DNA of 64,000 bases from Candidatus Omnitrophota bacterium. GTDB lineage: Bacteria > Omnitrophota > Gorgyraeia > Zapsychrales > Fredricksoniimonadaceae. The notes under the pieces are model-generated. The model saw only the letters and a program-made list of their open reading frames with translations. It was not told the DNA's origin and did no database searches. Below are positions 1-64,000 of the stretch, in pieces; within the stretch, counting starts at the first letter, position 1, and every line of letters begins with the position of its first letter. Location of the stretch: NCBI GenBank assembly GCA_028865345.1, contig JAGWKL010000001.1, positions 63,296-127,295 of the forward strand. Direction: 5' to 3'. Both the position numbers and the translations under genes were made by a program.

Positions 1-574
1 CTTCCGCGAAACCATAATCGATATCCGCGCGCAAGGTCTGTAAAGGGACCTTGCCTTCATGGTATTTCTCGGTCCGCGCCATTTCCGCCCCGCCTAAACG
101 GCCGGCGCAGCGGATCTTGATCCCCTTGGCGCCTGCGGCGCGGGACTGTTCAATGGAACGCTTCATCGCCCTGCGGAAAGCCACGCGTTTTTCCAGTTGG
201 AAAGCCACGGTCTGGGCCACCAGCTGGGCATCAAGATTCGGATTTTTGATTTCCTGGATATCCACCACAATCTTGTCCATGTCCTTTTTGGTGATGTCCT
301 TAAGCTCGGCGCGCAGGCGGTCGATGTCAGCCCCGCGGCGGCCGATGATGACACCGGGACGCGCGGTATGGATGCGCACCCTGACCTGTTCCGCCAGGCG
401 CTCGATCACGATCATGGAAACGGCGGCCTGCTCAAATTTTTCACGGATATATTTGCGGATCCTGAAGTCCTGCCTGATATTGCCGGAATAATCCTGGCGC
501 TGGGCAAACCAGATGCTGCGCCAGTTTTTGGTGTACCCAAGTCTTAAGGCTAACGGATGAACTTTTTGACCCAC
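1..574 (-). CDS. rpsC: 30S ribosomal protein S3, partial (runs off left edge of window)
   Basis: Minus-strand translation from GTG at 572-574 gives VGQKVHPLALRLG..., the canonical S3 N-terminus. Position directly downstream of rplV in the S10 operon order. Confidence 0.8.
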   Translation of the reverse strand, partial: MGQKVHPLALRLGYTKNWRSIWFAQRQDYSGNIRQDFRIRKYIREKFEQAAVSMIVIERLAEQVRVRIHTARPGVIIGRRGADIDRLRAELKDITKKDMDKIVVDIQEIKNPNLDAQLVAQTVAFQLEKRVAFRRAMKRSIEQSRAAGAKGIKIRCAGRLGGAEMARTEKYHEGKVPLQTLRADIDYGFAE

Positions 575-586
575 AGTTTTATTCTC

Positions 587-922
587 CTATTTGGTTTTTA
601 CGTCCAATTCAACGGTTAAATGTGTTGTCCGGCGCAAAATCGGGGTGGCGCGGCCGAATGAAGCGGCCCGGAAACGTTTCCATGCCCCGCCATGGTTGGC
701 GGTGATGGTCTTGATGAAAAGCTGCTCTTCGCTCAAACCTTTTTGCTTGGCGTTGTTCACCGCGGAATCAAGCACCTTTTTGACCAGATCGCCGGCACCC
801 TTGTCGATCTGGGACAACAGGGCCTTGCTCGTCGGCACGTCCTTGCCGCGGATGGCATCGCAGACCTGTCGCATCTTCATTGACGAAACCCTTAAATATT
901 TCCCTCTGGCGATCGCTATCAT
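587..922 (-). CDS. rplV: 50S ribosomal protein L22
   Basis: 111-aa ORF with L22-like sequence, sited between S19 and S3. Confidence 0.9.
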   Translation of the reverse strand: MIAIARGKYLRVSSMKMRQVCDAIRGKDVPTSKALLSQIDKGAGDLVKKVLDSAVNNAKQKGLSEEQLFIKTITANHGGAWKRFRAASFGRATPILRRTTHLTVELDVKTK

Positions 923-938
923 AATTTTTTCCTATGGG

Positions 939-1226
939 TTACTTCTTCTGCATGGCTTTCTTGGCCTTGACGCCGCCATGGGCTTTAAAAGTACGGGTCG
1001 CCACAAAATCCCCCAATTTCATACCCACCATGTTCTCGGTGACGAACACCGGCACGTGTTTGCGGCCGTCATGCACGGCAAATGTATACCCCACGAAGTT
1101 GGGAATGATCGTGGAACGGCGCGACCAGGTCTTGATCGGCTGGCGCTGGCCCGAGGCCACGACCTTGTCAAACCTGCGCGATAATGATTCTTCGACGTAA
1201 GCACCTTTTTTAACTGATCTTGACAT
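939..1226 (-). CDS. rpsS: 30S ribosomal protein S19
   Basis: 95-aa ORF with S19 hallmark ...[23 protein letters not shown]... and operon position. Confidence 0.95.
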
Positions 1227-1333
1227 CTATTGACCTCTTATGTTGTCCTTTTTAAAATTGCCTTTCACTTCAATCACTTCCCGCAATGACGCTACGGCAC
1301 GATGACCAGGAAAGTATCCACTAAAGCCTATTG

Positions 1334-2173
1334 TTACTTCTGTCTCCTTTTAACGATCATATGATTGGAATATTTACGGCGGTGCCGGGTCTTGGCGCCC
1401 TTGGTCGGTTTGCCCCACGGGGTGACCGGATGAGGGTTGCCCTGCGGCGCTTTGCCTTCGCCGCCGCCGTGCGGATGGTCGACAGGGTTCATGACAACGC
1501 CGCGCGACTGCGGACGGCGGCCCAGCCAGCGGCTGCGCCCGGCCTTACCGATCGACACTGTTTCATTCTCCACGTTGCTCAATTGCCCGATGGTGGCCCG
1601 GCAATCGATGGACACCTTGCGCACTTCGCTGGAAGGCAGGCGCAGATGAGCGATATTGCCTTCCTTGGCGATGAGTTGCGCGGATGTCCCTGCGGAACGC
1701 GCCAATTGTCCGCCGTTGCCCGGCTTTAATTCGATATTATGCACGCCCGTACCCAAGGGGATCTTGCGCAGCGGCAGGCAGTTGCCCGCCATCATGTCCA
1801 CGTCGCTGTTATTGGTACTGACGACCGTATGGCCGACGCGCAGGTCAACAGGCGCCAAAATATATGCTTTGCTTTTATCGCTTTTGTACTGGATCAGGGC
1901 AATGCGGCAGGTGCGGTTGGGATCATATTCGATGCCGATGACTTCGGCGGGATCATCAAAACGGGTGCGCTTAAAATCAATGAGACGGTACATGCGCTTA
2001 TGCCCTGCCCCGCGGTGGCGTGAGGTGATGCGGCCATAGGAATTACGCCCGCCGGAACTCTTCAAAGGCGTAAGCAAAGATTTTTCCGGCTTCCCCTTGG
2101 TCAGTTCGCTGTAATCCGGCAGGGCCGCATGGCGCACGCCGTTGGTATATGGTCTGAAACGTTTAATTCCCAT
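1334..2173 (-). CDS. rplB: 50S ribosomal protein L2
   Basis: 279-aa ORF containing the L2 signature ...[12 protein letters not shown]... Confidence 0.95.
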
Positions 2174-2451
2174 TAGACACCTTCTATTTTCTGTCCCTCT
2201 TTCAGAGAGACGATGGCTTTTTTCCAGCCTGCCGTATATCCGGCCTTATAACGCACGCGCTTGAGCTTGCCCGGCACATGGGTGGTATTCACCGAATCAA
2301 CCTTGACCTTATAAATTTCTTCGACGGCGCGCTTGACGTCGATCTTGGTGGCGTTGGTCGCCACACGGAACAGATACTGGCCTTGGGGCTCTAAAGCGGT
2401 GCCTTTTTCAGTCCGTACCAGCGCTTTGACGACGTCGTAACAAGTAATCAT
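2173..2451 (-). CDS. rplW: 50S ribosomal protein L23
   Basis: 92-aa ORF, L23-like, between L4 and L2. Confidence 0.9.
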
Positions 2452-3071
2452 AGGATTCTCTTTAATAAAGTTGTTAACGCTTCCTTGGTCAGCAGAACAT
2501 CCTTATTGTTCATGATGTCCGACGCATTCGCGTCCAAAGCGCGCACCACGGTCAGCCGCGGAATGTTGCGGGAGGCGCGCAAGGTCTTTTCATCGGCACC
2601 ATCGAGCACGGCCAGCGTACGGCCCTCGAGGTTCAACACCCGCAGGATGGCGGCAAAATCTTTTGTTTTGCCTGAAGGGACCGCCAAACCGTCAATGCAC
2701 CATAAATGGTTGCCCACAAACTTGGCGTTCAGGCTTTCGCGCAAAGCGCCCGCCTTGGCCTTCCTGGAAATGGTATAACCGAAATCGCGCGGATGCGGTC
2801 CGAAAATGATACCGCCCTTTTTCCATAACGGGGAACGGCTGGACCCCTGACGGGAACGGCCGGTGCCTTTCTGGGCCCACGGCTTTTTACCGCCGCCGGA
2901 GACGTCCTTGCGGGTCTTGGTGGAAGCCGTGCCGGCGCGACGGTTGGCGTTGTACATGACCACGGCCTGGTGGATCACCGCACCGTTGACGGCCACACCG
3001 AATTTCCCGTCGGGCAGATCGATCTTCGCCGCTTTTTTCCCTTGAGTGTCAACCACATTCAATTCTGGCAT
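2448..3071 (-). CDS. rplD: 50S ribosomal protein L4
   Basis: 207-aa ORF, L4-like, operon position. Confidence 0.9.
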   Translation of the reverse strand: MPELNVVDTQGKKAAKIDLPDGKFGVAVNGAVIHQAVVMYNANRRAGTASTKTRKDVSGGGKKPWAQKGTGRSRQGSSRSPLWKKGGIIFGPHPRDFGYTISRKAKAGALRESLNAKFVGNHLWCIDGLAVPSGKTKDFAAILRVLNLEGRTLAVLDGADEKTLRASRNIPRLTVVRALDANASDIMNNKDVLLTKEALTTLLKRIL

Positions 3072-3082
3072 AAATAGTCCTG

Positions 3083-3802
3083 TTATTTCTTGGCCGAAGC
3101 TTTGGCACCGGCAGCCGCCTTGCTTTGTTTCATCGGGTTGCGTTTCACCGCGGCCGTTTCCTTCTTTTCATCCAGCGAACGGAAAGCCTTCTTCTTCGAT
3201 TTATTAATAAGCACCATTCCGTTCTTGTGGCCGGGAACGGCGCCCTTGACGAGGATCAAATTATTGTCGGCATCGACACGCATGACGCGCAGCGACTGCA
3301 CCGTCACGGTCTCCATACCCATGTGCCCCGGCATGTGCTGCCCCTTATAAACACGGGAAGGGTCGGAACTCGAACCGATGGAACCCACCCGGCGATGATG
3401 CATGGAACCATGCGCGGCAGGGCCGCCGTTCCAATTCCACCGGACCATGCCGCCCTGAAAACCTTTGCCGATGGAGGTCCCGGTCACGTCCACGAAATCG
3501 CCGGCCTTGAACAGGTCCGCTTTGAGCACCTCGCCGACCTTATAATCCTTATTATCGGCGGACTCAAACTCCTTGATGTGCCTCAAAGAGCCCTGGCCTA
3601 TTTTCTTAAAAAACCCCAAGACCGGTTTTCGCAGCCTGGTCTCTTTGACGGGCTCGTAGCCTAAAACAACCTTCTTGGGGTTGTCTTTCAAACCCAATAC
3701 CGTGCAAGGGCCCGCTTCGACGACGGTGACAGGCGTGATATTGCCTTCGTTGTCGAAAATCTGGGTCATGCCTATCTTTTTACCCATTATTCCTCTAATC
3801 AT
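3083..3802 (-). CDS. rplC: 50S ribosomal protein L3 with C-terminal Lys/Ala-rich tail
   Basis: N-terminus MGKKIGMTQIFDNEG... is typical L3. The protein is ~239 aa and ends in a basic KAAAGAKASAKK tail. Confidence 0.9.
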   Translation of the reverse strand: MIRGIMGKKIGMTQIFDNEGNITPVTVVEAGPCTVLGLKDNPKKVVLGYEPVKETRLRKPVLGFFKKIGQGSLRHIKEFESADNKDYKVGEVLKADLFKAGDFVDVTGTSIGKGFQGGMVRWNWNGGPAAHGSMHHRRVGSIGSSSDPSRVYKGQHMPGHMGMETVTVQSLRVMRVDADNNLILVKGAVPGHKNGMVLINKSKKKAFRSLDEKKETAAVKRNPMKQSKAAAGAKASAKK

Positions 3803-3916
3803 CTATATCCCACCTTCCCTACAAAGCTAAATTTCAATATTGTATTAGTGGCAGTTGTAAAGTGAGCGAGCGGCAATAAATTTTCTTATCACTCCACCAC
3901 TTTACCACTTGATCAC

Positions 3917-4218
3917 TTACTGCTTTATCTCGACGTCCACTCCGGCCGGCAAATTCAATTTGCGCAGGGCCTCCACGGTCTTCGACGTGGGATTGACCAG
4001 GTCGATCAGCCGCTTATGGGTCGCCAGTTGGAACTGCTCGCGAGATTTTTTATCGATCACCGGTGAACGCAGGACCGTGTACAGTTCCTTCTTGGTCGGC
4101 AGCGGCACCGGACCCAAAATCTGGGCGCCGGTACGGATGGCCGTATCCACGATCTCCTGGGTGCTTTGGTCGATCAACCGGTGGTCGAACGCTTTAAGTT
4201 TTATACGTATTTTTTGCA

Positions 4219-4219
<1 letters not shown>
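3917..4219 (-). CDS. rpsJ: 30S ribosomal protein S10
   Basis: Internal start [13 protein letters not shown]... within the 145-aa track ORF gives the canonical ~100-aa S10. ATG at 4217-4219 overlaps the tuf stop by 1 nt. Confidence 0.9.
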
Positions 4220-5415
<1,196 letters not shown>

Positions 5416-5558
5416 GACTCTGCCCTCCGTTGATTTGAATGCCTATCGAATTTTTAGTATAAGGCTTTCTCTCCCCGCCCTTAACCTCGCAGGGATCCAT
5501 CATTAAATTTCAATCCAAAATTACGCTATTCTCTATCTCAAAGGTACAGGGTATTTCG

Positions 5559-7664
5559 TCAGCTGACCTTAGCGACGAAATCCTGACGGGCGCCGATGAT
5601 CTTCTCGGCGATACTGTTGGGAACCTGCGCATAAAACGAAGGTTCCATAGAGAATGATGCACGCCCCTGCGTGAGGGACCGCAGCGCATTCGCGTAGCCA
5701 AACATTTCAGCCAAGGGCGCATCGACAAGGGCGGTCTTCAGTTTCCCGCGGTTGCCGGTTTCCTTGATCTGAGCACGACGTTTCATCAGATCACCGGTGA
5801 CATTGCCCCAGTGCTCATCAGAACATTCAACTTCCAACTTCATGATCGGTTCCATAAACACGGAACCCGCCTTACGGAAGGCATCCTTTATAGCATATTT
5901 TGCCGCCAATTGGAAGGAAATTTCATCAGAGTCCACATCATGATAAGATCCATCCACCAGGGTCGCCACGAAGTCCGTGACCGGATATCCCGCAAGTATA
6001 CCATTTTGCGAGCCCATTTCAATGCCTTCTTTGCAGGGCTTGATGAATTCACGGGGAATGGCGCCCCCCTTGATCTTATCGACGAACACAAATCCCGTGC
6101 CGGGCTCACCGGGCTCGACGTCGATAACCACGTGCCCGTACTTGCCGCGGCCGCCGGACTGCTGGATGTATTTTCCGACGACGCCGGTGACTTTCTTGGT
6201 GATGGCTTCCTTGTAGGCGACTTCCGGCCGGCCGACGTTGCATTCCAGATTGTTCTCGCGCTTCATGCGGTCGACGATGATGTCCAGGTGCAGCTCGCCC
6301 ATCCCGGAGATAATGGTCTGGGAGGTCTCCTGGTCAAATTTAACGCGCAACGACGGGTCTTCATCCAAAAATTTACGCAGCACCACGCCCATCTTGTCCT
6401 GGTCGGCCTTGGTTTTGGGCTCAATGGCCAGGGAAACCACGGCTTCCGGCGGCTTTAGGCCTTCCAGCACCACGGGCTTGTCTTCCAAACAAAGCGTATC
6501 GCCCGACTTGCTTTCTTTCAGGCCGACAAATGCAACGATCTCGCCGGCGGAAGCCGAAGAGATGATCTCCTGCTTGTTGGAGTGCATGATCACCATCTTG
6601 GAGATCTTTTCATTTTTGCCGTTGGAAGAATTCAAATAATTCTGCCCCGGAAGGAAACGGCCGGAATAAACACGGGTGAAGAAAATTTTGCCGACATAGG
6701 GATCGGAAGCGATCTTGAACACCAGCCCTACAGGAGCGGCGGCGGGATCGGCTTTTAAATCAATGCGTTCTTCCTTATTATCAGGATTGTAGCCCTTCAT
6801 GGGGGGAATGTCCAAAGGCGAAGGCAGGAAATCGATAACGGCATCCAAGAGCATCTGCACCCCCCTGTTTTTCTTGGAGGTGCCCGTCAAAACGGGTATG
6901 AATTTACAGGCGATGACGGTGCGGCGGATGGCCTTCATCAGCTGTTCTTTGGTGGGCATCTTGCCTTCGATAAAAAGTTCCATCATTTCATCGTCGACTT
7001 CAGCCAGGCGTTCGATCAGGGTATGGCGATATGCGCCTAAACGTTCCTTGAATTCTTCGGGGACGGGCAGGCGGTCAAATTCCATACCGTCTATGTCCTT
7101 ATATTGGATATACTGCTCGTTAACGATGTCAACCAGGCCTTTAAAATTATCCTCGGCCCCGTCGTTGAACACGACGGCGGCCGCATTGGCGCCGAAACGG
7201 TCATGCATCTCGCCGATGACGCGGTCAAAATTGGCGCCCAGGCGGTCTATCTTATTGATAAACGCGATGCGCGGGACATGGTATTTGTCCGCCTGGCGGT
7301 ATACGGTCTCGGTCTGCGGCTGGACGCCTGAACAGGCGCACAGCACGATAACGGCGCCGTCCAAAACTTTCAGCGAACGCTCGACCTCGATGGTAAAGTC
7401 CACGTGGCCGGGCGTGTCGATGATATTGACGCGGTGGTCCCTCCAAAAACAGGTGGTGGCGGCCGCCGTGATGGTGATCCCGCGCTCCTGCTCCTGGGGC
7501 ATCCAGTCCATGGTGGTGTTGCCGTCATCGATATCGCCCATTTTATGAATGGTGCCGGTATAGTACAAAATACGCTCGGTCGTCGTGGTTTTTCCCGCGT
7601 CGATGTGGGCGATGATACCGATATTGCGAAACATATTTAAAGGGACTGTATTAGCGGAGGCCAT
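5559..7664 (-). CDS. fusA: Elongation factor G
   Basis: 701 aa with NIGIIAHIDAGKTTTTERIL. Confidence 0.97.
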   Translation of the reverse strand: MASANTVPLNMFRNIGIIAHIDAGKTTTTERILYYTGTIHKMGDIDDGNTTMDWMPQEQERGITITAAATTCFWRDHRVNIIDTPGHVDFTIEVERSLKVLDGAVIVLCACSGVQPQTETVYRQADKYHVPRIAFINKIDRLGANFDRVIGEMHDRFGANAAAVVFNDGAEDNFKGLVDIVNEQYIQYKDIDGMEFDRLPVPEEFKERLGAYRHTLIERLAEVDDEMMELFIEGKMPTKEQLMKAIRRTVIACKFIPVLTGTSKKNRGVQMLLDAVIDFLPSPLDIPPMKGYNPDNKEERIDLKADPAAAPVGLVFKIASDPYVGKIFFTRVYSGRFLPGQNYLNSSNGKNEKISKMVIMHSNKQEIISSASAGEIVAFVGLKESKSGDTLCLEDKPVVLEGLKPPEAVVSLAIEPKTKADQDKMGVVLRKFLDEDPSLRVKFDQETSQTIISGMGELHLDIIVDRMKRENNLECNVGRPEVAYKEAITKKVTGVVGKYIQQSGGRGKYGHVVIDVEPGEPGTGFVFVDKIKGGAIPREFIKPCKEGIEMGSQNGILAGYPVTDFVATLVDGSYHDVDSDEISFQLAAKYAIKDAFRKAGSVFMEPIMKLEVECSDEHWGNVTGDLMKRRAQIKETGNRGKLKTALVDAPLAEMFGYANALRSLTQGRASFSMEPSFYAQVPNSIAEKIIGARQDFVAKVS

Positions 7665-7673
7665 AGGATTTTG

Positions 7674-8144
7674 TTACCATCTCAGGTGGCTGAAAGCACG
7701 GTTGGCTTCGGCCATTTTGTGGGTTTCATCGCGTTTCTTGATGGCGGGGCCTTCGGACTTGTATGCGGCGACCAGTTCTTCCGCTAATTTGATGTCCATA
7801 GGTTTGCCTTTTTTGTTGCGGGCATAATCGCGGATCCAGCGCATGGCCAGAGACACGCCGCGCGCGGGTACGACATCCGTCGGGACTTGATAGGTGGCCC
7901 CCCCGACACGGCGGCTTTTGACCTCCAGGCGAGGGCGCACATTGTCCACGGCCTTGGTCAAGGCCTTGACAGGGCTTTCTTCCTGGGTCTTTTCCTTCAA
8001 AATGTCCAGGGCGTTGTAAACGATATTTTCAGCGATGGTCTTTTTGCCGTCCACCATCAGGATGGCAATGAACCTGGAAACCAGGTCGCTGTTGTATTTG
8101 GGATCGCCCATCACTGTTCTTTTTTCCGCTCTACGTCTTCTCAT
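7674..8144 (-). CDS. rpsG: 30S ribosomal protein S7
   Basis: 156-aa S7-like ORF in the str operon position. Confidence 0.95.
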   Translation of the reverse strand: MRRRRAEKRTVMGDPKYNSDLVSRFIAILMVDGKKTIAENIVYNALDILKEKTQEESPVKALTKAVDNVRPRLEVKSRRVGGATYQVPTDVVPARGVSLAMRWIRDYARNKKGKPMDIKLAEELVAAYKSEGPAIKKRDETHKMAEANRAFSHLRW

Positions 8145-8149
8145 GGATT

Positions 8150-8527
8150 CTATTTACCTTTAGCTCTTTTGGCCCCGTATTTGGAACGGGATTTTTTACG
8201 ATCAGCCACTCCCGATGTGTCAAGCGTGCCACGCACGATGTGATAACGCACGCCCGGCAGGTCCTTGACGCGCCCGCCCCGCACCAGGACGATCGAGTGT
8301 TCCTGTAAATTGTGCCCTTCACCCGGTATGTACGAGGTGACTTCGACCTTGTTCGAAAGGCGCACGCGCGCAATCTTACGCAGCGCCGAGTTAGGCTTCT
8401 TGGGCGTCATGGTCTTGACCTGCAGGCACACCCCGCGGCGCTGCGGGCACGATGTCAGCGCCGGAGACTTGCTGCGTTTGGTCTTAAGCAGCCTGCGGTG
8501 CCTGATCAACTGCGATATCGTCGGCAT
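8150..8527 (-). CDS. rpsL: 30S ribosomal protein S12
   Basis: [12 protein letters not shown]...[10 protein letters not shown]...; its start overlaps the rpoC 3' end by 44 nt. Confidence 0.95.
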
Positions 8528-11500
8528 GTTTCTCCATCTCCACTTCGTTATATTCCTTCATCCCCGTCCCTGCCGGGATCAAATGCCCGACAATGACGTT
8601 CTCTTTTAACCCGCGCAAAAGGTCAACTTTACCAGATGCGGCGGCCTCTGTCAAGACCCTTGTTGTTTCCTGGAAGCTCGCGGCGGAAATGAAACTTTCC
8701 GTCGTCAAAGACACCTTGGTGATGCCCAAGAGCAACGGGGTCGCCTGAGCGGGCTTGCCCTTCTTCTTCATGACCGCCTCATTGGCCCGCTTGAAGGACA
8801 AACGGTCGACCTGATCACCGACTAGAAAATCGGTGTCGCCCGCATCATCGATGCGCACTTTTTTGAGCATCTGGGCGATGATGATCTCGATGTGCTTGTC
8901 GTTGATGCGCACACCCTGCAGACGGTAGACTTCCTGGACCTCGTTTAATAAATATTCCTGCAGGGCCTTGTCCCCGCAGACGCGCAAAATGTCCTGGGGA
9001 ACGACCGGCCCGTCGGTCAGCTGCTGGCCGGCGAACACGTGGTCCCCCTTGTACACGTTGGGGTGCTTGCCGTGGGGTATCGTGTATTCCTTGACGATGC
9101 CGGTGGCGCTTCTGACGATGATGGTGCGCAGGCCTTTTTTATCTTCGCCGAATTCACACGTCCCGTCGATCTCGGCGATCACCGCCGGGTCCTTGGGACG
9201 GCGGGCCTCAAAAAGCTCGGCCACGCGCGGCAGACCGCCGGTGATGTCGCGGGTCTTGGATGCCCCGCGCGGGATCTTGGCGATGAGCTCGCCGGCCGCG
9301 ATATTGTCCTTGTCATTGACGAGGATGTGCGCGCCCGTGGGGATCGAATAGATCCCCGCGATCTCGCCCTTGGCGTCGGTGATGATGATCTGCGGGTGGT
9401 ATTCCTGCTTATGCTCGACAACCACGCGCTCGACGACCCCGGTCACGGGATTTTCCTCGCGCTGGTAGGTGGTGCCTTCGATCAAATCTTCAAATGAAAC
9501 CTTGCCGTGGGCCTCGGTGATGATGGGAATGGTGTACGGGTCCCAGGTGGCCACGACCGTCCCCTTGGTCACCGCCGCTCCGTCGGCAAAAGACAGGGCC
9601 GTGCCCTGCGGCAGCAAATGACGCTCGAATTCGCGGCCGTATTCGTTGTTGATGCTGATACTGCCGTTACGGTTGAGGACAATGAATTCCTTGCCGCGGG
9701 CGACCACGCGCAACGTATGATATTTAAGCACGCCGTCCTGCTTGACCTTGATAAAGGACTGTTCGATGGTACGTGAGGCCGTACCGCCGATGTGGAAGGT
9801 CCTCATGGTCAGCTGGGTGCCGGGCTCGCCGATGCTTTGCGCGGCGATGGTCCCGACCGCCTCCCCGATTTCCACGATACGGTGGGTGCCCAGGTTGCGG
9901 CCGTAACATTTGACGCAAACGCCGACGCCCGCCTCGCAGGTCAGCACCGAGCGGATACGCACCTTTTCAATGCCCAGCTGCTCGATCAAATCCGCTTTTT
10001 CTTCCGTGATCTCTTCGCCGGCGGAAACCACCTGCTGGTCGGTGACCACGTCCAAAATATTGTCCAGCGCCACCCGGCCCACGATGCGCTCCTTCAGGGA
10101 GACCACCAGCTCATCACCTTCGGTGATGGCGGCGACCGTAATGCCGTTGACCGTGCCGCAATCCACCAAATTGACGACCATTTCCTGGGCCACGTCCACG
10201 AGACGGCGGGTCAAATACCCGGCGTCCGCGGTCTTAAGCGCGGTATCGGCCAACCCCTTGCGCGCGCCGTGGGTGGAGATGAAATATTCCAACACCGTCA
10301 GTCCTTCGCGGAAAGAGGCCGTGATGGGGCTTTCGATGATCTCACCCGAGGGCTTGGCCATCAAGCCCCGCATCCCGGAAAGCTGGCGGATCTGCAGCTT
10401 GGAACCGCGCGCCCCGGAATCGGCCATGATATAAACGGGATTAAACTGGTCCATTTTCTTGAACACCAAATCGGAAAGGGTTTCCGTCGTGTGGGTCCAG
10501 ATATCGATGACCTTGTTGTACCGTTCGCGGCCGGTGATGATCCCCTTGCGGTATTGGTCGTCGACCTTGGCCACTTCGCTTTTGGCGCTGGTGATGATCT
10601 TGGGCTTGTCCTCCGGGATCGTCAAATCCGACATGGCGATGGAAATGCCGGCTTCGGTGGCCCTCATGAACCCCAAGGTCTTCACATCGTCGAGTAATTT
10701 GACGGTGCGGTGATGGCCGAACCGTTTATAACAATCCGCAATGACGGAGCCGATACGCTTCTTGTCCAGCAGGTCGTTGACGAACCCGTAATCTTCAGGC
10801 AGCACTTCATTGAAAAACACGCGCCCGACGGTGGTTTCGATGATCCTGGAAACGGCGGCCGGCGCCGGCGCTTCTTTTTTCGCGCCCTTTTCCTTTTCCT
10901 GCGGCTGGATGACCATGGAAGGCTTTTCCTGGCCCCAGACGTTTTGGGTCAGGCGCAATTTGATACGGGCATGCAGATCCACATAGCCGTCGGTATACGC
11001 CACCTTGACCTCATCGATGGAACCGAACAAATGGCCCTCCCCGCTCGTGCCGGGACGCTCCTTGGTCAGGTAATAAAGGCCAAGGACGATGTCCTGCGTC
11101 GGGGAAACAATGGGGCGGCCGTCGGCCGGAGAGAACAGATTGTTCACGGACAACAATTGCAGGCGGCATTCGATCTGGGCCTCCAACGACAGCGGCACGT
11201 GAACGGCCATCTGGTCGCCGTCGAAGTCAGCGTTAAAGGCGGTACAGACCAACGGGTGCAGCTTGATGGCCTTGCCTTCGATCAACACCGGCTGAAAAGC
11301 CTGGATGGACAAACGGTGCAGCGTCGGGGCACGGTTGAGCATCACCGGATGGTCCTGGATGACTTCATCCAAAATGTCCCAGACCTCGATCTTGGCGCGC
11401 TCCACCATCCTCTTAGCGCCCTTGATGGTATGCACAAAACCTTTTTCACGCAATTTGCGGATGATGAAAGGCTCGAACAATTCCAGCGCCATTTTCTTAG

Positions 11501-12584
11501 GCAGACCGCACTGGTGCAATTTCATTTCGGGCCCGACCACGATGACGGAACGGCCGGAATAATCAACGCGTTTGCCCAAAAGGTTCATGCGGAAACGCCC
11601 CTGCTTGCCCTTGAGCATATCGGACAAAGACTTCAAAGGACGGTTGCCTGACCCCAACACCGGACGGCCATGGCGGCCGTTGTCCAGAAGCGCATCCACA
11701 GCCTCCTGCAACATGCGCTTTTCGTTGCGGATGATGATTTCCGGAGCATTGAGATCAATGAGCTTCTTCAAACGGTTGTTGCGGTTGATGACGCGACGGT
11801 ACAAATCATTAAGGTCAGACGTGGCGAAACGCCCACCTTCAAGGGGCACCAACGGACGCAAATCCGGAGGGATGACCGGCAGCACGTCCAACACCATCCA
11901 CGCGGGGTTGTTGCCCGAAGCGCGGAAATCCTCGACGATCTTCAGGGTCTTGGCCAGTTTCTTGAAATTGGTGCCGTTGGGATTGGCTTCGCTTAAGTCT
12001 TTGCGCAATTTTTTGCACAAGGCGGCCATGTCCAGTTCATTGAGCATTTCGCGCACGGCATCGGCGCCGATCTTGGCTTTAAAAGCGCCGCCGTGCTTGA
12101 CCACCGCCTCCTGGTACTCATCCTCGGAAAGGAACTGTTTTCTCTTTAAAGGCGATGTGCCGGGATCAATGATCACGTATTCTTCGTAGTAAATCAATTT
12201 TTCCAGATCGCGCAGGGAAACCTGCAGCATGGCGGCCAAACGGGAAGGCACCGCCTTGTAAAACCAGATATGCGTCACCGGGCAGGCGAGGTCGATATGG
12301 CCCATGCGCTCGCGGCGCACCGACGATCGGGTGACCAAAACGCCGCAACGGTCGCAGGTGATGCCCTTGAATTTGATGCCTTTATATTTGCCGCAGTTGC
12401 ATTCCCAGTCCCTCATGGGGCCGAAGATCTTCTCGCAGAAGAGCCCGTCCTTTTCCGGTTTCAGGGTGCGGTAATTGAGCGTCTCCGCCTTTTTGACCGG
12501 CCCCTTGGACCAGGACATGATCACGTCTGGAGAAGCGATACGGATGGTGATGCGGTCTTGTTTCGTAATATCGACTTTGCTCAT
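8484..12584 (-). CDS. rpoC: DNA-directed RNA polymerase subunit beta prime
   Basis: 1366 aa with Zn-finger CNCGKYKG...C and the [12 protein letters not shown] catalytic motif. Confidence 0.97.
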
Positions 12585-15500
12585 TTAATCTCCGTGGGTT
12601 CTTCTTGGGTTTCCGGGACTTGCGGCGCTGAGCCTTCCGCTTTTTCCATACGGATGTCCAGGCAAAGCCCCTGCAATTCTTTCACCAAAACGTTGAACGA
12701 TTCCGGGATCCCGGGCGAAAGCGCCTGTTCCCCCTTGACGATCGCCTCATAGATGCGGCTCCTGCCCGTCACGTCGTCGGACTTAACGGTGAGCATCTCC
12801 TGCAGGGTGAAGGCGGCGCCGTAAGCTTCCAGGGCCCAGACTTCCATTTCTCCGAAACGCTGGCCGCCGAAATGGGCCTTTCCGCCCAGCGGCTGCTGGG
12901 TGACCAGGGAATACGGCCCGATGGAACGGGCATGGATCTTCTCGTCCACCAGGTGGTTGAGCTTAAGCATATAAATATAGCCGACCGTGACCTTTTGCTC
13001 AAAAGGCTGGCCTGAATGCCCGTCGAAAACAACGGCCTTGCCGTCCTCGGGAAGGTTGGCCTGCTTCAACAGTCCGCGGATCTCCTGCTCGGTGGCCCCG
13101 TTGAAAACAGGGGTCTCGCAATGGAACCCTAAAACTTTCGCGGCCCAGCCCAAATGCGTTTCCAGAAGCTGGCCCACGTTCATACGCGAAGGCACCCCCA
13201 GCGGGTTGAGGATGACGTCCACGGAACGGCCGTCTTCCAAAAAGGGCATGTCCTCTTCCGGAACGATACGGGAGACTATACCCTTGTTGCCGTGGCGGCC
13301 CGCCATCTTATCGCCGACCTGCAGCTTGCGTTTGGTGGCCACATAAACAACGACACGCTTCAAAACACCGGCCGGAAGCTCATCGCCCCGCCGGATACGG
13401 TCGGTTTCCAGGGTCTCATCCTCGCTCAATTCGGCCAGCTTGTCCGCATAGAAAACCATGATCTCGCGCGCTTCCGAGCCTTCTTCAAGGTCATCCATGG
13501 TCAGTTTGCCGACGCGCTTCTTGTCGATCCCCAAAGACTTGGCGAGCTTCTCGTCCTTTTCCCGGTTGATGATCTCAATCTCCTGGAGATAGTATTCCTT
13601 GATCTTGTTGATGGCCTGGGTTTCCTTGGCCTTGTCCTGTTTGGACTTGCGGCCGCGCTCATTGCGCTGGAAAACTTCCACATTGACCACAAAGCCTTCG
13701 ATGCCCGGCGGCAGCGTCAAAGAGGTGTCGCGGACATCCGCGGCCTTTTCACCGAAGATGGCGCGCAGCAGGCGCTCCTCGGGAGAAAGTTCCTTTTCGC
13801 TTTTGGGCGTGACCTTGCCGACCAGGATGTCGGTGGCCTTGACCTCGGCACCCACCCGCACGATGCCCTCCTCGGTCAAGTCCTTCAGGGACTCTTCAGC
13901 GACGTTGGGGATGTCGCGGGTGATCTCTTCGTTGCCCAGGCGTGTCTCGCGGCATTCGCATTCAAAACGTTCGATATGGATCGAGGTAAACACGTCTTCG
14001 CGCACAATGCGCTCATTGATCAAAATGGCGTCCTCAAAGTTATAACCGCGCCAGGGCATGAACGCAACCAGTACGTTGCGGCCCAGGGCCAAACGCCCTT
14101 CCTGGGTGCCGATGCCGTCCGCGATGGTCTGGCCGGCCTCCACCTTCTGGCCCGGCTTGACCAGCGGCCGCTGGTGCACGCAGGTATTGGCATTGGAACG
14201 CTGAAAATTCTTCAAGGGATAGGATGTTTTGCCGATGACGATCTCGCGGCCGTCAACCTTGCTGACCGTGCCGCCTTCCTGGGCGAGGACCACAACCCCG
14301 GAGTCACGGGCCACTTTTTCTTCCATGCCTGTTCCCACCAGGGGCACTTCCGGGATCATGAGCGGCACCGACTGGCGCTGCATGTTGGAACCCATCAGCG
14401 CGCGGTTGGCGTCGTCGTGCTCCAAAAACGGGATCAGGGCCGCGGCGACGCTGACCAGCTGTTTGGGGGAAACGTCCATGTACTCGACCTTTTCCGGCTT
14501 GACCCTGGGGAAATCCCCTTTGTAACGGCAGGAGACCAGGCTTTCCGTAAATTTGCCATGCTCATCCACCGGCGAGTTGGCCTGGGCGATGTATTTGTTC
14601 TGGTCCACGTCCGCGGTCAGGAACTCATATTTCTTGGAAACTTTGCCGTCGACAACTTTGCGGTACGGCGTTTCGATAAAGCCCAGCTCGTTGACGCGGG
14701 CACAGGTCGTCAAAGAGGCGATGAGGCCGATGTTCGGGCCTTCAGGTGTTTCAATGGGGCACACGCGGCCGTAATGGGTCGGGTGCACGTCGCGCACTTC
14801 GAAACCGGCGCGCTCGCGGCTCAAACCGCCGGGACCCAGGGCCGACATGCGGCGCTTGTGGGTCATTTCGGACAAAGGGTTGACCTGGTCCATGAATTGC
14901 GACAGCTGGCTGCGGGCAAAGAAATCCTGGATCTGGTTGGAGAACAAACGCGAGTTGATCAAATGATGCACGGTCAGGTTCTCAAAAGAGCTCATGACCA
15001 CCAAACGCTCCTTGATGGAACGCTCCAGGCGGGCGAGCCCGATGCGCACCTGGTTCTGGACCAATTCACCGACGGACTTGATGCGGCGGTTGCCCAAATG
15101 GTCGATATCGTCGCATTCGCCGGTGCCTTCACGCAGGGCGACCAGATATTTGATCACCGACACGACGGTCTCGATGTCCAGCACACGGTTGTCCATGGAC
15201 ACATTGGTGGCAAGCTTGCGGTTGACGATGTGCCGGCCGACCTTGGAAAGATCGTAGCGTTTGGGGTCAAAAAACAGCCGGAAGAACAGGGTTTCCGCCA
15301 CTTCCACGGTCGCAGGCTCGGTCGGACGCATTTTTCTGTAGAAATCCAGCAGGGCCTCTTCCTTGTTTGTCGTGTGGTCCTTCTCGAGGGTGTTTTTCAA
15401 CTTGTCAAACACATCGCCCAGCATTTTCTGCATGTCTTCCGACGACGAAAGGCCCATGATACGCAAAATCTGGCTGGCCGGGAAATTGCGGCGGCGGTCC

Positions 15501-16081
15501 ACGTAGGCGATCAGCACGTCGTTTAAGTCGTACTTGATCTCAAACCATGCGCCGCGGGAAGGGATCACGCGGCCGTAATAAATGCTTTTTCCCGTCGGAT
15601 GGGTCTCTTCTTCGAATGAGACGCCCGGCGGACGCTGGATCTGGGAAACCACCACACGCTCATCGCCGTTGATGATGAAGGTGCCGGTATCGGTCATGAG
15701 CGGGAAATCGCCGAAATAAACTTCCTGCTCTTTAATATCAACAGGGGTGATCAGCCGTAATTTGACTTTTAAGGGAGCGGCATAGGTCATGCCCCGGCGC
15801 TGGCACTCGTAGCGGGAATATTTTTCCTTGCCAATATTATAACCGATGTACTCCAGGCGGATCTGCGCATCATAGCTTTCCAGGGGAAACACCTCGCGGA
15901 AAACCTCTTCCAGACCCTGGTCCTTGCGCTTGTCCATCAGCATGTGCCGCTGCAGGAATTCTTCATAGGAGAGGGTTTGGATGTCAAGCAGCTTGGGCAG
16001 TTCGAAATTGTCCTGGAATTTACTAAAATCCTTGATTTTTAGCTTTTCCATAAGGTCCTTTTGGCTTGAAAATAAGAGCAA
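12581..16081 (-). CDS. rpoB: DNA-directed RNA polymerase subunit beta
   Basis: 1166 aa with rpoB-conserved blocks. ATGA overlap with rpoC. Confidence 0.97.
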
Positions 16082-16144
16082 GACGAGGCAGTCCCTCTCT
16101 AAGAAGGATTGCCTTGTCTTGAAACTTGGGGCTGTTGAGCCGTC

Positions 16145-16552
16145 TTACTTGAGTTCAACTTTACCGCCCGCAGCTTCGATCTTTTTCTTGAGATCTTCAG
16201 CTTCGGCTTTGGGAACAGCTTCCTTGATGGTTTTGGGAGCTGACTCGACCAAGGTCTTGGCTTCAGCCAACCCTAAGTTGGTCACCGCGCGCACTTCCTT
16301 GATAACGCCGATCTTCTTGGCAGGATCAACTTCCTTTAAAATGACGTCAAAGGACGTTTTCTCCTCGGCGGGAGCGGCAGCTGCGGCACCACCACCAGCG
16401 GCGGCAACGGCCACAGGGGCCGCGGCGGAAATACCGAGACGGCTTTCCATGGCTTTGACCAGTTCGGCCAATTCCAGGACAGTCAAGCTGGTGACTTCCT
16501 TGTAGATCCCCTCAAGTTTGGGGGCCAATTCTTTAACGGCTGTTTCGGACAT
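16145..16552 (-). CDS. rplL: 50S ribosomal protein L7/L12
   Basis: 135 aa with an Ala-rich hinge and the typical C-terminal domain. Confidence 0.95.
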
Positions 16553-16568
16553 CGAACTTCCTCCCTTT

Positions 16569-17081
16569 TTAACTTTTCTGTTTTAAAATGGACATCAAAT
16601 CACGGGTCTTGCCGTTCAACGCACCGGCAAAACGGCTCACGGGCGCCGCCATAAGGCCTAACAATGTGGCCAGCAGCACCTCACGGGGCGGCAGATCGGA
16701 AAGTGTTTTGATCTGGTCTTCCGTCAATACGGCTCCGTCGAGCATTCCGCCGCGGACCACAAACCCTTCACAGTCCTTGGCGAACTTGACAAGGACCTTG
16801 GAAACTTCACAGGCATCCGCATCGCTTAAGATCAGGGCCATCTGGCCTTCAACGCGGTTGGCCAGGTCTTCGCATTTGGCTTCCTTCAGGGCAATGCGCG
16901 CCACCGACGATTTGGAAACCAGAACTTCAGCTTTCTTGCGCTTCAGGTCCTTGCGCAAAACATTCATTTTGGCGGAAGAAACGCCGCGGTAAGAAACCAC
17001 AAAGGTGCTGGACCTCTGCGCCACGCCTTCCTTGACGGAAGCGGCCATTTTTTGACGGAAAAGCGTCCCGACTTTCATCAT
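16569..17081 (-). CDS. rplJ: 50S ribosomal protein L10
   Basis: 170 aa, L10-like, between L1 and L7/L12. Confidence 0.9.
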
Positions 17082-17761
17082 ATCGCCACCTTCACTCCCG
17101 GTCCCATGGACGTTGCCAGGGCCAGACTCTTGATCAAATTGCCTTTGACCGCCGCGGGTTTGGCATGGTTGACCGCTTCAATGACCTGCTGGGCGTTTTC
17201 CACCAGCTTGTTTTCATCAAAGGACCTCTTGCCGATCCCTAAATGGATGCCCCCCTGCTTGTCGGACTTGAATTCGACGCGGCCGGCCTTGACTTCCTTG
17301 ATGGCGCGCTCCACATCCGCGGTCACGGTCCCGGCTTTGGGCGTCGGCATAAGCCCGCGCGGCCCCAAGAGCTTGCCTAATTTACTTAAGTCACGCATCA
17401 TGTCAGGGGTTGCCACCACAACATCAAAATCCATAAAACCACCGTTGACTTTCTCAATAAGGTCATTGTCACCCACAAAATCTGCGCCCGCTGCCTGGGC
17501 CTTGGAGGCGGCCTCGCCTTTGCAGAAGGCGGCCACGCGTACTTTTTTGCCGATGCCATGGGGAAGCACGACGGTGCCGCGCACGCCCTGGTCCGAGGCT
17601 TTCAAATCCAAATTTAAGTTAAAATGCAGTTCGACGGTCTCATCAAATTTGACCTTGGGGGCCTTGCTCAGGCGGTTGATCGCCTCCTGCAAAGTCAGGG
17701 GCTTTTCAATCGTGCCAATGGCTTTTTGGGCTTCCTTCATTCTTTTACTTAAACGGGACAT
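17078..17761 (-). CDS. rplA: 50S ribosomal protein L1
   Basis: Internal start MSRLSKRMKEAQ... gives a ~227-aa L1. The track ORF N-terminal extension is an alternative-start artefact. Confidence 0.9.
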   Translation of the reverse strand: MSRLSKRMKEAQKAIGTIEKPLTLQEAINRLSKAPKVKFDETVELHFNLNLDLKASDQGVRGTVVLPHGIGKKVRVAAFCKGEAASKAQAAGADFVGDNDLIEKVNGGFMDFDVVVATPDMMRDLSKLGKLLGPRGLMPTPKAGTVTADVERAIKEVKAGRVEFKSDKQGGIHLGIGKRSFDENKLVENAQQVIEAVNHAKPAAVKGNLIKSLALATSMGPGVKVAI

Positions 17762-17765
17762 ATGA

Positions 17766-18191
17766 TTATCCTTTGACCTCAATGCCCATGGAACGGGCCG
17801 TACCCTTGACCGTGGCGATGGCCTCGGACATGTCAATGGTATTTAAATCATCCATTTTCATTTTGGCGATCTCCTCGACCTGCTTGAGCGTCAAGGATCC
17901 TATCACTTCCTTGCCCGCCGTGCCTGAAGCCTTGGCCAGTTTGGCGCTCTTTTTGATCAACGCCGACGTCGGGGGCGTTTTGATGACGAAATCGAACGAT
18001 TTGTCCTTGTAAACCGTGATGACGACCGGCAAAGGCAGCGGATCCTTGCCCTTGGTCTTGTCATTAAAGGACTTGCAAAACATCATGATGTTGACGCCAT
18101 GCTGGCCCAATGCAGGACCGACCGGCGGGGCCGGGTTCGCTTGGCCCGCGGGAACGTACAATCTGATCTGTGCAACAGCCTCTTTAGCCAT
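17766..18191 (-). CDS. rplK: 50S ribosomal protein L11
   Basis: 141 aa beginning [34 protein letters not shown]. Confidence 0.95.
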
Positions 18192-18251
18192 AACAACTCT
18201 CTGATAGCGGTTTACGAAAGCTGCCGGTGAGGGCAGTCGGGCGCCATCCTC

Positions 18252-18776
18252 CTATATTTTTTCAACCTGCCAATATTCGAGCTCCACGAGTGTCGAACGA
18301 CCGAAAATAGAGACACTGACCTTTAATTTGCCGCGATCCGGATAAACTTCCATGACCGAACCGTTAAAATTCGCGAAAGGCCCCTGCGAAATACGAATGG
18401 CCTCACCCACCTCAAAAACGACCTTGGGCGAAGGCTTGGACTCGGTTTCCTGCGTCCTCTTAAGGATGTTGTCCACCTCGGTCTCGGTCAACGGCTGCGG
18501 CTGGCGGCCGGGGCCGATGAAGCCTGTGATCCCGGGCGTTGTCTTGACCAAATACCAGCTTTCCTTGGTCATCTCCATCTTAACGAGCAGATAGCCCGGA
18601 AAAAACTTGCGGCTGGTAATCCTCTTTTTGCCGCCGCGCACCTCGGAAACCTGTTCCGTGGGAACAACGACTTCCTCAATATATTTCTTCAATTCCGTCG
18701 TGGCAATACGGCTTTCGAGCCCCGCTCTTGCGCGCTCTTCGGCCCCTGTCTGCGTGTGAACTACATACCATTTCAT
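18252..18776 (-). CDS. nusG: Transcription termination/antitermination factor NusG
   Basis: 174 aa beginning MKWYVVHTQTGAEERA, with a KOW domain at the C-terminus. Confidence 0.9.
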   Translation of the reverse strand: MKWYVVHTQTGAEERARAGLESRIATTELKKYIEEVVVPTEQVSEVRGGKKRITSRKFFPGYLLVKMEMTKESWYLVKTTPGITGFIGPGRQPQPLTETEVDNILKRTQETESKPSPKVVFEVGEAIRISQGPFANFNGSVMEVYPDRGKLKVSVSIFGRSTLVELEYWQVEKI

Positions 18777-18778
18777 AG

Positions 18779-18928
18779 TTATTTAATTATGAGTGTAACG
18801 CCTCTGGAAAAAATGACGTCTGCAACCGCTATCAACAGCCCCAATAAAAATGAACTAAAAATTACGATCAGGGTCGAATCCACAAGTTCCCGGCGGGTAC
18901 ACCAGGAAACTTTTTTCATCTCCGCCAT
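18779..18928 (-). CDS. secE: Preprotein translocase subunit SecE (short form). The start is uncertain because the upstream part of the track ORF overlaps tRNA-Trp.
   Basis: Single hydrophobic helix IVIFSSFLLGLLIAVADVIFS immediately upstream of nusG. ATG at 18926-18928. Confidence 0.55.
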   Translation of the reverse strand: MAEMKKVSWCTRRELVDSTLIVIFSSFLLGLLIAVADVIFSRGVTLIIK

Positions 18929-18989
18929 AACTTCACTGAAAAACTTTTGAATGCTTTGGACCAAGATCCTTACTCCGCAATTATTAAAA

Positions 18990-19063
18990 CAGGCCTGGCA
19001 GGAGTCGAACCTGCAACGCACGGTTTTGGAGACCGTCGCTCTACCAATTGGAGCTACAGGCCT
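18990..19063 (-). tRNA. tRNA-Trp (anticodon CCA)
   Basis: Cloverleaf read by eye: acceptor AGGCCTG/CAGGCCT, anticodon loop CTCCAAA, T-loop GGTTCGACTCC. Confidence 0.8.
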
Positions 19064-19123
19064 AATATTCCCTATTGCTTCGGCATCTGAGCCCGCGGCT
19101 TAAGGCCGTGCTATTGCTGTTGT

Positions 19124-19276
19124 TTATTTTTTCGTCTCTTTGTGCGGCGTGTATTTGCGACAAAAAGCACAAAATTTCTTAAACTCCAGGCGTTCCGGAT
19201 TTTGTTTTTTATCCTTGGTGCTGTTGTAATTGATGCGATTGCACTCGGTGCATTGAAAATGAATTGTCTCGCGCAT
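19124..19276 (-). CDS. rpmG: 50S ribosomal protein L33
   Basis: Internal start MRETIHFQCTECNRINYNSTKDKK...CAFCRKYTPHKETKK, a Zn-ribbon L33 of ~50 aa. Confidence 0.85.
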   Translation of the reverse strand: MRETIHFQCTECNRINYNSTKDKKQNPERLEFKKFCAFCRKYTPHKETKK

Positions 19277-19354
19277 ATTTATTTTATCCTTGCGCTCCCC
19301 CGTCGGCTTAGGCACTGTCCCGCCGGAGTCACAGAAGAGAATTATTTTTAAAGA

Positions 19355-19427
19355 AGCCCTCGAGCGGGATTGAACCGCTGGCCTCGTCCTTACCAAGGAC
19401 GTGCTCTACCAACTGAGCTACAAGGGC
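19355..19427 (-). tRNA. tRNA-Thr (anticodon GGT)
   Basis: Cloverleaf read by eye: acceptor GCCCTTG/CGAGGGC, D-arm GCTCAGTTGGTAGAGC, anticodon loop TTGGTAA, T-loop GGTTCAATCC. Confidence 0.8.
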
Positions 19428-19531
19428 ATGAGACTTTGCCGCCCCGCAGCAGTTCACCCATCCTAAATGGGCGAAATAATGAACCACGAGTATATCCGGC
19501 AGATATTATATTGTCAAGAATATTTTTTGGT

Positions 19532-20734
19532 TTACAGGAGCCTTAAGAAGCGCCGCTTGCCGATCTTCAATACCCCGGCCGCGGGCGCCCAGTTTTCGTC
19601 GCTGACCGCCCCGCCTTCATGCGTAACAGCGCCTTCCTTGATAAGCCTTCTGGCCTCGTTCTTGGTGGCCACTATTTTCGTAACTGCCAAAATATCAATA
19701 ATTTTGTCACCTGAAGAAATTTTATACTCTGGGATATCGGCTGGCACCTGGTGCTGGCTGAATTGTTTCTCAAAATGTTCCCTTGCCTGAGTTCCTGCAC
19801 TGGGAGAAGACGTGGAGGCTCTAAGATTAAGGACTCGGGGAATCACAGTGACATCTTGATTTGAAGAATAAAACGTATCAACAATTATTTGAGCCAACTG
19901 CTTTTTGGCTTCCATGGGGTGCATTTTCTTGACTTCGTCCAGGTCCGCCTCGGTCAGGATTTCATAATAACGCAACATGAGCTCATCGCTGATCGACATC
20001 ACCTTACCGAAAATGTCATTGGGCGCCTCATTGATGCCGATGTAATTACCCAGGGACTTACTCATTTTATTGACCCCGTCGGTGCCTTCCAGCAAAGGCG
20101 TCATCAGCACCACCTGCGGTTTCTGTCCATGGGCTTCCTGCAGCTGGCGTCCCATGAGTAGATTGAATTTCTGGTCAGTGCCGCCCAACTCCACGTCGGC
20201 TTTGAGAAACACGGAATCGTAACCCTGAAGAAGCGGATAAATGAATTCCAGCAGGCTGATCTCTTTGCCGGACTCAAAACGTTTTTTGAAATCCGCCCGG
20301 GCCAGCATCTGCGCTACGGTCAGATGGGCGGACAATTCCATCAAATCTTGAGGCGTTAATTTATTCAGCCAATGACTGTTAAAAACAACCTTGGTTTTTT
20401 GGGGATCGAGGATCTTAAAAACCTGGGCTTTGTAGGTGACGGCATTCTTTTCGATCTCCGCCATGGACATCTTCTTGCGCAACTCATTGCGCCCCGTAGG
20501 ATCACCCACTTGCGCGGTAAAATCCCCAATAAGAAAAAAGACCTGATGTCCCAGGTCCTGGAATTGTTTAAGTTTACGCAATAAAACAGTATGGCCTAAA
20601 TGGATGTCCGGAGCTGTAGGGTCAAAACCGGCCTTGATGACCAGAGGCCTGCCTTCTTTAAGCTTGGACTCAAGGTCTCCGATGATCTCTGTGGCACCGC
20701 GGCTGAGTCTCTTGAGGGCTTCCTGTTGTGTCAT
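19532..20734 (-). CDS. tyrS: Tyrosine--tRNA ligase
   Basis: Class I HIGH motif (HLGH) and KMSKS, plus a C-terminal S4-like domain. 400 aa. Confidence 0.9.
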
Positions 20735-20803
20735 ATTAAGGAAGTAAGGAAAAAAGCAACAGGCACGACTTTCTTTTAAAGAAAATCGTGCCTGTCACTA
20801 TTT

Positions 20804-22348
20804 TTATAATCTCGCGCTGACGCCGATCTTCATGCCTTCGACATCAACTTTGATGATCTTGACCTGGAGCTTGTCTCCCGGCTTCAAAGCATTGGCCTGG
20901 TTTTTGTCAATTTCCGAGGAATAGACCAGGGCCTCGATATCATCCGCCAATTTCACGAAAACGCCGAAATTGGAATTCATGATGACTGACGCATCGACGA
21001 CGGAACCGACCGGGAATTTCTCGGCGATGGTGCTCCACGGATTGGGCTGCATCTGCTTTAAACCCAGGGTGATCTTCCGGGCTTCGGCATCGACGCCCAG
21101 AACCATGACCTCAAGCCCCTCTCCCTTTTGCACCACTTCCTGGGGATGATTGATCTTTCTGGTCCACGACATGTCGGAAACGTGGATCATGCCTTCCAGT
21201 CCGTTCTCCAGTTCCACAAAAGCGCCATAATCGGTAAACCCGCGGATGACGCCCTTGGCCGGAGAACCCGCCTTAAACTTAGCCGCAGCGGAATTCCACG
21301 GATTTTCTTCCAATTGCTTCATGCTCAGGGAAATGCGCTTGGCATCCTTGTCCACATGAATGACCGCAACTTCGATGATGTCCCCCAATTTAAACATCTC
21401 CTGGGGATTGACCATTTTTTTCTGCCAGGTGATCTCGGAAGAATGCAGAAGCCCTTCGATGCCCTTGTCGATCTCTACAAAAACACCGTAAGGCATGATA
21501 TTGACGATCTTGCCCTTGATGCGGGTCCCCGGCGGGAATTTGGCCGCGGATTCATCCCAGGGGTTGGAAGTGATCTGCTTGAGGCCCAAAGAGACCTTGG
21601 AGTTGTCCTTGTCAAAATCCAGGACCAGCACCTCGACCTTCTGTCCGACGGAAACAATTTCGGAAGGATGGTTGATGCGGCTCCAGCTCATATCGGTGAT
21701 ATGCAGCAGGCCGTCCACCCCGCCCAAATCGATAAAAGCGCCGAAATCCGTAATGCCTTTGACCGTGCCGCGGCGCTTCTGGCCTTTTTTAAGTTCGGCC
21801 CAAAGCTTCTCGCGCACCTCTTCCCTTTCCTTCTGCACCATTTCCCGGCGCGAAAGGATGAGGTTACGGCGCTGCTTGTTCATTTTGGCCACGACAAACT
21901 TGTACGTATGTGTCGTGATGTCATGGTTGGAGAGCCCCTTGAACGCGGAGAGAGACATCGGCAAAAACGCCTCGATGCCGAAAACATCGACGATGTAGCC
22001 GCCTTTGACCGCGCGCACCACACGGCCTTCCAGGACGTCGCCTTCGTTGATATCATCGGAAATCTTCTGCCATCCTTTGAGCCGCTCGGCCTTGGCAAAG
22101 GACAGGATCAACCGGCCGTTGTCGTCCTCGATGTTCTCGATCAGGACCTCGAGCTGCTGGCCCACGGCCAACTGGGACGGGTCACGGAACTCCTCGATAG
22201 GGACAAAGCCTTCGGATTTAAACCCGATGTCCACGATGACCTCCTTGGGAGTGATCGCGGCGATGACCCCTTTTGAAACTTCGCCTTCCTTAATATCCTT
22301 CAAGGTGCTGGCGTACAACTCTTCCATTACTGATTTTTCTGAACTCAT
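20804..22348 (-). CDS. rpsA: 30S ribosomal protein S1
   Basis: Repeated S1 domains. Probable start MSSEKSVMEELYAS with an AAGGA-like RBS upstream. Confidence 0.9.
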   Translation of the reverse strand: MSSEKSVMEELYASTLKDIKEGEVSKGVIAAITPKEVIVDIGFKSEGFVPIEEFRDPSQLAVGQQLEVLIENIEDDNGRLILSFAKAERLKGWQKISDDINEGDVLEGRVVRAVKGGYIVDVFGIEAFLPMSLSAFKGLSNHDITTHTYKFVVAKMNKQRRNLILSRREMVQKEREEVREKLWAELKKGQKRRGTVKGITDFGAFIDLGGVDGLLHITDMSWSRINHPSEIVSVGQKVEVLVLDFDKDNSKVSLGLKQITSNPWDESAAKFPPGTRIKGKIVNIMPYGVFVEIDKGIEGLLHSSEITWQKKMVNPQEMFKLGDIIEVAVIHVDKDAKRISLSMKQLEENPWNSAAAKFKAGSPAKGVIRGFTDYGAFVELENGLEGMIHVSDMSWTRKINHPQEVVQKGEGLEVMVLGVDAEARKITLGLKQMQPNPWSTIAEKFPVGSVVDASVIMNSNFGVFVKLADDIEALVYSSEIDKNQANALKPGDKLQVKIIKVDVEGMKIGVSARL

Positions 22349-22448
22349 TGACTTGAATCCTTCTTTCTTCATAGGAATTCTTTGCGATGAACTGCGCCGC
22401 AAAGTTTGGTCATTATGCCAAAAAGGGCCTAAATGTCAACTGAAATCT

Positions 22449-23027
22449 TTACGCTAAGGCGTAAATTTTATCCAGGATGCGCTGGGAGGCCTCTTCGTAA
22501 GAGGGGGCATCTTTGACGTAAAACGGTTCGCCGAAGATCGCGAAGACGCGGCCGCGTTTGAGGGATTTGGTGCCCGGCGCCATGACCTTGTCCGTGCCCT
22601 TGACGTAAACAGGCACGATAGGCACCCCGGATTTCATGGCTAAAAATCCAACGCCTGCTTGGGCTTTGGATGGAGCGTTGCCGATGCGCCGAGTGCCTTC
22701 CACAAAGATCAGTATCACGCGCCCCATTTTCAGGCGCTTGAGCGCTTCCCTCATGGCACCGAAATCCGCTTCCCCCCTTTTGACCGGAAAGGACCCCAAC
22801 CGCGTGAGGATAAATCCCAACACGCCTTTGAACAATTCTATCTTGGCCATAAAATTCAGGCGCCGGACCGAAGATATCCCCAAAAGCACAGGGTCCAGGT
22901 TGCTGATGTGATTACTGGCCAGGATAAAGGCGCCCTGGCGCGGGATTTTTTGCGTTTGAAAGGCGGTAAATGGAAAATAAAACCAGCTGACGACCTTGGT
23001 TAGGAAGTAAACGATGTAGTAGATCAT
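22449..23027 (-). CDS. plsC: 1-acyl-sn-glycerol-3-phosphate acyltransferase
   Basis: Acyltransferase HX4D motif NHISNLD and a FVEGTR block. Confidence 0.8.
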   Translation of the reverse strand: MIYYIVYFLTKVVSWFYFPFTAFQTQKIPRQGAFILASNHISNLDPVLLGISSVRRLNFMAKIELFKGVLGFILTRLGSFPVKRGEADFGAMREALKRLKMGRVILIFVEGTRRIGNAPSKAQAGVGFLAMKSGVPIVPVYVKGTDKVMAPGTKSLKRGRVFAIFGEPFYVKDAPSYEEASQRILDKIYALA

Positions 23028-24451
23028 AAAAATGACTTGGGGTCTACCTGTTGCCGGCCGAATTCCAGGATGTCCTTGGACCTCTTGAGACTCTTGGCCT
23101 CCGCATAAATGCGCACCAGCGGCTCAGTGCCGGAGGGGCGGAACATCAGCCAGTCCTCGTTCTCACAGATGAGCTTGACCCCGTCGAAGTCCTTGACCTC
23201 AACGACCTTCTTGCCTAAAACCGAAGAAATCGTTTTCAGTTTATTCAAATCAACCTTTTTGGCATCCATGGCATAATCCAGCCGCGTGTAATAATACCGG
23301 CCGAATTCTTTTTCCATGTCATCAACCAGCTGTTTAAAATTCTTCTTGTTGTAAACCATCATCTCCAAAAGCAGCAGGCCCGACAAGGTGCCGTCGCGTT
23401 CCGGTATATAACCGGGAAGTCCCATGCCGCCGGCCTCTTCCCCGCCGGCCACGATTTTTTCAGAGACCATCAAATCCGAAATATACTTAAAGCCCACCGG
23501 CGTCTCATAAAGCTTGCGGCCCAATTTTTGGGCAATGTGATCAAGCATGGTGGTGCCGCACAAGGTCTTGACGATACCGCCTTGCACATGGCGGTTGCGC
23601 ACCAAATGCAGGATCAAAAGCCCCAAAATTTTCTGGGGTGACACAAATTCACCGCCGGGCATTACGGCGGCAATGCGGTCGGCGTCCCCGTCCAGCACGT
23701 GGCCGAAATCAAATTTCTCGTTTTTCATGCGTCCCATCATCACCTGCAGGCATTCAGGAATGGGCTCCGGCTTGCTGCCGTCAAAAGAGGGGTTGACGTC
23801 CTCGCGCATAAGAGTGAGCTTAATGTCCGTTCCCTTTAAAATCCGGCGCATCAGGTCCCGGCCGCTGCCGTGCATGATATCGCTTAAGACCTTGTATTTT
23901 GCGGTCTTCATTTTCCTGAGATTGATATACCCGCGCAAAAATTTGACATATGCCGCTTTAAAATCATGCACCACGATCAATCCCTGATCAACGGCTTCGC
24001 TTAAGCCCAAACGCTTGAACGGCGTCTGGCCCAAATATCCCTCGATGGCATTGGTAATGTCCTTGGAAGCAGCGCCGCCTTGGGAGGTCTTGATCTTGAT
24101 GCCGTTGAATTTGGCCGGGTTGTGCGAGGCCGTGATCATGATGCCGCAAACGTTCTTAAAGCCCACCACCCCGAAACTCAGCGCCGGCGTGGGCAGGGAG
24201 GTGTCGGAGAGCCAGGTCTTGATGCCGTTGGCCGCGAAAACCTCTGCCACGGCTTGCGCGTATTCCGCGGACAAAAAACGGTTGTCGTAACCCACCGAGG
24301 CGCTTTTCATCGCAAACTGGGAATTGTTTTTATTGACCCAATCCGCCGCGGCCTGGGCCACGATGCGGACATTTTCAAAAGTAAAGGTATCTGAAATCAC
24401 GGCACGCCAGCCGTCGGTGCCGAATTTGATCTGTGTTTTGATGTCGCTCAT
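23024..24451 (-). CDS. Phosphohexomutase (phosphomannomutase/phosphoglucomutase family)
   Basis: Active-site TASHNP motif and the four-domain PGM/PMM architecture. 475 aa. Confidence 0.8.
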   Translation of the reverse strand: MSDIKTQIKFGTDGWRAVISDTFTFENVRIVAQAAADWVNKNNSQFAMKSASVGYDNRFLSAEYAQAVAEVFAANGIKTWLSDTSLPTPALSFGVVGFKNVCGIMITASHNPAKFNGIKIKTSQGGAASKDITNAIEGYLGQTPFKRLGLSEAVDQGLIVVHDFKAAYVKFLRGYINLRKMKTAKYKVLSDIMHGSGRDLMRRILKGTDIKLTLMREDVNPSFDGSKPEPIPECLQVMMGRMKNEKFDFGHVLDGDADRIAAVMPGGEFVSPQKILGLLILHLVRNRHVQGGIVKTLCGTTMLDHIAQKLGRKLYETPVGFKYISDLMVSEKIVAGGEEAGGMGLPGYIPERDGTLSGLLLLEMMVYNKKNFKQLVDDMEKEFGRYYYTRLDYAMDAKKVDLNKLKTISSVLGKKVVEVKDFDGVKLICENEDWLMFRPSGTEPLVRIYAEAKSLKRSKDILEFGRQQVDPKSFL

Positions 24452-25041
24452 GCGGTCCTCTCCTGTCTTTGATCGTATAAACGATAACGTTTAATATAAC
24501 GGATGACTGCCTTGGGCGTCAAATACCAAAGGGACCGTTTGGTTTTGAGCCGTTGACGCAAATCGCTGGAAGAAATGTCGACCGCGGGCATATTGATCTT
24601 GCGGTACGGCCATCGCTTGGGGTATTCCTTGTCAAAGCCCGGACGGTTGAGGATCACAAGCTTTGCCAGTTTCAAAATGCCTTCCGGGTCCTTCCAACGG
24701 TGAAAGGTCCTTAAATTGTCCGCGCCCATCAATAAATAAAATTGGGACCGGGGATATAGGGCTTTTAATTCCTTTAGGGTGTCGATGGTGTAGGATATCT
24801 TCCCCCGCCGCAGTTCCCCGTCGTACAACTTAAACGCCTTGTTGCCTTTGATGGCCTCCTTGACCATGACCAGACGCCTGGAGGCATCGGGCAGGGGATG
24901 ATGCGCCTTGAACGGCGAGCAAAACGCGGGCACAAAGAAAACAGCGTCGAGTTTCAAGGCCTCGACAGCGCTTTGGGCCATCAATAAATGGCCGAAGTGG
25001 ATGGGATCAAAACTGCCGCCTAAAACACCGACACGCTTCAT
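24448..25041 (-). CDS. nadD: Nicotinate-nucleotide adenylyltransferase
   Basis: GGSFDPIHFGHL nucleotidyltransferase motif. 197 aa. Confidence 0.85.
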   Translation of the reverse strand: MKRVGVLGGSFDPIHFGHLLMAQSAVEALKLDAVFFVPAFCSPFKAHHPLPDASRRLVMVKEAIKGNKAFKLYDGELRRGKISYTIDTLKELKALYPRSQFYLLMGADNLRTFHRWKDPEGILKLAKLVILNRPGFDKEYPKRWPYRKINMPAVDISSSDLRQRLKTKRSLWYLTPKAVIRYIKRYRLYDQRQERTA

Positions 25042-26297
25042 GTACGAATCTGCCCGTTTCCGTAAATTTCGTATTTATAACTGGTCAGGCCTTCCAGGGC
25101 CATGGGCCCGCGCACGTGCAGCTTGTCCGTGCTGATGCCCACCTCCGCCCCGAAACCAAACTCAAACCCGTCGGTAAAACGGGTGGAGGCATTGGCATAA
25201 ACACAGGCGGAATCGACTTCATTCAAGAATTTCTGCGCTTCCTTCTTGTCCTTGGTCACAATGGTGTCCGAATGGCCGGACCCATAGGTGTTGATGTGCT
25301 CGATGGCCTCATCACAATTTTTAACGACCCGTACGGAGAGGATCAGGTCAAGATATTCCGTGCGCCAGTCTTCTTTTGTTGCATTTTTCACATGGCCCTT
25401 AACAATGGCGCGCACGGCCGCATCCCCCCTGATCTCACAGCCGGCGCCCTGCAAATCTCTGACGATCTCCGGCAAAAACCGGCGGGCCACAGCGCGGTCC
25501 ACCAGCAGGGTTTCCATGGCATTGCACACGCCGGGCTTTTGGGTCTTGGCGTTCATGGTGATCGTATGCGCCATTTTCAAGTCCGCCTTGCTGCTGACAT
25601 AGACATGGCAGACGCCCTTAAAGTGCTTAATAACGGGGATGTTGGAATTGTCCGCCACAAAACGGATCAGCTCTTCCCCGCCGCGCGGCACGATCACGTC
25701 CAAATACTCGTCGAGTTTCAAAAGCTCGTGCACCGCAAAGCGGTCCGTGGACTCGATCAACTGTAAGGCATCCAAAGGGATCCTGGTCTTCTTGAGAACG
25801 CTTTGAAGGACCTTAAAGATGGCCATGTTGGAAAAAATGGCTTCCTTACCGCCTTTGAGGATGGCAGCGTTCCCGGATTTCAGGCACAGCGCGGCGCAGT
25901 CCGCCGTGACGTTAGGCCGGGACTCATAAATGATACCCACAACGCCCAAAGGCACGCGGACCTTTTTGATCACCAGGCCGTTGGGCCGCTTGATGGTTTC
26001 AAGCAATTCGCCGACAGGATCTTTAAGTTTGGCGGTTTCGCGCAAACCCTCAGCCATGGCCGCGATGCGGTTGGGATTAAGCGTCAGGCGGTCGACCAGC
26101 GCCTTGGAGTAACCGGCTTTGGATGCCGCGGCCAAATCCCTGGCGTTTTCCTTCATCAAATACGCCTGCCGGGCTTGCAGAGCATCGGCCATATTCAACA
26201 GTGCCTGGTTTTTGTCCTTGGCGCCCACCAGCGCCATCTGATAAGAGGCCTTTTTAGCTTTTTTTGCTATTCCCAAAATGTTTGCGGATAAATTCAT
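25038..26297 (-). CDS. proA: Gamma-glutamyl phosphate reductase
   Basis: 419-aa aldehyde dehydrogenase-family protein adjacent to proB. It overlaps the proB 3' end by 44 nt. Confidence 0.9.
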   Translation of the reverse strand: MNLSANILGIAKKAKKASYQMALVGAKDKNQALLNMADALQARQAYLMKENARDLAAASKAGYSKALVDRLTLNPNRIAAMAEGLRETAKLKDPVGELLETIKRPNGLVIKKVRVPLGVVGIIYESRPNVTADCAALCLKSGNAAILKGGKEAIFSNMAIFKVLQSVLKKTRIPLDALQLIESTDRFAVHELLKLDEYLDVIVPRGGEELIRFVADNSNIPVIKHFKGVCHVYVSSKADLKMAHTITMNAKTQKPGVCNAMETLLVDRAVARRFLPEIVRDLQGAGCEIRGDAAVRAIVKGHVKNATKEDWRTEYLDLILSVRVVKNCDEAIEHINTYGSGHSDTIVTKDKKEAQKFLNEVDSACVYANASTRFTDGFEFGFGAEVGISTDKLHVRGPMALEGLTSYKYEIYGNGQIRT

Positions 26298-27102
26298 GTT
26301 CCGAATCCCCGTCTAAGATTTGCGCGTTCTTTTCAATAAAATAGGTGCCGATCTTTTTGCCGGCCACCAATTCCACAAGCACGTCCTTGATATTCCCGGC
26401 GGTGATAATGCAGGGAATGCGCGCCTGGGTGGCGATCTTGACCGCCTCGATTTTGGCCTTCATGCCGCCGCGGGCCATGTGCGCGTTCTTGGTGCCGCCG
26501 GCCACCTCATCGATTTCAGCCGTGATCTCCTTGATCTCTTGGTAGACCTTTTTATTGCCGTCGTACACGCCTTCCACATCCGAGAGAATGACCAGCAGGT
26601 CCGCGTGCAGGAAGCTGGCCACCAGGGCCGAAAGCTTGTCGTTATCGCCGAATTTGATTTCTTCCGTAGAGGTGGTGTCATTCTCATTAATAATGGGCAC
26701 CACGCCTTGTTTCAAAATGGCCTCCAGCGTATGGCGCGCGTTTAAAAAGCGGCTGTGGTCATCGAAGTCATCCCAAGTCAGGAGCACTTGGGCGCATTTA
26801 AGCCCCACCTTGTCCAACAAATCGCTGTAGAGGCGCATGAGCGCGGCCTGGCCGATGGCAGCGCGGGCCTGCAATTGGGCCAGATCCGTGGAGCGCTTGG
26901 ATTCGCCAAGCTCGCCCATGCCAAGCGCAATGGCGCCCGAGGAGACCAGGACCACTTCTATCCCCTTGCTGCGCAAGTCGCCGATTTGCAGGGCCAAAGA
27001 CAGAAGGTCCCTGGTCTTCGGCCTCATATTGCCGTCGGCAATCTGGCTCGATCCCAGCTTCACCACCACCCTTTTAATAGGTCTCTGAAATGTGCGTGTC
27101 AT
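26254..27102 (-). CDS. proB: Glutamate 5-kinase (no PUA domain)
   Basis: Amino-acid kinase fold with VVKLGSS... Begins MTRTFQRPIKR. 282 aa. Confidence 0.85.
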   Translation of the reverse strand: MTRTFQRPIKRVVVKLGSSQIADGNMRPKTRDLLSLALQIGDLRSKGIEVVLVSSGAIALGMGELGESKRSTDLAQLQARAAIGQAALMRLYSDLLDKVGLKCAQVLLTWDDFDDHSRFLNARHTLEAILKQGVVPIINENDTTSTEEIKFGDNDKLSALVASFLHADLLVILSDVEGVYDGNKKVYQEIKEITAEIDEVAGGTKNAHMARGGMKAKIEAVKIATQARIPCIITAGNIKDVLVELVAGKKIGTYFIEKNAQILDGDSEHEFIRKHFGNSKKS

Positions 27103-27114
27103 ATCCCCTTCTCA

Positions 27115-27159
27115 ATGTCATTCCCGCTTCAACTTATGTCATTCCCGCGAAAGCGGGAA
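27115..27159. promoter_or_regulatory. Direct repeat ATGTCATTCCCGC x2 (27115-27127 and 27136-27148, 21-bp spacing) plus hairpin TTCCCGC-GAAA-GCGGGAA, located 13-55 nt upstream of the proB start
   Basis: Seen directly in the sequence. It lies in a ~300-nt non-coding leader (27103-27406) of the proBA-nadD operon. Confidence 0.35.
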
Positions 27160-27406
27160 TCCAGTTCCCTTGGCTTCGCCTTTAAAAGTCATTTTTTCAA
27201 CCTCGCTGGCGGGTCCTGTCTCGGGCTTGCTGTTGCCGTACTCCTCTTAGCGAATGGCAACCCTATCAGCGGCCAGTAAGCTGGTTTCCCTATAATAGAT
27301 GACTTGAGCGCTTGCCGTCCGCTCGGCAACATCAATCCCTCGCCACCCGCCTCATGGCAGCTAAAATCAACAGCATCGCTCAAAGAACAAATTTATATGT
27401 TTACGG

Positions 27407-27817
27407 CTACTTCTTCTCCAAATTCAACATCCACTTCGTCCCGAATTGATCTGTCAGCATGGCGAAACGCTGCGCAAAGAAGGTTTCGCCGAGCGGCATG
27501 AAAATCTCGCCCTTGTCGCTTAATGCCTTATAAAGCCTCTCTATCTCCTCCAGGTTTTCGCAATCAACGCTAATATGAAACCCGTTGCCGCGGGTCACGG
27601 GCATGCCGGGCCGCGTGTCCGAGGCCATCAGTACAAAATTCTTGTGCGTGATGCGCGCGTGGATTACCCAATCCTTGTACTTTGAGTCCATATTGCCACA
27701 GCCGGGAGCCTGGGCATAGCTCATCATGGAAAATTCGCCTCCGAAACTTTGCTTGTAAAACTCCATGGCTTGGCGGCAATTGCCTTCAAAGATCAAATAC
27801 GCATTCATGCTTTTCAT
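27407..27817 (-). CDS. VOC-superfamily protein (PhnB/3-demethylubiquinone-9 methyltransferase-domain-like, glyoxalase fold)
   Basis: 136 aa beginning MNAYLIFEGNCRQAMEFYKQSFGGE... ending ...FGTKWML, a typical PhnB-like pattern. Confidence 0.7.
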   Translation of the reverse strand: MKSMNAYLIFEGNCRQAMEFYKQSFGGEFSMMSYAQAPGCGNMDSKYKDWVIHARITHKNFVLMASDTRPGMPVTRGNGFHISVDCENLEEIERLYKALSDKGEIFMPLGETFFAQRFAMLTDQFGTKWMLNLEKK

Positions 27818-27826
27818 GAAGCCCCC

Positions 27827-28294
27827 TTAACGCACGTACGTCAAAATCACCGTAATAAGATAAAAATTCAACAAATAAAACACCGCATTAATGGCAAAGA
27901 GCTTCCAGGGTTTTGATTCCCAGGCAATGCTGCTGAGCAATAAGGGCACCACAAAACCCGCCCAGACGATCAACGCAGGCCCGAAAATGCATACCGGTTT
28001 ATACACGCCCATGATATACGCCAGGGCAAAGACAGTCAGGCATGTTCCCACAAACGTGAGCAGCAAGGATTTGGCAGGCGGTTTCTTGCCCTTGCAGCAG
28101 TCTTCAGGGACCTTCATGCCGTTTAAGGCCGCCCACGTCCGGCCGAACAGCGGTCCGTACCAAATCGCCCCAAAAACGAAGCTGGCAATAACGGCAATCA
28201 ATAAACCCAAATTGCTTTCATGTGTGATCGGACACATAATCTCTCCTATGTTAAATAGTTCCCCAGAGCAGCTATCTATTGACCTCAACCACAA
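27827..28294 (-). CDS. DUF1761-family small membrane protein
   Basis: Four predicted TM helices. The N-terminal AVIASFVFGAIWYGPLFGRTW resembles DUF1761. Confidence 0.5.
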   Translation of the reverse strand: MWLRSIDSCSGELFNIGEIMCPITHESNLGLLIAVIASFVFGAIWYGPLFGRTWAALNGMKVPEDCCKGKKPPAKSLLLTFVGTCLTVFALAYIMGVYKPVCIFGPALIVWAGFVVPLLLSSIAWESKPWKLFAINAVFYLLNFYLITVILTYVR

Positions 28295-28604
28295 CCGCCG
28301 TGCCGTAGCACAAGACTTCGGTGACGCCTTCCATCAATTCGGTTGATTCATAATGCACGCCGATGACCGCATTGGCCCCGAGAGATGCCGCATGCTGGAG
28401 CATCATGTCATAGGCTTCCTTCCTGGTCTTTTCGCACAGATCAGACAACAGGGTAATATTTCCGCCCAGGATGGACTGTAAACTCGCCCCGAAAGTGCCG
28501 AAAATGGAACGCGAACGCACCAGTATCCCCCGCACCACCCCTAAACTTCTGACCGTTCTGTACCCGTCTAACGTAAACGCCGTTGTGGCCATGGATTCGT
28601 TCAT
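28272..28604 (-). CDS. YbjQ/UPF0145 family protein
   Basis: 110 aa with a YbjQ-like pattern: GIVRG...GANAVIG...GTAVV. Confidence 0.7.
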   Translation of the reverse strand: MNESMATTAFTLDGYRTVRSLGVVRGILVRSRSIFGTFGASLQSILGGNITLLSDLCEKTRKEAYDMMLQHAASLGANAVIGVHYESTELMEGVTEVLCYGTAVVVEVNR

Positions 28605-28690
28605 AAGATTTCTCCCATGATAAATAAGTGTTAATTATACAATAACCCGTATTATTTTGCTTGATTTTATTTGGCGGGGCTTGGTCCGAC

Positions 28691-29656
28691 TTATAACAAC
28701 AGCCGGATCACGGCCAAAAGCTCCTGAAGGCCTTCTTTTTCCAGTGCGGAAATGGGGATGATATCGCGGGTGACCTTGCGTTTAAACCGCGTCAAATTTT
28801 TCTTGGATTCCGGCAAATCCATCTTGTTGGCCACCAGCACCCTGTGCTTCTGCAAAAGATCTTCGCTGTACAAATCCAGCTCTTCGCAGATCTTATAATA
28901 ATCGTCGACGGGGTCGCGGCCTTCGGCGCCGGACATGTCGATCACATGCACCAGGATCTTGGTGCGCTCGGCATGCTTGAGGAATTGGTGCCCCAGGCCT
29001 TTGCCTTCATGCGCACCCTCGATGAGGCCCGGCAAATCCGCCATCACGAAATTTTTGGACGGGTCATCCTCGTCTTTGACGATGCCAAGCACCGGCGCCT
29101 TGGTGGTGAACGGATAGTTCGCGATCTTGGACTTGACCTTGGACACCGCGCAGATCAGCGTCGATTTGCCGACGTTGGGAAATCCCACCAGCCCCACATC
29201 CGCGATGATCTTCAGTTCCAGGCGTATGGTGCGCACTTCACCGGCCACAGGAGGCACCACGGTGCGGTTATGGTTGTTGCCCCGTCCGCCTTCCCCGCCC
29301 TTGGCTACGATCACGTTGTCCCCGTCCACCTTTAAATCGCGGATCAACAACTCCGTATCGTAGTCCCAAAGGATCGTGCCCACGGGCACACGCAAAATGC
29401 AGTCCTCGCCCCTTTTGCCGGTCTTGTTGTTGCTGCTGGCATGGCCGCCGCTGCGGGCCACATAATGCTGCCTGAAGCGGTAATCCAAAAGGGTCTGCAG
29501 GTTGCGGTCCGCCACAAAGACCACGTTGCCGCCGCGGCCGCCGTCGCCGCCGTCGGGGATGGGATACCGCGTGTACTTGTCCTGATAGTGGCTTTCGCAG
29601 CCTTTGCCGCCGTTGCCGGCCTGCACCTGGATGCGCGCCTGATCAACAAATGCCAT
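28691..29656 (-). CDS. obg: GTPase Obg
   Basis: Gly-rich Obg fold domain FVDQARIQVQAGNGGKG...GGDGGRGG followed by a G domain GFPNVGKST. Start taken at MAFVDQ. Confidence 0.9.
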   Translation of the reverse strand: MAFVDQARIQVQAGNGGKGCESHYQDKYTRYPIPDGGDGGRGGNVVFVADRNLQTLLDYRFRQHYVARSGGHASSNNKTGKRGEDCILRVPVGTILWDYDTELLIRDLKVDGDNVIVAKGGEGGRGNNHNRTVVPPVAGEVRTIRLELKIIADVGLVGFPNVGKSTLICAVSKVKSKIANYPFTTKAPVLGIVKDEDDPSKNFVMADLPGLIEGAHEGKGLGHQFLKHAERTKILVHVIDMSGAEGRDPVDDYYKICEELDLYSEDLLQKHRVLVANKMDLPESKKNLTRFKRKVTRDIIPISALEKEGLQELLAVIRLLL

Positions 29657-29712
29657 AAATAACAAAAAGGGGACACTTTTTTAAGTGTCCCCTTTTTCTC
29701 CCAATCAAATAA

Positions 29713-30024
29713 TTAAACACTAATTTTCGCAATTTTAACGGTCGTCAAATCCTGGCGATGGCCATGGGTGCGCGCGGAATCCTTGCGCTTGCGGTACTTA
29801 AAGGCAACCACTTTAGGCGCGCGTGTCTGGCCGACGATCTCGGCCTGCACCTGGACGTCCTTCAAATACGGCCGGCCTAACTTAACGTCCTTCCCGTCGG
29901 AATAAAGCAGGACCTTGTCCAGAACGATGCTCTGGCCCTTTTCAAAATCCAGGCGGTTGGCCTGGATACAATCGCCTTCGCTGACTTTAAACTGACTGTT
30001 GCCCACTTGGACTACTGCAAACAT
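29713..30024 (-). CDS. rplU: 50S ribosomal protein L21
   Basis: 103 aa beginning MFAVVQVGNSQFKVSEGD. Confidence 0.9.
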   Translation of the reverse strand: MFAVVQVGNSQFKVSEGDCIQANRLDFEKGQSIVLDKVLLYSDGKDVKLGRPYLKDVQVQAEIVGQTRAPKVVAFKYRKRKDSARTHGHRQDLTTVKIAKISV

Positions 30025-30120
30025 AAAAACCCCCTTCTAACGTTTTCAGGAAGTCGGTATTATACAAGGAATAACTGTTTAGTCAAAATGTTTCTATGTA
30101 CCGCTCTGCCGCTTTACCGC

Positions 30121-31503
30121 TTAATTGATCTTAACCTTCCCCCGTCCTTCGCAATACGGGCAGCTGTGAAACTCCAAAGACTCGATGGTCTTGCCCGTAC
30201 GCGCCCGGGTCATTTCCACCAGGCCTAATTGGGAAATACGGTTGACCTCGGTCTTGGCATGGTCCTTGGTCAAACCATCCCGCAGGGCGTTGAGGACCTT
30301 GCGCTTGTGGTCTTCGCGGTTCATGTCGATAAAGTCGATGACAATGATGCCGCCCAAGTCCCTTAAACGCAGCTGCCGGGCGATCTCGGGCGCCGCCTCC
30401 ATATTGACCGCGAAGGCCGCGTCCTCCGGCGTTCCCCTGCCCTTGAAACGGCCGCTGTTGACGTCCACGACCGTCACCCCCTCGGTGGGTTCAATGACCA
30501 CATACGCCCCGGACTTCAAATACACCTTGGCCTCGTAGATCTTGTCCAGCTCGCGGGTCACGTTCTTGGCATCGAAGAGGCCCTGCGGCCCCGGGTGGTA
30601 TTTGATTTTCTCCAGGACCTCCGGCCCGATCAAATTCTGCGCGAACTTGCGCATTTTGCCGAACTCTTCCCTGGAATCGATCGTCACATGCTCGACGTCG
30701 TCCTTCAAAAGGTCGCGGATCACCCTCCAGATGAGGGACCCCTCCTCGTAAATAAGGGCCGGCGGCTCTTTGCGTTTGGACAGCTCGCGGATCTCCTGCC
30801 ATTTATTGACCAGGAACCTGGAATCGCGCAAAATTTCTTTTTCGCCCTGTTCCATGGAAGCGGTACGGATGATGAAACCGCCGGTCCTGACAAAATTAAA
30901 CGACTTGAGTATGTCCCGCAGGCGGCTTCGCTCCTCGGGCTTGTCGATCTTTTTGGAAATGCCGCTGTGCTTGTCCACCGGCATGTACACCACGAAACGT
31001 CCGGCCAGGCTGATATGCGTGGTGAGCCTTGCTCCCTTGGTGCCGAAGGGGTCCTTGACCACCTGGACTAAGACCTCCTGGTCCTTCTTTAAGGGCAGTT
31101 CATTCTTTTCCTTCTGGGCATGCCGGCCGCCGCCGTTGCCCTTCTGCTGGCGGGCCGGGGGTTGCCCCGCCTCAGGCGGGACCTCGGATGAGGCCGCGGG
31201 TTTTGGAAAGATCATGTTGAGGATCTTTTGGGGCGTGGTCGGCTCGTGCTCGATTTTCTCGATGTCCTGCAAAAACGGATTGTCGGCGTCGGTCAAATAC
31301 AAAAAGCCGTTTTTCTCCTGGCCGATGTTGACGAAAGCGCCGTTGATCGACGGCAGGATGGACTCCACCCTGCCCTTGTAAATGTTGCCGAGCATGGATT
31401 GGTGGCGGTCAAGCTCGATATAAAAATCATCCAGCTTGCCGTCGCCCAAGACAGCCACGCGCCTCTCGCCCTGGGCGACTTGGATCAAAATCTCTTTAGA
31501 CAC
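30121..31503 (-). CDS. rng: Ribonuclease G/E family endoribonuclease
   Basis: N-terminal S1 domain plus an RNase E/G catalytic core. 460 aa. Confidence 0.8.
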   Translation of the reverse strand: MSKEILIQVAQGERRVAVLGDGKLDDFYIELDRHQSMLGNIYKGRVESILPSINGAFVNIGQEKNGFLYLTDADNPFLQDIEKIEHEPTTPQKILNMIFPKPAASSEVPPEAGQPPARQQKGNGGGRHAQKEKNELPLKKDQEVLVQVVKDPFGTKGARLTTHISLAGRFVVYMPVDKHSGISKKIDKPEERSRLRDILKSFNFVRTGGFIIRTASMEQGEKEILRDSRFLVNKWQEIRELSKRKEPPALIYEEGSLIWRVIRDLLKDDVEHVTIDSREEFGKMRKFAQNLIGPEVLEKIKYHPGPQGLFDAKNVTRELDKIYEAKVYLKSGAYVVIEPTEGVTVVDVNSGRFKGRGTPEDAAFAVNMEAAPEIARQLRLRDLGGIIVIDFIDMNREDHKRKVLNALRDGLTKDHAKTEVNRISQLGLVEMTRARTGKTIESLEFHSCPYCEGRGKVKIN

Positions 31504-31599
31504 AGTTCCTCTCCTCCTGTAATGTGTTAAAAACGTTGTTTATAAACACAGGATGGGCCTACTCCCCGGACTCGGGGAACCCGCCCCCACATTGAGGGG

Positions 31600-33015
31600 C
31601 TATGGAGTTGCACTGGCTGCAGAAGAACTCTTGCCTGGCGTGATGATGTGCGGCGTCAGGAAAATGATCACTTCTTTCCTGGTCTTCACCGGGTTGGTGT
31701 TCTTAAATAACCACCCCAGCAAGGGGATGTCCCCCAATAAGGGGATCTTGTTGGTGGTAGTCACCAACTGGTCTGTAATCATGCCCCCGATGACTAAAGT
31801 TTGGCCGTCCTTGATCATCACATTGGTCTCGACCTCTTGATTGCTCGTCTCAGGGAATGGATTGTTCTGAACGGTAATCGTTTGCTGAAGCGTCGAGATC
31901 TGCGGATGCAAATCCAATGTAATAAATCCTGCGTTGTTCACATGCGGTGTCACCTCAAAATTAACACCAATAGGTAATGGGGTAAAACCTGTTACTTGTT
32001 CCTGCCCCGTACTCGAATTAAAAGAATAGTTCGGTACCGGATATTCCAGGCCGATGTTGATCTTGGCCTTTTGGTTGTCCAGCGTCACGATACGCGGGTT
32101 GGAAAGGATTTTGGTCGTGGTACGGGTGCTCAAATATTGCAGGGTCGCCTGAAGCTGGCTGGCATTGATGGTGCCGTACGTAAAGGAACCTGCCGTCGGC
32201 GTCGTGGCCAACGAAGTGCTGGTGGCAGGGAACAGCGCATTACCGGAGCCGCTCGAAGGGACAAAACCTTTCCATGGTTTGTTCGAAAAAGGAAAATACG
32301 TCGGCACGGACCCGCCTGAAATGGTGCTCGTAAAGCCGTTGGTCCAGTCGATCCCCAGGTTCTCGTTATCGCTCAGGTCGGTTTCAACGATCTTGGTTTC
32401 GATCGACACCTCCGGGGTTACCGTGTCAATGGATTTGATGACGCCCCCGATGAGCTCCAAATTACTTTCCAGGTCGCGCACGATGATGGAATTGGTCCGC
32501 GTGTCGTAATTGATGAATCCCCTCCTGCTGACCAGTTTATCGATGATCTTAAGCACGTCCTCGGCTTTGGCATAGTTGAGCGTATAGGTCCTGGACACCA
32601 ACGGCTCCTGGGCCTGCAGAACGGCGGCATTCTCGCGGTATTTCTTCAGATTATCAATGCTCATCACGGTGATGATGTTGCCCTTGCGGTCAAAACCGTA
32701 CCCGTAGGTGGAAAGGATCACATTCAGCGCCCTTTCCCACGGCACGTCCTTGAGTTCGATGTTGACGACCCCGGTCACATCCGGGGCGGCCACGATGTTC
32801 ACCCCGCTTTTAAAGGCCAGCACCTTCAATACGTTCCTGATATCCGCGTCCTGGAAATCCAGGCTGACCAGCCCCCCCTCGGGCGAAAGATCGGCCTGGG
32901 CTGTCCCATGCACGGCGGCAACAGCGGCGGCCGCGGGCCCGTCGGCCCAAATCTTTTGGCCCCAGGTTACGGCCGTCATCAACAGGGTCAGGATAAAAAT
33001 GGCCTTGAACATCAC
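31600..33015 (-). CDS. pilQ: Type IV pilus secretin PilQ
   Basis: Signal peptide, N0/N1 domains, and a C-terminal secretin domain ending ...VIIFLTPHIITP. Confidence 0.85.
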   Translation of the reverse strand: MMFKAIFILTLLMTAVTWGQKIWADGPAAAAVAAVHGTAQADLSPEGGLVSLDFQDADIRNVLKVLAFKSGVNIVAAPDVTGVVNIELKDVPWERALNVILSTYGYGFDRKGNIITVMSIDNLKKYRENAAVLQAQEPLVSRTYTLNYAKAEDVLKIIDKLVSRRGFINYDTRTNSIIVRDLESNLELIGGVIKSIDTVTPEVSIETKIVETDLSDNENLGIDWTNGFTSTISGGSVPTYFPFSNKPWKGFVPSSGSGNALFPATSTSLATTPTAGSFTYGTINASQLQATLQYLSTRTTTKILSNPRIVTLDNQKAKINIGLEYPVPNYSFNSSTGQEQVTGFTPLPIGVNFEVTPHVNNAGFITLDLHPQISTLQQTITVQNNPFPETSNQEVETNVMIKDGQTLVIGGMITDQLVTTTNKIPLLGDIPLLGWLFKNTNPVKTRKEVIIFLTPHIITPGKSSSAASATP

Positions 33016-33356
33016 GTTCCTCCGTTTTTAATTTTCAAAACAAATCTCCGAGGTCCCTTTGAAAACTCCACCTGGTCAAAACTGATGGCCATGACCGTAT
33101 AGGGCCCAAGCTGATCGCCGATCCTGACGACCCTGCCGTTGACGATGGCCATATTGTTCCCGGAGGCGTCCGTCACGATCCCTTCCAGGACCAGGTCATT
33201 CACCGATAAATCTTCATCGTAGGTGACCACCATGCCGGCCGAAGACACTAAAGGTACAAAAGGATCCCGCTTACCGTGATCATCATACACGAAATTCTGT
33301 TGGGCATATACTGAATTCGCTGATAAAAATAGGAACGCCAGGATCAATAGTCTCAT
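33012..33356 (-). CDS. pilP: PilP-like pilus assembly lipoprotein/periplasmic protein
   Basis: Signal peptide, an RDPFVPL motif, a small beta domain, and operon position. Confidence 0.55.
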   Translation of the reverse strand: MRLLILAFLFLSANSVYAQQNFVYDDHGKRDPFVPLVSSAGMVVTYDEDLSVNDLVLEGIVTDASGNNMAIVNGRVVRIGDQLGPYTVMAISFDQVEFSKGPRRFVLKIKNGGT

Positions 33357-33976
33357 AGCTTTTGGGACACCGCCCTGTCCGCCAGAATCAGGTCAATGGT
33401 CAGGGAAAACTCATGGACACGGGGGTCGCTGCCTTCATTTTGAATAATGAAATCCTTGATGATAAAAAAGAGGTTGTCATTTTCCAGCCTGCTCAGGAAA
33501 CGCCCGAAGTTATGGTACCCGCAACGGGCCTTGACCAGGACAGGCAAGGTATAATACTGGGCGCCGGCGGCTTTTGCCAGAGCTTTCTTGCCGTCCCATT
33601 CAGGGTCCAGCTGGTCGATGGCCACCCCGTATTCGTTGGCCACATTGGAAATGGTCCCCAAAATGGCGGAAACGTCCATGGTCGTGCGCACCTTGTCGCT
33701 GAGGGCCGTAAACCGGCCCCGGGTGGCGGCGAGGTCCTTTTTAAGCAGGCCGATCCGAGCATAATCGCTCAAAACCTGCCGGATATTTTCGGAAGTGTCC
33801 TTGATCTGGCTGTTCGTATTGCCTATGGCGCCAAGCTGGGGCATGGCCACAAAGACCGCATCCAACAAAACGATCAGGATGACCGCGACGATCAGCGCCC
33901 CGTAACGGGTCTGCTCGCTTTGCTTATTGAAAGACTCAATGAGGCCTTTAACGTTTTTTATGTTGTTCATGCCCAT
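33353..33976 (-). CDS. pilO: Type IV pilus assembly protein PilO
   Basis: Single TM, coiled coil, and a PilO-like periplasmic domain. Start approximate. Confidence 0.7.
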   Translation of the reverse strand: MGMNNIKNVKGLIESFNKQSEQTRYGALIVAVILIVLLDAVFVAMPQLGAIGNTNSQIKDTSENIRQVLSDYARIGLLKKDLAATRGRFTALSDKVRTTMDVSAILGTISNVANEYGVAIDQLDPEWDGKKALAKAAGAQYYTLPVLVKARCGYHNFGRFLSRLENDNLFFIIKDFIIQNEGSDPRVHEFSLTIDLILADRAVSQKL

Positions 33977-34556
33977 CTTCCAGATTTGCAACGATGGAAA
34001 AATTCGTAACCTCGACGGAATTATCCCGGCTTCCCTGGATGGTATCATTCTCAAGGGAAGAAAACCCCTTCATAAAATTTTTGTCCTTTTTCAGGGAGGA
34101 CACGAACAGGCTGACGGTATTGATCTCATTGCGGGTTTTGGAAACGACGCTGCCCTCAATGGTCAAGCCCGCTTTGTCCAGCGTCATTTTCCTGATCCAC
34201 AGCCCCCGGGGCAGCGCGTCGCTGACGGCATTGAATTTAGGCGCCCAAAGCAGCGATCTATCGACCGTCACGCCGGAAATTGCGCTGATCTTCTTTTTCA
34301 GATCCGCGGTCTCCTTGTGAACGGCGTCCACGGCGGTTTTCTGAAGCGCAATCCTGCGCCACTGTGCATCATAAAAAGACAGCCGCCCCATCCCCGCCAG
34401 CCAGACCGCCCCCAAAAGAAGGTGAACCCCAAGCAAAAGGACAACCACCCCGCCGCCGACGCCCAAAAGCACATCCCTGGGGATGTTGACCGCCCAGGCG
34501 TCCGCCGCCTTGCCGCTTTTTCTTGCCCCTTCCGGAATCAGATTAATGTCAATCAT
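33948..34556 (-). CDS. pilN: Type IV pilus assembly protein PilN
   Basis: MIDINLIPE... N-terminus, single TM, PilN/FimA-like. Confidence 0.75.
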   Translation of the reverse strand: MIDINLIPEGARKSGKAADAWAVNIPRDVLLGVGGGVVVLLLGVHLLLGAVWLAGMGRLSFYDAQWRRIALQKTAVDAVHKETADLKKKISAISGVTVDRSLLWAPKFNAVSDALPRGLWIRKMTLDKAGLTIEGSVVSKTRNEINTVSLFVSSLKKDKNFMKGFSSLENDTIQGSRDNSVEVTNFSIVANLEDGHEQHKKR

Positions 34557-35604
34557 TTGAAAGCCCCAATCCCACGGCCACTCCAAACTGTGCGGCATGG
34601 GCCCGGATGTCGCCCTCCAGGGCCGCCCCTGAAGGCAGGCCGCCCAACGGGTCCCAGATCTTCACCGGCAGCCCCAGGCCTTTTTCAAACACGCCTTCAA
34701 TGCCGCCCAGCGCAGACCCGCCCCCGGCCAGGAAAAGCTCATTGACGCGGGCGTGTTTCTCGGTCGTAAAATAATCGAGGGACAGGCGTATTTCGCTGAT
34801 CAAATTACTGATCGGCACCTCGCAGGCGTCCATGATCTGGGCCAATTTATCCTCCGGCCGGCGCTTGAGCGCCTCTGCCGCTGCGGCATCCAGGCCCAGG
34901 GCATTGGCGATCTTTTGGGTCAACTGGCTGCTGCCGATGAAAACGTCTCTCGTAAAACGCAGCGTTCCGTCCTTAAAGATCATGAGGCTGGCGGCCGACG
35001 CGCCCATGTCCAGCAGGGCCCGGGCGCCGCCCGACGGCGTTGACGCCGGCCCCAGGCGGCCGAACGCGTTGGCGGCCGCAATGGGATTAAGCGTCACGCG
35101 GTTTAATTCCAGGCCCGCTTCTTTAAACAATCTCAACCGTTCGTCCACCATCTCTTTCTTGACCGCGGAGAGCAGAACCGGCATTTTTTTGTCATTGCCT
35201 TCAGGGTCGAGAATGGTGCAATCCGTGTAAATGCTTTTAGGGTCAAAAGGGAAATATTTGTCCAATTCATAGACATAAGATTTTCTCAAGTCTTCCAGGG
35301 ACATGCGGGGAAGGTCGATAAAGCGCATCAGGGTCCCTTTGCCGGATACCGACGAGACCAGAAGCTGGTTGCTCCAATGCAGGCGTTCGACGGCCTTTTT
35401 TAAGGCTGCCGGCGCCCCCTGGGCCTCCAGAGTCTCGACGGCCCAATGGCGTATTTCACTCCCCCCGCCGGCCGCCGGGCCCAATTCCACCGCTTTGACG
35501 GCGGAGGCGCCGATATCAATGCCGATGACTGCAACAGCTGGAGGTTGGGGGATCAAACGATTGACGAACAAAAGATACTGCTCAAATAACTTCTTAAAAT
35601 CCAT
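34549..35604 (-). CDS. pilM: Type IV pilus assembly ATPase-fold protein PilM
   Basis: Actin-like/FtsA fold with VIGIDIGASAVK... 351 aa. Confidence 0.85.
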   Translation of the reverse strand: MDFKKLFEQYLLFVNRLIPQPPAVAVIGIDIGASAVKAVELGPAAGGGSEIRHWAVETLEAQGAPAALKKAVERLHWSNQLLVSSVSGKGTLMRFIDLPRMSLEDLRKSYVYELDKYFPFDPKSIYTDCTILDPEGNDKKMPVLLSAVKKEMVDERLRLFKEAGLELNRVTLNPIAAANAFGRLGPASTPSGGARALLDMGASAASLMIFKDGTLRFTRDVFIGSSQLTQKIANALGLDAAAAEALKRRPEDKLAQIMDACEVPISNLISEIRLSLDYFTTEKHARVNELFLAGGGSALGGIEGVFEKGLGLPVKIWDPLGGLPSGAALEGDIRAHAAQFGVAVGLGLSND

Positions 35605-35752
35605 GTAAATATTTTAACAGATTCCAAAAATGAAAATAGCATTATTCAAATTTTTTTGCCTTGAAACCGGTTTAAAATCCGTTGTAAAGTCCCCGTGAAG
35701 CGGCTTGCGCGCCCGGCCATCTTCAGTTATACTTTGTATACAGATAAAATCC
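35605..35752. promoter_or_regulatory. AT-rich divergent promoter region between pilM (minus) and the Flp-like Cys-rich protein gene (plus)
   Basis: 148-nt AT-rich spacer between divergent start codons. It marks the boundary between the all-minus core block and the accessory locus. Confidence 0.4.
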
Positions 35753-36859
35753 ATGCGTAAAAACGGCCAATCCATCATCGAGTATATCTTGATTGCAATC
35801 CTGGTGATTTTAGCGATTGCATTTATGGGCACCTATGTGCTGCGTTCGGTCAACGCCCATTTCAAAATGTGGGACGAGGGCGTCCGGGATTCCGCCGAAG
35901 AGATCATCAACCAGGCCCCGATCGCCGATGTGCCTAATATTTCATTGAACTGCTCGTGCTCGCAGACCGTGGGGACCTGCGGAAGCAGCACGCCCGGCTC
36001 GCAATGCGCCGCCAATGAGAAAATAATAACCTGGAACTGCAATCCCCAGGGATGCAACGGCGCGCAGGGAAACAGCACCTGCGAACTTGACCCCAGCTGC
36101 TGTAATACGCCTGCACCCCAGGGCTGCGGCAACCATCCTCTTCCTTTCGTTCCTGCGACCAAAGGATATATAGGGACCCCGATGCCATGCCCGACAGGGC
36201 TTTCAGGCACATGTTACCAGGGGCTTGGATCCGGCAGTCCCTGCTATTACGGCCAGCAAACCTACGGCTATGCCTGTGGTTCCAATACCAGCCAGGTCTG
36301 TGTCCCGGACAATTCCTGCCCGAACCCCACATGCACGGGATTTATTCTCTTTTCGAATTCTACCACCTATTGCCCGGGCGCCACCAGCGGCCTGCTTCAA
36401 GACACGCCGAACTACTATGTGGGCAACAATTCTTCGGCTTGTTCAGGCTCTGGAAATTGCGAATTGTATTGTAATGCGCCCTATTCCGTCACCCCGGCGA
36501 ATCCGACCAATCCGACGGAAGCTTCCTGCTCCATGGAATTCAACGTAGCGGCCTCCTGTTGCGGTCCTGATGGTTATGACCCTTCATGCCAGTACAGCAC
36601 CAATAATACAAGCAACCCCACCTGTGCCAATGGCGGATGCTCATGTTGGGCATCCGGCAGCCATCAGATCACTAACAACGAAAGTTTTTCAGTCTGCCTT
36701 GACCCAACCACCAAGCTCTCTTCCGTCTATGCCCTGCCGGTCGGGTCTACGGCGACCAATACCTACAAGAGCCCTGCGTTATCCCCCACCGACGGCGGAT
36801 GCGGAGACCCGGGCCTGCCTTCCCAGACATGCAGCATCTCTGTTAATTTCGGATCGTGA
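35753..36859 (+). CDS. Cysteine-rich (~31 Cys) Ser/Thr/Asn/Gly-rich protein with a Flp-type class III (prepilin) signal peptide
   Basis: N-terminus MRKNGQSIIEYILIAILVILAIAF carries a G/xxxxEY Flp-pilin processing motif with Glu at +5. About ten N-x-S/T sequons. No match to an ordinary pilin length. Confidence 0.6.
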   Translation: MRKNGQSIIEYILIAILVILAIAFMGTYVLRSVNAHFKMWDEGVRDSAEEIINQAPIADVPNISLNCSCSQTVGTCGSSTPGSQCAANEKIITWNCNPQGCNGAQGNSTCELDPSCCNTPAPQGCGNHPLPFVPATKGYIGTPMPCPTGLSGTCYQGLGSGSPCYYGQQTYGYACGSNTSQVCVPDNSCPNPTCTGFILFSNSTTYCPGATSGLLQDTPNYYVGNNSSACSGSGNCELYCNAPYSVTPANPTNPTEASCSMEFNVAASCCGPDGYDPSCQYSTNNTSNPTCANGGCSCWASGSHQITNNESFSVCLDPTTKLSSVYALPVGSTATNTYKSPALSPTDGGCGDPGLPSQTCSISVNFGS

Positions 36860-37920
36860 TGGAGCCCATGAAACACCCCCTTGTCGCCGGCGTTGACGAT
36901 CTTTCATTAGACCAAAGGAAGTTTGATCCATCCCCCCTGGACATCGAACGCATCTGCCGCTTCTTTGGTTTGGGAAAACTCAGGCACTTCGAAAAAGAAA
37001 AAAACATCGTGGTTTCCCATTCCAATTTTTTCGCCTTTGTCCGCACAAACCAGGGGGGCTACGCGCTGAAATTCTACCCGCCGCAGGCGGCCCGGGGCAT
37101 CAGCGTTGAATATGCCCTCAACCGCCTCCTGACCGGGCATCGTTTTGCCACACCTTTAATGCACGCGGGAAAAGACGGCCGTGCCTGGGTTTGCGGCTGC
37201 GGCCGTCTGGCAGCCTGTTATTCTTATATCGACGCAGCGCCGGCATGGCAAAAGATCGGGCAAAAAAAGACCATCCGCGCCATCAATGCCTCGATGTTGT
37301 TGCTGAAGCGTATTTTATCCGCCGCCGGAGAGTCCCTTCCGGTGCAAAAACAGAAAACCTTCGGCGCACAGACCCATGACCTCCTGCGCCTTTCCCGCGA
37401 CCTGCGGCCTTATGACCAACAAGAAACGATCGAGGCCTGCCTCCTGGCGGCCTGCCGCGCCTATCAGCGGCATGAAGGGCTGTTTGTCCGCCGGAGGCTC
37501 CATAACAACGCGGGTTTGACCAACTTTCTCGTCGACAGAAAAACCGTTTACACCCTTGACCTGGGCCACGTGCGGGAAGATTACGCCATAAGCGATCTGG
37601 CCGGCATGGTCATTTCCTGCGTTTTCTTTGACACGCCGCCCCAAACAATCCGGGCCATCATTGAAGACTATTTTGCCCAACATCAAATGACACAGGACAG
37701 CAGCGCGGCCCTTGCCGTACTTGTCCAGACCGGGCTTATCAAAGAATATCTGAAAAACATCCAACGGGAAAAATCACTTGGATCTTCCCTGTATCCGCCC
37801 GGACTTCTGGAAGCCTACAGGTCTCTGCTCGCCGAACGCAAGAAATCCATCAGGACTGTTTTAAAGAAAGGGCTTCTGAAAGGGACGGGGCGCCGGGGAC
37901 GGGAAACAGCGCTGATTTGA
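36859..37920 (+). CDS. Protein kinase-like fold phosphotransferase (APH/ChoK/HSK-II-like)
   Basis: Catalytic-loop-like HNNAGLTNFLVD and a DLG (DFG-like) motif. Start ATG overlaps the upstream stop (TGATG), indicating coupling. Confidence 0.5.
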   Translation: MEPMKHPLVAGVDDLSLDQRKFDPSPLDIERICRFFGLGKLRHFEKEKNIVVSHSNFFAFVRTNQGGYALKFYPPQAARGISVEYALNRLLTGHRFATPLMHAGKDGRAWVCGCGRLAACYSYIDAAPAWQKIGQKKTIRAINASMLLLKRILSAAGESLPVQKQKTFGAQTHDLLRLSRDLRPYDQQETIEACLLAACRAYQRHEGLFVRRRLHNNAGLTNFLVDRKTVYTLDLGHVREDYAISDLAGMVISCVFFDTPPQTIRAIIEDYFAQHQMTQDSSAALAVLVQTGLIKEYLKNIQREKSLGSSLYPPGLLEAYRSLLAERKKSIRTVLKKGLLKGTGRRGRETALI

Positions 37921-38959
37921 GTGTCGAGCGGATCATGGTTGTCATGGGGACTTCCGATAAATAGCTGGGGCACCGGCTGCAGGGAACATCGCTGCCGGGC
38001 TTGATCAATCCCAGCACAGTCATTTTCATGTCCAGGTATCGCTTGCTTTTCATGACCGCTTCAAGCCCGTCCTGGAACACATTGCCCGTATCCCCGAAAT
38101 AATTGGCGCAGCATCCGGTCATTTTCCCGTCCCAGTTGATTTGCGGGGCGGTCCACAACTGATAGCAGGACAAATACAGCGACAGGCCGTATTGATCGCT
38201 GTATTCCTGCCTTGTGGCGCTGTTGGACCCGCTCAGGTAACGGATCAATGCCTTGTTTTTGACCGGCGCATACTCCGTCCTTGAATTGAGCTTGATCTTG
38301 AAGACCATCTTCAGTTCCCGCGCCAAGGTCATGGCCTTCAGCACCACATGTTCATTATGCGCAAACGGGATGAATTGCCACTCCAGTTCAGGCAGGGCGC
38401 TGTCATATTTTTCTTTATAAAAGTTAAGGGTTTTGATGTTGTTGATGACCTGCGTGAAACTCCCCCCCACCCGGTATTTCGCATAGCTCTCTTCATCCCC
38501 TCCGTCGATGGCGACGTTGAGGTAACGGAAACGGTATTTGACCAGGTCTTCGCACATCGCAGGGCTTACCCTGTTGAAATTCACGCCCGAACGGGCGGTC
38601 AGGGTGACCCCTTGCTCGCAGGCGTCCTTGATGATGGCCCCCAGCTCCGGGTTAAGGAATATCTCGCCTGAATGGGACAATTCTATGGTTTTGACCGACG
38701 GGTTGGCGCGGATGAAAGCCGCAAAGTCCTTGGCGCGCAAATATCCCCATCCCAGCACCCCGTTCCTTTTTTCCGGACGGGTGTGGGGGTCGCACACAGG
38801 ACAGGCCAATTGGCAGGCGCTGCAGGCGCTCAATCGGACAAAGGTAGGCGGAACATAGCTTAACAGGTCGGCTTTCGTGATCATCTGATTAAAGTGTAAA
38901 CCATAACGGCGCCCCTGTAAAGCGGCTTTGCTAAAGACGCTTGAAATGGTAAAAACCAT
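37850..38959 (-). CDS. Radical SAM protein (start approximate)
   Basis: CQLACPVC (CX3CX2C) motif plus a C-terminal Cys cluster. The track ORF N-terminal extension overlaps the upstream gene and was discarded. Confidence 0.7.
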   Translation of the reverse strand: MVFTISSVFSKAALQGRRYGLHFNQMITKADLLSYVPPTFVRLSACSACQLACPVCDPHTRPEKRNGVLGWGYLRAKDFAAFIRANPSVKTIELSHSGEIFLNPELGAIIKDACEQGVTLTARSGVNFNRVSPAMCEDLVKYRFRYLNVAIDGGDEESYAKYRVGGSFTQVINNIKTLNFYKEKYDSALPELEWQFIPFAHNEHVVLKAMTLARELKMVFKIKLNSRTEYAPVKNKALIRYLSGSNSATRQEYSDQYGLSLYLSCYQLWTAPQINWDGKMTGCCANYFGDTGNVFQDGLEAVMKSKRYLDMKMTVLGLIKPGSDVPCSRCPSYLSEVPMTTMIRSTLKSALFPVPGAPSLSEALSLKQS

Positions 38960-40403
38960 TTCCCCCGTTTGAAACTTTATAATCCTGAAAGAACCCTTTG
39001 AGTTGAATTCTGGGAGGCAGCTGGATCCCGGAAGGCGGTTGAATTCCGTCAGGCATTTGGTTTTTGTAGACCAAAAATACCGCGTGCACCCGCGGTTTAA
39101 GGAGACCGTTTTGGGCCAGGAACTCCGCCGGGTTTGTCCCCTCCCGTATATTAATGACCCTGCGCGTATCCCCCCTATAATAGTAGCTGAAATCCTGAGG
39201 ATCGGCATAGGACACAATGAGATCGTTGGGACCTGCCGCCCGCATTAATTCTTTTGCGGTCGAGCGCCAGTCCTGCTGGGGAAAGCGGGCGATTCCGGTG
39301 AAATACAAATAAATATTAAAAATGGCGATCATAAGCATCGCCGCCAGCATCACGCTGCGCAAGGGGCCGGAGACGGCGCCCAACCGGCTGCTGATCATCA
39401 GGATAAGCGGCACCTGCAAAAATCCGACATACCGCGCCTCAAGATAAACGTGGACACAGGTATAATCGAACAGAAAATAGGCCAGAAGCGCCACGGCAGC
39501 CCATAAAAAGACGGCCCGGTCATCGGCTCTCCGGGGACTATCAACCAGGAAAAACACCAGCAAAAAGACATATAAAAAACAATTGATCTCCCAGAGCCCC
39601 AGGTGGAAAGAATATTGGGCCCAATTTTCATGCGTCCAAATTTCCAGGCCGCTGCCTATGATGAAGAAAAAAGAGCTTAAAGCAAAATGCAGGTAATCAA
39701 AGGCGGCCGTGGGGCGGATCAGCCCCCAGGTTTCTTTGGGGGAACACAAAAAAAGGACCACCCACGGAATACAAAAACCAAGTATGATGAGCTGCCCGGT
39801 GAACCATGGCCTGCGCCTGGCCCCGGTCAATATAAAAATGATGTTTTGCGCCGCCAGAAACAAAAACCCCGAATACATCGTATAGCAGCATAATATGGAT
39901 GTTGCGATATACCATCGATGCGGGGCCTTCCCCTGATTCCTGAGGAAACGGAAAAAGAACAAAAACGATAACGCCTCCAGCAGCCAGAAGGACGCGTACA
40001 TCTTGGCGTACTGGGCATAATGGACGGCAAACGGCGAGAAAGCCAGCAGCGCCGCGGCGATAAGCCCGGCATTTTTATTAAAAAGTTCCTTGCCCAGTTT
40101 ATAAATGACAATGATGGTCAGGCCGGAAAAAAGCGCCGAAGGAAACCTCAGCGCCCATTCGCTCGTGCCGAAAAGGCGCGTCCATAAATGGAGAAACGCA
40201 TAATAAAGCGGCGGAAACGAGGAAGCTTTCAGCAGGACTACGGTCTCCCAAAAAGAATGATTGATCCTCACCGCGGTGGTCAGCTCATCATCGCCCAGGC
40301 TGGGCGCCCCCAGATGATAAAACCGGAGCGCAAGCCCCGCGGTCAGCAGGGCCGCCATGACCCAAAAATCCCCCGGCATCTTCAAAAACCGCCGTTGCAG
40401 CAT
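38931..40403 (-). CDS. GT-C fold glycosyltransferase, family 39/83-like (PMT_2 / ArnT-like) membrane protein
   Basis: More than 10 TM helices. A first-loop DE motif (GDDELTT) and an FPPLYY block are typical of PMT/ArnT-type lipid-sugar-dependent transferases. Confidence 0.8.
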   Translation of the reverse strand: MLQRRFLKMPGDFWVMAALLTAGLALRFYHLGAPSLGDDELTTAVRINHSFWETVVLLKASSFPPLYYAFLHLWTRLFGTSEWALRFPSALFSGLTIIVIYKLGKELFNKNAGLIAAALLAFSPFAVHYAQYAKMYASFWLLEALSFLFFFRFLRNQGKAPHRWYIATSILCCYTMYSGFLFLAAQNIIFILTGARRRPWFTGQLIILGFCIPWVVLFLCSPKETWGLIRPTAAFDYLHFALSSFFFIIGSGLEIWTHENWAQYSFHLGLWEINCFLYVFLLVFFLVDSPRRADDRAVFLWAAVALLAYFLFDYTCVHVYLEARYVGFLQVPLILMISSRLGAVSGPLRSVMLAAMLMIAIFNIYLYFTGIARFPQQDWRSTAKELMRAAGPNDLIVSYADPQDFSYYYRGDTRRVINIREGTNPAEFLAQNGLLKPRVHAVFLVYKNQMPDGIQPPSGIQLPPRIQLKGFFQDYKVSNGGNGFYHFKRL

Positions 40404-40412
40404 GTCGCCTTT

Positions 40413-41135
40413 CTAATGAAACCTCAACTCCGATACAAAACGGCCCGGATCGATCTTCTTCATAAGCCCCTTCTCCTGTCTCATGGACAACAGAAGAAAG
40501 ACATCCCTGGCCAGCCGGTTGAGCCTTCCCATAAAATGGTAGTGCGTTTTCCCGAATTTTCTTTTCCGGCAGGCGATGTCGACCTCGCAAAGATTGATCT
40601 TTTTTTCCCTGGCCAGCAAAGGCAAAAACCGGAACGCCTCGCCCCTGTCTTTGATATCATTGACGATCTTGGACCGGTAGGCCCTGAAGGAGGAATTGAT
40701 ATCATAATACCCCAACCCGAACAACAGGCAGATCAGCCTCTTGGTGATCTTGCGCCTTTCTTTCTTGCCATTCACCACGTCGTAACCCATGTTGATTTTT
40801 TCCACCAGTTTCAAAATGTCCTGCGGGTCATGTTGGAGATCGCCGTCCATGGTGATGATCACCTCCGAACGGACAAAATTCATCCCGACCAAAAGCCCCA
40901 TGGTCTGGCCGAAATTCTTTTTAAGTTTGACCACATTGACGGACTTGTCCCGCTGGTGGATGGCGCATAACTCCCCATAAGAGTTGTCTTTGCTGCCGTC
41001 TTCCACGAAGATGATTTCATATCCCCCCCGCAGCGATTTCAGGCTGTCTTTCAGGCGCTCATAAAGGATGCCTATGTTCTGCTCTTCGTTGTTGACAGGA
41101 ATGACGATGGACAAATCCATGGCTTTTTGCGTCAC
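40413..41135 (-). CDS. GT2 polyprenyl-phosphate sugar synthase-like glycosyltransferase (DPM1/ArnC/GtrB-like)
   Basis: LSIVIPVNNEE...FVEDGSKD...MDGDLQHDP, the DXD-type GT-A motifs of Dpm1-like enzymes. Confidence 0.8.
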   Translation of the reverse strand: MTQKAMDLSIVIPVNNEEQNIGILYERLKDSLKSLRGGYEIIFVEDGSKDNSYGELCAIHQRDKSVNVVKLKKNFGQTMGLLVGMNFVRSEVIITMDGDLQHDPQDILKLVEKINMGYDVVNGKKERRKITKRLICLLFGLGYYDINSSFRAYRSKIVNDIKDRGEAFRFLPLLAREKKINLCEVDIACRKRKFGKTHYHFMGRLNRLARDVFLLLSMRQEKGLMKKIDPGRFVSELRFH

Positions 41136-42001
41136 AACTGCCCGTAGCTCGACAGCGAGATGCCGTATTGCTTGAACACTCCCCGGGCCCCCAAACAGCG
41201 CAATACCTCCATCTCCCGTTGTCTCGCGGCATTAATATAATATTTCTGCCGGTTAAGCACAGGGTCTTGCCATTCCTCATCGATATAGCCGGGATGGCAC
41301 ATCAATTCCGTGGTCCCCTTTTTTAAACCGGACAATACCCTTATGCAGCCTTCCAGCGTCATACGTCCTGTGACGGACGCCCCGTAAAAATAGTCCGGGG
41401 ACTTGACATGATAGGTCTCCAGCATCCGCCGGTTGATCATGGAGCAACAGGACAACAACAGCGCCGTGTAGGATTGCTTTTTAAATACCCTCCCCAGGCC
41501 GGCTCTTTGCCCCAGATAAGGAATTTCATTGATGCTGCGTATTTTTAAAATGCCGTATTCCCCGGCGATTGTCAAGAGGACTTTAAACAAAGGACTGAGG
41601 ATGTGGACATGCTTTTCACTGTCTAAATGCGTGATCCGGACCCCCCGGGAGAGGGCCTTTTCAATTTGGGCCCTGCATTCAACGGCAAATTCCTCCAAAC
41701 ACCTTTTGCCCGTATAACACAGCGCGGCCAGACGGTTGACATTCCCGTGGAAAAATCCCCCCTCGCAAAGGCTGCCGACGCCTTCGACGGGAGAAACAGG
41801 CCTGCCCCGCAGCACATTGATGTGAAGACCGACCCCCAAACCCGGATTGTCCCTGATTGATCTGACGGCGTCCTCAAAACCGGGCATATTCACCATCAAT
41901 GACGCGCTGGTCAATACGCCGCTGTTAAACAACTCTATTATTCCCTTATTAATGCCGCGGCTGAGGCCGAAATCGTCGGCATTGATAATGAGCTTCTTCA
42001 T
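41132..42001 (-). CDS. YdjC/ChbG-family carbohydrate deacetylase
   Basis: N-terminus MKKLIINADDFG, a YdjC hallmark. Internal start chosen. Confidence 0.8.
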   Translation of the reverse strand: MKKLIINADDFGLSRGINKGIIELFNSGVLTSASLMVNMPGFEDAVRSIRDNPGLGVGLHINVLRGRPVSPVEGVGSLCEGGFFHGNVNRLAALCYTGKRCLEEFAVECRAQIEKALSRGVRITHLDSEKHVHILSPLFKVLLTIAGEYGILKIRSINEIPYLGQRAGLGRVFKKQSYTALLLSCCSMINRRMLETYHVKSPDYFYGASVTGRMTLEGCIRVLSGLKKGTTELMCHPGYIDEEWQDPVLNRQKYYINAARQREMEVLRCLGARGVFKQYGISLSSYGQL

Positions 42002-42723
42002 AAACGGCTTTTTACTTTTCGGCGGCCATAGGTTGTTATCAACATACGCCGCATGACGGCAGGGACCTGGATCTCGCTTTTGAAGGTCCGGTGCGGGATG
42101 CCCCGTGCAATGGCCAATGCACGCAAAAGTTTCTTGTCTTTCTTCAAGGCCGCGGGCACCTCCTGCGCCAATGCCAGCATGGCTTCTGATAAGAACGGGA
42201 AAATAAATTTGCACCCGTGAACCTCGGCCACGCGCAAATGAAGGGCCTTTTGCCGCCTGGCGTCCTGTAGGCGCTCCTTAAGCCTTTGCGGCCTTACTTG
42301 CAAAGCCTCATTACCAAACCACTGATCAGAACCCATGCCTGAAATCAACACGTTCCCCGCAGTCTTGGGATCGTATTTCTTGAGGGCCGCATACACGACC
42401 CCCAGGTCCAGGTCCGCCATAGGCTGCTCCGTCAAAGCGGCAAGCCCCCCAAAAGCGGACAAGAATTCCGCAGGTTTCACATGAAGGATGCAATGTTTGA
42501 TCCCTGCCTGCCGGGCGGACTCAGCGGCCCCGGCAACGGTGAGAGGGTTAAAATCGTCAAATTGCACCGTCACCGCCGTCACTTGGGCGCCGCAGCGCCG
42601 GGCCATCAACGCCATCAGCATGGAATCGAACCCGCCGCTGAACATGATCGCCCGGCGGGTGCCGGCCATCTTTCCCATGGCCGACTCCAGTGTCCGCTCC
42701 ACCAAAAAAGGAAGATCCCTCAT
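41998..42723 (-). CDS. PP-loop superfamily ATP pyrophosphatase (asparagine synthetase C-domain / QueC / LarE-like)
   Basis: A SGGFDS PP-loop close to the N-terminus. No C-terminal Cys cluster, so probably not QueC proper. Confidence 0.6.
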   Translation of the reverse strand: MRDLPFLVERTLESAMGKMAGTRRAIMFSGGFDSMLMALMARRCGAQVTAVTVQFDDFNPLTVAGAAESARQAGIKHCILHVKPAEFLSAFGGLAALTEQPMADLDLGVVYAALKKYDPKTAGNVLISGMGSDQWFGNEALQVRPQRLKERLQDARRQKALHLRVAEVHGCKFIFPFLSEAMLALAQEVPAALKKDKKLLRALAIARGIPHRTFKSEIQVPAVMRRMLITTYGRRKVKSRL

Positions 42724-43697
42724 GCCTTCACGGCCCTGTTGTATATTTCCATTTTCTCGCCGACCATCTTATTGCGGGCCGTCCAGCGGCAATTAATGCA
42801 CTCATGATAGTTTCTAAAGGGGGCTTCCCCCTTTAGGGCCGAATTACGCGTACGCGTATACAGTTCCGATTGCCAGATGTCTTTGAATGATGACTTAAAC
42901 ACATTGCCCATCGATGAGCGGTGCGTAAAAATACAAATATTCACATCGCCATTAAGGCGTATCGCGCTGAAAAACCATCCGGTATAACACGCAGGCCATT
43001 CTCCTTCCAACTCGGTTTTCTCCACCTGGTCGGGCAATATCATATGACGGTTATGGTCGCTGGGCTGAAATCCTTTGATCTGGACCTTGTCCGCTCCGAG
43101 CTTGCGGACCAGGGCCTGCGTCCTTGGCAAACTGGCTTCATTTAAACGGTTTAAAACGAAAACCACTTCAATGCAAAAATTCGGGTTGAATTGCGGCCTG
43201 AGCCTGGCCAGTTCCCTTATATTTCTTATGACCTTCATAAAAAGGTCTTTGCCCACCAAGGCGCGGTAACTTTCCCGGTCCGCTTCCCCCAGATTGATCA
43301 CAATGCGGTCTGCCCGCAAAATATCGCGGCAGCGTTCGATGGGGAACGTTGCGTTCGAATACACAGTGACCGAAAAGGACCGTTCAAGATGGCATAAAAG
43401 GTCATAAAAGCGGGGATGGAATATCGGGTCCCCCACGCCGGAAAGGTGGATCTTGTCAACCTGGAGATCGGCGCAGTCCTGCACCAATCTCTCGATCAAA
43501 TCATACGGGAGATGGTTCTTGCCCGAAGGGCGGATGGCGCTGCCCGGGCCGTAATACCAGCAATACTGGCATTCGAGATTGCACAGGTCCGTCAACTGTA
43601 ACTGGACGGTGGCGGGGCCGATCAGGGCGCAGCCGGATTCAATGCTTTTAAGGCGCAGGAACAATCTTCTCTGTCGCTCACGCAGGTCCAGGATCAT
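42720..43697 (-). CDS. Radical SAM protein
   Basis: CNLECQYCWYY (CX3CX2C followed by aromatics). ATGA overlaps on both sides. Confidence 0.8.
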   Translation of the reverse strand: MILDLRERQRRLFLRLKSIESGCALIGPATVQLQLTDLCNLECQYCWYYGPGSAIRPSGKNHLPYDLIERLVQDCADLQVDKIHLSGVGDPIFHPRFYDLLCHLERSFSVTVYSNATFPIERCRDILRADRIVINLGEADRESYRALVGKDLFMKVIRNIRELARLRPQFNPNFCIEVVFVLNRLNEASLPRTQALVRKLGADKVQIKGFQPSDHNRHMILPDQVEKTELEGEWPACYTGWFFSAIRLNGDVNICIFTHRSSMGNVFKSSFKDIWQSELYTRTRNSALKGEAPFRNYHECINCRWTARNKMVGEKMEIYNRAVKA

Positions 43698-44839
43698 ACG
43701 CCCCCGGCCGCCGCACGGCGGACTTTCTCATCCAGCATTTTATTGATCGGCACATAACTGCAGTACCTGCATTCCTTCCATTTGGATGAGCAGGTATGTA
43801 TGCCCCGGGCCGCTTCCTTAAGCGTATCGTGCAGAAAATCATTATCGAACCAGATGTCTTTGAACCGCCGTTCGTTGACATTGCCCGCCACACAGACCCC
43901 GACGTTGTCACAGGGCGCCACCACCCGCCCTTTCTCGTCGATATTGGCATAGAACCATCCCACATGGCAATGGATGCTGCCGCCGGTCGTATCATAAAAC
44001 AACAGGCGGTCATTGTGCATCGGCGAACGCGACAGGGAATCGACGTTTCTCAATACCTGCCCGCTTTGAAGAATGTGGTGCAGGTGTTTAAGGTCGTGCC
44101 TGAAGCCGTACGGGGTCCGCAGAGCTTCGTCGACGGTATGGAATAAAGACGCCAGTCCCTCCTGGGAAAAAACCAGGTCCTTCATCTCCTGGGTCGCCTT
44201 AAAAAAACGGACGACGACCTTGTCTATCCGGCGCTGATGGGCCATGTTCAAAAAGGCGCCCAATTCCTGATAATTGTGGTCATAGACGACGAATGACAGC
44301 ACGATCTGGGGTTTGCCGCGTTTGGAGCGCATGGCCAAAAGCAAGTCCAGGTTATGCAGCACGCGTTCCATGGAGGTGTGCTTGCCATGGACGCGTTTGA
44401 ACGATTCTTCGGTCATGGCGGAAAAATTCACGGTCAGCTGGTCGGCAAAACACAGGCCCGGCAGATGGTCCGCCGCAAAGCCCAGATGGCTGTAGGCGAT
44501 AAGCCGCATGCCCAGCTCTTTGACCTTGCAGAAAGCCCTCTCCCAATACGGATAAAGCGTGACTTCTCCGCCCTCAAAATTGATCTCGTCGACGCCGATC
44601 TCCCGGCAGTCTTCCAGCACCCCTTCGAGCACCTCATAATCCAGCAATTTCCTTTGCGGCTGGTCTTTGACCAGAGGAGAAAAATACCAGCAGAACTCGC
44701 ATTTGTAGTTGCAGGAATTGATGATGTGGATGTTGACGGACTTGGGGCCGATCAACGGCTTGCCGAGGATGGAACTCCTGATGCGCAAGGCGTCCCTGAC
44801 CCCGGTATCTGTGATGCTTGACATGCGGCTCTCAGCCAT
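43694..44839 (-). CDS. Radical SAM protein with C-terminal Cys-rich (SPASM-like) region
   Basis: CNYKCEFCWYF, plus a C-terminal ...CHVGW...PCDNVGVC...CSSKWKECRYC. It is a tandem paralog of 42720-43697. Confidence 0.8.
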   Translation of the reverse strand: MAESRMSSITDTGVRDALRIRSSILGKPLIGPKSVNIHIINSCNYKCEFCWYFSPLVKDQPQRKLLDYEVLEGVLEDCREIGVDEINFEGGEVTLYPYWERAFCKVKELGMRLIAYSHLGFAADHLPGLCFADQLTVNFSAMTEESFKRVHGKHTSMERVLHNLDLLLAMRSKRGKPQIVLSFVVYDHNYQELGAFLNMAHQRRIDKVVVRFFKATQEMKDLVFSQEGLASLFHTVDEALRTPYGFRHDLKHLHHILQSGQVLRNVDSLSRSPMHNDRLLFYDTTGGSIHCHVGWFYANIDEKGRVVAPCDNVGVCVAGNVNERRFKDIWFDNDFLHDTLKEAARGIHTCSSKWKECRYCSYVPINKMLDEKVRRAAAGGV

Positions 44840-45593
44840 GCCCCTGCCTCTTTTTGGATCCTGATAAAATTTCAGAAAACAACATGACCCTCCAGCCTTT
44901 CTTTGCTTTTAATGCCGCGACATAATCCAAAAAACGTATCAATTCCCTGCGCCGCAGCGCTCCCCTGAAGTCCTCATGGTGCGTCAATACGCCGGACAAT
45001 GCCTGGCGGTCGACCTGCCTGGTCAGGCCGGCCAACACCTGCGCGGCCCGGCAAATGCTCTTGCGGCCCTGATCGTAGCGGGTGAAGGAAATCAAGGCCG
45101 GTATTTCGATCCATGCCCTTCTCCTCCCCGGCCGCCTGCTCCCGGCCGAAAAGATCTTGAAGCCCTCCCCGGAAAGCGCTTGCAACGTACGTTCATCATA
45201 CCCGTGATACGGCGGCACGAAAGCCGGCGTAAAAAGATCGCCGAAGGCCCGCCGCATGCTTTCCAGGCCCCGCCTGATGTCTTCCCGCTGATTTTTTAAA
45301 GAACGCCCGGGCCCGAATTCAAATTTCGTGCCGGCATCGACGCTGTGATTGTCATGCGCCCATCCGTGCTGGACAATGTCCAGCATGAAGGGTGTTTTCT
45401 CCTTGGCGCGGCGCAAAAATCCCACCAGCCCCCGGTCCATCCTGCCCGGGATGACCGCATGCACGACCGGAATGCCCCTATCCATGGCTGAATCAAAAAA
45501 GTAACGGAATTCGTCATCCAGCCTCCACACATCATCATTACGAATAAAAAGCCGTGCACTCATTATATAATCAAGTATACTATTTTCTACCAA
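44832..45593 (-). CDS. CE4-family polysaccharide deacetylase-like protein (NodB fold)
   Basis: IRNDDV (DD motif) and HGWAH (HxxxH). Confidence 0.55.
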   Translation of the reverse strand: MVENSILDYIMSARLFIRNDDVWRLDDEFRYFFDSAMDRGIPVVHAVIPGRMDRGLVGFLRRAKEKTPFMLDIVQHGWAHDNHSVDAGTKFEFGPGRSLKNQREDIRRGLESMRRAFGDLFTPAFVPPYHGYDERTLQALSGEGFKIFSAGSRRPGRRRAWIEIPALISFTRYDQGRKSICRAAQVLAGLTRQVDRQALSGVLTHHEDFRGALRRRELIRFLDYVAALKAKKGWRVMLFSEILSGSKKRQGHG

Positions 45594-45596
45594 ACA

Positions 45597-46787
45597 ATGC
45601 GCGTCTTATTCCACTACACCCACAAGCAAACCCTCGGGCACACCACCCGCAGCATCTCTTTTGTAACAGCGCTTTGCCGCCTTAAAGCCGATGTCCTCGT
45701 ATTGCAAGGGGGCCTTGTGCAGCCTTTTGTCCGTTTCCCCTCCGGCTGCCGGGTCATGGATATCCCTTTTCCTTTTGACGCACGCACCAGTTTTCAGGCC
45801 CACGCTGTCCCTGTATCCGCAAGCCGACGCGCTCAATTTATCCTCAAAGCGGCCGCTGAATTCTGCCCTGATGTTTTCATCACCGAATTTTTCCCTTTCG
45901 GCAGATCGTCCTATTTGCCGGAACTGCTGCCTCTGTTGCGCTACCTGCGTAAAAAAGGTACCCGTATCATGGCCAGCATCGGATATCCTTTGATCATCGA
46001 CCTGGATCGTTTCAGCGACCCGAAATTCGCCGCCCTGCAAAAAGCCGTATTTGCTTTCTACGACAACTTTCTCATCCATACGCCGCAAGAGCTTGAAACC
46101 CCGTATATCCAAAAAACCATCCCCTCCGAGCCCCTGGCCCGTTCCTATGCCGCACTGATGAAGGACCTGAAGGCCCGGATCGACTATACCGGCTATATCT
46201 TCCCGGAAAAAATCATCACCGGCGATTCCTTGCGGCCGAATTCCACCGCCCCTTCCATCGTCGTCAGCCGCGGGGGCGGCGCCGTGTATCCGAAACTCAT
46301 GACCACCGCCATCGAAGCCCAGCGTCTCCTCGGGGGCGTCCATACGGTGATCGCCTGCGGTCCGGCCACGACCGCGGCGGAAAAAGCCTTGTTCACCTCC
46401 TGCCTCGATCCCCAGGACAACGGCCGGGTGGTCCTTTCGGACCTTCTGGCGGACCTTGACGACCATCTGCGCACGGCAAGGGTTTCGGTGAGCCTGTGCG
46501 GCTACAATACCTGCGTCCAATTGATGCGTTACGGGACGCCCTCGGTGATCGTCCCCTATCACAACACACTTGCCTCCAACCCGACCAATGACCAGATGGC
46601 CCGCTCCCGGTTGCTTGCCGAACGCTTCTCTGGTATCATCCTTGATTACGATACGATGACGCCGCAAAGTTTGTCCGACGCTATCAAAGAACAAATGTCC
46701 AAACCCCGCCCTGCGCCCGCCCCCCGGGACTGGTTCAACGGGGCTGAAACGGCAGCGCGTCTTGTGCTTGAAGGTAGGGCAAATTAA
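45597..46787 (+). CDS. GT-B fold glycosyltransferase (GT1/GT28-like), paralog A
   Basis: Two-Rossmann pattern and the shared block FITEFFP. It is a paralog of 61504-62721. The antisense 362-aa track ORF inside it was rejected. Confidence 0.6.
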   Translation: MRVLFHYTHKQTLGHTTRSISFVTALCRLKADVLVLQGGLVQPFVRFPSGCRVMDIPFPFDARTSFQAHAVPVSASRRAQFILKAAAEFCPDVFITEFFPFGRSSYLPELLPLLRYLRKKGTRIMASIGYPLIIDLDRFSDPKFAALQKAVFAFYDNFLIHTPQELETPYIQKTIPSEPLARSYAALMKDLKARIDYTGYIFPEKIITGDSLRPNSTAPSIVVSRGGGAVYPKLMTTAIEAQRLLGGVHTVIACGPATTAAEKALFTSCLDPQDNGRVVLSDLLADLDDHLRTARVSVSLCGYNTCVQLMRYGTPSVIVPYHNTLASNPTNDQMARSRLLAERFSGIILDYDTMTPQSLSDAIKEQMSKPRPAPAPRDWFNGAETAARLVLEGRAN

Positions 46788-47751
46788 ATTTCTTCAAAAA
46801 CCCATGATAGGCAAAGCACCCGGGGCAATGGCCCTGGGCCGCATCTTCCGCATGCCGTTGACGGACCAGATCCAGTTCCTGCGGCAATTGTCCCTGATCT
46901 CCCAGTTTCCCGGCAGGCTCCATGTAGAGGCAAGGAAAAACATTCCGGCGCGAATTAATGAAAAGGGATTTGGCCGGGGTTTCGCAGGCGCGGATGCATT
47001 TGCGGCCGCCGGCCAAAAGCACCATCATGGCCTTGACCAGGCGGTTGTCAACCCCCGCGTAATTGTCCTTTAACATGGCCTCCACCTGTCCGCGGACATC
47101 TTCAACCATGGCAGGCGTCAGGGAGGCCAGTTGGCCTGCCTGCGGCATCTCGTGGCGGTGATAGTAATCATCGACGCCGGATTCCATGATCTTGGGTGAA
47201 AACCGCGCTTTAAAGCGCCGCGCCATACGGTAAACATCGCCTAACTCGGCGTAATTCAGGCGGTTGATGGTGAATTTAAATTCCAGGATGATGTCCTTGC
47301 CGAAATGGGCGGCCAGCCACTCGATGGTTTTTAAGGATTTCCCAAAAGCCCCCGGCCCCCGCAGGCGGTCATGCACCTCTTGTCTTCCGTCGATGCTGAT
47401 CCCCATGTGCATCCCGCTCAAATCCTTGCCGTAGGCGGTCATCACGCGGCGTACGCCTTCGAAATACGCCGCGTTGCTGTAAACGCCGAAGCCCGAAATC
47501 TGGCCGCGTTGGCGGAAGAACGACATCGCTTTCAATACGCGCCCGCAATTCCTGTTGAGAAAGGGTTCTCCTCCGGTGATGGACACAAAATAAACCTCAT
47601 AACGCGCAAGCAATTGGCGCATCATGCGCACGACCAATGACGAGGACATCTCATGGCGGTCTTTTTCCGCCCATATCCCGCAGTGCTGGCAATGGAGCTG
47701 GCAGTGATTGGTGATTTCGATGGTTATATCGTTAAGCAGAGGTTTTTTCAT
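46735..47751 (-). CDS. Radical SAM protein with SPASM-like C-terminus
   Basis: CQLHCQHC, plus a C-terminal ...FPCLY...GHCPGCFAYHG. Confidence 0.8.
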   Translation of the reverse strand: MKKPLLNDITIEITNHCQLHCQHCGIWAEKDRHEMSSSLVVRMMRQLLARYEVYFVSITGGEPFLNRNCGRVLKAMSFFRQRGQISGFGVYSNAAYFEGVRRVMTAYGKDLSGMHMGISIDGRQEVHDRLRGPGAFGKSLKTIEWLAAHFGKDIILEFKFTINRLNYAELGDVYRMARRFKARFSPKIMESGVDDYYHRHEMPQAGQLASLTPAMVEDVRGQVEAMLKDNYAGVDNRLVKAMMVLLAGGRKCIRACETPAKSLFINSRRNVFPCLYMEPAGKLGDQGQLPQELDLVRQRHAEDAAQGHCPGCFAYHGFLKKFNLPYLQAQDALPFQPR

Positions 47752-48850
47752 GTTCTACAAAAGACCTGCTGGTTTCAATGACCTGCCGGGCCTTGTCCTC
47801 GCTCATGAATGAATACAAAGGAAGATGCAGGGCCGAGGCCGCATACCACGCGCTGACCGGAAAGCCCTCCTGCTGATTTCCCTTAAATACCGCCATGCGA
47901 TGCAGCGGTATGTACGCCCGCTGGGCCATGATGCCCCGGCTTTCCAGGAAATTAAAAAACTCGTCCCTGCAATCGCAGCACACCACGAAATTCTGCGCCA
48001 CGCTTTGGGTTTGCGGGGCGTCTTTGAAGATCGTCAGTCCCTCGATTGTGCCGATCTGCCGCTCATATAAGGCCTTGATCTTATGGCGGGAGGCAATGAT
48101 CTCTTTCAGGCGGGAAAATTTGACCCTCAGGGCCACCAGGTCCATCAGGGACATAGGCGCAAACCGCTGCCCCAGCTTGACAAGCTCACCGGTGTCACGC
48201 CAGTCTTCCATCCAGCGCCGGATGCGGTTGAGTTTGGAGGCGTCAGCCGTGATCATGCCCCCTCCGCCGCCGCAGGACGAGAGGGGTTTGTAGTAAGAAA
48301 AGGAGAATACGGCCATATCACCGAAGGAACCCAGCATGCGGCCTTTGTACCTGGAGCTTTCCGCCTGGCACACGTCTTCGATAAAAACGATGTTCTTCTC
48401 CCGGCAAAATTTTCCGATCCGCTCTACGTCGCACGGCCGGCCGAACATATGGGCGGCAATGACCGCCCTGGTCTTCTTGGTCACGGCCGCTTCCACGAGA
48501 CCCGGGTCCAACTGAAGGTCTTCGGCGCGCGCATCCACGGCCACCGGTGTGGCCCCGCAATAACAAACGGCCAGCGCCACGGCCTGGTAGGTCAAATCAG
48601 GGACAATCACCTCGTCGCCGGGCCCCACCCCGCAGGCCAGCAGGGCCATTTTCAAGGCATCGCTCCCGGAGTTGACGGCCAGCGCATGCTTGACCCCGAT
48701 ATACCGCGCAAATTCATTTTCAAAATCTTGCACCATGGGCTTGATATCATTCAGCCCGCTCATGGCTTTAAGGGCACGGTCCATTTCAGCCGCATACTCG
48801 CGGCTCAAGGCCTGCTCCACCAAAAGACTTTCATATCTTACGGCTGCCAT
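47732..48850 (-). CDS. DegT/DnrJ/EryC1/StrS-family PLP-dependent sugar aminotransferase
   Basis: NSGSDAL block and an SFSYYKPL lysine (PLP) block typical of the DegT family. Confidence 0.85.
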   Translation of the reverse strand: MAAVRYESLLVEQALSREYAAEMDRALKAMSGLNDIKPMVQDFENEFARYIGVKHALAVNSGSDALKMALLACGVGPGDEVIVPDLTYQAVALAVCYCGATPVAVDARAEDLQLDPGLVEAAVTKKTRAVIAAHMFGRPCDVERIGKFCREKNIVFIEDVCQAESSRYKGRMLGSFGDMAVFSFSYYKPLSSCGGGGGMITADASKLNRIRRWMEDWRDTGELVKLGQRFAPMSLMDLVALRVKFSRLKEIIASRHKIKALYERQIGTIEGLTIFKDAPQTQSVAQNFVVCCDCRDEFFNFLESRGIMAQRAYIPLHRMAVFKGNQQEGFPVSAWYAASALHLPLYSFMSEDKARQVIETSRSFVEHEKTSA

Positions 48851-49857
48851 GCAGTTGCCCCCATGATCTTATGATCAATGGCCTCGATTTGTTCGCACAG
48901 ATCGATATAAGCCCGCACCCTCTCTTCATAGCGGCGGCCCGGCGGGGTCTTGACCGCCTGCAGGGCATTGAAATTGCTGATGCTGCGGTAACTGCAGTTG
49001 GGATGGCCGGCCAGATGCTCTTGCAGCGCCTTAAAATAAGGCCCGGCCTGCGCCAGGGGCTCTCCCGACGGCCCTTGGCTGAAATCCATCAGATAAAGGC
49101 ACTCGCGCACCTCCTCGGGAAAGGACAAAAGCAGCCAATTGGCCAGCACCTTGCCGCTGGGCACGGACAGCAGGTCCCAGGCCCCGCGGGAAGGCTCGCT
49201 GTATCCGCGGCCGATCAAACCATGCCTGCCCTCTTTCAACTCCCAGGCGCAGGCCCGGCGGTATTGGTCTAAAAAAACGCCGGCCGCTGCTTTGTCCCAG
49301 ACTTCCAGAAAAGCCGGGTGCACTTCAATGGATTTCAGGCCCATGGCCGCCAAATATTTTAAGTTATCAAACAATTTGGCCGCGCCTGAAGGGTGCACCA
49401 CCATGGTGGTGGTATACGGCCCCTGGGAACGCAGGACCAGATTGACGCCCCGCACGATGTCCGCGTAATAATAAGGGCCTATCCCCGGCCGGTTGCGCTG
49501 GGTGGTGGTTTCATCTCCGTCGATACCGACCTCCAGATTGACCCCGTGGGTCAGGAAAAATTCCATCAGCTCCTCATTGAGCAGGGTGGCATTGGTCTGG
49601 ACGGACATATACCGGTTCAGGCCCTGGCCGGAGATCTCCGCAATCATTTCTTTAAGCCGTGCGGCATCCATCAAAGGCTCTCCCCCGGAGAAAACAAATT
49701 CCATCGGGGCCATCGGACGGACGAACTTAAGGATATTCTCGAATGTTTTTAAAGCGATGACCTGGCTTTGGGTCCGGTATTTATAGAAGCAATACCCGCA
49801 CCCCAGATTGCAGCGGTCGGTGAAGAAGAGCCAAACATGGTTGATCTTTTTGATCAT
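48838..49857 (-). CDS. Radical SAM protein
   Basis: CNLGCGYCFYKY. Internal start MIKKINHVWLFFTDRC gives an ATGA overlap with the upstream gene. Confidence 0.8.
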   Translation of the reverse strand: MIKKINHVWLFFTDRCNLGCGYCFYKYRTQSQVIALKTFENILKFVRPMAPMEFVFSGGEPLMDAARLKEMIAEISGQGLNRYMSVQTNATLLNEELMEFFLTHGVNLEVGIDGDETTTQRNRPGIGPYYYADIVRGVNLVLRSQGPYTTTMVVHPSGAAKLFDNLKYLAAMGLKSIEVHPAFLEVWDKAAAGVFLDQYRRACAWELKEGRHGLIGRGYSEPSRGAWDLLSVPSGKVLANWLLLSFPEEVRECLYLMDFSQGPSGEPLAQAGPYFKALQEHLAGHPNCSYRSISNFNALQAVKTPPGRRYEERVRAYIDLCEQIEAIDHKIMGATAWQP

Positions 49858-50897
49858 GTTCCGTATTTTTTGACCCCCAGGGTCAGGTGGGTCCTTGTCA
49901 AGAACCGCAGGATATCGTTGATGGCCCATGTGTTCATATATTGAGTGCCCATCATGGAGTTCATCAGTTCAAAATTATGGCAGACAAATTCGCGGTAAGG
50001 CAGTTTGGCGTGCTCCCGGTGCACTTTCTCGTGTGCCGTCCGGTAAAAGGCCAGCACCTCAGGCCTGAAACGGCCGACGTCATCCCAGATATTGAATTCC
50101 ATCCGTTTGTTTTCCGGAAGGCAAAGAAAAGGGTCTCCCCCCAAAAGATATCCCGGCGGATGCAGGCTTAAGTCCATGTACCCGGGAGCGATCCATTCAT
50201 TGTCCTCATTGGCATACATGGTCCTGCGCAGTTCGGGCCTGCGCGCCAATTTCAGATAATTTGTTTTAAAAAGCGCCACGGTTTCCGGCGTCCAGGGCAT
50301 GAACGCCGCCGGAGTGACATCCACATGGGGGATGCCCATTTCCCTGAGAAAATCCAGGCCCTGTTCCATGTGATCGACTTCTTGAGGGTGCACCGTCATC
50401 GTCGAACCGCAGCCGATGCCGGCCTGAACACAGGCACGGATGGTTTCCGTCAATTTCTTGAAGGACGCCGGTTTTAAGCCGCAGCGGTGGCGCAGGGTGG
50501 CCTCGGAAGCCCCGTCGATGCCGAACTCCAGGGTGACGCCCAGCCGGCGCAGTTCAATGATCGAATCGCGGTCTATCAACAGTCCGTTGGTCTGGATATG
50601 CAGGGAGGTGTCCTTGAAGCGCCCGTGGGCCTCATTCAAGATCCTAAAAAGGTTCTCCTTGGCCAAAAACGCCTCCCCGCCGGAAAAAATCAATGTGGAC
50701 GGGGCGCCTGTTTCCTTTTCGAACAACAGAAAAAGTTTTTCCACGGCGTCCAATGATATTTCCCGGCCGTGCATGTGCCGAAAGAAGCAATAATCGCAAT
50801 GCAGGTTGCAGCGTTCGGTCACATAGATCCAGGTGTAATGGACCTTGAATTTACTGTGCTTTTGTTCTGGCGTCGATAAAGTACCTGATTTTTCCAT
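49854..50897 (-). CDS. Radical SAM protein
   Basis: CNLHCDYCFFRH. It is a tandem paralog of 48838-49857. Confidence 0.8.
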   Translation of the reverse strand: MEKSGTLSTPEQKHSKFKVHYTWIYVTERCNLHCDYCFFRHMHGREISLDAVEKLFLLFEKETGAPSTLIFSGGEAFLAKENLFRILNEAHGRFKDTSLHIQTNGLLIDRDSIIELRRLGVTLEFGIDGASEATLRHRCGLKPASFKKLTETIRACVQAGIGCGSTMTVHPQEVDHMEQGLDFLREMGIPHVDVTPAAFMPWTPETVALFKTNYLKLARRPELRRTMYANEDNEWIAPGYMDLSLHPPGYLLGGDPFLCLPENKRMEFNIWDDVGRFRPEVLAFYRTAHEKVHREHAKLPYREFVCHNFELMNSMMGTQYMNTWAINDILRFLTRTHLTLGVKKYGT

Positions 50898-52011
50898 TCA
50901 AGGTCCTCGGGAGGGTCCCTTCATGTTTTCTGAGTTCAACGCAATTGTCCAATCCCAGCGCTTTGACGACAACCTGGCACACGGACGGCTTGATGCGGTC
51001 GGCCGCCACGTTAATAATAAGTTTATCATAATATTGAAGCCGGTGCTTATCAATGAGAAAGAAGAAACACGGGGTTCCCAAACAATTGTTGACGGTACGG
51101 ATGAGGGCTTCTTTGTCCACCACCACACCGTTGACAAGCAAGCTCTCCTGCGTCCTTCCCAACACCTTGATCGCCAACGCGCCGCGCCGGTCCAAAAGCT
51201 CGACACGGTCGCCCAAACGGTAGCGGACAAAGGGCATGCTGGTGTTGTTGAGGTCCGTCACCAACAAATCGCCGGTTCCCGTTGGTGACGCCTCACCGGG
51301 CTGCGCCAGTACCTCCAGCAAAAGCCCTTGGGCAAAGACCCTCATAGAGTCATCGCCGGCCTTGAGGGCGAGGGCCAACCCTGAAATTTCCATGGCCCCG
51401 TAGTGGTCGTGGATGCTTACTCCCCCCATCTTTTCCATCCGCCGCCGGTAGTCCGGCCATAAAGGCTCGCCGTTGACCAGGCAGCGCCGGATAGAATGCC
51501 GGCGGCCCAATACCGAAAACAGGTCAAACAACTGGTTGGTATACGCGTTGACAACCGCGGGTTTCAAAAGCCTGACGAGACGGGCCGCTTCGTGAACTTT
51601 CTCCGGGCTGCTGATAGGGCCAAGCGGAATGACGCCCGCGCCAGCCGCCTTAAAAGCCGTCTCCATCATGCGCCCGCCGCTGTTTAGTTCATAAGAACAT
51701 AAATTCAGGCACAGCACCCCCGGCTTGATGCCGGCATGGCGGTACATCATGACCAAACGGCCCAAATGGGCCTCATACGCCTGCCGGGAATGGGCTATGA
51801 TCATCCTCGAGGAAGTGGACCCTGAGGTGGCCGTGATATTAAAGGCATGCCGCAAACCCCCGGAGGCGTACGCCTTGATATCTTCCCTGCTTGTGACGGG
51901 AAGCTGTTGAAAATCCCGCCACGAACGCAAAACACGGCGGCGTCCCGGGGAGGGAAAACTTTTGAGCAACTGCGAAACTTGTTTTAACGCCTGCGCATTA
52001 AACATCATCAA
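50851..52011 (-). CDS. Adenylate-forming enzyme, phenylacetate-CoA ligase / coenzyme F390 synthetase (CapK)-like
   Basis: ATSGSTSSRMII matches the ANL superfamily motif A1 (T/S-S/G-G-S/T-T-G). The ~386-aa size fits the PaaK family. Confidence 0.6.
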   Translation of the reverse strand: MMMFNAQALKQVSQLLKSFPSPGRRRVLRSWRDFQQLPVTSREDIKAYASGGLRHAFNITATSGSTSSRMIIAHSRQAYEAHLGRLVMMYRHAGIKPGVLCLNLCSYELNSGGRMMETAFKAAGAGVIPLGPISSPEKVHEAARLVRLLKPAVVNAYTNQLFDLFSVLGRRHSIRRCLVNGEPLWPDYRRRMEKMGGVSIHDHYGAMEISGLALALKAGDDSMRVFAQGLLLEVLAQPGEASPTGTGDLLVTDLNNTSMPFVRYRLGDRVELLDRRGALAIKVLGRTQESLLVNGVVVDKEALIRTVNNCLGTPCFFFLIDKHRLQYYDKLIINVAADRIKPSVCQVVVKALGLDNCVELRKHEGTLPRTLNGKIRYFIDARTKAQ

Positions 52012-52052
52012 GCCCCTGCCCTCCCGGCCCGGCGCAACCGGTTTTCATATGA

Positions 52053-53129
52053 TCATGACAAGCCTTGAGAATTCCTGTCCTTGCCATGCGCCGTCAGCGG
52101 AGCCTCCGTGGCTTTGCACAATAAACAAGGGCGCCAATAGTTCTTGGAAATATCCATGACAGGGCTGAAATCTTCTTTCCCGGAAATGATCTCATCAAAG
52201 CTTTGTGATAATAAATTACCGAAAAAAAACGGGTCCTGATCAATGGGCAGGCCGTTGACGGCGCGGAAGGGATTATAACAGCCGTAACAATCCCCGTTGC
52301 CGTCGATAAACAACACGTATTTATGCACCCCGCAGGTGTAACAACAACCGGCATCTGTGCCGCGGCCCTCTGAAAAAGGCCTCAACCTCTCCAGAAGCTT
52401 CTCGGTCTTCTTTATAAAATCCTGCAGGTTCGTACAATCCCATAAGTCTTTACGGCGGCTGTTGAGTTTTGCCAGCAGTAAGACCTTGTGCAGCCCTTCA
52501 TAATCGAATCCAAGGTGCTTGGGGGTCTTGATATAATTGTGCACATGCTGATAAGAAACATATAATTTCCTGCCCCCTAATTCGGCAGCGAGCAAACGAT
52601 TGACCTCCTGGGGGAATGTAAATGCGTCTTTCAATGATTGTGCCGTAACGACATAATTGGTCCGCAGGGTTATGCCCAGGCCGTTTTCCAGAATGCCGCG
52701 AAGGACGTTTTTGACCGATCCGATGCAGCGGTCAAAAGAAAATCCCGGCGAGGGTTGGTGGATCCTGGCCAGGCCCTCCTGGTCCACGGCGTTCAAATTG
52801 ATTGTCAACGTCCGTATAAAGGGCAGGACCTCGAGAATGGCCTTGTCATTAAGGGCATTGGACAACAGCTCGATCTTATAACCAAGCTCATGGGCCATGG
52901 CCACCACCTTGGTGAATGCCGGGTTCAAAGTCGGTTCACCCCTGCCGCCTATTTCCAGCACCCGGAATCCATGCGCGTAAGCCGACAAGAGGACATCGTT
53001 CCAGCGCTGCAAGCTCATGGAATCTTTATCGCTTAAGGGATGCTCTTCTTTGACATAGCCATACATGCAAAATGTGCAGTGATATTGGCAGCCATCGTAA
53101 AGCGAGACGAGCAATCTTTTATCTTCCAT
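52053..53129 (-). CDS. Radical SAM protein with SPASM-like C-terminus
   Basis: CQYHCTFCMYGY, plus a C-terminal AGCCYTCGVHKY...GDCYGCYNPF. Confidence 0.8.
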   Translation of the reverse strand: MEDKRLLVSLYDGCQYHCTFCMYGYVKEEHPLSDKDSMSLQRWNDVLLSAYAHGFRVLEIGGRGEPTLNPAFTKVVAMAHELGYKIELLSNALNDKAILEVLPFIRTLTINLNAVDQEGLARIHQPSPGFSFDRCIGSVKNVLRGILENGLGITLRTNYVVTAQSLKDAFTFPQEVNRLLAAELGGRKLYVSYQHVHNYIKTPKHLGFDYEGLHKVLLLAKLNSRRKDLWDCTNLQDFIKKTEKLLERLRPFSEGRGTDAGCCYTCGVHKYVLFIDGNGDCYGCYNPFRAVNGLPIDQDPFFFGNLLSQSFDEIISGKEDFSPVMDISKNYWRPCLLCKATEAPLTAHGKDRNSQGLS

Positions 53130-54312
53130 ACGCCGCCTCCTGCCTTTTGTCACCGTAAAAAACAAGCCCCTCGTCCTCAAAGAAAGATTGCCGGGTGAAC
53201 CATCCCTTGCGCAATCCTTCGCGATAAAGCGCCGTACCGGGCAATATCACAAGCCGGTTGGTGGATACTTTGACGTCCGGGCCCAATTCCTTAAGCGCCG
53301 ACAATGTTAAATTCCGGTCCTGCTCAGTTTCTCCGGGGTTATCGACCGTAATCATGACCTCCACCTTCAGGCCGGCTTCTTGGGACCAACGCACGGCATT
53401 CAATATGTCCTGCCGGCTGTACCTTTTCCCGAGGCGATGCAAGACCGCGGGAGAAGCAGATTCTACTCCAAAGTAAATCTCCCGGCAAGCGGAACGTCCC
53501 ATTAAGAAAAGCATTTTCTTGTTCACTGAGCTCACACAAGCCGAACAGGCCCAGAAAAACTGTCCTTTGATCCGGCGCATCCCCGCGCATATGGCCGTAA
53601 GACGTTTCTGATCCGCCGCAAAATCTTCATCCAACAATTCGATCTCCCCGGCCTGATTATTCTCCACGAGATCCCTGACCTCATCCAACACATTGGCCAC
53701 GCTGCGATACCGCAATCCCCCTCCCCAATGGACGTTACGGTCGCAAAATACGCAATGATGCTGGCACCCGCGGGCGGTCATGAGAAATGCACGGGGATGC
53801 CCCTGGTTATAAAAATAAGGGCCGATAAAAGGGATCTCATCCAAATTAGGGAAAGAATGTTTTACGGTATGGATGATCGTTCCCTCGTGCCTATAAGATA
53901 TGTTGGGGACCGTTTTTAACGGTGAACGCCCTTCTAATACGGCGGGAATTACGAATTCCGGATCATCCTTGACCACGATGTCCGCCAGCCCGCTTAAAAG
54001 GATCTCGTCGGAGAACACGGAAGCAAAGGGGCCGAAAGCAATGATAAGACGGGGAGGTTTCGGCAATCGGCGGGCATTTTCCATATGGAGAAAAGCGTTC
54101 GCCTTATTCCCAAAGAATATCGCGTAGCAGCAGACCTCGGCTGGGCCCTCCCGGCGGGGAGAATCTTTCCCATTCTTTGCCGCCAAGTTCACGCATCGGG
54201 CATCCCATCCCTTTTGGAGAAGCGCCAGGAATACGCCTCCAAAGCTATACCGGTCTAAAGGGGGGCAACCGCAGGCCGGCCGCGCATAATCCGCGAAGAT
54301 GACTTCGATCAA
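53119..54312 (-). CDS. Class B-like radical SAM protein (N-terminal B12-binding-type domain + radical SAM)
   Basis: A ~190-aa Rossmann-like N-terminal domain followed by ARGCQHHCVFCD. Confidence 0.7.
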   Translation of the reverse strand: MIEVIFADYARPACGCPPLDRYSFGGVFLALLQKGWDARCVNLAAKNGKDSPRREGPAEVCCYAIFFGNKANAFLHMENARRLPKPPRLIIAFGPFASVFSDEILLSGLADIVVKDDPEFVIPAVLEGRSPLKTVPNISYRHEGTIIHTVKHSFPNLDEIPFIGPYFYNQGHPRAFLMTARGCQHHCVFCDRNVHWGGGLRYRSVANVLDEVRDLVENNQAGEIELLDEDFAADQKRLTAICAGMRRIKGQFFWACSACVSSVNKKMLFLMGRSACREIYFGVESASPAVLHRLGKRYSRQDILNAVRWSQEAGLKVEVMITVDNPGETEQDRNLTLSALKELGPDVKVSTNRLVILPGTALYREGLRKGWFTRQSFFEDEGLVFYGDKRQEAAYGR

Positions 54313-54440
54313 AGGATCTCCTTTTCTTCTTTAGCACCTTTTGGGGCAAATCCAAGGCCGGCGCATCTAGGCCTATTGCCGCCCTAATAAAGCATACTAT
54401 AAGCTGCGTTCCTTTGCCGTACTTTGTCTCGCCGCAAACG

Positions 54441-55322
54441 TCACGCCCCTGCCTTCCTGGCCTTGCGCAAGATCAGATCCAATGCCGGAGTTTTAAGGCC
54501 CTGACGCCTGGCCTGGCGCACAAGCGCCCCTGTTATGTAATCAAGTTCCGTCGGCCGGCCTGCCCGCCTATCCTCGAACAAGGTCCCGCGGTGAGCGATC
54601 CCCTTCAAATCACCCTGGCGCACCCTCTTTATTATTTTCAAAGGATCAAAAGCCAGGCGGACCCTTAAAGCACGGGCTACGGCCTTGCCTTCTTCGACAG
54701 CCTGACGCACCGATTTCCAGACGCAAGCATCTGTCCTTAAAACATCATATCCCCTGCCTTCGATCACAGGCAACGGGTTCATCACCGCGCTGAAGATCAA
54801 CTTGGCCCAGGTGATCCTTGAAGATCGGGACACCAAAGAAGCCTTTAAACCGGCATCGGACAAGAGGCGGCAAAACCAGCCGGCCGCTTGTTTGTGCCGG
54901 TCGCATGCCAAAAAGAACCTTCCCTGATAATGAAAAACCGGCTTGCCTTTCACATTACCGACGGCGGAAGTGGTCACTCCCCGCACCAAAGCCGCTTCGG
55001 GCAGTCCATGGGCGATCCGGGGAAGGTCCAGAAGCCCATTTTGCAAGAAGAGCACCCGCCGGGCAGCCCCTATGATTTTCAACCCGGCCAGCGCCCGCGC
55101 GGCGTCATAGCATTTCGTTGCCACGATAACCCCGTCGAACGATCTTCCCCTGAGGCCGGCAGGGTCATGAAAAACCGGCACCTTGACCCTGGCCCGGGGA
55201 CAAGGGTCGAGGACCGTCACCGACGCGCAAGGCCCGAGGCGAAGGGCAAGGGCCCCTCCCAATGCCCCGCATCCGACGATCAACAACTGCCGTCTTTGCC
55301 CTGTGCGTCTAAACGATTGCAA
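54441..55322 (-). CDS. 2-dehydropantoate 2-reductase (PanE/ApbA)-family NAD(P)-dependent oxidoreductase
   Basis: N-terminal LLIVGCGALGGALALRLG dinucleotide-binding motif and a PanE-like length of 293 aa. Confidence 0.65.
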   Translation of the reverse strand: MQSFRRTGQRRQLLIVGCGALGGALALRLGPCASVTVLDPCPRARVKVPVFHDPAGLRGRSFDGVIVATKCYDAARALAGLKIIGAARRVLFLQNGLLDLPRIAHGLPEAALVRGVTTSAVGNVKGKPVFHYQGRFFLACDRHKQAAGWFCRLLSDAGLKASLVSRSSRITWAKLIFSAVMNPLPVIEGRGYDVLRTDACVWKSVRQAVEEGKAVARALRVRLAFDPLKIIKRVRQGDLKGIAHRGTLFEDRRAGRPTELDYITGALVRQARRQGLKTPALDLILRKARKAGA

Positions 55323-55334
55323 AAGCAGACTCCT

Positions 55335-56720
55335 TCAAACTCCTGCCATGGACAGGACACTGCTGTTCAATTGTTCCAATGTCCGGCTTTTCAATATCAA
55401 TTTGGTCAAATCCCCTCCCTGATAGCGCAGCAGCCGGTCATAATCTCTGATGACTTTCTGCTGCGGCCTGGATTTGAGAAAAGTCACCAACTGCTGCATC
55501 AGGGCAAGGCTGTCCTCCGCTTCCGTCATGTACCAAAAATCAAAGAAAGGTTCGCGCAAACACACCTGCAGGATATCGCGCATCAACGCCGGGCTTATCT
55601 CCATCTGGGAGGGAAGGAAATTCATAATGAACATAAAGGGGACAATATAATTAGCTGCCGCAGGGGATCTATGGCGCCTGTTGAACAGTATCTGCCAGCC
55701 GATATTCGGTTCAACACCCTCTATGGCCCCCACCCGAAGCACCACTTCGAGGTTACGGCGCAGGGCCGAAGGGGTTTCCCCCCGTATCCCCATCATAAAA
55801 GAAAGATGGATTTCCGTTTCTTTCCGGCGGTACTTCAGGAATTCCGCCAGTCTTTTGGGGGAGTTTTCCCCCTTGCGGATCCGCCTTAACAGGGACAAAT
55901 CCACATGCTCCACGCCGAAGAAAATCGTCCGGCATCCTGCCGCGGTCATCCGGCCATAAATATCGGGGTCGATATCGTCCAACCTGGTCTTGCAGCGCCA
56001 GGTCACGCCGGGGTTTTCCCGTTGCAGCCGCGCCAGGAAATCTTCGGTAAAGGGCCTGTCCGAAATAAAATTGGGTTCGCAGAATTCAAAATAAGTTTTT
56101 CCGCTCTTTTCGGCAAAACGCATCCACCGCAGGACCCTGTCCGGTGAATGTCTGGTTATCGCCGGGGAACCTTCAAAAGGCAGGCGGTTGTAACAAAAAG
56201 AACAGTTGGCCCAGCAGCCGAAGGTCAGGTATTCCCAAAAACGGTAATGCTCGTACCCGTATCGCTTGAGCGACGCCCCAAGACCTTCAAAGAAAGCGTC
56301 CTCGGTCAGCCGGGGATTCCCGATATGCCGGAGAATATATTCGTCGATATTCAACGGGCTGAAAACAATGTTGTCCCTTTGGATCAACGAGGTTTCATAC
56401 AAAGAAAAATAAGGAGAACAAATAATGATCTTTTTATCCTTTAACAAAGGCAGATAAAGGTAGAGAAAGATGAGGGACTCGATCTTGGGATAATTATTAT
56501 GGCAAGCCATGGAAACAAGGACGGTGTCTTCCTTGATGCCGGACAGCACATGCATCAACGATGAACGAAAATCAGGGTCCGGGGAACGTTCGATATCATA
56601 AAATCCGTAAGGGTGGCCCAATGCATCAAGGAGGCTCAGGGCCTTCATCAGCCCAACCGGCAAGAGTTCATGATGTTTGGGAATGATCTGAAGGATCGCA
56701 AGCGAACGGCCTTTCTTCAT
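55335..56720 (-). CDS. Radical SAM protein with large N-terminal domain (class B/B12-binding-like candidate)
   Basis: A ~200-aa N-terminal domain followed by GCWANCSFCYNRL (CX3CX2C). Confidence 0.65.
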   Translation of the reverse strand: MKKGRSLAILQIIPKHHELLPVGLMKALSLLDALGHPYGFYDIERSPDPDFRSSLMHVLSGIKEDTVLVSMACHNNYPKIESLIFLYLYLPLLKDKKIIICSPYFSLYETSLIQRDNIVFSPLNIDEYILRHIGNPRLTEDAFFEGLGASLKRYGYEHYRFWEYLTFGCWANCSFCYNRLPFEGSPAITRHSPDRVLRWMRFAEKSGKTYFEFCEPNFISDRPFTEDFLARLQRENPGVTWRCKTRLDDIDPDIYGRMTAAGCRTIFFGVEHVDLSLLRRIRKGENSPKRLAEFLKYRRKETEIHLSFMMGIRGETPSALRRNLEVVLRVGAIEGVEPNIGWQILFNRRHRSPAAANYIVPFMFIMNFLPSQMEISPALMRDILQVCLREPFFDFWYMTEAEDSLALMQQLVTFLKSRPQQKVIRDYDRLLRYQGGDLTKLILKSRTLEQLNSSVLSMAGV

Positions 56721-57595
56721 CGCGCCCTCCTGGTTTTTTCAAGTACAAGGTAACCGCTGTCAGACTCTCCTAAATCAACTTTTAAACCCAACGGGCGCGC
56801 CTGCTGAGCAAGCACGCGGCCGGGAGAAACCCCGCCGCCCATAAAATCATTCCCCGGGTCAAGATAACCGATGATCCGCCCCCCCGGACGTAACAGACCC
56901 GCCATTCCTGCCAGCTTTGCCCGATAGTACTCCAGAGGTTCCTGCCAAAAAATATCCGACAAATAAATCACATCCAATGATCTTTTTCTAAAATAATCCG
57001 GGCTGTCAAATATGTCCATTTGAGCAAACCTCAAAGATCCAAGCCGCGCGCGCACTCTGGCTACAAACGACGGGTCTTTTTTCCAAAACGGTCCGGATTC
57101 CGGGTTTAGAACCATTTCACCCGCAGTAATGAACGAATACTTTTCAGCCAGTCCGGCGGGGGGAAGGATCCTTTCCCCTGTGGCCTTATTGTACAAATAC
57201 ATCTGCTGCAAGTGCCGGAAATTCCTTTTGATCGCTGTGATTTGACCGTGATGCGCCCGGTGCAATTGCTCAAAAGAAGGCATCATATTGTTTTGTTTTA
57301 TAAAAAAGGCCTTGGCAGCGAGCACAAAAAGTTGGGCACAATTAAGATCCACCGCCCACAAAGTCCCTTTCCTGCACCCGGCGCCGAGCATCGTCAATGC
57401 CTGATCGCCGCCGCCGCAGCAGGCCAAAATGTTCGGGCAATCTCCGGCGGCGGTGATCAGCGCCGCAAGCCTGGGGAGAGGTTCGGTAGAATCGAAATAC
57501 CGGACAAAACCCCCGTAACGCTTTAACGTGCTGTTGATCCCCTGAGGCTTGATCACAGCGTTCCTTTTCATCATCAAAGACGGCCCCTCCTTCAA
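56717..57595 (-). CDS. DUF3419/BtaA-like SAM-binding protein (possible 3-amino-3-carboxypropyl or methyl transferase)
   Basis: ILACCGGGDQALTMLGAG...VDLNCAQLFVLAAK resembles the DUF3419 signature (I.SaGdN.L...aVDlNpaQ). Confidence 0.45.
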   Translation of the reverse strand: MKEGPSLMMKRNAVIKPQGINSTLKRYGGFVRYFDSTEPLPRLAALITAAGDCPNILACCGGGDQALTMLGAGCRKGTLWAVDLNCAQLFVLAAKAFFIKQNNMMPSFEQLHRAHHGQITAIKRNFRHLQQMYLYNKATGERILPPAGLAEKYSFITAGEMVLNPESGPFWKKDPSFVARVRARLGSLRFAQMDIFDSPDYFRKRSLDVIYLSDIFWQEPLEYYRAKLAGMAGLLRPGGRIIGYLDPGNDFMGGGVSPGRVLAQQARPLGLKVDLGESDSGYLVLEKTRRAR

Positions 57596-57620
57596 AAAAA
57601 GATCCCCGGGAAACCCTCCC

Positions 57621-59333
57621 TCATTTTTTCTTCAGGCAAAAATATTGTCCGAAAACATCTGTATTCTGAAACATTTTTAAAAACACGACAATGTTGCGTT
57701 TGGCCTGCGTGGAGAGGCCGGAAGTCCTTTGGGCAAGCCTCGTGAGTTCCTGGCCGGATAAAATTTTTCCGCTCAATTGTTCAAAGAAGCGGATCGACAG
57801 CGGGTCCTTGACCGTAAGCGTAAGGCCCTTGCGGCTGGAGCCTAATTTAAGTTCCCCGGCAACGCAGACGCATTGGTCCGGATGAAAATAATACAGGCGG
57901 TCTTCTCCGGAAGGCACCTGTCCCTTCAATTCGATGAACCGTACGATTTTCCAGAAATAGGCCCTGTCCTTGTTGGTTCTTAATTTCAGCTCGGCCAAGC
58001 GGTATAAATCTGAAAAAGAAAGCTTTTTGTCCACAACATGTTGTTCAAAGACCTGCCGCACCTTGGCGTCGGCGATGCGGACCAAGCGCCCTAAGGAACC
58101 TTTGCTCACATAATAAATTTTGTTGGCCTTCTTGAGACGGTCGGCGGCGCTTATGCCGCGGGGCAAAAAAGTATCCTCGCTTTCCTGTTGAAGATGCTTG
58201 GCCCTTTCCGTGATGGGGGAAGGCTTGAAATGCCTGGAAAACCCGCCCCGTAAAATCGTCCGGTTGATCCTTTCATTGACACCTTTATTAAACACGCTTC
58301 CGGAATACCAGGTGCCTATCCCCTCGACCAGCGTGTTGATCAGCGCATTGCAGTTTCTGTCATACCATTGGTGGTCGAATTGACCTTTGTTTTTATTAAG
58401 ATTATCGGCAACGGTGAGCGCTTCCAGCATGGCCACCCCTGAACCGGCCGAATAGACGGGATCGGCAAAACAACAGGCGTCTCCAATGAGGATCCAATTG
58501 GCACCAGTGCATTGCCGGCTGCGCCTGGAATAATTAGGGCGGCAATGGACCTCTTTCATATAAGGCGCAATGGCCCTGCCGGGGTTTCGGGCAATGGACG
58601 TCAGCCGCCAACAGGCGGCAGCATGCTTTCCGGTGTATTCAAAAAGCTCTTTCTCGGACAGAGGTTCGCCCCGATGCAGAAGACCCATGCTTAAAATTGA
58701 ACTGCGGTAAATAGGGATTTGCCATATCCAACTGTCCGCGGCGATCTTATTGATCACCGTCCAATTGGCCCAAGAGTCAGCCTCCCGGTTTAAACTGTCT
58801 ATGGCCCAATAACTCCATTGCGCCTTCATGCCTGCAAACTGGTCGACAGGCGTCACCAGGTTGAGCTTATTGGCGAGGACCATGGCCGGACCGGAACAGT
58901 CCAAAATATATTTTGTAAACCGGTATGTGTTGTGGTCCGTCTTAACGGTGTTCTTTGCCAAATCAATATCAAGAATGGTTTCCTGGCGGATATCGACGGA
59001 GAGTTCCTTGGCAAGCAGTTCTTCAATTTCCCGGCGCTCACAATGAAAGGCAAACGACCTGCCCAATGCCGTAGGAAAATGGCTCGCATACCGGCCATGG
59101 TAGGAATCACAGAAAATCGTCCCCAGCTTTCTGGTGAAGCTTTTCATCTTCACGATTTTAGGGATCAGGCTGATCAAGCCGGGGTCTTCATTGATGAGAG
59201 TAGGAACATGCGATTCCCCTATTTTGTATTGGAAAGGTTTTTTGTCGATGAGGATGGTCTTGCCCAGCAGCTTGTATTTCAAGCCGATCCCGGCAAACCC
59301 GGCGCCTATGATCAGATAATCGCATGTCACCAT
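57621..59333 (-). CDS. Flavin-dependent halogenase (tryptophan-halogenase family) with ~180-aa C-terminal extension
   Basis: GAGFAG FAD motif, K-IGES lysine block, WIWQIP (WxWxIP) and FADPVYSAGSG. Start chosen at MVTCDYLIIGAG. Confidence 0.7.
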   Translation of the reverse strand: MVTCDYLIIGAGFAGIGLKYKLLGKTILIDKKPFQYKIGESHVPTLINEDPGLISLIPKIVKMKSFTRKLGTIFCDSYHGRYASHFPTALGRSFAFHCERREIEELLAKELSVDIRQETILDIDLAKNTVKTDHNTYRFTKYILDCSGPAMVLANKLNLVTPVDQFAGMKAQWSYWAIDSLNREADSWANWTVINKIAADSWIWQIPIYRSSILSMGLLHRGEPLSEKELFEYTGKHAAACWRLTSIARNPGRAIAPYMKEVHCRPNYSRRSRQCTGANWILIGDACCFADPVYSAGSGVAMLEALTVADNLNKNKGQFDHQWYDRNCNALINTLVEGIGTWYSGSVFNKGVNERINRTILRGGFSRHFKPSPITERAKHLQQESEDTFLPRGISAADRLKKANKIYYVSKGSLGRLVRIADAKVRQVFEQHVVDKKLSFSDLYRLAELKLRTNKDRAYFWKIVRFIELKGQVPSGEDRLYYFHPDQCVCVAGELKLGSSRKGLTLTVKDPLSIRFFEQLSGKILSGQELTRLAQRTSGLSTQAKRNIVVFLKMFQNTDVFGQYFCLKKK

Positions 59334-59387
59334 ACATTTGCCTCCTGTAACTGTGGACGGTTTAAGGCCTGAAGCTGCCCGGAACAT

Positions 59388-59583
59388 CGACGACCAAAGA
59401 TCTCAGCACGGGCCGGCAAAAAATGGATCACCCCGAGATACGCTTATGAATGGCGTTGAGTTCCTTGTATTTTATTGGGCCTTGACGGAGATATCAAGAA
59501 AAACCCGCCATTTCCCACGGACTGCCGGCAGCCGCACTTTTGAAAGAACCTTATTCACAAATATGCCCTTTTAAATTAGACTA
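59388..59583. promoter_or_regulatory. Divergent intergenic region between halogenase operon (minus) and prepilin peptidase gene (plus)
   Basis: 196-nt spacer between divergent starts. It is the likely promoter region for the long minus-strand operon 59333 to 52053. Confidence 0.35.
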
Positions 59584-60483
59584 ATGGCCATGACCGCTTT
59601 GGGGGTGATCATCCTGTGTGTCGGTGTATTAACCACGTTTACCGATCTTAAGAACAAAAAAATATATAATCTCCACTTGGGCCTTGGCGCCCTCATGGGC
59701 CTGCTGGCCGTGGCCTACACAGCTCTCAAAGGCCAGGAACACGTGCTTTTTCATCTTGTCGACGGCGCGGTTGCTTTTGGCGTCGGGTTTCTCCTGCACC
59801 GCTCTTCACTTTGGAAAGGCGGCGACGCCAAACTCTTTGCGCTCTATGCGTTTCTGATGCCGCCGCCGGAATTCAAACTGATCATCTTTCCGCAAGTGAC
59901 GGATCTGTTCGCCTGTTCCTTCATTGCAGGCACCATCCTGCTCATACCTCTTCTTATTAAAAATATTATCATAAATCGCGGGACAATTGCAACCCAGGCC
60001 TTTTCCCCGGCCAAAAGGCGCGGCCTCGGGTCGGCCATGGGGACCTTGATTTTCTATTCCTGGGCGCTGTTTCCCATCTATTACCTGGCCCGGCTTACGA
60101 ACCCCGTGGTCATTCTGTTTATCCTTTATTGCTTCTTCAATTGGGGCTATTCCACCAGGGAAATCAAGAAAGATGAAGTGGCGGCGCACAGAAAAAGATT
60201 TTATCTTGAGCTGTTGATCGTATTTTTGGTCGGGTTTCTCAGCCGCCTTTGGCTGGCGCCGGATTCCCTTGATGGGCCCTCCCTTTTACGCTATGGTCTT
60301 ATGATCGTATTTTCCTGCACCGTGTCTGTCTGCATCCACACCGTCCTGGAGCATGTCAAAGAATACCGTGACCGGGTGCCGTTTGCGCCGTTGCTATTTC
60401 TGGGATGCCTGCTGAGTTATACGCCTTTTTTGACATATCTGACGCGCCTGTTGGTCCGGTGGAACATCTTTTTCTACCGCTGA
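59584..60483 (+). CDS. A24-family type IV prepilin peptidase (TadV/CpaA/FlaK-like, no N-methyltransferase domain evident)
   Basis: Polytopic membrane protein with a GGDAKLFA second catalytic Asp motif and an Asp in the first cytoplasmic loop (FTDLKN). Confidence 0.75.
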   Translation: MAMTALGVIILCVGVLTTFTDLKNKKIYNLHLGLGALMGLLAVAYTALKGQEHVLFHLVDGAVAFGVGFLLHRSSLWKGGDAKLFALYAFLMPPPEFKLIIFPQVTDLFACSFIAGTILLIPLLIKNIIINRGTIATQAFSPAKRRGLGSAMGTLIFYSWALFPIYYLARLTNPVVILFILYCFFNWGYSTREIKKDEVAAHRKRFYLELLIVFLVGFLSRLWLAPDSLDGPSLLRYGLMIVFSCTVSVCIHTVLEHVKEYRDRVPFAPLLFLGCLLSYTPFLTYLTRLLVRWNIFFYR

Positions 60484-60524
60484 AGAAAGTTAGCAAAAAC
60501 GGCAAACCGTGTTATTATTAAAAT

Positions 60525-61556
60525 ATGGACCGATTTTCATCCCTTCCCCTGCAGCGGCCTTCGGTGCCGTTGGAGATCATCGTCGAGATCACCGGCCGGT
60601 GCCGGCAGGTCTGCCCTTACTGCACCGGCCCGCGGATACCGGATGTGCCTTTCAAAGATATCAAAGCCGCCCTTGATGAGGCCGCGGGGCTTGGCGTCAG
60701 GGCCATCCGCATTACCGGCGGGGAACCTACCCTGCATCCTGATATCCGCCAAATCCTGACGTACACCAAGGCCAAAAAATTTGACATCATCCTGAACACA
60801 TCCGCCGACAATATCAGCGCGGCCCTGATGAAAACCATCATCGCTACCGTCGACGTTGCGCATGTCTCATTACAAGGCTACGATGAGAAAAACAATGCTT
60901 CCTACACCCGTTCCAAGGTCCCTTTCCTGGATAAAATCAAGAATATCTTTCTTTTAAAAGCTTATCTGCCGACCCTGTGGATCGCCACCGTCATAACGCC
61001 GGCCAAACCGTTAAAGCCCTTTATTCCCATTATTAAAAAGATCCACCCCGCCGCCTGGCTCCTGCAGCGCCCCATCAGTGAGTCCAATGAAGATTTGAAA
61101 AAAATGGACATTCCGTATTACCGTGCCCTTGCGCTTGAGATCATGAAACTCCGCAAAGAAAGGATCAACGCCTTTATTTCCAATCCGATTCCCCTGTGCG
61201 TCGCGGGGAACCTGGATATAGGTCAACAGGTGTTCCTGGGCGCCAAATTAGACGAGGGCCATTTACGCATCGTGCGCAGCGCCAAAGGGTATTTCAAGCC
61301 AAACTACTTTTTAGAGACCAATTTAGGCCGCACCCTTCAGGCTGCGTGGCAGCATCCTTTTTTAAACGACCTCAACCGCACCGACTATCTGCCGGACGAC
61401 TGCCAACGCTGCCCTCTGCTTGAAACCTGCCGGGGAGGCAGCCGTTCCATGGCCCTGCGCACCCACGGCACACCCCTGGCCGCGGATCCTCTCTTCGATG
61501 CCTCTACGGCCCGAAGAGCCCTGTCAAAGTACGATCCAAAACCTCAGCGCCTGTAA
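60525..61556 (+). CDS. Radical SAM protein with SPASM-like C-terminus
   Basis: GRCRQVCPYCTG and a C-terminal DDCQRCPLLETCRGG. Confidence 0.8.
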   Translation: MDRFSSLPLQRPSVPLEIIVEITGRCRQVCPYCTGPRIPDVPFKDIKAALDEAAGLGVRAIRITGGEPTLHPDIRQILTYTKAKKFDIILNTSADNISAALMKTIIATVDVAHVSLQGYDEKNNASYTRSKVPFLDKIKNIFLLKAYLPTLWIATVITPAKPLKPFIPIIKKIHPAAWLLQRPISESNEDLKKMDIPYYRALALEIMKLRKERINAFISNPIPLCVAGNLDIGQQVFLGAKLDEGHLRIVRSAKGYFKPNYFLETNLGRTLQAAWQHPFLNDLNRTDYLPDDCQRCPLLETCRGGSRSMALRTHGTPLAADPLFDASTARRALSKYDPKPQRL

Positions 61557-62721
61557 ACCACTCCTGCGGGACTGAAACATTGTTTTGAGACCGGCGTGCC
61601 GTTTCCCGGATCGCCGCAGCCAGCCCGTCCGCCGTTAAATGATCAATGGATAAAATCCTGGCGCCGATCGTCTCTTGAAGCATGAGCGCCCTTGCGGGCT
61701 GTTCACGGATCGACTGCCGTCCATACCCCTCAAAAGGAACAAGCACCGACTTCTTTTTGTATTTAAGCAGCATGACCGAGGTATGGTATGACGCCAGGGA
61801 AACGCAAACATCGCTGCTTTTGACCAGCCCTTCATAATCGCCCGCGGAGCGCAACAGCACCAGGTTTTTGATTTTCTTCTGACCCATCAGCGTGTTGAAG
61901 AAATACCATTCTTCAGAGGAAGTGGACGGCCCTGCCACCACGGTCACATAGTATTCTTTTCCCAGAAGATCACTGGCGCGGATGGCTTGGGCGATCACCT
62001 TAGGGTAGACCGCCCCGCCTCCCCGGAGTACGGCTACCCGGCAGGCCCCGGGAGCAGCAGGCGGTTTGGGACGATTCGTATCTTCGTCGTCCAGCGCCAC
62101 CTGGCTCTGGGGCAAAAGATATCCCGCAAATTTGGTTTTGGCAGCATGCCTGTCAAAGAATTCCAGATACCTTTGTTTCTCCTGCGGCCGCGAGAACAAG
62201 CCGGCCACGAACTCTTTTTCCTGCGGCGGCGAGAATATAAGGACCTGCTGATACAAGCGCAATATTTTCTGACGCCAGCCGTCATCCGTACCCGTCAATA
62301 AAGGGTAACCTGCCACGGCCCACAAGGGTGTGCCCTGGGCGGACATTTTAATCAGGGATGGGATCAGTTCATGGCGGCATTCGTGGCTTCCTATGGGGAA
62401 AAATTCCGTTATAAAAAAATCCGGGTTCTCACGGGCGACCAAATCCATGCAAGCCCGGGTCCGTTGTTCGGTCTGCTCCTGCATAGGGAAAGCCGGTTCT
62501 TTCAAGAAAGGCCTTTCCGTCGGAGCTTGAGGCAGCGGATAGACCTTGCCTATCCGGTTTATCATGGCCCTGGTCTGGACGGCCCCCGTCTGGATAAAGA
62601 AAACGTCCCCGTCAGGGGACCTTTTTTTGACGGCCTGCGCAACCGCGATGGCGCGGGAGGTGTGGCCGAAACATTCATAATGGGTAAAATAGAGACCCGT
62701 CTTGCGGGGGGAGGCTTTCAT
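61504..62721 (-). CDS. GT-B fold glycosyltransferase (GT1/GT28-like), paralog B
   Basis: It shares FTHYECFGHTSRAIA / FITEFFP / RGGGAVYPK blocks with 45597-46787. Confidence 0.6.
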   Translation of the reverse strand: MKASPRKTGLYFTHYECFGHTSRAIAVAQAVKKRSPDGDVFFIQTGAVQTRAMINRIGKVYPLPQAPTERPFLKEPAFPMQEQTEQRTRACMDLVARENPDFFITEFFPIGSHECRHELIPSLIKMSAQGTPLWAVAGYPLLTGTDDGWRQKILRLYQQVLIFSPPQEKEFVAGLFSRPQEKQRYLEFFDRHAAKTKFAGYLLPQSQVALDDEDTNRPKPPAAPGACRVAVLRGGGAVYPKVIAQAIRASDLLGKEYYVTVVAGPSTSSEEWYFFNTLMGQKKIKNLVLLRSAGDYEGLVKSSDVCVSLASYHTSVMLLKYKKKSVLVPFEGYGRQSIREQPARALMLQETIGARILSIDHLTADGLAAAIRETARRSQNNVSVPQEWFTGAEVLDRTLTGLFGP

Positions 62722-62787
62722 AACCGGTTTGAGGGGGCCGTATTAGGCATGGTCTTAAGAGCAGACCTTAGGAATTGAGGAAAAACT

Positions 62788-63576
62788 CTACTGACCGGGT
62801 ATGGGAGATCCAGCGCCGGGTGCATTGCATGCATCACGCATTTCGCTGTTGACAATGTCCGAACAACTGCCCGTCCCTTGGGCAACCCCAAACCAGGTAT
62901 AAAAATCTTTTGATTCCTGTTCAGGGGTCCGTACGTCTGCGAGGATACGGCATCCGGACAGCGCCCTATACCAGTTAAAATTCCAATTAGGCCCATAGGG
63001 CCCGACATAATCTTTGATATATTCTTCACAGGAGGAGGCTGAACCCTTTAAAGCCAAAACATATGCTATCTCCGCCACGGTATCACCTTCATCGTCTTTA
63101 GAAAAATCCGGGACATGCGTAAAAAATGCCTGCCTTGTGCCGGCACCGGGGGAATTGAGGACAGGGCATATCAGCGAAGCCAGCTCTTCCTGCGTCTTGA
63201 GCGGATATTGACTAATTTGACTGTAGAAGCACTCGGTGGGTTCCTTGCCTGTATTGCCTTGACAGGCAGTGTAAGCGCAAATCCATCGACGGATGCCTTT
63301 GGCCTTGCTTAAACAGCCTTCATCCCCCCCGCAGAGGGATAAGCCGCCCTTCGCCGCCTGAAACGCATTAAAATGCAATTGCTCCATGAGGGCCTGCCTG
63401 GGATCAACCGTCGCCGCAGGTATAGAATCGAGATCAATGGCGGGAGACATCGGGGGCTGGCTCTGGTTATCGGCGTTTTGTTGGGCCCCGGCAACACCTA
63501 CCCCGCCGGCGGCCAAAGACAGCAGCATAAAAAGGGCAAGGCCCCTTAACCTAATATGAAGTATGTGTCGTAACAT
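62788..63576 (-). CDS. Secreted cysteine-rich hypothetical protein
   Basis: N-terminal signal peptide MLRHILHIRLRGLALFMLLSLAAGGVGVAGAQQ and more than 12 Cys. Confidence 0.4.
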   Translation of the reverse strand: MLRHILHIRLRGLALFMLLSLAAGGVGVAGAQQNADNQSQPPMSPAIDLDSIPAATVDPRQALMEQLHFNAFQAAKGGLSLCGGDEGCLSKAKGIRRWICAYTACQGNTGKEPTECFYSQISQYPLKTQEELASLICPVLNSPGAGTRQAFFTHVPDFSKDDEGDTVAEIAYVLALKGSASSCEEYIKDYVGPYGPNWNFNWYRALSGCRILADVRTPEQESKDFYTWFGVAQGTGSCSDIVNSEMRDACNAPGAGSPIPGQ

Positions 63577-63820
63577 TGGAATGGTTGATGCAATTGCCCG
63601 ATGTACTCAGCGCATTCGTGTGGGTGGCCGTATTCTGCGCGGATGTGATATCCGTCATCGCCCCTGCCACGCCCAATGCCGCCACCGTAGACAAGCCGAC
63701 CTTTAAAATGGTTTCCTTGCTGACAAAGCCGTCCTCATCTTTCATCAATTCACCGAGAGACTTGGTCAGCGCCGCGGTCTTGTGAACGGCTTTACTTTTA
63801 TTTTTGGTTTTCTTGTTCAT
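63551..63820 (-). CDS. Small hypothetical protein (89 aa), Lys-rich N-terminus, Thr/His/Asn/Ser-rich C-terminus
   Basis: ORF only. It overlaps neighbours at both ends. Possible precursor-like peptide; see findings. Confidence 0.3.
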   Translation of the reverse strand: MNKKTKNKSKAVHKTAALTKSLGELMKDEDGFVSKETILKVGLSTVAALGVAGAMTDITSAQNTATHTNALSTSGNCINHSNVTTHTSY

Positions 63821-64000
63821 CGCCGACTCCTTGTGTCCAACGTTGGAAGACCTCTACATACTTTTTATCGCCCAGTAAATAAGAAAAAACCGTCCTGAAC
63901 TGGTGGGTCAACACATGCTGCAGGCGCGAATCCCCCTTAGGGACCACGTTTTTCTCCATTGCGTAATTCACCACAGGATCAACCCCCATCCACGGACTGT

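Follow-up and report, generated by a model that had tools for sequence, protein, structure and literature searches.

A PilMNOPQ module beside a divergent gene for a Cys-rich, prepilin-like protein in an uncultured Omnitrophota bacterium

The pilMNOPQ operon and its divergent neighbour

The window, the whole stretch of 64,000 nucleotides analysed here, comes from an uncultured Omnitrophota bacterium. At 31600-35604 it carries five co-directional minus-strand genes with overlapping frames, which open reading frames and profile matches identify as the outer-membrane/alignment and secretin module (PilMNOPQ) of a type IV pilus. The type IV pilus secretin gene pilQ (31600..33015, 471 aa) scores 317 bits against the TIGR02515 cutoff of 284 and encodes the Pfam Secretin domain (5.9e-49) together with Secretin_N and STN domains. 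At the opposite end, pilM (34549..35604, 351 aa) encodes the actin-like pilus alignment protein, matched by TIGR01175 (155 bits, cutoff 133) and PF11104 (8.2e-36). pilO (33353..33976, in a frame extending to 34054) matches PF04350 at 29.2 bits against a cutoff of 22, and its start is probably the ATG at 33976, as suggested by the 202-aa orthologue of L001. pilN (33948..34556, in a frame extending to 34598) falls slightly below the PF05137 cutoff with 21.6 against 22.8 bits, and its orthologues have a precomputed PilN match. It probably starts with MIDINLIPEG at 34556, in which INLIP resembles the PilM-binding INLLP motif.

The remaining gene, at 33012..33356, was named putative pilP solely on the position and size of its 114-aa product. 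That protein matched nothing in Pfam or NCBIfam, and for a profile built from 13 orthologues the match to M. xanthus PilP (3jc8) was no better than E=1.2. The protein is 66-75% identical across 12 relatives and has a signal peptide. The gene order and overlapping frames are like those of the type IVa systems of Pseudomonas aeruginosa, Myxococcus xanthus and Thermus thermophilus, and PilM, PilO and PilQ exceed the curated profile cutoffs, whereas the PilP-position protein differs in having neither the PilP signature nor a lipobox Cys.

On the plus strand, a gene at 35753..36859 encodes a pilin-like protein of 368 aa that contains 31 Cys and 10 N-x-S/T sequons. Its signal is of class III (prepilin-type): the leader MRKNG/QSIIEY (the slash marking the predicted cleavage site) is followed by a hydrophobic stretch. 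The gene starts at ATG 35753 rather than at TTG 35705 as given by the ORF lister; homologues all open with M-x-K-x-G-Q-S. Because of this start, the spacer is 35605-35752, exactly 148 nt, and the arrangement reported in the first-pass annotation, a minus-strand pilMNOPQ operon 148 nt from a divergent Cys-rich gene, was confirmed. A class III motif scan of the window matched this protein only, so that the window is without a pilin only if it is left uncounted. The Cys-rich gene overlaps by 4 nt a gene for an APH-fold kinase-like protein (36856..37920, plus strand; PF01636, 1.6e-9), and the two genes are again paired in L003, L019 (two copies), L021, L024, L026, L030, L035 and L045.

Promoters in the intergenic spacer

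Two conserved elements lie in the spacer. The first, TGTTAAAAT (35611..35619, minus strand), ends 6 nt before the pilM ATG; its core, ATTTTAnCAG, is invariant in an intergenic alignment of 12 species, and at four measured loci 6-7 nt separate the element from the ATG. From this conservation, TGTTAAAAT may function as the extended -10 of pilM, and the pilM mRNA is possibly leaderless. The second (35705..35733, plus strand) would be the promoter of the Cys-rich gene, with TTGCGC (35705-35710), 17 nt and TATACT (35728-35733). The block CTTGC[AG]C-N17-TATACTTT is kept in 12 species, and a consensus promoter scanner left it unflagged. We infer from the sequence that each of the two genes, pilM and the Cys-rich gene, has its own promoter, the two promoters lying back to back.

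Co-regulation through the shared AT-rich spacer, as first suggested, is therefore not upheld, since there are two distinct conserved promoters and that of the Cys-rich gene travels with it to most other contexts. A common regulator coupling expression of both through this spacer would find some support in the conserved layout, in the short spacer (107-160 nt in 11 of 12 aligned loci, and 349 nt in L018, which has an insertion), and in a moderately conserved GT[TA]AG-N-ATTATTC-N3-ATTTTTT block between both core promoters. It is nevertheless very improbable: the two independent promoters account for the conserved blocks, and the Cys-rich gene keeps its promoter without change at loci that lack pilM, namely those of the pilT, Tad, pyrB and CpaF-like types; in the rsmF context the -35 is a variant.

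The pilus supercluster, its island and the conserved synteny

Pfam scans of the 30 large ORFs that lie beyond 30.1 kb found neither T2SSE (PilB/T) nor T2SSF (PilC), and the genes left of 30.1 kb were called ribosomal or housekeeping from their N-terminal sequences only. The first-pass statement that pilA, pilB/T and pilC are missing holds inside the window, but for pilB and pilC it is a window-edge effect. Three conspecific contigs (L065-67) overlap 56591-64000 at 99.6-99.7% identity and continue with HxsD, a coiled-coil protein, pilC, mshEN, pilB, pilB and mshEN; pilC begins about 2.6 kb beyond position 64000 with the two pilB genes next, so that pilB/pilC lie 2.6-8 kb out. Furthermore, the PilC protein P0084 and the window's Cys-rich protein P0001 are each recorded on a 305,912-bp contig. 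The clade possesses PilB (with MshEN domains), PilC and ATPases of the PilT family. The search beyond the window recovered pilC and two pilB genes; at no searched site was there a canonical major pilin of the type IVa class.

Because pilC and pilB bound its far side, the radical-SAM/glycosyltransferase locus of about 28 kb is an island nested in one pilus supercluster. By Pfam scans and the overlap with L065-67, it occupies 37850..64000 and continues past the window as far as pilC. It contains about ten radical SAM/SPASM enzymes and GT2, GT-C (PMT_2), GT28-like, YdjC, DegT and Asn-synthase-like genes, as well as an A24 prepilin peptidase of 299 aa (59584..60483, plus strand; PF01478, 28.9 bits against a cutoff of 26.5, residues 9-120) without a methyltransferase domain. 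Both catalytic Asp motifs of the peptidase, D21 and GGD81, are invariant in four orthologues, and it was found in the islands of L001, L065-67, L068 and L069. The same bracketing was observed in two other species, with 28.9 kb from pilC to pilM in L068/L010 and 36.6 kb in L069/L019. In island-free relatives, pilB-pilB-pilC-x, the Cys-rich gene and pilMNOPQ follow one another back to back; the blocks lie near each other in L004/L048, L008, L011, L013, L051, L059, L060 and L063.

In Pseudomonas aeruginosa, pilin glycosylation islands (TfpO/PilO, TfpW) lie beside pilA. Similarly, GT-C-type (PMT_2), GT2 and sugar-modifying enzymes lie here beside a pilin-like gene inside the pilus region, and the Cys-rich protein, rich in Ser, Thr and Asn and with its sequons, is a putative substrate like the glycosylated P. 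aeruginosa pilin. In contrast to the P. aeruginosa islands, that found here is far larger (28-37 kb) and has the radical SAM/SPASM enzymes, an HxsD-like protein, the APH-fold kinase and its own A24 peptidase.

The head-to-head arrangement was found to be kept in relatives, as the first-pass annotation had asked: the Cys-rich gene adjoins pilM in 10 of 12 usable related Omnitrophota genomes in a PilM-seeded scan, and a scan seeded with the Cys-rich protein, covering 44 metagenome contigs, showed pilM in divergent orientation next to the gene in 27. The pilM side is constant while the far side varies between the island, a transposase, a TonB receptor and pilC. In compact relatives the gene sits between pilC and pilM as the cluster's sole class III signal gene, and motif scans of 74 fetched loci showed that around pilMNOPQ/pilBC blocks only this family carries the signal, all other class III proteins being in Tad-type loci (L046, L071-L073). 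However, pilMNOPQ also adjoins RNase G-rplU-obg(-proB) in nearly every relative extending past pilQ, with or without the island. The adjacency was to be read as incidental if pilMNOPQ were always placed beside RNase G/rplU in this lineage, and this objection applies in part: since pilMNOPQ is equally constant beside non-pilus genes, conserved synteny alone proves little. The genomes compared are close relatives, with RNase G 83-87% identical, so that common descent may explain much of the synteny. At the pilQ/RNase G side, L008 has a rearranged or misassembled arrangement. In the rearranged genome of L003, conjugative transfer genes are inserted beside pilM, and the Cys-rich gene and island have as neighbours two ATPases of the PilT family, which score 368 and 408 bits against a cutoff of 319; this is an independent association of the gene with type IVa pilus genes.

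Possible export routes of the Cys-rich protein

The explanation we favour, at about even confidence, is that these genes form a complete type IVa-like pilus supercluster including PilMNOPQ, with the Cys-rich protein as its prepilin-like substrate in the usual pilin-gene slot. The supercluster would run mshEN-pilB-pilB-mshEN-pilC-coiled-coil protein, variable island, and Cys-rich gene divergent from pilMNOPQ, the window cutting inside the island. The first ~60 residues of the protein are almost invariant, the remainder being 34-53% identical between species, and an AF2 model (overall pLDDT 82) has a helix over residues 8-49; a nearly invariant N-terminus with a predicted long helix would suggest pilin-like evolution and shape, and is counted in favour. 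Against this explanation, the G/QSxxEY motif is Flp-like and unlike the G/F(T/S)LIE of type IVa pilins, and the island peptidase is without PilD's methyltransferase domain. Neither a G/F-type N-methylated pilin nor a methyltransferase-domain PilD was found near the cluster, whose sole pilin-like gene is that of the Cys-rich protein; the island nested between pilC and this gene is a further difference from type IVa systems. The Tad-type contexts, a pilBC block on the L073 contig that has no Cys-rich gene beside it, and the equal constancy of RNase G-rplU-obg-proB, unrelated to pili, also count against it.

These last observations bear on a second reading, unlikely though still of some weight, in which the synteny is inherited and functionless and a Tad system at another genomic site assembles the Cys-rich protein, as a pilin-like adhesin of the Flp/Tad class (type IVc), via the Tad secretin and not PilQ. 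Family members lie within the Tad-type loci L046, where the gene diverges from one for a single-domain T2SSF (TadB-like) protein, and L073, the latter on the 931-kb contig with the pilBC block just mentioned; in L058 a member follows a probable CpaF C-terminal fragment. Clade genomes have both systems, judged by PilC and TadB matches on contigs of equal length, and the window's species has its own Tad locus with at least five small class III pilin-like genes and larger TadE/TadG-like proteins. Its small pilins, such as a 65-aa MRARKGQSLVEYILLV and a 112-aa KRGQSFLEY protein, share the [KR]GQSxxEY motif with the Cys-rich protein, and the island peptidase is TadV-like. As in Aggregatibacter Flp1 and Caulobacter PilA, a G/xxxxEY motif precedes a hydrophobic helix, and a peptidase free of a methyltransferase domain is encoded close by. 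Flp_Fap is the top Pfam similarity of the N-terminus, but at only 14.3 bits, where the cutoff is 32.2; the leader is only 5 residues long, and the mature protein would be ~360 aa, whereas mature Flp pilins are 40-60 aa. In addition, the gene is flanked here by PilM and PilC, not TadA/B/C. That the Tad system has its own pilins counts for the Cys-rich protein as a Pil substrate, and no family member was found in the 10 kb upstream of tadB. The persistence of the gene by pilM despite varied far-side DNA, its being the sole class III gene of the supercluster, and the rearranged copy adjoining pilT/pilU, genes missing from Tad systems, argue likewise. Given the family members in Tad-type loci and the shared motif, export that bypasses a Tad system does not follow. 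Export or display through this secretin, also proposed in the first-pass annotation, gains from the conserved adjacency and the pilT context and is weakened by partly inherited synteny and the Tad contexts.

It is improbable that the protein is no filament subunit and its class III signal only a cleavable membrane anchor, the Cys-rich domain staying periplasmic or in the envelope, like archaeal bindosome proteins, or being released by a T2S-like PilBC/MNOPQ pseudopilus. Archaeal PF04021 class III signal proteins include bindosome proteins and pilins processed by PibD/EppA. Gln at +1, the [KR]GQ motif, a non-methylating A24 peptidase and the signal on large non-pilin proteins are all similar here, but the lineage is bacterial, the machine is secretin-based, and the Cys-rich protein is unmatched by PF04021, which weakly matched only the 65-aa Tad-locus pilin. 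The family, 479 clusters at 50% identity, has members of ~270 to 1162 aa whose C-terminal modules vary, oversized for a bulk pilin; a pilin alpha-beta roll was looked for and undetected. In a second conserved context, moreover, the neighbours of the gene encode an rsmF-like methyltransferase, a half-secretin of 250-270 aa and a cell-wall amidase, without a full pilus machine. On the other hand, most contexts with enough flank (pilM, pilT/pilU, Tad, half-secretin) adjoin type IV filament/secretin genes, two pyrB contigs and L022 being the exceptions, and the extreme conservation of the N-terminal residues, which extends to the amphipathic second half of the helix, suggests helix-helix packing beyond the needs of an anchor.

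In the favoured Pil-dependent explanation, the N-terminal helix would insert the protein into the inner membrane, an A24 peptidase, for which the island encodes a candidate, would cut after Gly5, and the 31 cysteines would be oxidized in the periplasm. Island enzymes might then glycosylate or otherwise modify the protein before PilB/PilC put it into or onto a filament that would exit via PilQ. PilB and PilC of Streptococcus sanguinis are type IV pilins of modular build, onto which adhesive modules are grafted. The Cys-rich protein similarly combines a conserved pilin-type N-terminus with large variable C-terminal modules, but its Cys-rich module matches no known fold, the protein as a whole had zero matches in Pfam, NCBIfam and PDB, and a separate major pilin was not located. 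By this analogy, the modular layout suggests a filament-displayed adhesin, and because of the family's maximal length and variable modules, a tip or minor modular adhesin pilin is more likely than a bulk subunit.

The pilMNOPQ operon and its Cys-rich neighbour

Five overlapping ORFs occupy 31600-35604 on the minus strand, and curated profiles place three of the five above threshold: the secretin PilQ (TIGR02515, 317 bits, cutoff 284), the actin-like PilM (TIGR01175, 155 bits, cutoff 133; PF11104, 8.2e-36) and PilO (PF04350, 29.2 bits, cutoff 22). The bitopic PilN falls just below its cutoff (PF05137, 21.6 bits against 22.8), while its orthologues in relatives carry a precomputed PilN match. 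Its probable N-terminus as read from the sequence, MIDINLIPEG, includes an INLIP motif, which we take to be similar to the PilM-binding motif. The 114-aa ORF at the PilP position has no Pfam or NCBIfam match, and a profile of 13 such sequences reached M. xanthus PilP (3jc8) in the PDB only at a non-significant E=1.2, so that 'pilP' is a positional label; the protein has no lipobox Cys and agrees with PilP in position and size only. As a type IVa pilus module the operon is ordinary, and the phylum is already known for such pili. ORFs and profile matches bear out the first-pass annotation of the operon and its divergent neighbour, and the 148-nt spacer it gave is recovered once the start of the Cys-rich gene (plus strand, 35753-36859) is set at ATG 35753, where it was placed because every homologue begins M-x-K-x-G-Q-S.

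Of the 368 residues of the Cys-rich protein, 31 are Cys; it carries 10 N-x-S/T sequons, has a composition dominated by Ser, Gly, Thr, Asn and Pro, and is 100% identical to the hypothetical protein KGJ09_00585 of a Candidatus Omnitrophica MAG. Its N-terminus, MRKNG|QSIIEYILIAILVIL, is a class III (prepilin-type) signal, in which the G|xxxxEY processing motif appears as MRKNG|QSIIEY, with Q6 and E10 invariant in 66 family members. The general traits of type IV pilins are also present, namely a short, basic leader with Gly as its last residue, Glu at +5, and an N-terminal hydrophobic helix about 50 residues long. AlphaFold gave a pLDDT of 53 with 12 sequences (a model left unused) and 81.8 with a 66-sequence alignment; in the latter AF2 model, a predicted helix at residues 8-49 (local pLDDT about 88-91) is followed by a beta-rich disulfide domain, and no similar solved structure was found.

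The family has no Pfam, NCBIfam or PDB sequence match, and its profile gave nothing significant against PDB sequences. When 1.84 billion cluster representatives were searched with the family profile, 479 passed E<=1e-3 and 90 passed E<=1e-30, with lengths up to 1162 aa. Residues 1-60 are nearly invariant, about 16 Cys are invariant across 66 members, and the C-terminal parts vary widely, one member bearing Gly-rich repeats. Another, P0011 (539 aa; locus L004 of a relative, 4006-5625), has a Hint/intein-like domain (PF05203) at its C-terminal end, a sign of possible autoprocessing there. The conserved helix with a fast-evolving exposed domain is pilin-like in appearance, and the size range of the family favours a tip or minor 'modular' pilin over a bulk subunit. 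Codon adaptation relative to 11 ribosomal and translation-factor genes of the window did not distinguish the Cys-rich gene (0.62) from its neighbours (0.54-0.69), and is uninformative on expression because codon bias in the source genome is too weak. An APH-fold kinase-like gene (36856-37920) directly follows the Cys-rich gene with a 4-nt overlap; the pair recurs in L003, L019, L021, L024, L026, L030, L035 and L045 and also moves jointly away from pilM, and L019 has two APH-fold copies beside two Cys-rich genes.

A pilus supercluster cut by the window edge

The operon had been described as lacking ATPase and platform genes, and within the window this stands: Pfam scans of the 30 large ORFs that lie right of 30.1 kb turned up no domain of PilB, PilT or PilC, and the genes to the left, judged from N-terminal sequences only, are ribosomal and housekeeping. 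It does not hold for the genome. With a relative's PilC as query, the PilC of the window's species (P0084) was retrieved on three conspecific contigs, which overlap 56591-64000 at 99.6-99.7% identity and continue beyond. Past 64000 they carry the remainder of a radical SAM gene that spans this position, genes for an HxsD-like and a coiled-coil protein, then pilC about 2.6 kb on, followed by mshEN, two pilB and mshEN; beyond the distal mshEN lie ftsW, an HTTM/DCC1 oxidoreductase gene and, further along, DsbA. Two T2SSE+MshEN genes adjoin the P0084 gene, and the PilB orthologues in L004 score 603 and 620 bits on TIGR02538, their best family, under the equivalog cutoff of 675. Both PilB and PilC, as required in a complete type IVa system, are thus present in the window's species.

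In two other species pilC and pilM lie 28.9 kb (L068/L010) and 36.6 kb (L069/L019) apart. Because pilus genes bracket the radical SAM/glycosyltransferase-rich locus that begins near 37850, this island is nested inside one pilus supercluster, and the operon looked orphaned because the window cuts the cluster; a 'pilMNOPQ orphan' can therefore be an artefact of where a window ends. That the accessory locus is unrelated DNA abutting pilM by chance is ruled out by the same bracketing, seen in three species. Compact relatives without the island (L004/L048, L008, L011, L013, L051, L059, L060 and L063) have the order mshEN-pilB-pilB-mshEN-pilC-coiled-coil protein, then the Cys-rich gene, then pilMNOPQ.

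One island gene (59584-60483) encodes an A24 prepilin peptidase that retains both catalytic Asp motifs but lacks a methyltransferase domain. It is the sole A24 peptidase seen, and no PilD with a methyltransferase domain was found near the cluster. Neither the window nor any of 74 fetched loci yielded a major pilin that has the N-methylation motif G|F(T/S)LIE. At the island edge by pilC stand the HxsD-like gene and the radical SAM gene (window 62788-64000; conspecific L065, 12165-14011), and a nearby protein in L037 (10732-11280) contains HSSGHSSGHSS (His-Xaa-Ser) repeats; the gene pair and the repeats hint at a peptide-modifying radical SAM system. DsbA/Thioredoxin_4 and MauE/DoxX genes, mostly with an HTTM-DCC1 thiol-disulfide oxidoreductase gene, occur just upstream of mshEN-pilB-pilB-mshEN-pilC (L065, 1-5621; L068, 1-5655; L074, 1973-5621; L004, 13073-15417), an arrangement that would fit the oxidation of an exported 31-Cys protein.

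Conservation of the divergent pair and its promoters

A PilM-seeded scan, limited to a single genome for each species, yielded 13 loci in Omnitrophota (PilM 64-75% identical), 12 of them with usable upstream sequence. The Cys-rich gene is directly divergent from pilM in nine of the 12, and in one more, L013, a 1.2-kb insert of small ORFs separates the two; an ORF pair within it (8923-9742) resembles, by eye, DUF4160/DUF2442 proteins, marking mobile DNA at the pilM junction. The gene is missing beside pilM in the remaining two, L009 and L015. In L015 (1-7131) conjugative transfer genes (TrbI and a VirB11-like ATPase) are inserted beside pilM, and elsewhere in the same genome (L003) the Cys-rich gene and its island adjoin two PilT-family ATPases (368 and 408 bits, cutoff 319); this relative is the only genome in which the PilT retraction ATPase of a type IVa system was seen.

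A second scan, started from the Cys-rich family, turned up 44 metagenome contigs, which were sorted by upstream neighbour. Divergent pilM was the neighbour in 27, an rsmF-like methyltransferase in eight, pyrB in two, and a TadB-like gene, or a probable CpaF fragment with a transposase-like gene, in one each; one further contig was not assigned and four were too short to tell. In the rsmF context, a 250-270-aa half-secretin, holding only the C-terminal half of the Secretin domain (PF00263, about 56 bits), lies between the methyltransferase and a cell-wall amidase, with murI also beyond. This context is found upstream of the Cys-rich gene in L037, L045, L052, L054, L057, L062, L064 and L070, the last with a distant 1162-aa family member. 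The conserved N-terminal 230 residues gave a star-like neighbour-joining tree in which the genomic contexts are intermixed, which suggests several Cys-rich paralogues per genome; on the simplest reading, we infer, a paralogue would serve whichever machine it adjoins. A truncated 129-aa version with a changed start, between pilM and a coiled-coil gene in L063 (443-832), may be a decaying copy. In both main contexts an IS200/IS605-type Y1 transposase gene lies close to the 3' end of the Cys-rich gene, either at it or no more than about 1-2.5 kb away (L004, 5777-6460; L036; L037; L041; L051; L055; L070, 11502-12194), and may have a role in turnover of the variable C-terminal module or in movement of the gene.

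On the other side of the operon, RNase G-rplU-obg-proB follows pilQ in nearly all relatives with enough sequence, whether the island is present or not; L008, rearranged or misassembled, is an exception. The first-pass annotation had reasoned that the adjacency of pilM and the Cys-rich gene would be incidental if pilMNOPQ always stood beside RNase G/rplU, and the near-constant neighbours go some way towards this, though only part of the way. Conserved gene order alone is weak evidence here, because the genomes are closely related (RNase G 83-87% identical).

Alignment of the spacer from 12 species (L001, L004, L006, L008, L010-L012, L014, L016, L018, L019 and the window) revealed two separate conserved elements. 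On the pilM (minus) strand, an extended -10, TGTTAAAAT, lies at 35611-35619, its core conserved in all 12 species. It ends 6 nt from the pilM ATG in the window and 6-7 nt in four loci measured, a gap that suggests a leaderless transcript; no Shine-Dalgarno sequence is visible before pilM (35605-35625, minus strand), and from the sequence pilM appears leaderless. The other element, recognised by conservation, is the promoter upstream of the Cys-rich gene, TTGCGC-17 nt-TATACT at 35705-35733. It follows the gene unchanged into contexts without pilM (pilT, Tad, pyrB and CpaF-like), and has a variant -35 in the rsmF context. Since the element travels with the Cys-rich gene, the two genes have their own promoters. 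Co-regulation from a shared region, as first proposed, is not supported, though with a small chance that the moderately conserved central block of the spacer serves both genes. A consensus promoter scanner did not report the conserved Cys-rich promoter, and gave two other weak sites at about the chance rate. In L018 (2800-3148) this promoter and the ATG are separated by a MITE-like insertion with inverted repeats, about 230 nt long.

A possible export machine and a candidate host-contact molecule

Four points of context argue for a functional link of the Cys-rich protein to the pilus: it has a prepilin signal; its gene is the only pilin-like gene between two pilus gene blocks; the gene keeps beside pilM while its other flank varies; and it again joins pilus genes (pilT/pilU) after rearrangement. 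Furthermore, motif scans of all 74 loci found no class III signals other than those of the Cys-rich family and of Tad-locus proteins. On this basis the chances are about even that the window's Cys-rich protein is a substrate of the PilBC/MNOPQ machine. The proposal of export through the PilQ secretin rather than a Tad system is supported in part by context but weakened by family members in Tad loci and by a shared motif. Two loci, L046 and L073, have members within Tad-type gene sets, and no Cys-rich gene adjoins the pilBC block on the 931-kb contig that includes L073. A Tad locus is present in the window's species too, on another contig (conspecific L071/L072, 78-19216); it combines TadB and TadC with TadE- and TadG-like proteins and no fewer than five small class III pilin-like genes, and its pilins use [KR]GQ(S/T)xxEY as the Cys-rich protein does, whose N-terminus by motif is of the Flp/Tad class and not the type IVa class. 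That the Tad system handles the window's Cys-rich protein is a rather unlikely alternative. The same locus encodes a Cys-rich 913-aa TadE/TadG-like protein, and a giant ORF of >2187 aa with a Peptidase_C39 domain directly follows its Tad genes, the equivalent in L073 being annotated at 28,907 aa.

The Cys-rich protein itself is not a Flp pilin, a possibility ruled out by profile score, size and genomic context. Flp_Fap (PF04964) scored 14.3 bits on the N-terminal 61 aa against a threshold of 32.2 and left the full protein unmatched. Flp/Fap pilins are small when mature (about 40-90 aa) and encoded with tadA/B/C and rcpA, whereas the Cys-rich protein has 368 aa and is flanked by pilM and, past the island, pilC. 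An extension of the PilBC/MNOPQ reading, and an improbable one, is that the family forms the structural or obligatory tip subunit of an unrecognised hybrid type IV filament, with a Flp-type non-methylated N-terminus and a novel disulfide-rich fold, which would be assembled by PilB/PilC/PilMNOPQ and matured by the nested island (peptidase, glycosyltransferases and about ten radical SAM/SPASM enzymes). In such a filament the island enzymes might add glycans or thioether-type crosslinks to the pilin.

Omnitrophota are ultra-small, uncultured and probably predatory or parasitic. Type IVa pili are common in the phylum, and together with Tad pili are the main features proposed for its host attachment; machine components were scored in that work, which did not identify pilus composition or displayed molecules and described no protein like the Cys-rich one (PMC10066038). 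New here is an unannotated, widespread Cys-rich pilin-like family whose genes occupy the pilin slot, beside a large nested modification island that includes a prepilin peptidase. Should the link to the pilus hold, the radical-SAM-rich island in the pilus cluster and the Cys-rich family would give proteomics, imaging and heterologous cleavage assays concrete objects of study. As a large unannotated family (479 clusters) of cysteine-rich, fast-evolving, pilin-like surface proteins, the Cys-rich family is a natural candidate for the host-contact molecule.

Follow-up and report, generated by a model that had tools for sequence, protein, structure and literature searches.

The DNA comes from the MAG of an uncultured bacterium, Candidatus Omnitrophota, and the window (the whole stretch analysed, 64,000 nucleotides) contains a 26 kb island of ten radical SAM (rSAM) enzymes together with sugar-handling enzymes, adjoining the gene for a large Cys-rich pilin-like protein (Table 1). 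The rSAM genes are interleaved with genes for GT2, GT-C and two GT-B glycosyltransferases, YdjC, CE4-like and DegT proteins, a PP-loop enzyme, PaaK-like and PanE-like enzymes, a flavin halogenase, an A24 peptidase and an APH-fold protein. The translational coupling proposed in an earlier reading made from the DNA letters alone (the sequence-only reading) was confirmed in the stretch covered by the NCBI gene calls, as four ATGA overlaps and further overlaps of 8-47 nt. Longest-ORF starts were overlong for rSAM1, YdjC and rSAM5, for which the corrected coordinates are listed; rSAM8 probably starts at 54084, as deduced from the 321-aa length of the NCBI product, and the DUF2334 gene was called as listed on two of three near-identical contigs, its longest ORF extending to 45593. 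Among the ORFs and annotation of the island there was no exporter gene, no small precursor-peptide gene was found in its very short intergenic gaps, which hold no small ORFs, and the cluster contained no regulator.

Table 1. Genes of the island and its pilus-related flank
Feature	Coordinates	Strand	Basis
pilQ	31600-33015	-	Pfam
pilP-like	33012-33356	-	syntenic pil block
pilO	33353-33970	-	Pfam
pilN	33948-34556	-	Pfam
pilM (end of block 31600-35604)	34549-35604	-	Pfam
Cys-rich Flp-like prepilin-type protein, 368 aa, 31 Cys	35753-36859	+	leader, family alignment, AF2
APH-fold (small-molecule-kinase-like) protein	36856-37920	+	PF01636 38.4 bits
rSAM1, twitch-like C-terminal Cys cluster	37850-38884	-	PF04055 + PF13186
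GT-C membrane glycosyltransferase, PMT_2/ArnT-like	38931-40403	-	PF13231 69 bits
GT2, polyprenyl-phosphate-sugar synthase type (ArnC/PgfS/PpgS-like)	40413-41135	-	PF00535 84 bits
YdjC-family carbohydrate deacetylase	41132-42001	-	PF04794 209 bits
PP-loop ATPase, asparagine-synthase-type synthetase domain (SGGFDS), core gene	41998-42723	-	PF00733 59 bits
rSAM2, twitch-type (C237, C255, C300, C303), core gene	42720-43697	-	PF04055 + PF13186
rSAM3, twitch-type, best conserved core gene	43694-44839	-	PF04055 + PF13186
DUF2334/CE4-like deacetylase-fold protein, core gene	44832-45563	-	PF10096 48 bits
GT28a, GT-B, MurG-type C-terminal domain, core gene	45597-46787	+	PF04101 (Glyco_tran_28_C) 35.6 bits
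rSAM4, twitch-like, core gene	46735-47751	-	PF04055; N_Twi_rSAM 52 bits
DegT/DnrJ/EryC1 sugar aminotransferase, core gene	47732-48850	-	PF01041 273 bits
rSAM5, without auxiliary Cys cluster, core gene, rSAM6 paralog	48838-49857	-	PF04055
rSAM6, without auxiliary Cys cluster, core gene	49854-50897	-	PF04055 83 bits
PaaK-like adenylating ligase (aryl/acyl acid activation), core gene	50851-52008	-	PDB match
rSAM7, twitch-like	52053-53129	-	PF04055 + PF13186
rSAM8, class-B-like (HpnJ/PhpK-like)	53119-54312, shorter by NCBI call (321 aa)	-	PF04055
PanE/ApbA-like 2-ketoacid reductase	54441-55322	-	PF08546 + PF02558 (77 + 47 bits)
rSAM9, 165-aa N-terminal domain, HpnJ/AprD4-like core	55335-56720	-	PF04055 60 bits
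Class I SAM-methyltransferase-like protein	56717-57595	-	Methyltransf_25/11, E 5e-4
Flavin-dependent halogenase, CmlS-like, 588 aa	57621-59387	-	PF04820 22.9 bits (cutoff 21)
A24 prepilin peptidase, TadV/CpaA-like, without methyltransferase domain	59584-60483	+	PF01478 28.9 bits (cutoff 26.5)
rSAM10, PqqE-like core, C-terminal CX2CX5C, after A24 peptidase	60525-61556	+	PF04055
GT28b, GT-B, GT28a paralog	61504-62721	-	29% identity, E 5e-49 to GT28a
Secreted 262-aa protein, function unassigned	62788-63576	-	no Pfam match

For each of the ten ORFs listed for their CX3CX2C motif, the PF04055 score exceeded the gathering threshold (E 5e-7 to 3e-23), so the tally is not a product of chance and their naming as radical SAM enzymes holds. 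The accompanying claim of at least five C-terminal clusters of the SPASM or twitch type did not stand as worded: PF13186 (SPASM) was matched by four window proteins, and inspection of the Cys patterns found the full-SPASM core CX2CX5CX3C in none of the ten and the single-cluster twitch pattern C-x17-18-C...C-x2-C in five, resembling that of the sugar/cyclitol enzyme BtrN. The segment of rSAM2 from residue 236 to 303 aligns with the twitch domain of BtrN in register (E 0.22). PF02310 (B12-binding) was matched by none of the window proteins, and in the eight rSAM enzymes not of the B12 type CX3CX2C lies at residues 14-43, leaving no space for an N-terminal peptide-recognition domain. No maturase family cutoff was reached by any of the ten; the weak best matches of rSAM4, rSAM5 and rSAM6 were peptide maturases (SkfB, PapB at 83 bits, anSME), SkfB being the closest PDB match of rSAM4 (E 3e-10), and rSAM8 scored 102 bits against HpnJ, where the cutoff is 578. 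Among related loci, designated here by L numbers, orthologs were found of rSAM1 (L021, 70%; L022, 42%), rSAM9 (L025, 42%) and rSAM10 (75% identical; in L006 it directly follows the Cys-rich gene), and rSAM10 homologs adjoin A24 genes in L008 and L024. The rSAM3 family comprises about 100 clusters, and all the named ones are from Omnitrophota.

Most of the partner enzymes that had been proposed were recognised by Pfam (PMT_2, GT2, YdjC, PP-loop, DegT, PanE, halogenase, A24 and APH), an exception being DUF3419, at 13 bits against a cutoff of 28. The PaaK-like ligase was supported by its PDB match to phenylacetate-CoA ligase (4r1l, E 2e-16) and scored 68 bits against the DVU_1553-family ligase. 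Both predicted GT-B enzymes were recovered: GT28a, whose orthologs are at 65-69% and whose strand is always opposite to that of its neighbours, exceeds the PF04101 cutoff, and GT28b falls under it (17.8 bits) yet is a clear paralog. The supposed CE4 deacetylase matched DUF2334, with orthologs at 38-61%, and for CE4 itself scored 22.9 bits, slightly under the cutoff. GT-C, the sole periplasm-facing transferase of the island, has an ortholog in L019 (47%), and L014 has a PMT_2 protein. Matches of GT2 to ArnC (119 bits) and PgfS (106 bits), its best in NCBIfam, and of YdjC to HpnK (170 bits) and ChbG (151 bits) all lay under cutoffs, and the DegT protein is LegC/PseC/WecE/ArnB-like (150-176 bits). 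Orthologs of the PP-loop enzyme (54-66%) occur in L013-L016, L018, L020-L022 and L026, of the PanE-like reductase in L014 and L025, and of the methyltransferase-like protein in L025 (38%). The halogenase carries GAGFAG and WIWQIP motifs and, at the position of K71 in the alignment with CmlS (3i3l, E 4e-14), a Lys; it was present in none of the related loci sampled. In family-profile comparison no island enzyme reached a curated family cutoff, in line with the earlier statement that the gene set matches no named pathway, and every substrate assignment is therefore a guess. Neither 2-deoxy-scyllo-inosose synthase nor another cyclitol-forming enzyme was among the Pfam matches of the window proteins.

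The Cys-rich protein proved to be Flp-like, as had been claimed, with the prepilin leader MRKNG before QSIIEY. Past the leader, a long N-terminal helix (residues 8-52 in the AF2 prediction) is followed by a variable domain rich in Cys, Ser, Thr, Gly, Pro and Asn. Pfam and NCBIfam searches with this protein gave no match; at E<=1e-10 its own family counts 348 representatives, and in the family alignment 26 Cys are invariant and the N-terminus is conserved. The gene usually lies beside pilMNOPQ and divergent from it, as in the window, where the pil block encodes a type IVa-pilus alignment complex and secretin (Secretin 166 bits, PilO, PilN, PilM_2 124 bits) and pilM passes TIGR01175 (155 bits, cutoff 133); pilMNOPQ synteny is kept in L006, L008, L010-L013, L019 and L020. 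The family is best read as an Omnitrophota-specific pilin-like surface protein. Coupled translationally to its gene by a GTGA/TGATG overlap is that of the APH-fold protein, whose AF2 model (pLDDT 88) had as its top Foldseek matches homoserine kinase II, NahK, YtaA, AmiN, APH(9) and LicA, small-molecule kinases that include the GlcNAc 1-kinase NahK. Its catalytic-loop Asp is replaced by Asn (H216-N217-N218 at the expected HxD position), and judged by these residues it may not be a kinase. A24 peptidase genes lie in or near rSAM clusters in the window, L006, L008 and L024, which points to a prepilin-type protein. A homolog of the 262-aa secreted protein (35% identical) adjoins a second APH paralog in L022.

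Comparison of the related loci revealed a collinear core with 25-80% identity, consisting of PaaK, rSAM6, rSAM5, DegT, rSAM4, GT28, DUF2334, rSAM3, rSAM2, PP-loop and APH. Linkage was assessed in loci retrieved via the PP-loop, APH or rSAM3 proteins, not via the Cys-rich protein: a full Cys-rich family gene lay inside or beside the cluster in 9 of the 11 evaluable loci and a truncated copy in one more, so the linkage is real and far beyond chance. The comparative check suggested by the sequence-only reading thus upheld its claim of a unit tied to the Cys-rich gene; the set was present as a unit in relatives, and its genes did not fall into characterised pathways lacking that linkage. The pairing recurs across the phylum in three chromosomal settings, namely with pilMNOPQ (window, L019, L020), beside a distant PilQ-like secretin (27-28% identical) without pilMNOP (L021, L022), and beside pilT without pilMNOPQ (L014). 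In L010-L012 a Cys-rich gene without the cluster lies with pilMNOPQ on one side and pilC/pilB on the other, as would be expected if an accessory island served a core structural protein; the Cys positions are conserved there too, as expected for disulfides. The Cys-rich and APH-fold genes form an operon in eight loci (overlaps or gaps of 1-80 nt), and in L016 the pilin that accompanies the conserved cluster and APH gene is a version of 94 aa containing no Cys. Sugar enzymes are abundant in the conserved core (DegT, GT28, DUF2334), and in related islands sulfotransferases and NDP-sugar enzymes are swapped in, the exchanged set comprising a UDP-sugar dehydrogenase, two epimerases, GT2, PMT_2, an arylsulfotransferase, APS kinase and a sulfotransferase. 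GT-C recurs (window, L014, L019); the GT-C/GT2 pair lies outside the conserved core and, in the flanks sampled, was seen in 3 of about 10 islands, which leaves attachment unaccounted for in most genomes.

The linkage to the Cys-rich gene was originally read as crosslinking, on the premise that SPASM enzymes join Cys, Ser and Thr. The rSAM enzymes would then act before export on the Cys-rich polypeptide, forming thioether or C-C crosslinks, with epimerisation or methylation of residues also possible; glycosylation and halogenation would follow, to give a giant RiPP-like pilin. Strong and specific linkage to the only candidate protein substrate, with no small ORFs in the gaps, argues for this scheme, as do the weak affinities of rSAM4, rSAM5 and rSAM6 and the asparagine-synthase type of the PP-loop enzyme, a type to which lasso and macrolactam cyclases also belong; anSME, moreover, is a precedent for an rSAM enzyme modifying a full-length exported protein. 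The premise is not supported, however: no protein has the full SPASM core or an N-terminal extension fit for peptide recognition, the L016 pilin has no Cys, and Cys conservation in cluster-free homologs is what disulfides would produce. Prepilin-type signal anchors also direct co-translational insertion, limiting cytoplasmic access to the C-terminal domain, and the exported domain would be poorly accessible to cytoplasmic enzymes; we regard this rival as improbable.

Equally improbable to us is that the cluster makes an aminoglycoside-like or aminosugar natural product in free form. The APH-fold protein would then be a kinase for self-resistance or activation, with the pilin gene a mere neighbour. 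The butirosin/neomycin logic is BtrS-BtrN-BtrM-BtrD, mirrored here by DegT, twitch rSAM, GT-B and deacetylase; the register of rSAM2 with BtrN, the CmlS-like halogenase and the antibiotic kinases among the APH-fold structural neighbours (AmiN, APH(9), APH(3'), macrolide phosphotransferases) fit as well. This chemistry suits the conserved core better than crosslinking does, and to that extent the aminosugar alternative already raised has gained ground, but a free product leaves unexplained a Cys-rich family gene at 10 of 11 loci in three settings and its co-transcription with APH, and the island has no exporter, no cyclitol-forming enzyme among its Pfam matches, no regulator and no catalytic Asp in its APH-fold protein. 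Somewhat less improbable, though still unlikely, is that the island alters an envelope component, be it lipid A, the LPS core or some other glycan, in the way of the Arn, Bordetella LgmABC and Francisella FlmF2/NaxD/FlmK systems, and adjoins the pilus locus because genes for surface structures have a hot spot there. Side by side at 38931-42001, GT2, YdjC and PMT_2 correspond to a module of polyprenyl-phosphate-sugar synthase, deacetylase and GT-C transferase, L025 has a GT9 heptosyltransferase-family gene, and related islands vary in content like O-antigen loci. This trio is nevertheless outside the conserved core, the A24 peptidase within clusters indicates a prepilin-type protein, and the Cys-rich and APH genes accompany the cluster away from pilMNOPQ (L014, L021, L022, L025, L026), so a positional hot spot is not sufficient. 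In the literature, a preprint (10.64898/2026.06.07.730766) lists LPS/capsule glycosyltransferases among the hypervariable Omnitrophota loci, which favours the envelope, and a predatory or parasitic way of life is presumed for Omnitrophota (PMC10066038), which was counted for a natural product.

We prefer decoration of the pilin-like protein. The family-level gene identities, the conserved core and the linkage to the Cys-rich gene are established, and this reading draws on the three settings of that linkage, the occurrence of the Cys-rich gene also without the cluster, its operon with APH, the A24 genes in clusters, the sugar-rich core with its swapped-in sugar and sulfo enzymes, the GT2 type, the recurrent GT-C, twitch instead of full SPASM, the NahK-like neighbours of the APH-fold protein, and the lack of an exporter or precursor-peptide gene. 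Against it stand the Velamenicoccus-like cluster L024, with no Cys-rich gene within 21 kb, and the fact that no O-oligosaccharyltransferase, flippase or initiating phosphoglycosyltransferase was found. To our knowledge ten rSAM enzymes are far above the number in any known sugar pathway, which speaks against a sugar donor, as does the weak closeness of rSAM4, rSAM5 and rSAM6 to peptide maturases; the missing Asp of the APH-fold protein is a further point against decoration.

We infer the acceptor and all the chemical steps as follows. The A24 peptidase would cleave the short basic leader after Gly, leaving QSIIEY..., with the long helix as membrane anchor; the Cys-rich domain would then be displayed beyond the cytoplasm, and the neighbouring PilMNOPQ machinery would handle it. 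Cytoplasmic enzymes would meanwhile produce an unusual aminosugar-derived donor: DegT could aminate a keto-sugar, twitch-type rSAM enzymes oxidise, epimerise or rearrange it in the style of BtrN, and class-B-like rSAM enzymes carry out methylation along with the methyltransferase. Deacetylation by YdjC and DUF2334 would expose an amine. An acyl or aryl acid for N-acylation would come, in activated form, from the PaaK-like ligase and PanE-like reductase, a carboxylate would be amidated by the PP-loop enzyme, and an aromatic part chlorinated by the halogenase. In the window genome, GT2 would load a sugar onto polyprenyl phosphate and GT-C would transfer it periplasmically onto the exported protein. 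A literature search found no published description of a pilin-linked rSAM island, and for this one no named-family cutoff was reached. With a probability that we put at roughly 0.45, this hypervariable island builds an exotic aminosugar-derived group for an Omnitrophota pilin-like protein.

The window belongs to a Candidatus Omnitrophota metagenome-assembled genome. Its ten radical SAM enzymes (rSAM1 to rSAM10) lie among sugar and accessory genes in an island beside the gene for a 368-aa Cys-rich, Flp-like prepilin-type protein, which is 100% identical to NCBI KGJ09_00585; near-identical contigs are present in three NCBI assemblies (~99.8% identity across 20.9 kb). The sequence-only reading had taken this gene set for a unit tied to the Cys-rich gene, and comparison of related loci bore this out: we found neither an absence of the set from related genomes nor radical SAM genes belonging to well-characterised small-molecule pathways free of that linkage. 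The tight translational coupling it described was also seen (four ATGA overlaps plus several longer overlaps), and the stop of the Cys-rich gene overlaps the start of the adjoining APH-fold gene (GTGA/TGATG); several genes proved shorter than assumed, their true starts lying downstream of the longest-ORF starts. An origin of the island by mobile-element or tRNA integration was rejected, its borders carrying no tRNA, integrase or GC shift. Antisense to the core GT-B glycosyltransferase gene (GT28a) runs a 362-aa, Arg/Gly-rich ORF with no family match, which resembles a shadow ORF more than a genuine gene. The secreted protein at the far end (262 aa, no Pfam match) has a 35% identical homolog in L022, one of the related loci from other genomes (L006-L026), where it adjoins a second APH paralog.

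Positions of the features in the window and in related loci
Locus	Feature	Position	Strand	Remark
Window	Core genes: ribosomal proteins, rpoBC, tuf, fusA, obg, proAB	1-31500		
Window	pilQ-pilP-like-pilO-pilN-pilM operon	31600-35604	-	PilM above TIGR01175 cutoff
Window	Cys-rich gene	35753-36859	+	Divergent from pilM
Window	APH-fold gene	36856-37920	+	
Window	Minus-strand gene train	59387 down to 37850	-	Converges on Cys-rich/APH pair
Window	GT2 synthase, YdjC deacetylase, GT-C transferase	38931-42001		Adjacent genes
Window	ORF antisense to GT28a	45606-46694	-	
Window	A24 peptidase then rSAM10	59584-61556	+	Pair beyond gene train
Window	A24 peptidase	59584-60483	+	
Window	GT-B paralog (GT28b)	61504-62721	-	After rSAM10
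Window	Secreted 262-aa protein	62788-63576	-	After GT-B paralog
L008	DUF4346/Dph6-like module	11206-12308		
L010	Hint-bearing Cys-rich family member (P0020)	4006-5625		
L016	94-aa Cys-free ORF	12053-12337		
L019	ASST arylsulfotransferase	11129-12697		
L020	DUF4346/Dph6-like module	11023-12109		
L020	APS kinase	14841-15365		
L020	ASST arylsulfotransferase	15367-16920		
L021	PAPS-type sulfotransferase	17602-18441		
L022	Homolog of secreted 262-aa protein	19029-19613		
L022	ASST arylsulfotransferase	19658-20992		
L026	550-aa Cys-rich family member and three APH-fold paralogs	14176-18967		

Searches from the Cys-rich protein found its gene divergent beside pilMNOPQ in seven distinct loci, with a variable opposite flank: the island in the window; an rSAM10 ortholog (75% identity), GT28, further radical SAM genes and an A24 peptidase in L006; orthologs of the PP-loop protein and DUF2334 in L013; unrelated genes, then an A24 and a radical SAM gene, in L008; and pilC/pilB in L010-L012. 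Searches started independently from the PP-loop protein, the APH alignment and the rSAM3 family (all named members of which are Omnitrophota) gave a collinear core, (PanE)-PaaK-rSAM6-rSAM5-DegT-rSAM4-GT28-DUF2334-rSAM3-rSAM2-PP-loop, followed by a convergent APH gene and with GT28 on the opposite strand. Identity across the core is 54-80% in the nearer relatives and 25-60% in the distant L024 and L025. The PP-loop scan of the genome collection, with patterns that catch close relatives only, returned four loci, and at least 17 long contigs, recognised by identical lengths, are common to the rSAM3-family and APH-family match lists.

With a profile of the Cys-rich family, a member was found directly upstream of APH or within the cluster in L014, L018-L022, L025 and L026, and the Cys-rich and APH genes stay with the unit even in loci that lack an adjoining pilMNOPQ (L014, L021, L022, L025 and L026). 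Altogether 11 loci could be evaluated, and the Cys-rich gene accompanies the cluster as nine full copies and one truncated copy, against a chance expectation of less than 1% per locus on the assumption that each genome, taken as ~2.5 Mb, has a single such gene; only the Velamenicoccus-like L024 has no Cys-rich gene within 21 kb. The truncated case is L016, where the full core stands beside a 94-aa, Cys-free ORF upstream of APH that keeps the conserved Flp-like N-terminus and lies only 70 nt from APH, so that no Cys-rich domain can fit; the ORF is either a pilin that is naturally short or the remains of a decayed gene. The cluster is nearly always found with the pilin gene, and the pilin gene often without the cluster, an asymmetry suggesting an accessory modification island that would serve a structural pilin-like protein.

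The islands of relatives bring in other enzymes instead (UDP-sugar dehydrogenase, epimerases, GT2, PMT_2, periplasmic arylsulfotransferase, APS kinase, PAPS-type sulfotransferase), which is the pattern of a variable surface decoration. The ASST arylsulfotransferases of L019, L020 and L022 are membrane-anchored and have a common AWAYIDPG N-terminus; together with the APS kinase of L020 and the sulfotransferase of L021 they suggest sulfation of the product or of conserved CYYGQ tyrosines. A second recurring module with a PP-loop enzyme (DUF4346 pterin-binding-like protein, Dph6-like PP-loop amidase, TonB-dependent receptor and DUF6580) follows the Cys-rich gene in L008 and L020, in the latter with the APH gene between.

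The Cys-rich protein begins with a short basic leader and the motif MRKNG/QSIIEY, corresponding to a Flp-type G/XXXXEY site (slash, cleavage); GQSIIEY occurs in 47 of the 103 family members with an intact N-terminus, the remainder having close variants. Its AF2 model has a long helix at residues 8-52 and an overall pLDDT of 54, and Foldseek returned no PDB match with E<4 for it, only the N-terminal helix being assignable. Beyond the helix lies a domain in which Cys makes up ~10% of the residues and Ser, Thr, Gly, Pro and Asn are abundant. In 16 aligned homologs, the N-terminal 60 residues are strongly conserved and 26 Cys are invariant in the otherwise variable domain. The family comprises 348 members of 63-1162 aa (E<=1e-10; profile search of 1.84 billion representatives). 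The idea that an odd Cys count marks one modified Cys was abandoned: odd counts prevailed among the first 24 homologs (20 of them), and the 103 members with intact N-termini split into 48 odd and 55 even (p=0.55).

The Pfam Flp model (PF04964) left the protein unmatched even at E<=10 and gave 23.3 bits, against a cutoff of 32.2, for the family member of L025; Flp/Fap pilins measure ~50-80 aa, compared with 368 aa here. No Tad machinery (TadA/B/C, RcpA) was seen among the neighbours, which are PilM/N/O/P/Q with PilC/PilB-type genes in L010-L012. The features broadly expected of a type IV pilin-like protein are all present (basic leader, Glu at +5, hydrophobic N-terminal helix, A24 peptidase and adjacent pilMNOPQ), and no other prepilin-like ORF occurs in these loci. 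Since it has a Flp motif without a Pfam Flp match, type IVa-like rather than Tad neighbours and no prepilin-like competitor, we treat it, from sequence, as belonging to the T4P machinery: a pilin-like protein whose signal is Flp-type and which may assemble into a fibre. One family member (L010, 539 aa) ends in a Hint/intein-like domain (PF05203) and adjoins a Y1 transposase, a hint that the pilin-like protein of this lineage is autoprocessed. Another (L026) carries a glycine-rich insert (PF21722) and is followed by three tandem APH-fold paralogs.

All ten radical SAM proteins named in the sequence-only reading have the CX3CX2C motif and score above the PF04055 gathering threshold. Other expectations fared less well: the proposed B12-binding domain found no PF02310 match, and Pfam SPASM (PF13186) matches four proteins, not the five or more described there as carrying SPASM/twitch Cys clusters. 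Those four (rSAM1, 2, 3 and 7) and rSAM4 have the pattern C-x17-18-C...C-x2-C, which is twitch-like; rSAM5, 6, 8 and 9 lack an auxiliary Cys cluster. A regex scan found the full SPASM motif CX2CX5CX3C, part of the seven-Cys motif with two auxiliary clusters that defines the subfamily, in none of the ten. Residues 236-303 of rSAM2 align in register, with equal Cys spacing, to the twitch domain of BtrN, a sugar/cyclitol dehydrogenase (E 0.22). In the eight non-B12-type enzymes CX3CX2C begins at residues 14-43, leaving no space for a ~90-aa peptide-recognition (RRE/PqqD-like) domain, and, judged from the ORFs and the space available, the short intergenic gaps of the island hold no small ORF for a separate RRE protein.

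The accessory enzymes stood as described, apart from DUF3419, which remained unconfirmed at 13 bits. Curated NCBIfam cutoffs were reached by none of these enzymes and none of the ten radical SAM proteins. The conserved core includes a DegT sugar aminotransferase (273 bits), a GT-B glycosyltransferase and a deacetylase-fold protein, to which the window adds a GT2 nearest ArnC/PgfS/PpgS, a YdjC deacetylase and a GT-C enzyme (PMT_2). The latter three, all below equivalog cutoffs, make up the classic path by which a sugar on polyprenyl phosphate reaches a periplasmic acceptor. Interpreting GT2, YdjC and the B12-type radical SAM as hopanoid genes (HpnI/J/K) was rejected (HpnK 170 versus 233; HpnJ 102 versus 578; GT2 ArnC-like, not HpnI-like; squalene/hopene genes absent). 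The halogenase (PF04820, 22.9 bits; cutoff 21) shows GAGFAG (GxGxxG), WIWQIP (WxWxIP) and FTRKLG, whose Lys aligns with CmlS K70/K71, K71 presumably being the catalytic residue; it falls below the CmlS equivalog cutoff (62 versus 900). This three-signature, CmlS-like halogenase, the PaaK-like ligase and the arylsulfotransferases of relatives are a hint of an aromatic acyl part in the product.

The A24 peptidase (PF01478, 28.9 bits; cutoff 26.5) retains TDLKNK and GGDAKL, which we take to be its two catalytic Asp motifs. Without a methyltransferase domain, it abuts a radical SAM gene in four loci (the window, L006, L008 and L024), this being rSAM10 or a 30-35% identical homolog in the window, L008 and L024, and an unrelated radical SAM in L006, where the rSAM10 ortholog follows the Cys-rich gene instead. 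As a pair, the two may process the N-terminus of the pilin.

The APH-fold protein matches PF01636 (38.4 bits; cutoff 23.2), and its AF2 model (pLDDT 88) resembles, with Foldseek probability 1.0, the small-molecule kinases NahK, homoserine kinase II, AmiN, APH(9) and LicA, among them GlcNAc 1-kinase, choline kinase and antibiotic kinases. A profile of the family had no match among PDB sequences, so that these relatives come from structure comparison alone. The Asp base of the catalytic loop HxDxxxxN is missing: the family consensus is LHNNAxLTN, with N218 in at least 90% of 30 sequences, and the ATP/Mg residues K72, E85, N223 and D235 are retained across the family (83 clusters, all named ones Omnitrophota). 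From these residues, the protein may be a pseudokinase or work by another mechanism.

Our preferred reading, with a probability of about 0.45, is that cytoplasmic enzymes would make an unusual donor derived from an aminosugar, and that this would end up on the Cys-rich protein after its export. It draws on the clusters having a prepilin peptidase within or close by, on a core of sugar enzymes, on GT-C and arylsulfotransferases that face the periplasm in several islands, and on the lack of an exporter or small precursor gene. Its weak points are an attachment enzyme outside the conserved core, enzyme substrates that are conjectural, and ten radical SAM enzymes, more than in any known sugar pathway. 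A close precedent is in P. aeruginosa, where pilin-adjacent genes modify the pilin, TfpO/PilO by O-antigen transfer and TfpW by GT-C arabinosylation of group IV pilins. Like these systems and the flagellin/pilin glycosylation islands, the genes described here are accessory, strain-variable modification genes beside a structural pilin gene that is found elsewhere with no island attached, and a GT-C with a polyprenyl-phosphate-sugar donor would act in the periplasm. The island differs in its 22-26 kb, its 6-10 radical SAM enzymes and its PP-loop, PaaK-like ligase and APH-fold proteins; to our knowledge, no enzyme of these four kinds is known in pilin glycosylation. The pilins differ too, being 300-640 aa, Cys-rich and with a Flp-type signal, and the GT-C lies outside the conserved core.

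Modification of the envelope or lipid A, which we consider unlikely, would fit the adjoining GT2, YdjC and PMT_2 genes, which resemble the polyprenyl-phosphate aminosugar modules Arn (ArnC/ArnD/ArnT), LgmA/LgmC/LgmB of Bordetella, FlmF2/NaxD/FlmK of Francisella, PpgS/Rv3779 of Mycobacterium and Pgf of Streptococcus mutans. NaxD and LgmC are YdjC deacetylases, the GT2 matches ArnC (119 bits), PgfS (106 bits) and also PpgS best, and DegT is related to ArnB (151 bits). However, no curated cutoff is reached, the module sits inside a far larger radical SAM cluster and in some related islands only, and the linkage to the Cys-rich gene is left unexplained. That linkage, which has no counterpart in 2-deoxystreptamine pathways, also weighs against a free aminoglycoside-like product, a reading we hold quite unlikely. 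In those pathways the aminotransferase BtrS, the twitch radical SAM dehydrogenase BtrN, the glycosyltransferase BtrM and the deacetylase BtrD resemble the DegT, twitch radical SAM, GT-B and deacetylase enzymes here, APH-fold proteins being a further likeness. But the glycosyltransferase and deacetylases come from other families (GT28-like, YdjC, DUF2334), the similarity to BtrN is non-significant, and no cluster protein has a Pfam match to 2-deoxy-scyllo-inosose synthase (DHQ-synthase-like).

Direct crosslinking of the polypeptide by the radical SAM enzymes, as first proposed, appears quite unlikely. Radical SAM enzymes with C-terminal auxiliary Cys clusters beside a Cys-rich secreted protein recall anSME, which acts on sulfatases, QhpD, which acts on the QhpC subunit, and sactipeptide/ranthipeptide synthases, and weak best matches include the maturases PapB, anSME and SkfB. 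Yet these scores are far below family cutoffs (40-99 bits versus 250-850 for curated NCBIfam RiPP maturase equivalogs), and the Cys motifs, the topology and the Cys-free L016 variant speak against it. Unlike such systems, the island has no full SPASM, peptide-recognition domain or dedicated exporter; its sole leader-protease candidate is the prepilin peptidase, and the protein they would act on is a prepilin of 368 aa anchored in the membrane. It is likewise quite unlikely that the radical SAM, PP-loop and Asp-less APH-fold proteins act directly on the prepilin to give a heavily crosslinked, decorated 'giant RiPP' as the subunit of a pilus or surface fibre, which if true would be a new class, a radical SAM-matured cell-surface protein for host contact by ultra-small, possibly predatory Omnitrophota.

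In the literature on Omnitrophota/Velamenicoccus and on pilin glycosylation islands we found no description of this cluster; the main Omnitrophota genomics paper does not mention radical SAM enzymes, and a 2026 complete-genome preprint does not describe the neighbourhood (10.64898/2026.06.07.730766). Modification genes beside a pilin gene are a known concept, and it is the content and scale that are new here: 6-10 radical SAM enzymes, a PP-loop protein, a PaaK-like ligase, an Asp-less APH-fold protein and a large Cys-rich Flp-type pilin. The locus defines a large, uncharacterised family of pilin-like proteins (348 representatives at 50% identity), an APH-fold family without the catalytic Asp whose named members are all Omnitrophota, and a conserved set of six or more uncharacterised radical SAM families that accompanies both. 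Omnitrophota are uncultured, mostly ultra-small and thought to be predators or parasites, with pili as the foremost candidates for contacting hosts (PMC10066038). Should the island decorate the pilin, no known protein-modification island would be richer in enzymes, and it would be a place to find new radical SAM chemistry on sugars; should it crosslink the protein, RiPP-type maturation would extend to a structural surface protein. Either way, the locus opens the surface biology of the phylum to testing through one concrete protein that can be purified and weighed.

Follow-up and report, generated by a model that had tools for sequence, protein, structure and literature searches.

A cysteine-rich protein encoded beside pilMNOPQ in Omnitrophota is a probable type IV pilin of a lineage-restricted family

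Introduction

Omnitrophota are uncultured bacteria, mostly ultra-small, and are thought to live as dependants or predators of other cells. In the stretch of Omnitrophota DNA analysed here (64 kb, hereafter the window), one gene, the target, raises the question of what kind of surface protein it encodes: its product of 368 aa begins like a prepilin, continues into a long cysteine-rich region and is encoded beside a pilMNOPQ cluster. A sequence-only reading of the window had proposed a giant Flp-like prepilin whose cysteines may be cross-linked and which may be glycosylated. Here, we ask whether the target is a pilin and, if so, of which kind.

The gene and its N-terminal signal

The open reading frame proposed in that reading is real (Table 1), and its product is identical to a hypothetical protein from a Candidatus Omnitrophica MAG. 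Its start is secure, because the in-frame upstream TTG (position 35705) falls on the -35 box of what looks like a promoter; homologues also begin with M-x-K-x-G, and the concern that the true start might lie elsewhere can be set aside. A consensus promoter scan did not report TTGCGC-17-TATACT, which falls below its match threshold. All 8 orthologous intergenic regions between pilM and the target keep its core bases, CTTGC and TATACTTT, unchanged, and from this conservation we infer that the element may act as a promoter. By consensus scan, there is no intrinsic terminator 3' of the target. As a proxy for expression, codon adaptation relative to rpoBC, L1, L10 and S1 was uninformative, the ribosomal genes themselves not being distinct.

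The protein starts with MRKNGQSIIEYILIAILVILAIAF, in which MRKNG/QSIIEY precedes a hydrophobic helix. The combination of G-x4-E-Y with a hydrophobic stretch occurs a single time in the six-frame translation of the window, and the motif is not a chance match because it is kept across the family. This family comprises 479 clusters at 50% identity, has no Pfam or NCBIfam model, and ranges from 270 to 1162 aa, with complete-looking members up to the upper limit. Among 123 representatives with intact N-termini, the residue at -1 is G (76%) or A (24%), and the mature protein is conserved at Q1 (100%), S2 (89%), E5 (100%), Y6 (84%), G21 (100%) and P22 (88%). Leaders are mostly 5-7 aa long with K or R at -2/-3. 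Judged by motif and conservation, the target therefore has a class III signal peptide, with a short basic leader, G or A at -1, Glu5 and about 20 hydrophobic residues. The claim of such a prepilin-type signal has held up well, as no part of this large family is better conserved than the one that holds Gly at -1, E5 and Y6. Beyond these positions, the predicted alpha1 of the target has a hydrophobic alpha1N, G16 and G21-P22-Y23, followed by amphipathic LRSVNAHFKMWDEGVRDSAEE.

Known pilin signatures match this N-terminus poorly. The N_methyl signature (PF07963 / IPR012902) is absent from the target and from all 101 members searched (0/101 at E <= 0.1). Flp_Fap is the nearest of the Pfam models and gives weak matches in 22/101 members (best E = 4.1e-4), while PF04021 matched 1/101 (E = 0.024). 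The family N-terminus appears to combine Flp, T4a and archaeal-like features. The family is not described in the literature that we searched, Omnitrophota papers included, and is most likely a previously undescribed pilin family restricted to Omnitrophota.

Table 1. Positions of the target gene, its predicted parts and neighbouring features in the window
Feature	Positions	Strand	Evidence or remarks
pilQ secretin	31600-33015	-	Secretin, 6e-49
pilP-like	33012-33356	-	Within pilMNOPQ cluster
pilO	33353-34054	-	PilO Pfam match
pilN	33948-34598	-	PilN, 21.6 bits, below the cut-off of 22.8 bits
pilM	34549-35604	-	PilM_2, 8e-36
pilMNOPQ cluster	31600-35604	-	Transcribed divergently from target
Predicted sigma-70-like promoter	35705-35733	+	TTGCGC (35705-35710), 17-nt spacer, TATACT (35728-35733); ~20 nt before ATG
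Target gene	35753-36859	+	ATG at 35753, stop ends at 36859; 368 aa
Predicted class III leader	35753-35767	+	MRKNG; predicted cut after Gly5
Predicted pilin alpha1 helix	35768-35899	+	Residues 6-49; AF2 and family conservation
Linker	35900-35950	+	Residues 50-66; conserved QAP...VP motif
Conserved Cys-rich, beta-rich head core	35951-36532	+	Residues 67-260; 20 conserved Cys
Variable C-terminal region	36533-36859	+	Residues 261-368 and stop codon; low model confidence
APH-fold kinase-like gene	36856-37920	+	PF01636, E = 1.6e-9; start overlaps target stop by 4 nt
Radical SAM and sugar-modification island	37850-62721		Between target and A24 peptidase
GT-C glycosyltransferase (PMT_2/ArnT-like)	38931-40403	-	PMT_2, 5.9e-19; candidate glycosylation gene
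Polyprenyl-phosphate sugar synthase-like GT2	40413-41135	-	ArnC-like, 9e-35; candidate glycosylation gene
A24 aspartic prepilin peptidase	59584-60483	+	PF01478, E = 1.6e-6; no methyltransferase domain; candidate processing enzyme

Pilus genes around the target

The divergent arrangement of target and pilMNOPQ recurs in 12 of about 18 distinct loci. In one lineage, the target sits between pilMNOPQ and pilB-pilB-pilC. In four loci (L004, L010, L015 and L022), it is flanked by pilMNOPQ and a convergent operon containing coiled-coil, pilC and pilB genes; the same downstream operon is present in L018, where the contig starts at the target. Overall, pilB and pilC lie downstream of the target in five loci, and the pilB of target loci carries MshEN. 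In two further loci (L011 and L016), the contig stops after pilMNOPQ and the coiled-coil gene. L003 has two T2SSE-family ATPase genes about 1 kb upstream of the target, with an MS-channel gene between. The target does not adjoin pilMNOPQ in L013, L017 and L021.

The target gene is the sole class-III-like open reading frame of the window and of each of the 22 loci examined; L009 has two tandem paralogues of it. We saw no tad genes (TadV, RcpA/CpaC, TadZ, TadA, TadB/C, TadE/F) in the window or in the examined loci.

Predicted structure and cysteines

The AF2 model consists of a helix at residues 8-49 (roughly 42 residues, pLDDT > 90) followed by a beta-rich head (pLDDT 82 and pTM 0.64 for the full length; pTM 0.71 for the head only). 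The prediction thus agrees with the architecture expected of a type IV pilin, an extended alpha1 of about 50 residues before a globular domain. The earlier statement that the protein has no other recognisable domain is borne out by every search. The full-length target has zero matches in Pfam and NCBIfam, and a profile search against PDB sequences gave nothing at E <= 10. The matches from Foldseek against PDB were all to sushi repeats and insignificant (E at least 0.95), and no structural kinship to known pilin heads (the alpha-beta roll) was found. In other family members, the C-terminal region carries insertions or extra domains (Hint, PA14).

The target contains 31 cysteines, as had been counted, but these make up 8.4% of its residues and not 9%. 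It is also rich in S (12.2%), G (10.3%), T (9.0%), N (8.7%) and P (8.7%). About 24 of the cysteines are conserved in the family and fall into even blocks (10+6+4+4). C69 and C96 covary strongly (r = 0.96); among 101 members, both are present in 88, both absent in 12, and one occurs alone in 1. Because C69 and C96 are lost together and the conserved cysteines come in even blocks, the pattern points to disulfides rather than thioethers. Total cysteine parity among the representatives (66 even vs 57 odd) is uninformative, as many entries are fragments.

Two compositional claims fared less well. The cysteines had been described as lying in loose repeats, but we reject internal repeats, since the best self-alignment score (47) is under the mean of shuffled sequences (57 +/- 9). 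There are indeed ten N-x-S/T sequons, including two overlapping pairs; however, with 6.2 expected (P = 0.06) this number is explained by composition. Sequon positions are common to 5-25% of members only, and the bacterial D/E-x-N-x-S/T form is absent, so we do not take the sequons as evidence for N-glycosylation.

Processing and modification genes

An A24 aspartic peptidase gene, with both catalytic Asp motifs (TDLKNKKIYN and GGDAKL) and no match among solved structures, is the candidate processing enzyme of the target. It is found in the target's island in the window, L001 and L013, which are also where A24 peptidase and SPASM radical SAM genes occur together, a co-occurrence that the sequence-only reading had suggested looking for.

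The GT-C and GT2 genes in the window form a candidate periplasmic glycosylation pair, which we tentatively tie to the target. A PMT_2 protein is also encoded near the target in L003; the link to glycosylation is weak, however, because this protein and that of the window are not close homologues. Further sugar enzymes of the island include a DegT aminotransferase (nearest to LegC/PseC family models, below their cut-offs), GT2 and GT-C glycosyltransferases, deacetylases and an amidotransferase. Parts of the island lie 3' of the target in six other loci (L001, L003, L006, L009, L012 and L013). Its functional tie to the target is uncertain; in L004, L010, L015, L018 and L022, pilus genes flank the target and radical SAM genes do not.

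Discussion

On balance, we consider the target to be a type IV filament subunit, a pilin of a new family restricted to Omnitrophota. The direct evidence is the conserved motif, the gene neighbourhood (with PilB/C, PilMNOPQ and a prepilin peptidase linked to the target), the predicted helix-plus-head architecture and the paired loss of C69 and C96. The target also has its own conserved promoter-like element, and the PA14 and Hint modules of some members would fit surface display. Because it is the sole pilin-like gene in the pilus loci examined, it is most likely a structural (major) pilin, with a tip or minor modular pilin bearing an adhesive head as the close alternative. Type IVa pilus genes are common, near-universal, in Omnitrophota (PMC10066038), and the filament would be expected to attach these ultra-small cells, which probably depend on hosts.

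A plausible course of events is as follows. The class III signal peptide would insert the preprotein into the inner membrane with its head in the periplasm, and the methyltransferase-less A24 peptidase would cut after Gly5, which would leave an unmethylated Gln1 that may cyclise to pyroglutamate. Some 12 or more disulfides would hold the fold of the ~310-residue head. The pilin is probably glycosylated, and the GT-C/GT2 pair may attach O-glycans to many Ser/Thr of the head, with the sugar coming from the adjacent radical SAM/aminotransferase island. The ~45-residue alpha1, with E5 and G21-P22, would then let the PilB/PilC motor and PilMNOPQ polymerise the subunit through the secretin.

Several points count against a pilin. 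Cleavage and polymerisation are predictions, there is no N_methyl match, and Flp_Fap scores stay below threshold. The head (~33 kDa) is about twice the size of known major pilins, and packing into a filament body and passage through the secretin are therefore uncertain. Other regions of the genome may hold genes for canonical pilins, as the window covers 64 kb of a 306 kb contig. The target is also co-transcribed with a cytoplasmic kinase-like protein, and three loci have it away from pilMNOPQ.

Among the alternatives, the most serious, though unlikely, is that the target is a minor, tip-located modular pilin adhesin, in which alpha1, a small pilin module, would bear a bulky, Cys-rich module for adhesion and the whole would cap a filament of a canonical major pilin encoded elsewhere. 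E5 is invariant in this family, whereas it is typically missing from tip subunits such as GspK. No second pilin gene is present in the pilus loci examined, the head follows directly after alpha1 with no separate small pilin head module, and L009 has its two tandem paralogues. However, the size range of the family, its variable C-terminal region and the occasional PA14 and Hint domains do resemble modular pilins, which are widespread and have been placed at the pilus tip by modelling (PMC8179133). The head is far larger than in known major pilins, and Seymour et al. report predicted conductive pilins (short and canonical) in some Omnitrophota (PMC10066038).

It is improbable that the target is an uncleaved protein held in the inner membrane or periplasm by its N-terminus, such as a PilMNOPQ accessory or a bindosome-like surface protein. 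The alpha1N alone could act as a signal anchor, the head has no pilin-like fold, and archaeal sugar-binding proteins with class III signal peptides form no long filaments (PMC3047682). But the invariant G/A at -1, Q1, E5 and G21-P22 are what peptidase recognition and filament packing, and not a mere membrane anchor, would lead one to expect, and three lineages show genetic linkage to an A24 peptidase.

The sequence-only reading had also seen in the composition a substrate for SPASM radical SAM enzymes that form thioether or other Cys cross-links. In a fuller version of this idea, the neighbouring radical SAM proteins would install the cross-links before export, yielding a RiPP-like product of protein size or a crosslinked protein akin to QhpC. 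The position of the island fits this, as it lies 3' of the target in the window and in the six loci named above, in L013 even without pilMNOPQ nearby. Two of its radical SAM proteins are nearest to the peptide maturases PapB (83 bits) and CcpM (61 bits), and it holds a weak match to a QhpG/LodB-like flavoprotein. However, all these scores are far below the cut-offs of 340-900 bits, and none of the window's radical SAM proteins reaches a peptide-maturase cut-off or fits a known family. The sugar enzymes of the island fit glycan synthesis better, and the island is missing from five loci where pilus genes flank the target, complete pilus clusters among them. The paired loss and even blocks of cysteines look like disulfides, and the head of a membrane-inserted, Sec/SRP-targeted protein would be out of reach of cytoplasmic enzymes after insertion. 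We regard this modification as very improbable.

Flp pilins are 50-80 aa long and headless. The least probable reading is that the target is a giant version of them (Tad/type IVc), processed by a TadV-like enzyme and assembled by a Tad machine: the sequence-only reading was right about the G/xxxxEY motif, Flp_Fap is the closest Pfam model with its weak matches in the family, the A24 peptidase lacks a methyltransferase domain as in TadV/CpaA, and Tad systems are present in Omnitrophota (PMC10066038), but the N-terminal 70 aa of the target score 13.8 bits (E = 0.051) against a PF04964 cut-off of 32.2, the short leader and Gly21-Pro22 are T4a-like, the 368 aa include a ~310 aa beta-rich head, and the neighbours are PilM_2/PilN/PilO/Secretin-STN, PilB with MshEN, and PilC, with no tad genes seen in the window or the loci examined.

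Comparison with known pilins

A pilin of the kind we favour would share features with several known systems. Like type IVa pilins (PilA/PilE), the target has a short basic leader, a small residue at -1, Glu5, a hydrophobic alpha1N with a Gly/Pro kink at 21-22, an alpha1 of roughly 45-50 residues, a head predicted to contain disulfides, and linkage to PilMNOPQ, PilB and PilC. Unlike them, its family has Gln rather than Phe at +1 and no N_methyl signature, the linked peptidase is non-methylating, and the head is about 310 aa long, with about 12 or more predicted disulfides and no structural match to pilin heads. The family shares the G/xxxxEY motif, weak HMM similarity and a non-methylating A24 peptidase with Flp/Fap pilins (PF04964), but its members are 5-20x larger, with a globular head, a short leader and Pro22, and were not seen in a tad locus.

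With modular type IV pilins (S. sanguinis PilB/PilC, CofB and GspK; Raynaud et al. 2021, PMC8179133), the target has in common a pilin-type N-terminus, a short linker and a bulky non-pilin module that the filament would probably display, and some family members carry adhesion-type modules such as PA14. However, modular pilins were defined by the N_methyl signature (IPR012902), which is missing here, and the target has no evident separate small pilin head and is apparently the sole pilin at its locus. Archaeal EppA-type pilins (PF04021) likewise combine a short leader with Gln at +1 and Glu at +5, and their A24 peptidase, EppA, is also non-methylating and requires the invariant +1 Gln (PMC4390842). 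They differ from the target family in its bacterial diderm context with secretin and PilMNOP, and PF04021 matches a single member.

Significance

The N_methyl/IPR012902 signature does not detect this family, which is therefore absent from pilin censuses and from the published survey of modular pilins. If the family is a pilus subunit, it would identify the surface structure most likely to touch the hosts of Omnitrophota, and signal-peptide features held diagnostic of Flp, T4a and archaeal pilins could co-exist in one protein. The model further suggests a head fold, predicted with confidence, to which no solved structure is related, and the large radical SAM and sugar island offers a candidate link to pilin modification.

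A more far-reaching picture, which we put forward tentatively as a possibility, is that Omnitrophota build type IVa-like pili entirely of this family: 30-120 kDa heads without a known fold, knotted by disulfides, would be borne on a hybrid Flp/T4a/archaeal signal peptide, processed by a non-methylating peptidase and decorated with an unusual glycan from a dedicated island of more than 10 radical SAM enzymes. Such pili would be a new class of type 4 filament, by which ultra-small bacteria attach to host or prey.

The kinase-like gene that overlaps the end of the target belongs to the APH fold, with the catalytic Asp of HxDxxxxN replaced by Asn. It lies directly 3' of the target in the window, L003, L009 (two copies) and L020.

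A Cys-rich protein family with a hybrid signal peptide

The open reading frame described by the sequence-only reading is present, and its class III motif is conserved in the family of homologues. The product begins MRKNGQSIIEYILIAILVILAIAF and contains 31 cysteines (8.4%); serine makes up 12.2%, glycine 10.3%, threonine 9.0%, and asparagine and proline 8.7% each. When all six frames of the 64 kb window were scanned for a small residue with Glu five positions on and then an extended uncharged hydrophobic run, this was the only site found. The start codon is secure: the sole in-frame alternative upstream, a TTG at 35705, falls on the -35 hexamer of a promoter-like element whose core (CTTGC and TATACTTT) does not vary among 8 orthologous intergenic regions between pilM and the target, and family homologues also begin M-x-K-x-G. 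A second block in this region (ATTTTAACAGATT and a downstream T-run) is nearly invariant in 8 loci; it adjoins the pilM start and may act as a promoter or 5' UTR of pilM or as a regulator site.

Features of the window and of homologous loci (L numbers: loci around family members in other MAGs)
Feature	Sequence	Coordinates	Strand	Remarks
pilM-pilN-pilO-pilP-like-pilQ	window	31600-35604		divergent from target
Second conserved intergenic block	window	35605-35660
Promoter-like element of target	window	35705-35733	+	TTGCGC-17 nt-TATACT
Target gene	window	35753-36859	+	368 aa product
APH-fold (kinase-like) gene	window	36856-37920	+	cytoplasmic; overlaps target stop by 4 nt
Radical SAM and sugar-modifying island	window	37850-62721		25 kb; partial association with target
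SPASM radical SAM ORF	window	37850-39217		listed with TTG start
A24 peptidase	window	59584-60483		end of island; both catalytic Asp motifs, no methyltransferase domain
Family member P0011	L004	4006-5625		C-terminal Hint domain
HTTM/DCC1-like gene	L004	14182-15417
Split pilQ	L009	5780-7160		at least 4 ORF fragments
Half-Secretin gene	L013	8241-8987
Half-Secretin gene	L017	8240-9046
Half-Secretin gene	L021	7887-8654

A Candidatus Omnitrophica MAG encodes a hypothetical protein identical (100%) to the target. With a profile built from the first 12 homologues, 479 representatives of clusters at 50% identity were recovered at E <= 1e-3, of which 328 also pass E <= 1e-10, and members are up to 1162 aa long; all genome loci recovered are from Omnitrophota or Omnitrophota-like MAGs. 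Scans of the target found no model of the family in Pfam or NCBIfam, no sequence in the whole PDB was matched by profile at E <= 10, and searches of the literature, on Omnitrophota and otherwise, found no description of it.

The N-terminal 55 residues are the best-conserved part of the family. Among the 123 representatives whose N-termini are intact, most leaders are 5-7 aa long and carry K/R at -2/-3, and the residue before the predicted cleavage site (-1) is G (76%) or A (24%). This is followed by +1 Q (100%), +2 S (89%), +5 E (100%), +6 Y (84%), G16 (83%), G21 (100%), P22 (88%), Y23 (84%) and R26-S27 (89%), after which comes an amphipathic NAHFKLWD..VQDSF.E segment. Constraints of this kind are what a prepilin peptidase site followed by a pilin alpha1 helix would be expected to show.

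Type IVa pilins are marked by E5 and a proline at 22, and Flp pilins by E5-Y6. The family shares E5 and Pro22 with the former and E5-Y6 (Y6 in 84%) with the latter, while its +1 Gln is shared with the substrates of the archaeal prepilin peptidase EppA, in which this residue is obligatory (PMC4390842). Taken together, these hallmarks make the signal peptide a hybrid. The earlier suggestion of a giant Flp pilin is not supported: on Flp_Fap, the sole Pfam model approached, the target scores 13.8 bits against a cut-off of 32.2, the protein does not fit the size of Flp pilins, and no tad genes were seen in the window or any locus. Flp_Fap is weakly matched by 22/101 members (best E = 4e-4) and N_methyl by 0/101. 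It was on the N_methyl signature that the published survey of modular pilins relied (PMC8179133).

Pilus gene neighbourhood

In 12 of about 18 distinct loci, pooled from an exact-protein look-up and a GTDB scan, the target homologue is divergent from pilMNOPQ as in the window. L004, L010, L015 and L022 have the homologue between pilMNOPQ and a convergent operon encoding, in order and to the contig limits, a coiled-coil protein, PilC, an MshEN protein, two PilB and another MshEN protein. The same downstream operon is present in L018, where the contig starts at the target homologue. In L011 and L016, the contig reaches through pilMNOPQ and the coiled-coil gene and then stops. In L003, two T2SSE-family ATPase genes and then an MS-channel gene precede the homologue, which is ~1 kb downstream of the ATPase genes.

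Several smaller observations concern these loci. Lineages where the target homologue is not beside pilMNOPQ encode near it a 248-268 aa protein with only the C-terminal half of Secretin, between RsmB-like methyltransferase and Amidase_3 genes (Pfam check: L013 only). One L004 gene, separated from the pilB operon by an FtsW/RodA gene, combines HTTM and DCC1-like thiol-disulfide oxidoreductase domains; it could be connected with the oxidative folding of the Cys-rich product. The split pilQ of L009, a long-contig MAG, probably reflects assembly frameshift errors rather than a real pseudogene.

Predicted structure and cysteines

AlphaFold2 predicted the target (101-sequence alignment; mean pLDDT 82.4, pTM 0.64) as a single long helix at residues 8-49 (pLDDT > 90), followed by a short linker and then a beta-rich head, which is confident at residues 67-260 and poor at 270-320 and 338-345. 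The head alone gave pLDDT 82.0 and pTM 0.71. A Foldseek search against the PDB linked it to no solved fold, pilin heads included (best E 0.95). The modelled architecture is pilin-like (alpha1 and head), but the head itself is not a recognisable pilin head. The internal repeats proposed earlier were undetectable, the best self-alignment scoring 47 and shuffled sequences 57 +/- 9. The family's C-terminal part serves as a slot for variable modules: P0011 ends in a Hint (intein-like autoprocessing) domain, and another member has a PA14 domain.

The conserved cysteines number 24, spread 10+6+4+4 along the chain: 21 are conserved in >= 93% of the family, 12 of these being invariant, while C69 and C96 reach 87-88% and C279 79%. 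C69 and C96, on consecutive strands of the model, occur together in 88 sequences, are jointly missing from 12 and stand alone in 1 (r = 0.96). Loss as a pair is a disulfide signature, and would not be expected if the cysteines donated thioethers to other residues.

A putative filament subunit

The best-supported reading, which we think rather probable, is that the target belongs to a new family of type 4 filament subunits. The preprotein would be inserted via its class III signal peptide, and a non-methylating A24 peptidase would cleave it after Gly5; the head would then fold oxidatively, and the PilB/PilC/PilMNOPQ machine would polymerise the protein through alpha1. Within the filament, a structural pilin is the most likely role, because E5 is invariant, the gene has its own conserved promoter-like element, and it is the sole pilin-like gene in near-complete pilus clusters. 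Indeed, family members are the only class-III-like ORFs in the window and in 22/22 loci, although these counts cover the 64 kb window and the 22 loci, and other pilins could be elsewhere in the genome. A serious alternative is a tip-located modular pilin (PMC8179133), given how large the head is and that the C-terminal modules vary (PA14, Hint). What we rate as new here is a putative type IV pilin that combines an atypical signal peptide with a head of unmatched fold.

Downstream genes and possible modification of the head

The APH-fold gene follows the target with a GTGA overlap indicating translational coupling. It recurs in L003, L009 and L020; in L009, two target paralogues precede two copies of it. 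Its Brenner motif (HxDxxxxN) reads H-N-N-A-G-L-T-N, and since the catalytic Asp is replaced by Asn in 4/5 orthologues, the protein may be a pseudokinase.

In the island, no fewer than 11 radical SAM genes, of which five encode SPASM domains and several look like B12-dependent radical SAM enzymes, are interleaved with sugar-modifying genes (DegT aminotransferase, ArnC-like GT2, PMT_2 GT-C, YdjC and DUF2334 deacetylases, PP-loop amidotransferase and a GT28-like protein). It also encodes a PaaK-like ligase, a reductase, a methyltransferase and a flavin halogenase-like protein. None of its members reaches an NCBIfam cut-off; the DegT aminotransferase is closest to the LegC/PseC family models. Parts of the island follow the target homologue in L001, L003, L006, L009, L012 and L013, and the A24 peptidase accompanies it in L001 and L013 as well as in the window. 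The suggested co-occurrence with A24 peptidase and SPASM radical SAM genes is borne out. Loci with pilB/pilC flanking the homologue lack the island.

Glycosylation of the head by the adjacent GT-C/GT2 pair, with an island-derived sugar, is plausible from adjacency only, since the head is Ser/Thr-rich and sugar enzymes dominate the island; against this, the window and L003 do not encode closely homologous PMT_2 proteins. The ten N-x-S/T sequons noted earlier are there, but not as an enrichment (10 vs 6.2 expected, P = 0.06): composition accounts for their number, each position is common to 5-25% of relatives, and the target has no D/E-x-N-x-S/T. Thioether or other cross-linking of the cysteines by the island's radical SAM enzymes, as first proposed, is disfavoured by the paired behaviour of C69/C96, the several target loci missing the island, and radical SAM scores far under any maturase cut-off (e.g. 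PapB, 83 bits vs 340).

With its listed TTG start, the SPASM radical SAM ORF at 37850-39217 shares 287 nt with the 3' end of the PMT_2 gene. As residue 133 is where its Pfam domains begin and only ~57-71% of the ORF is covered by orthologues, its true start probably lies well downstream.
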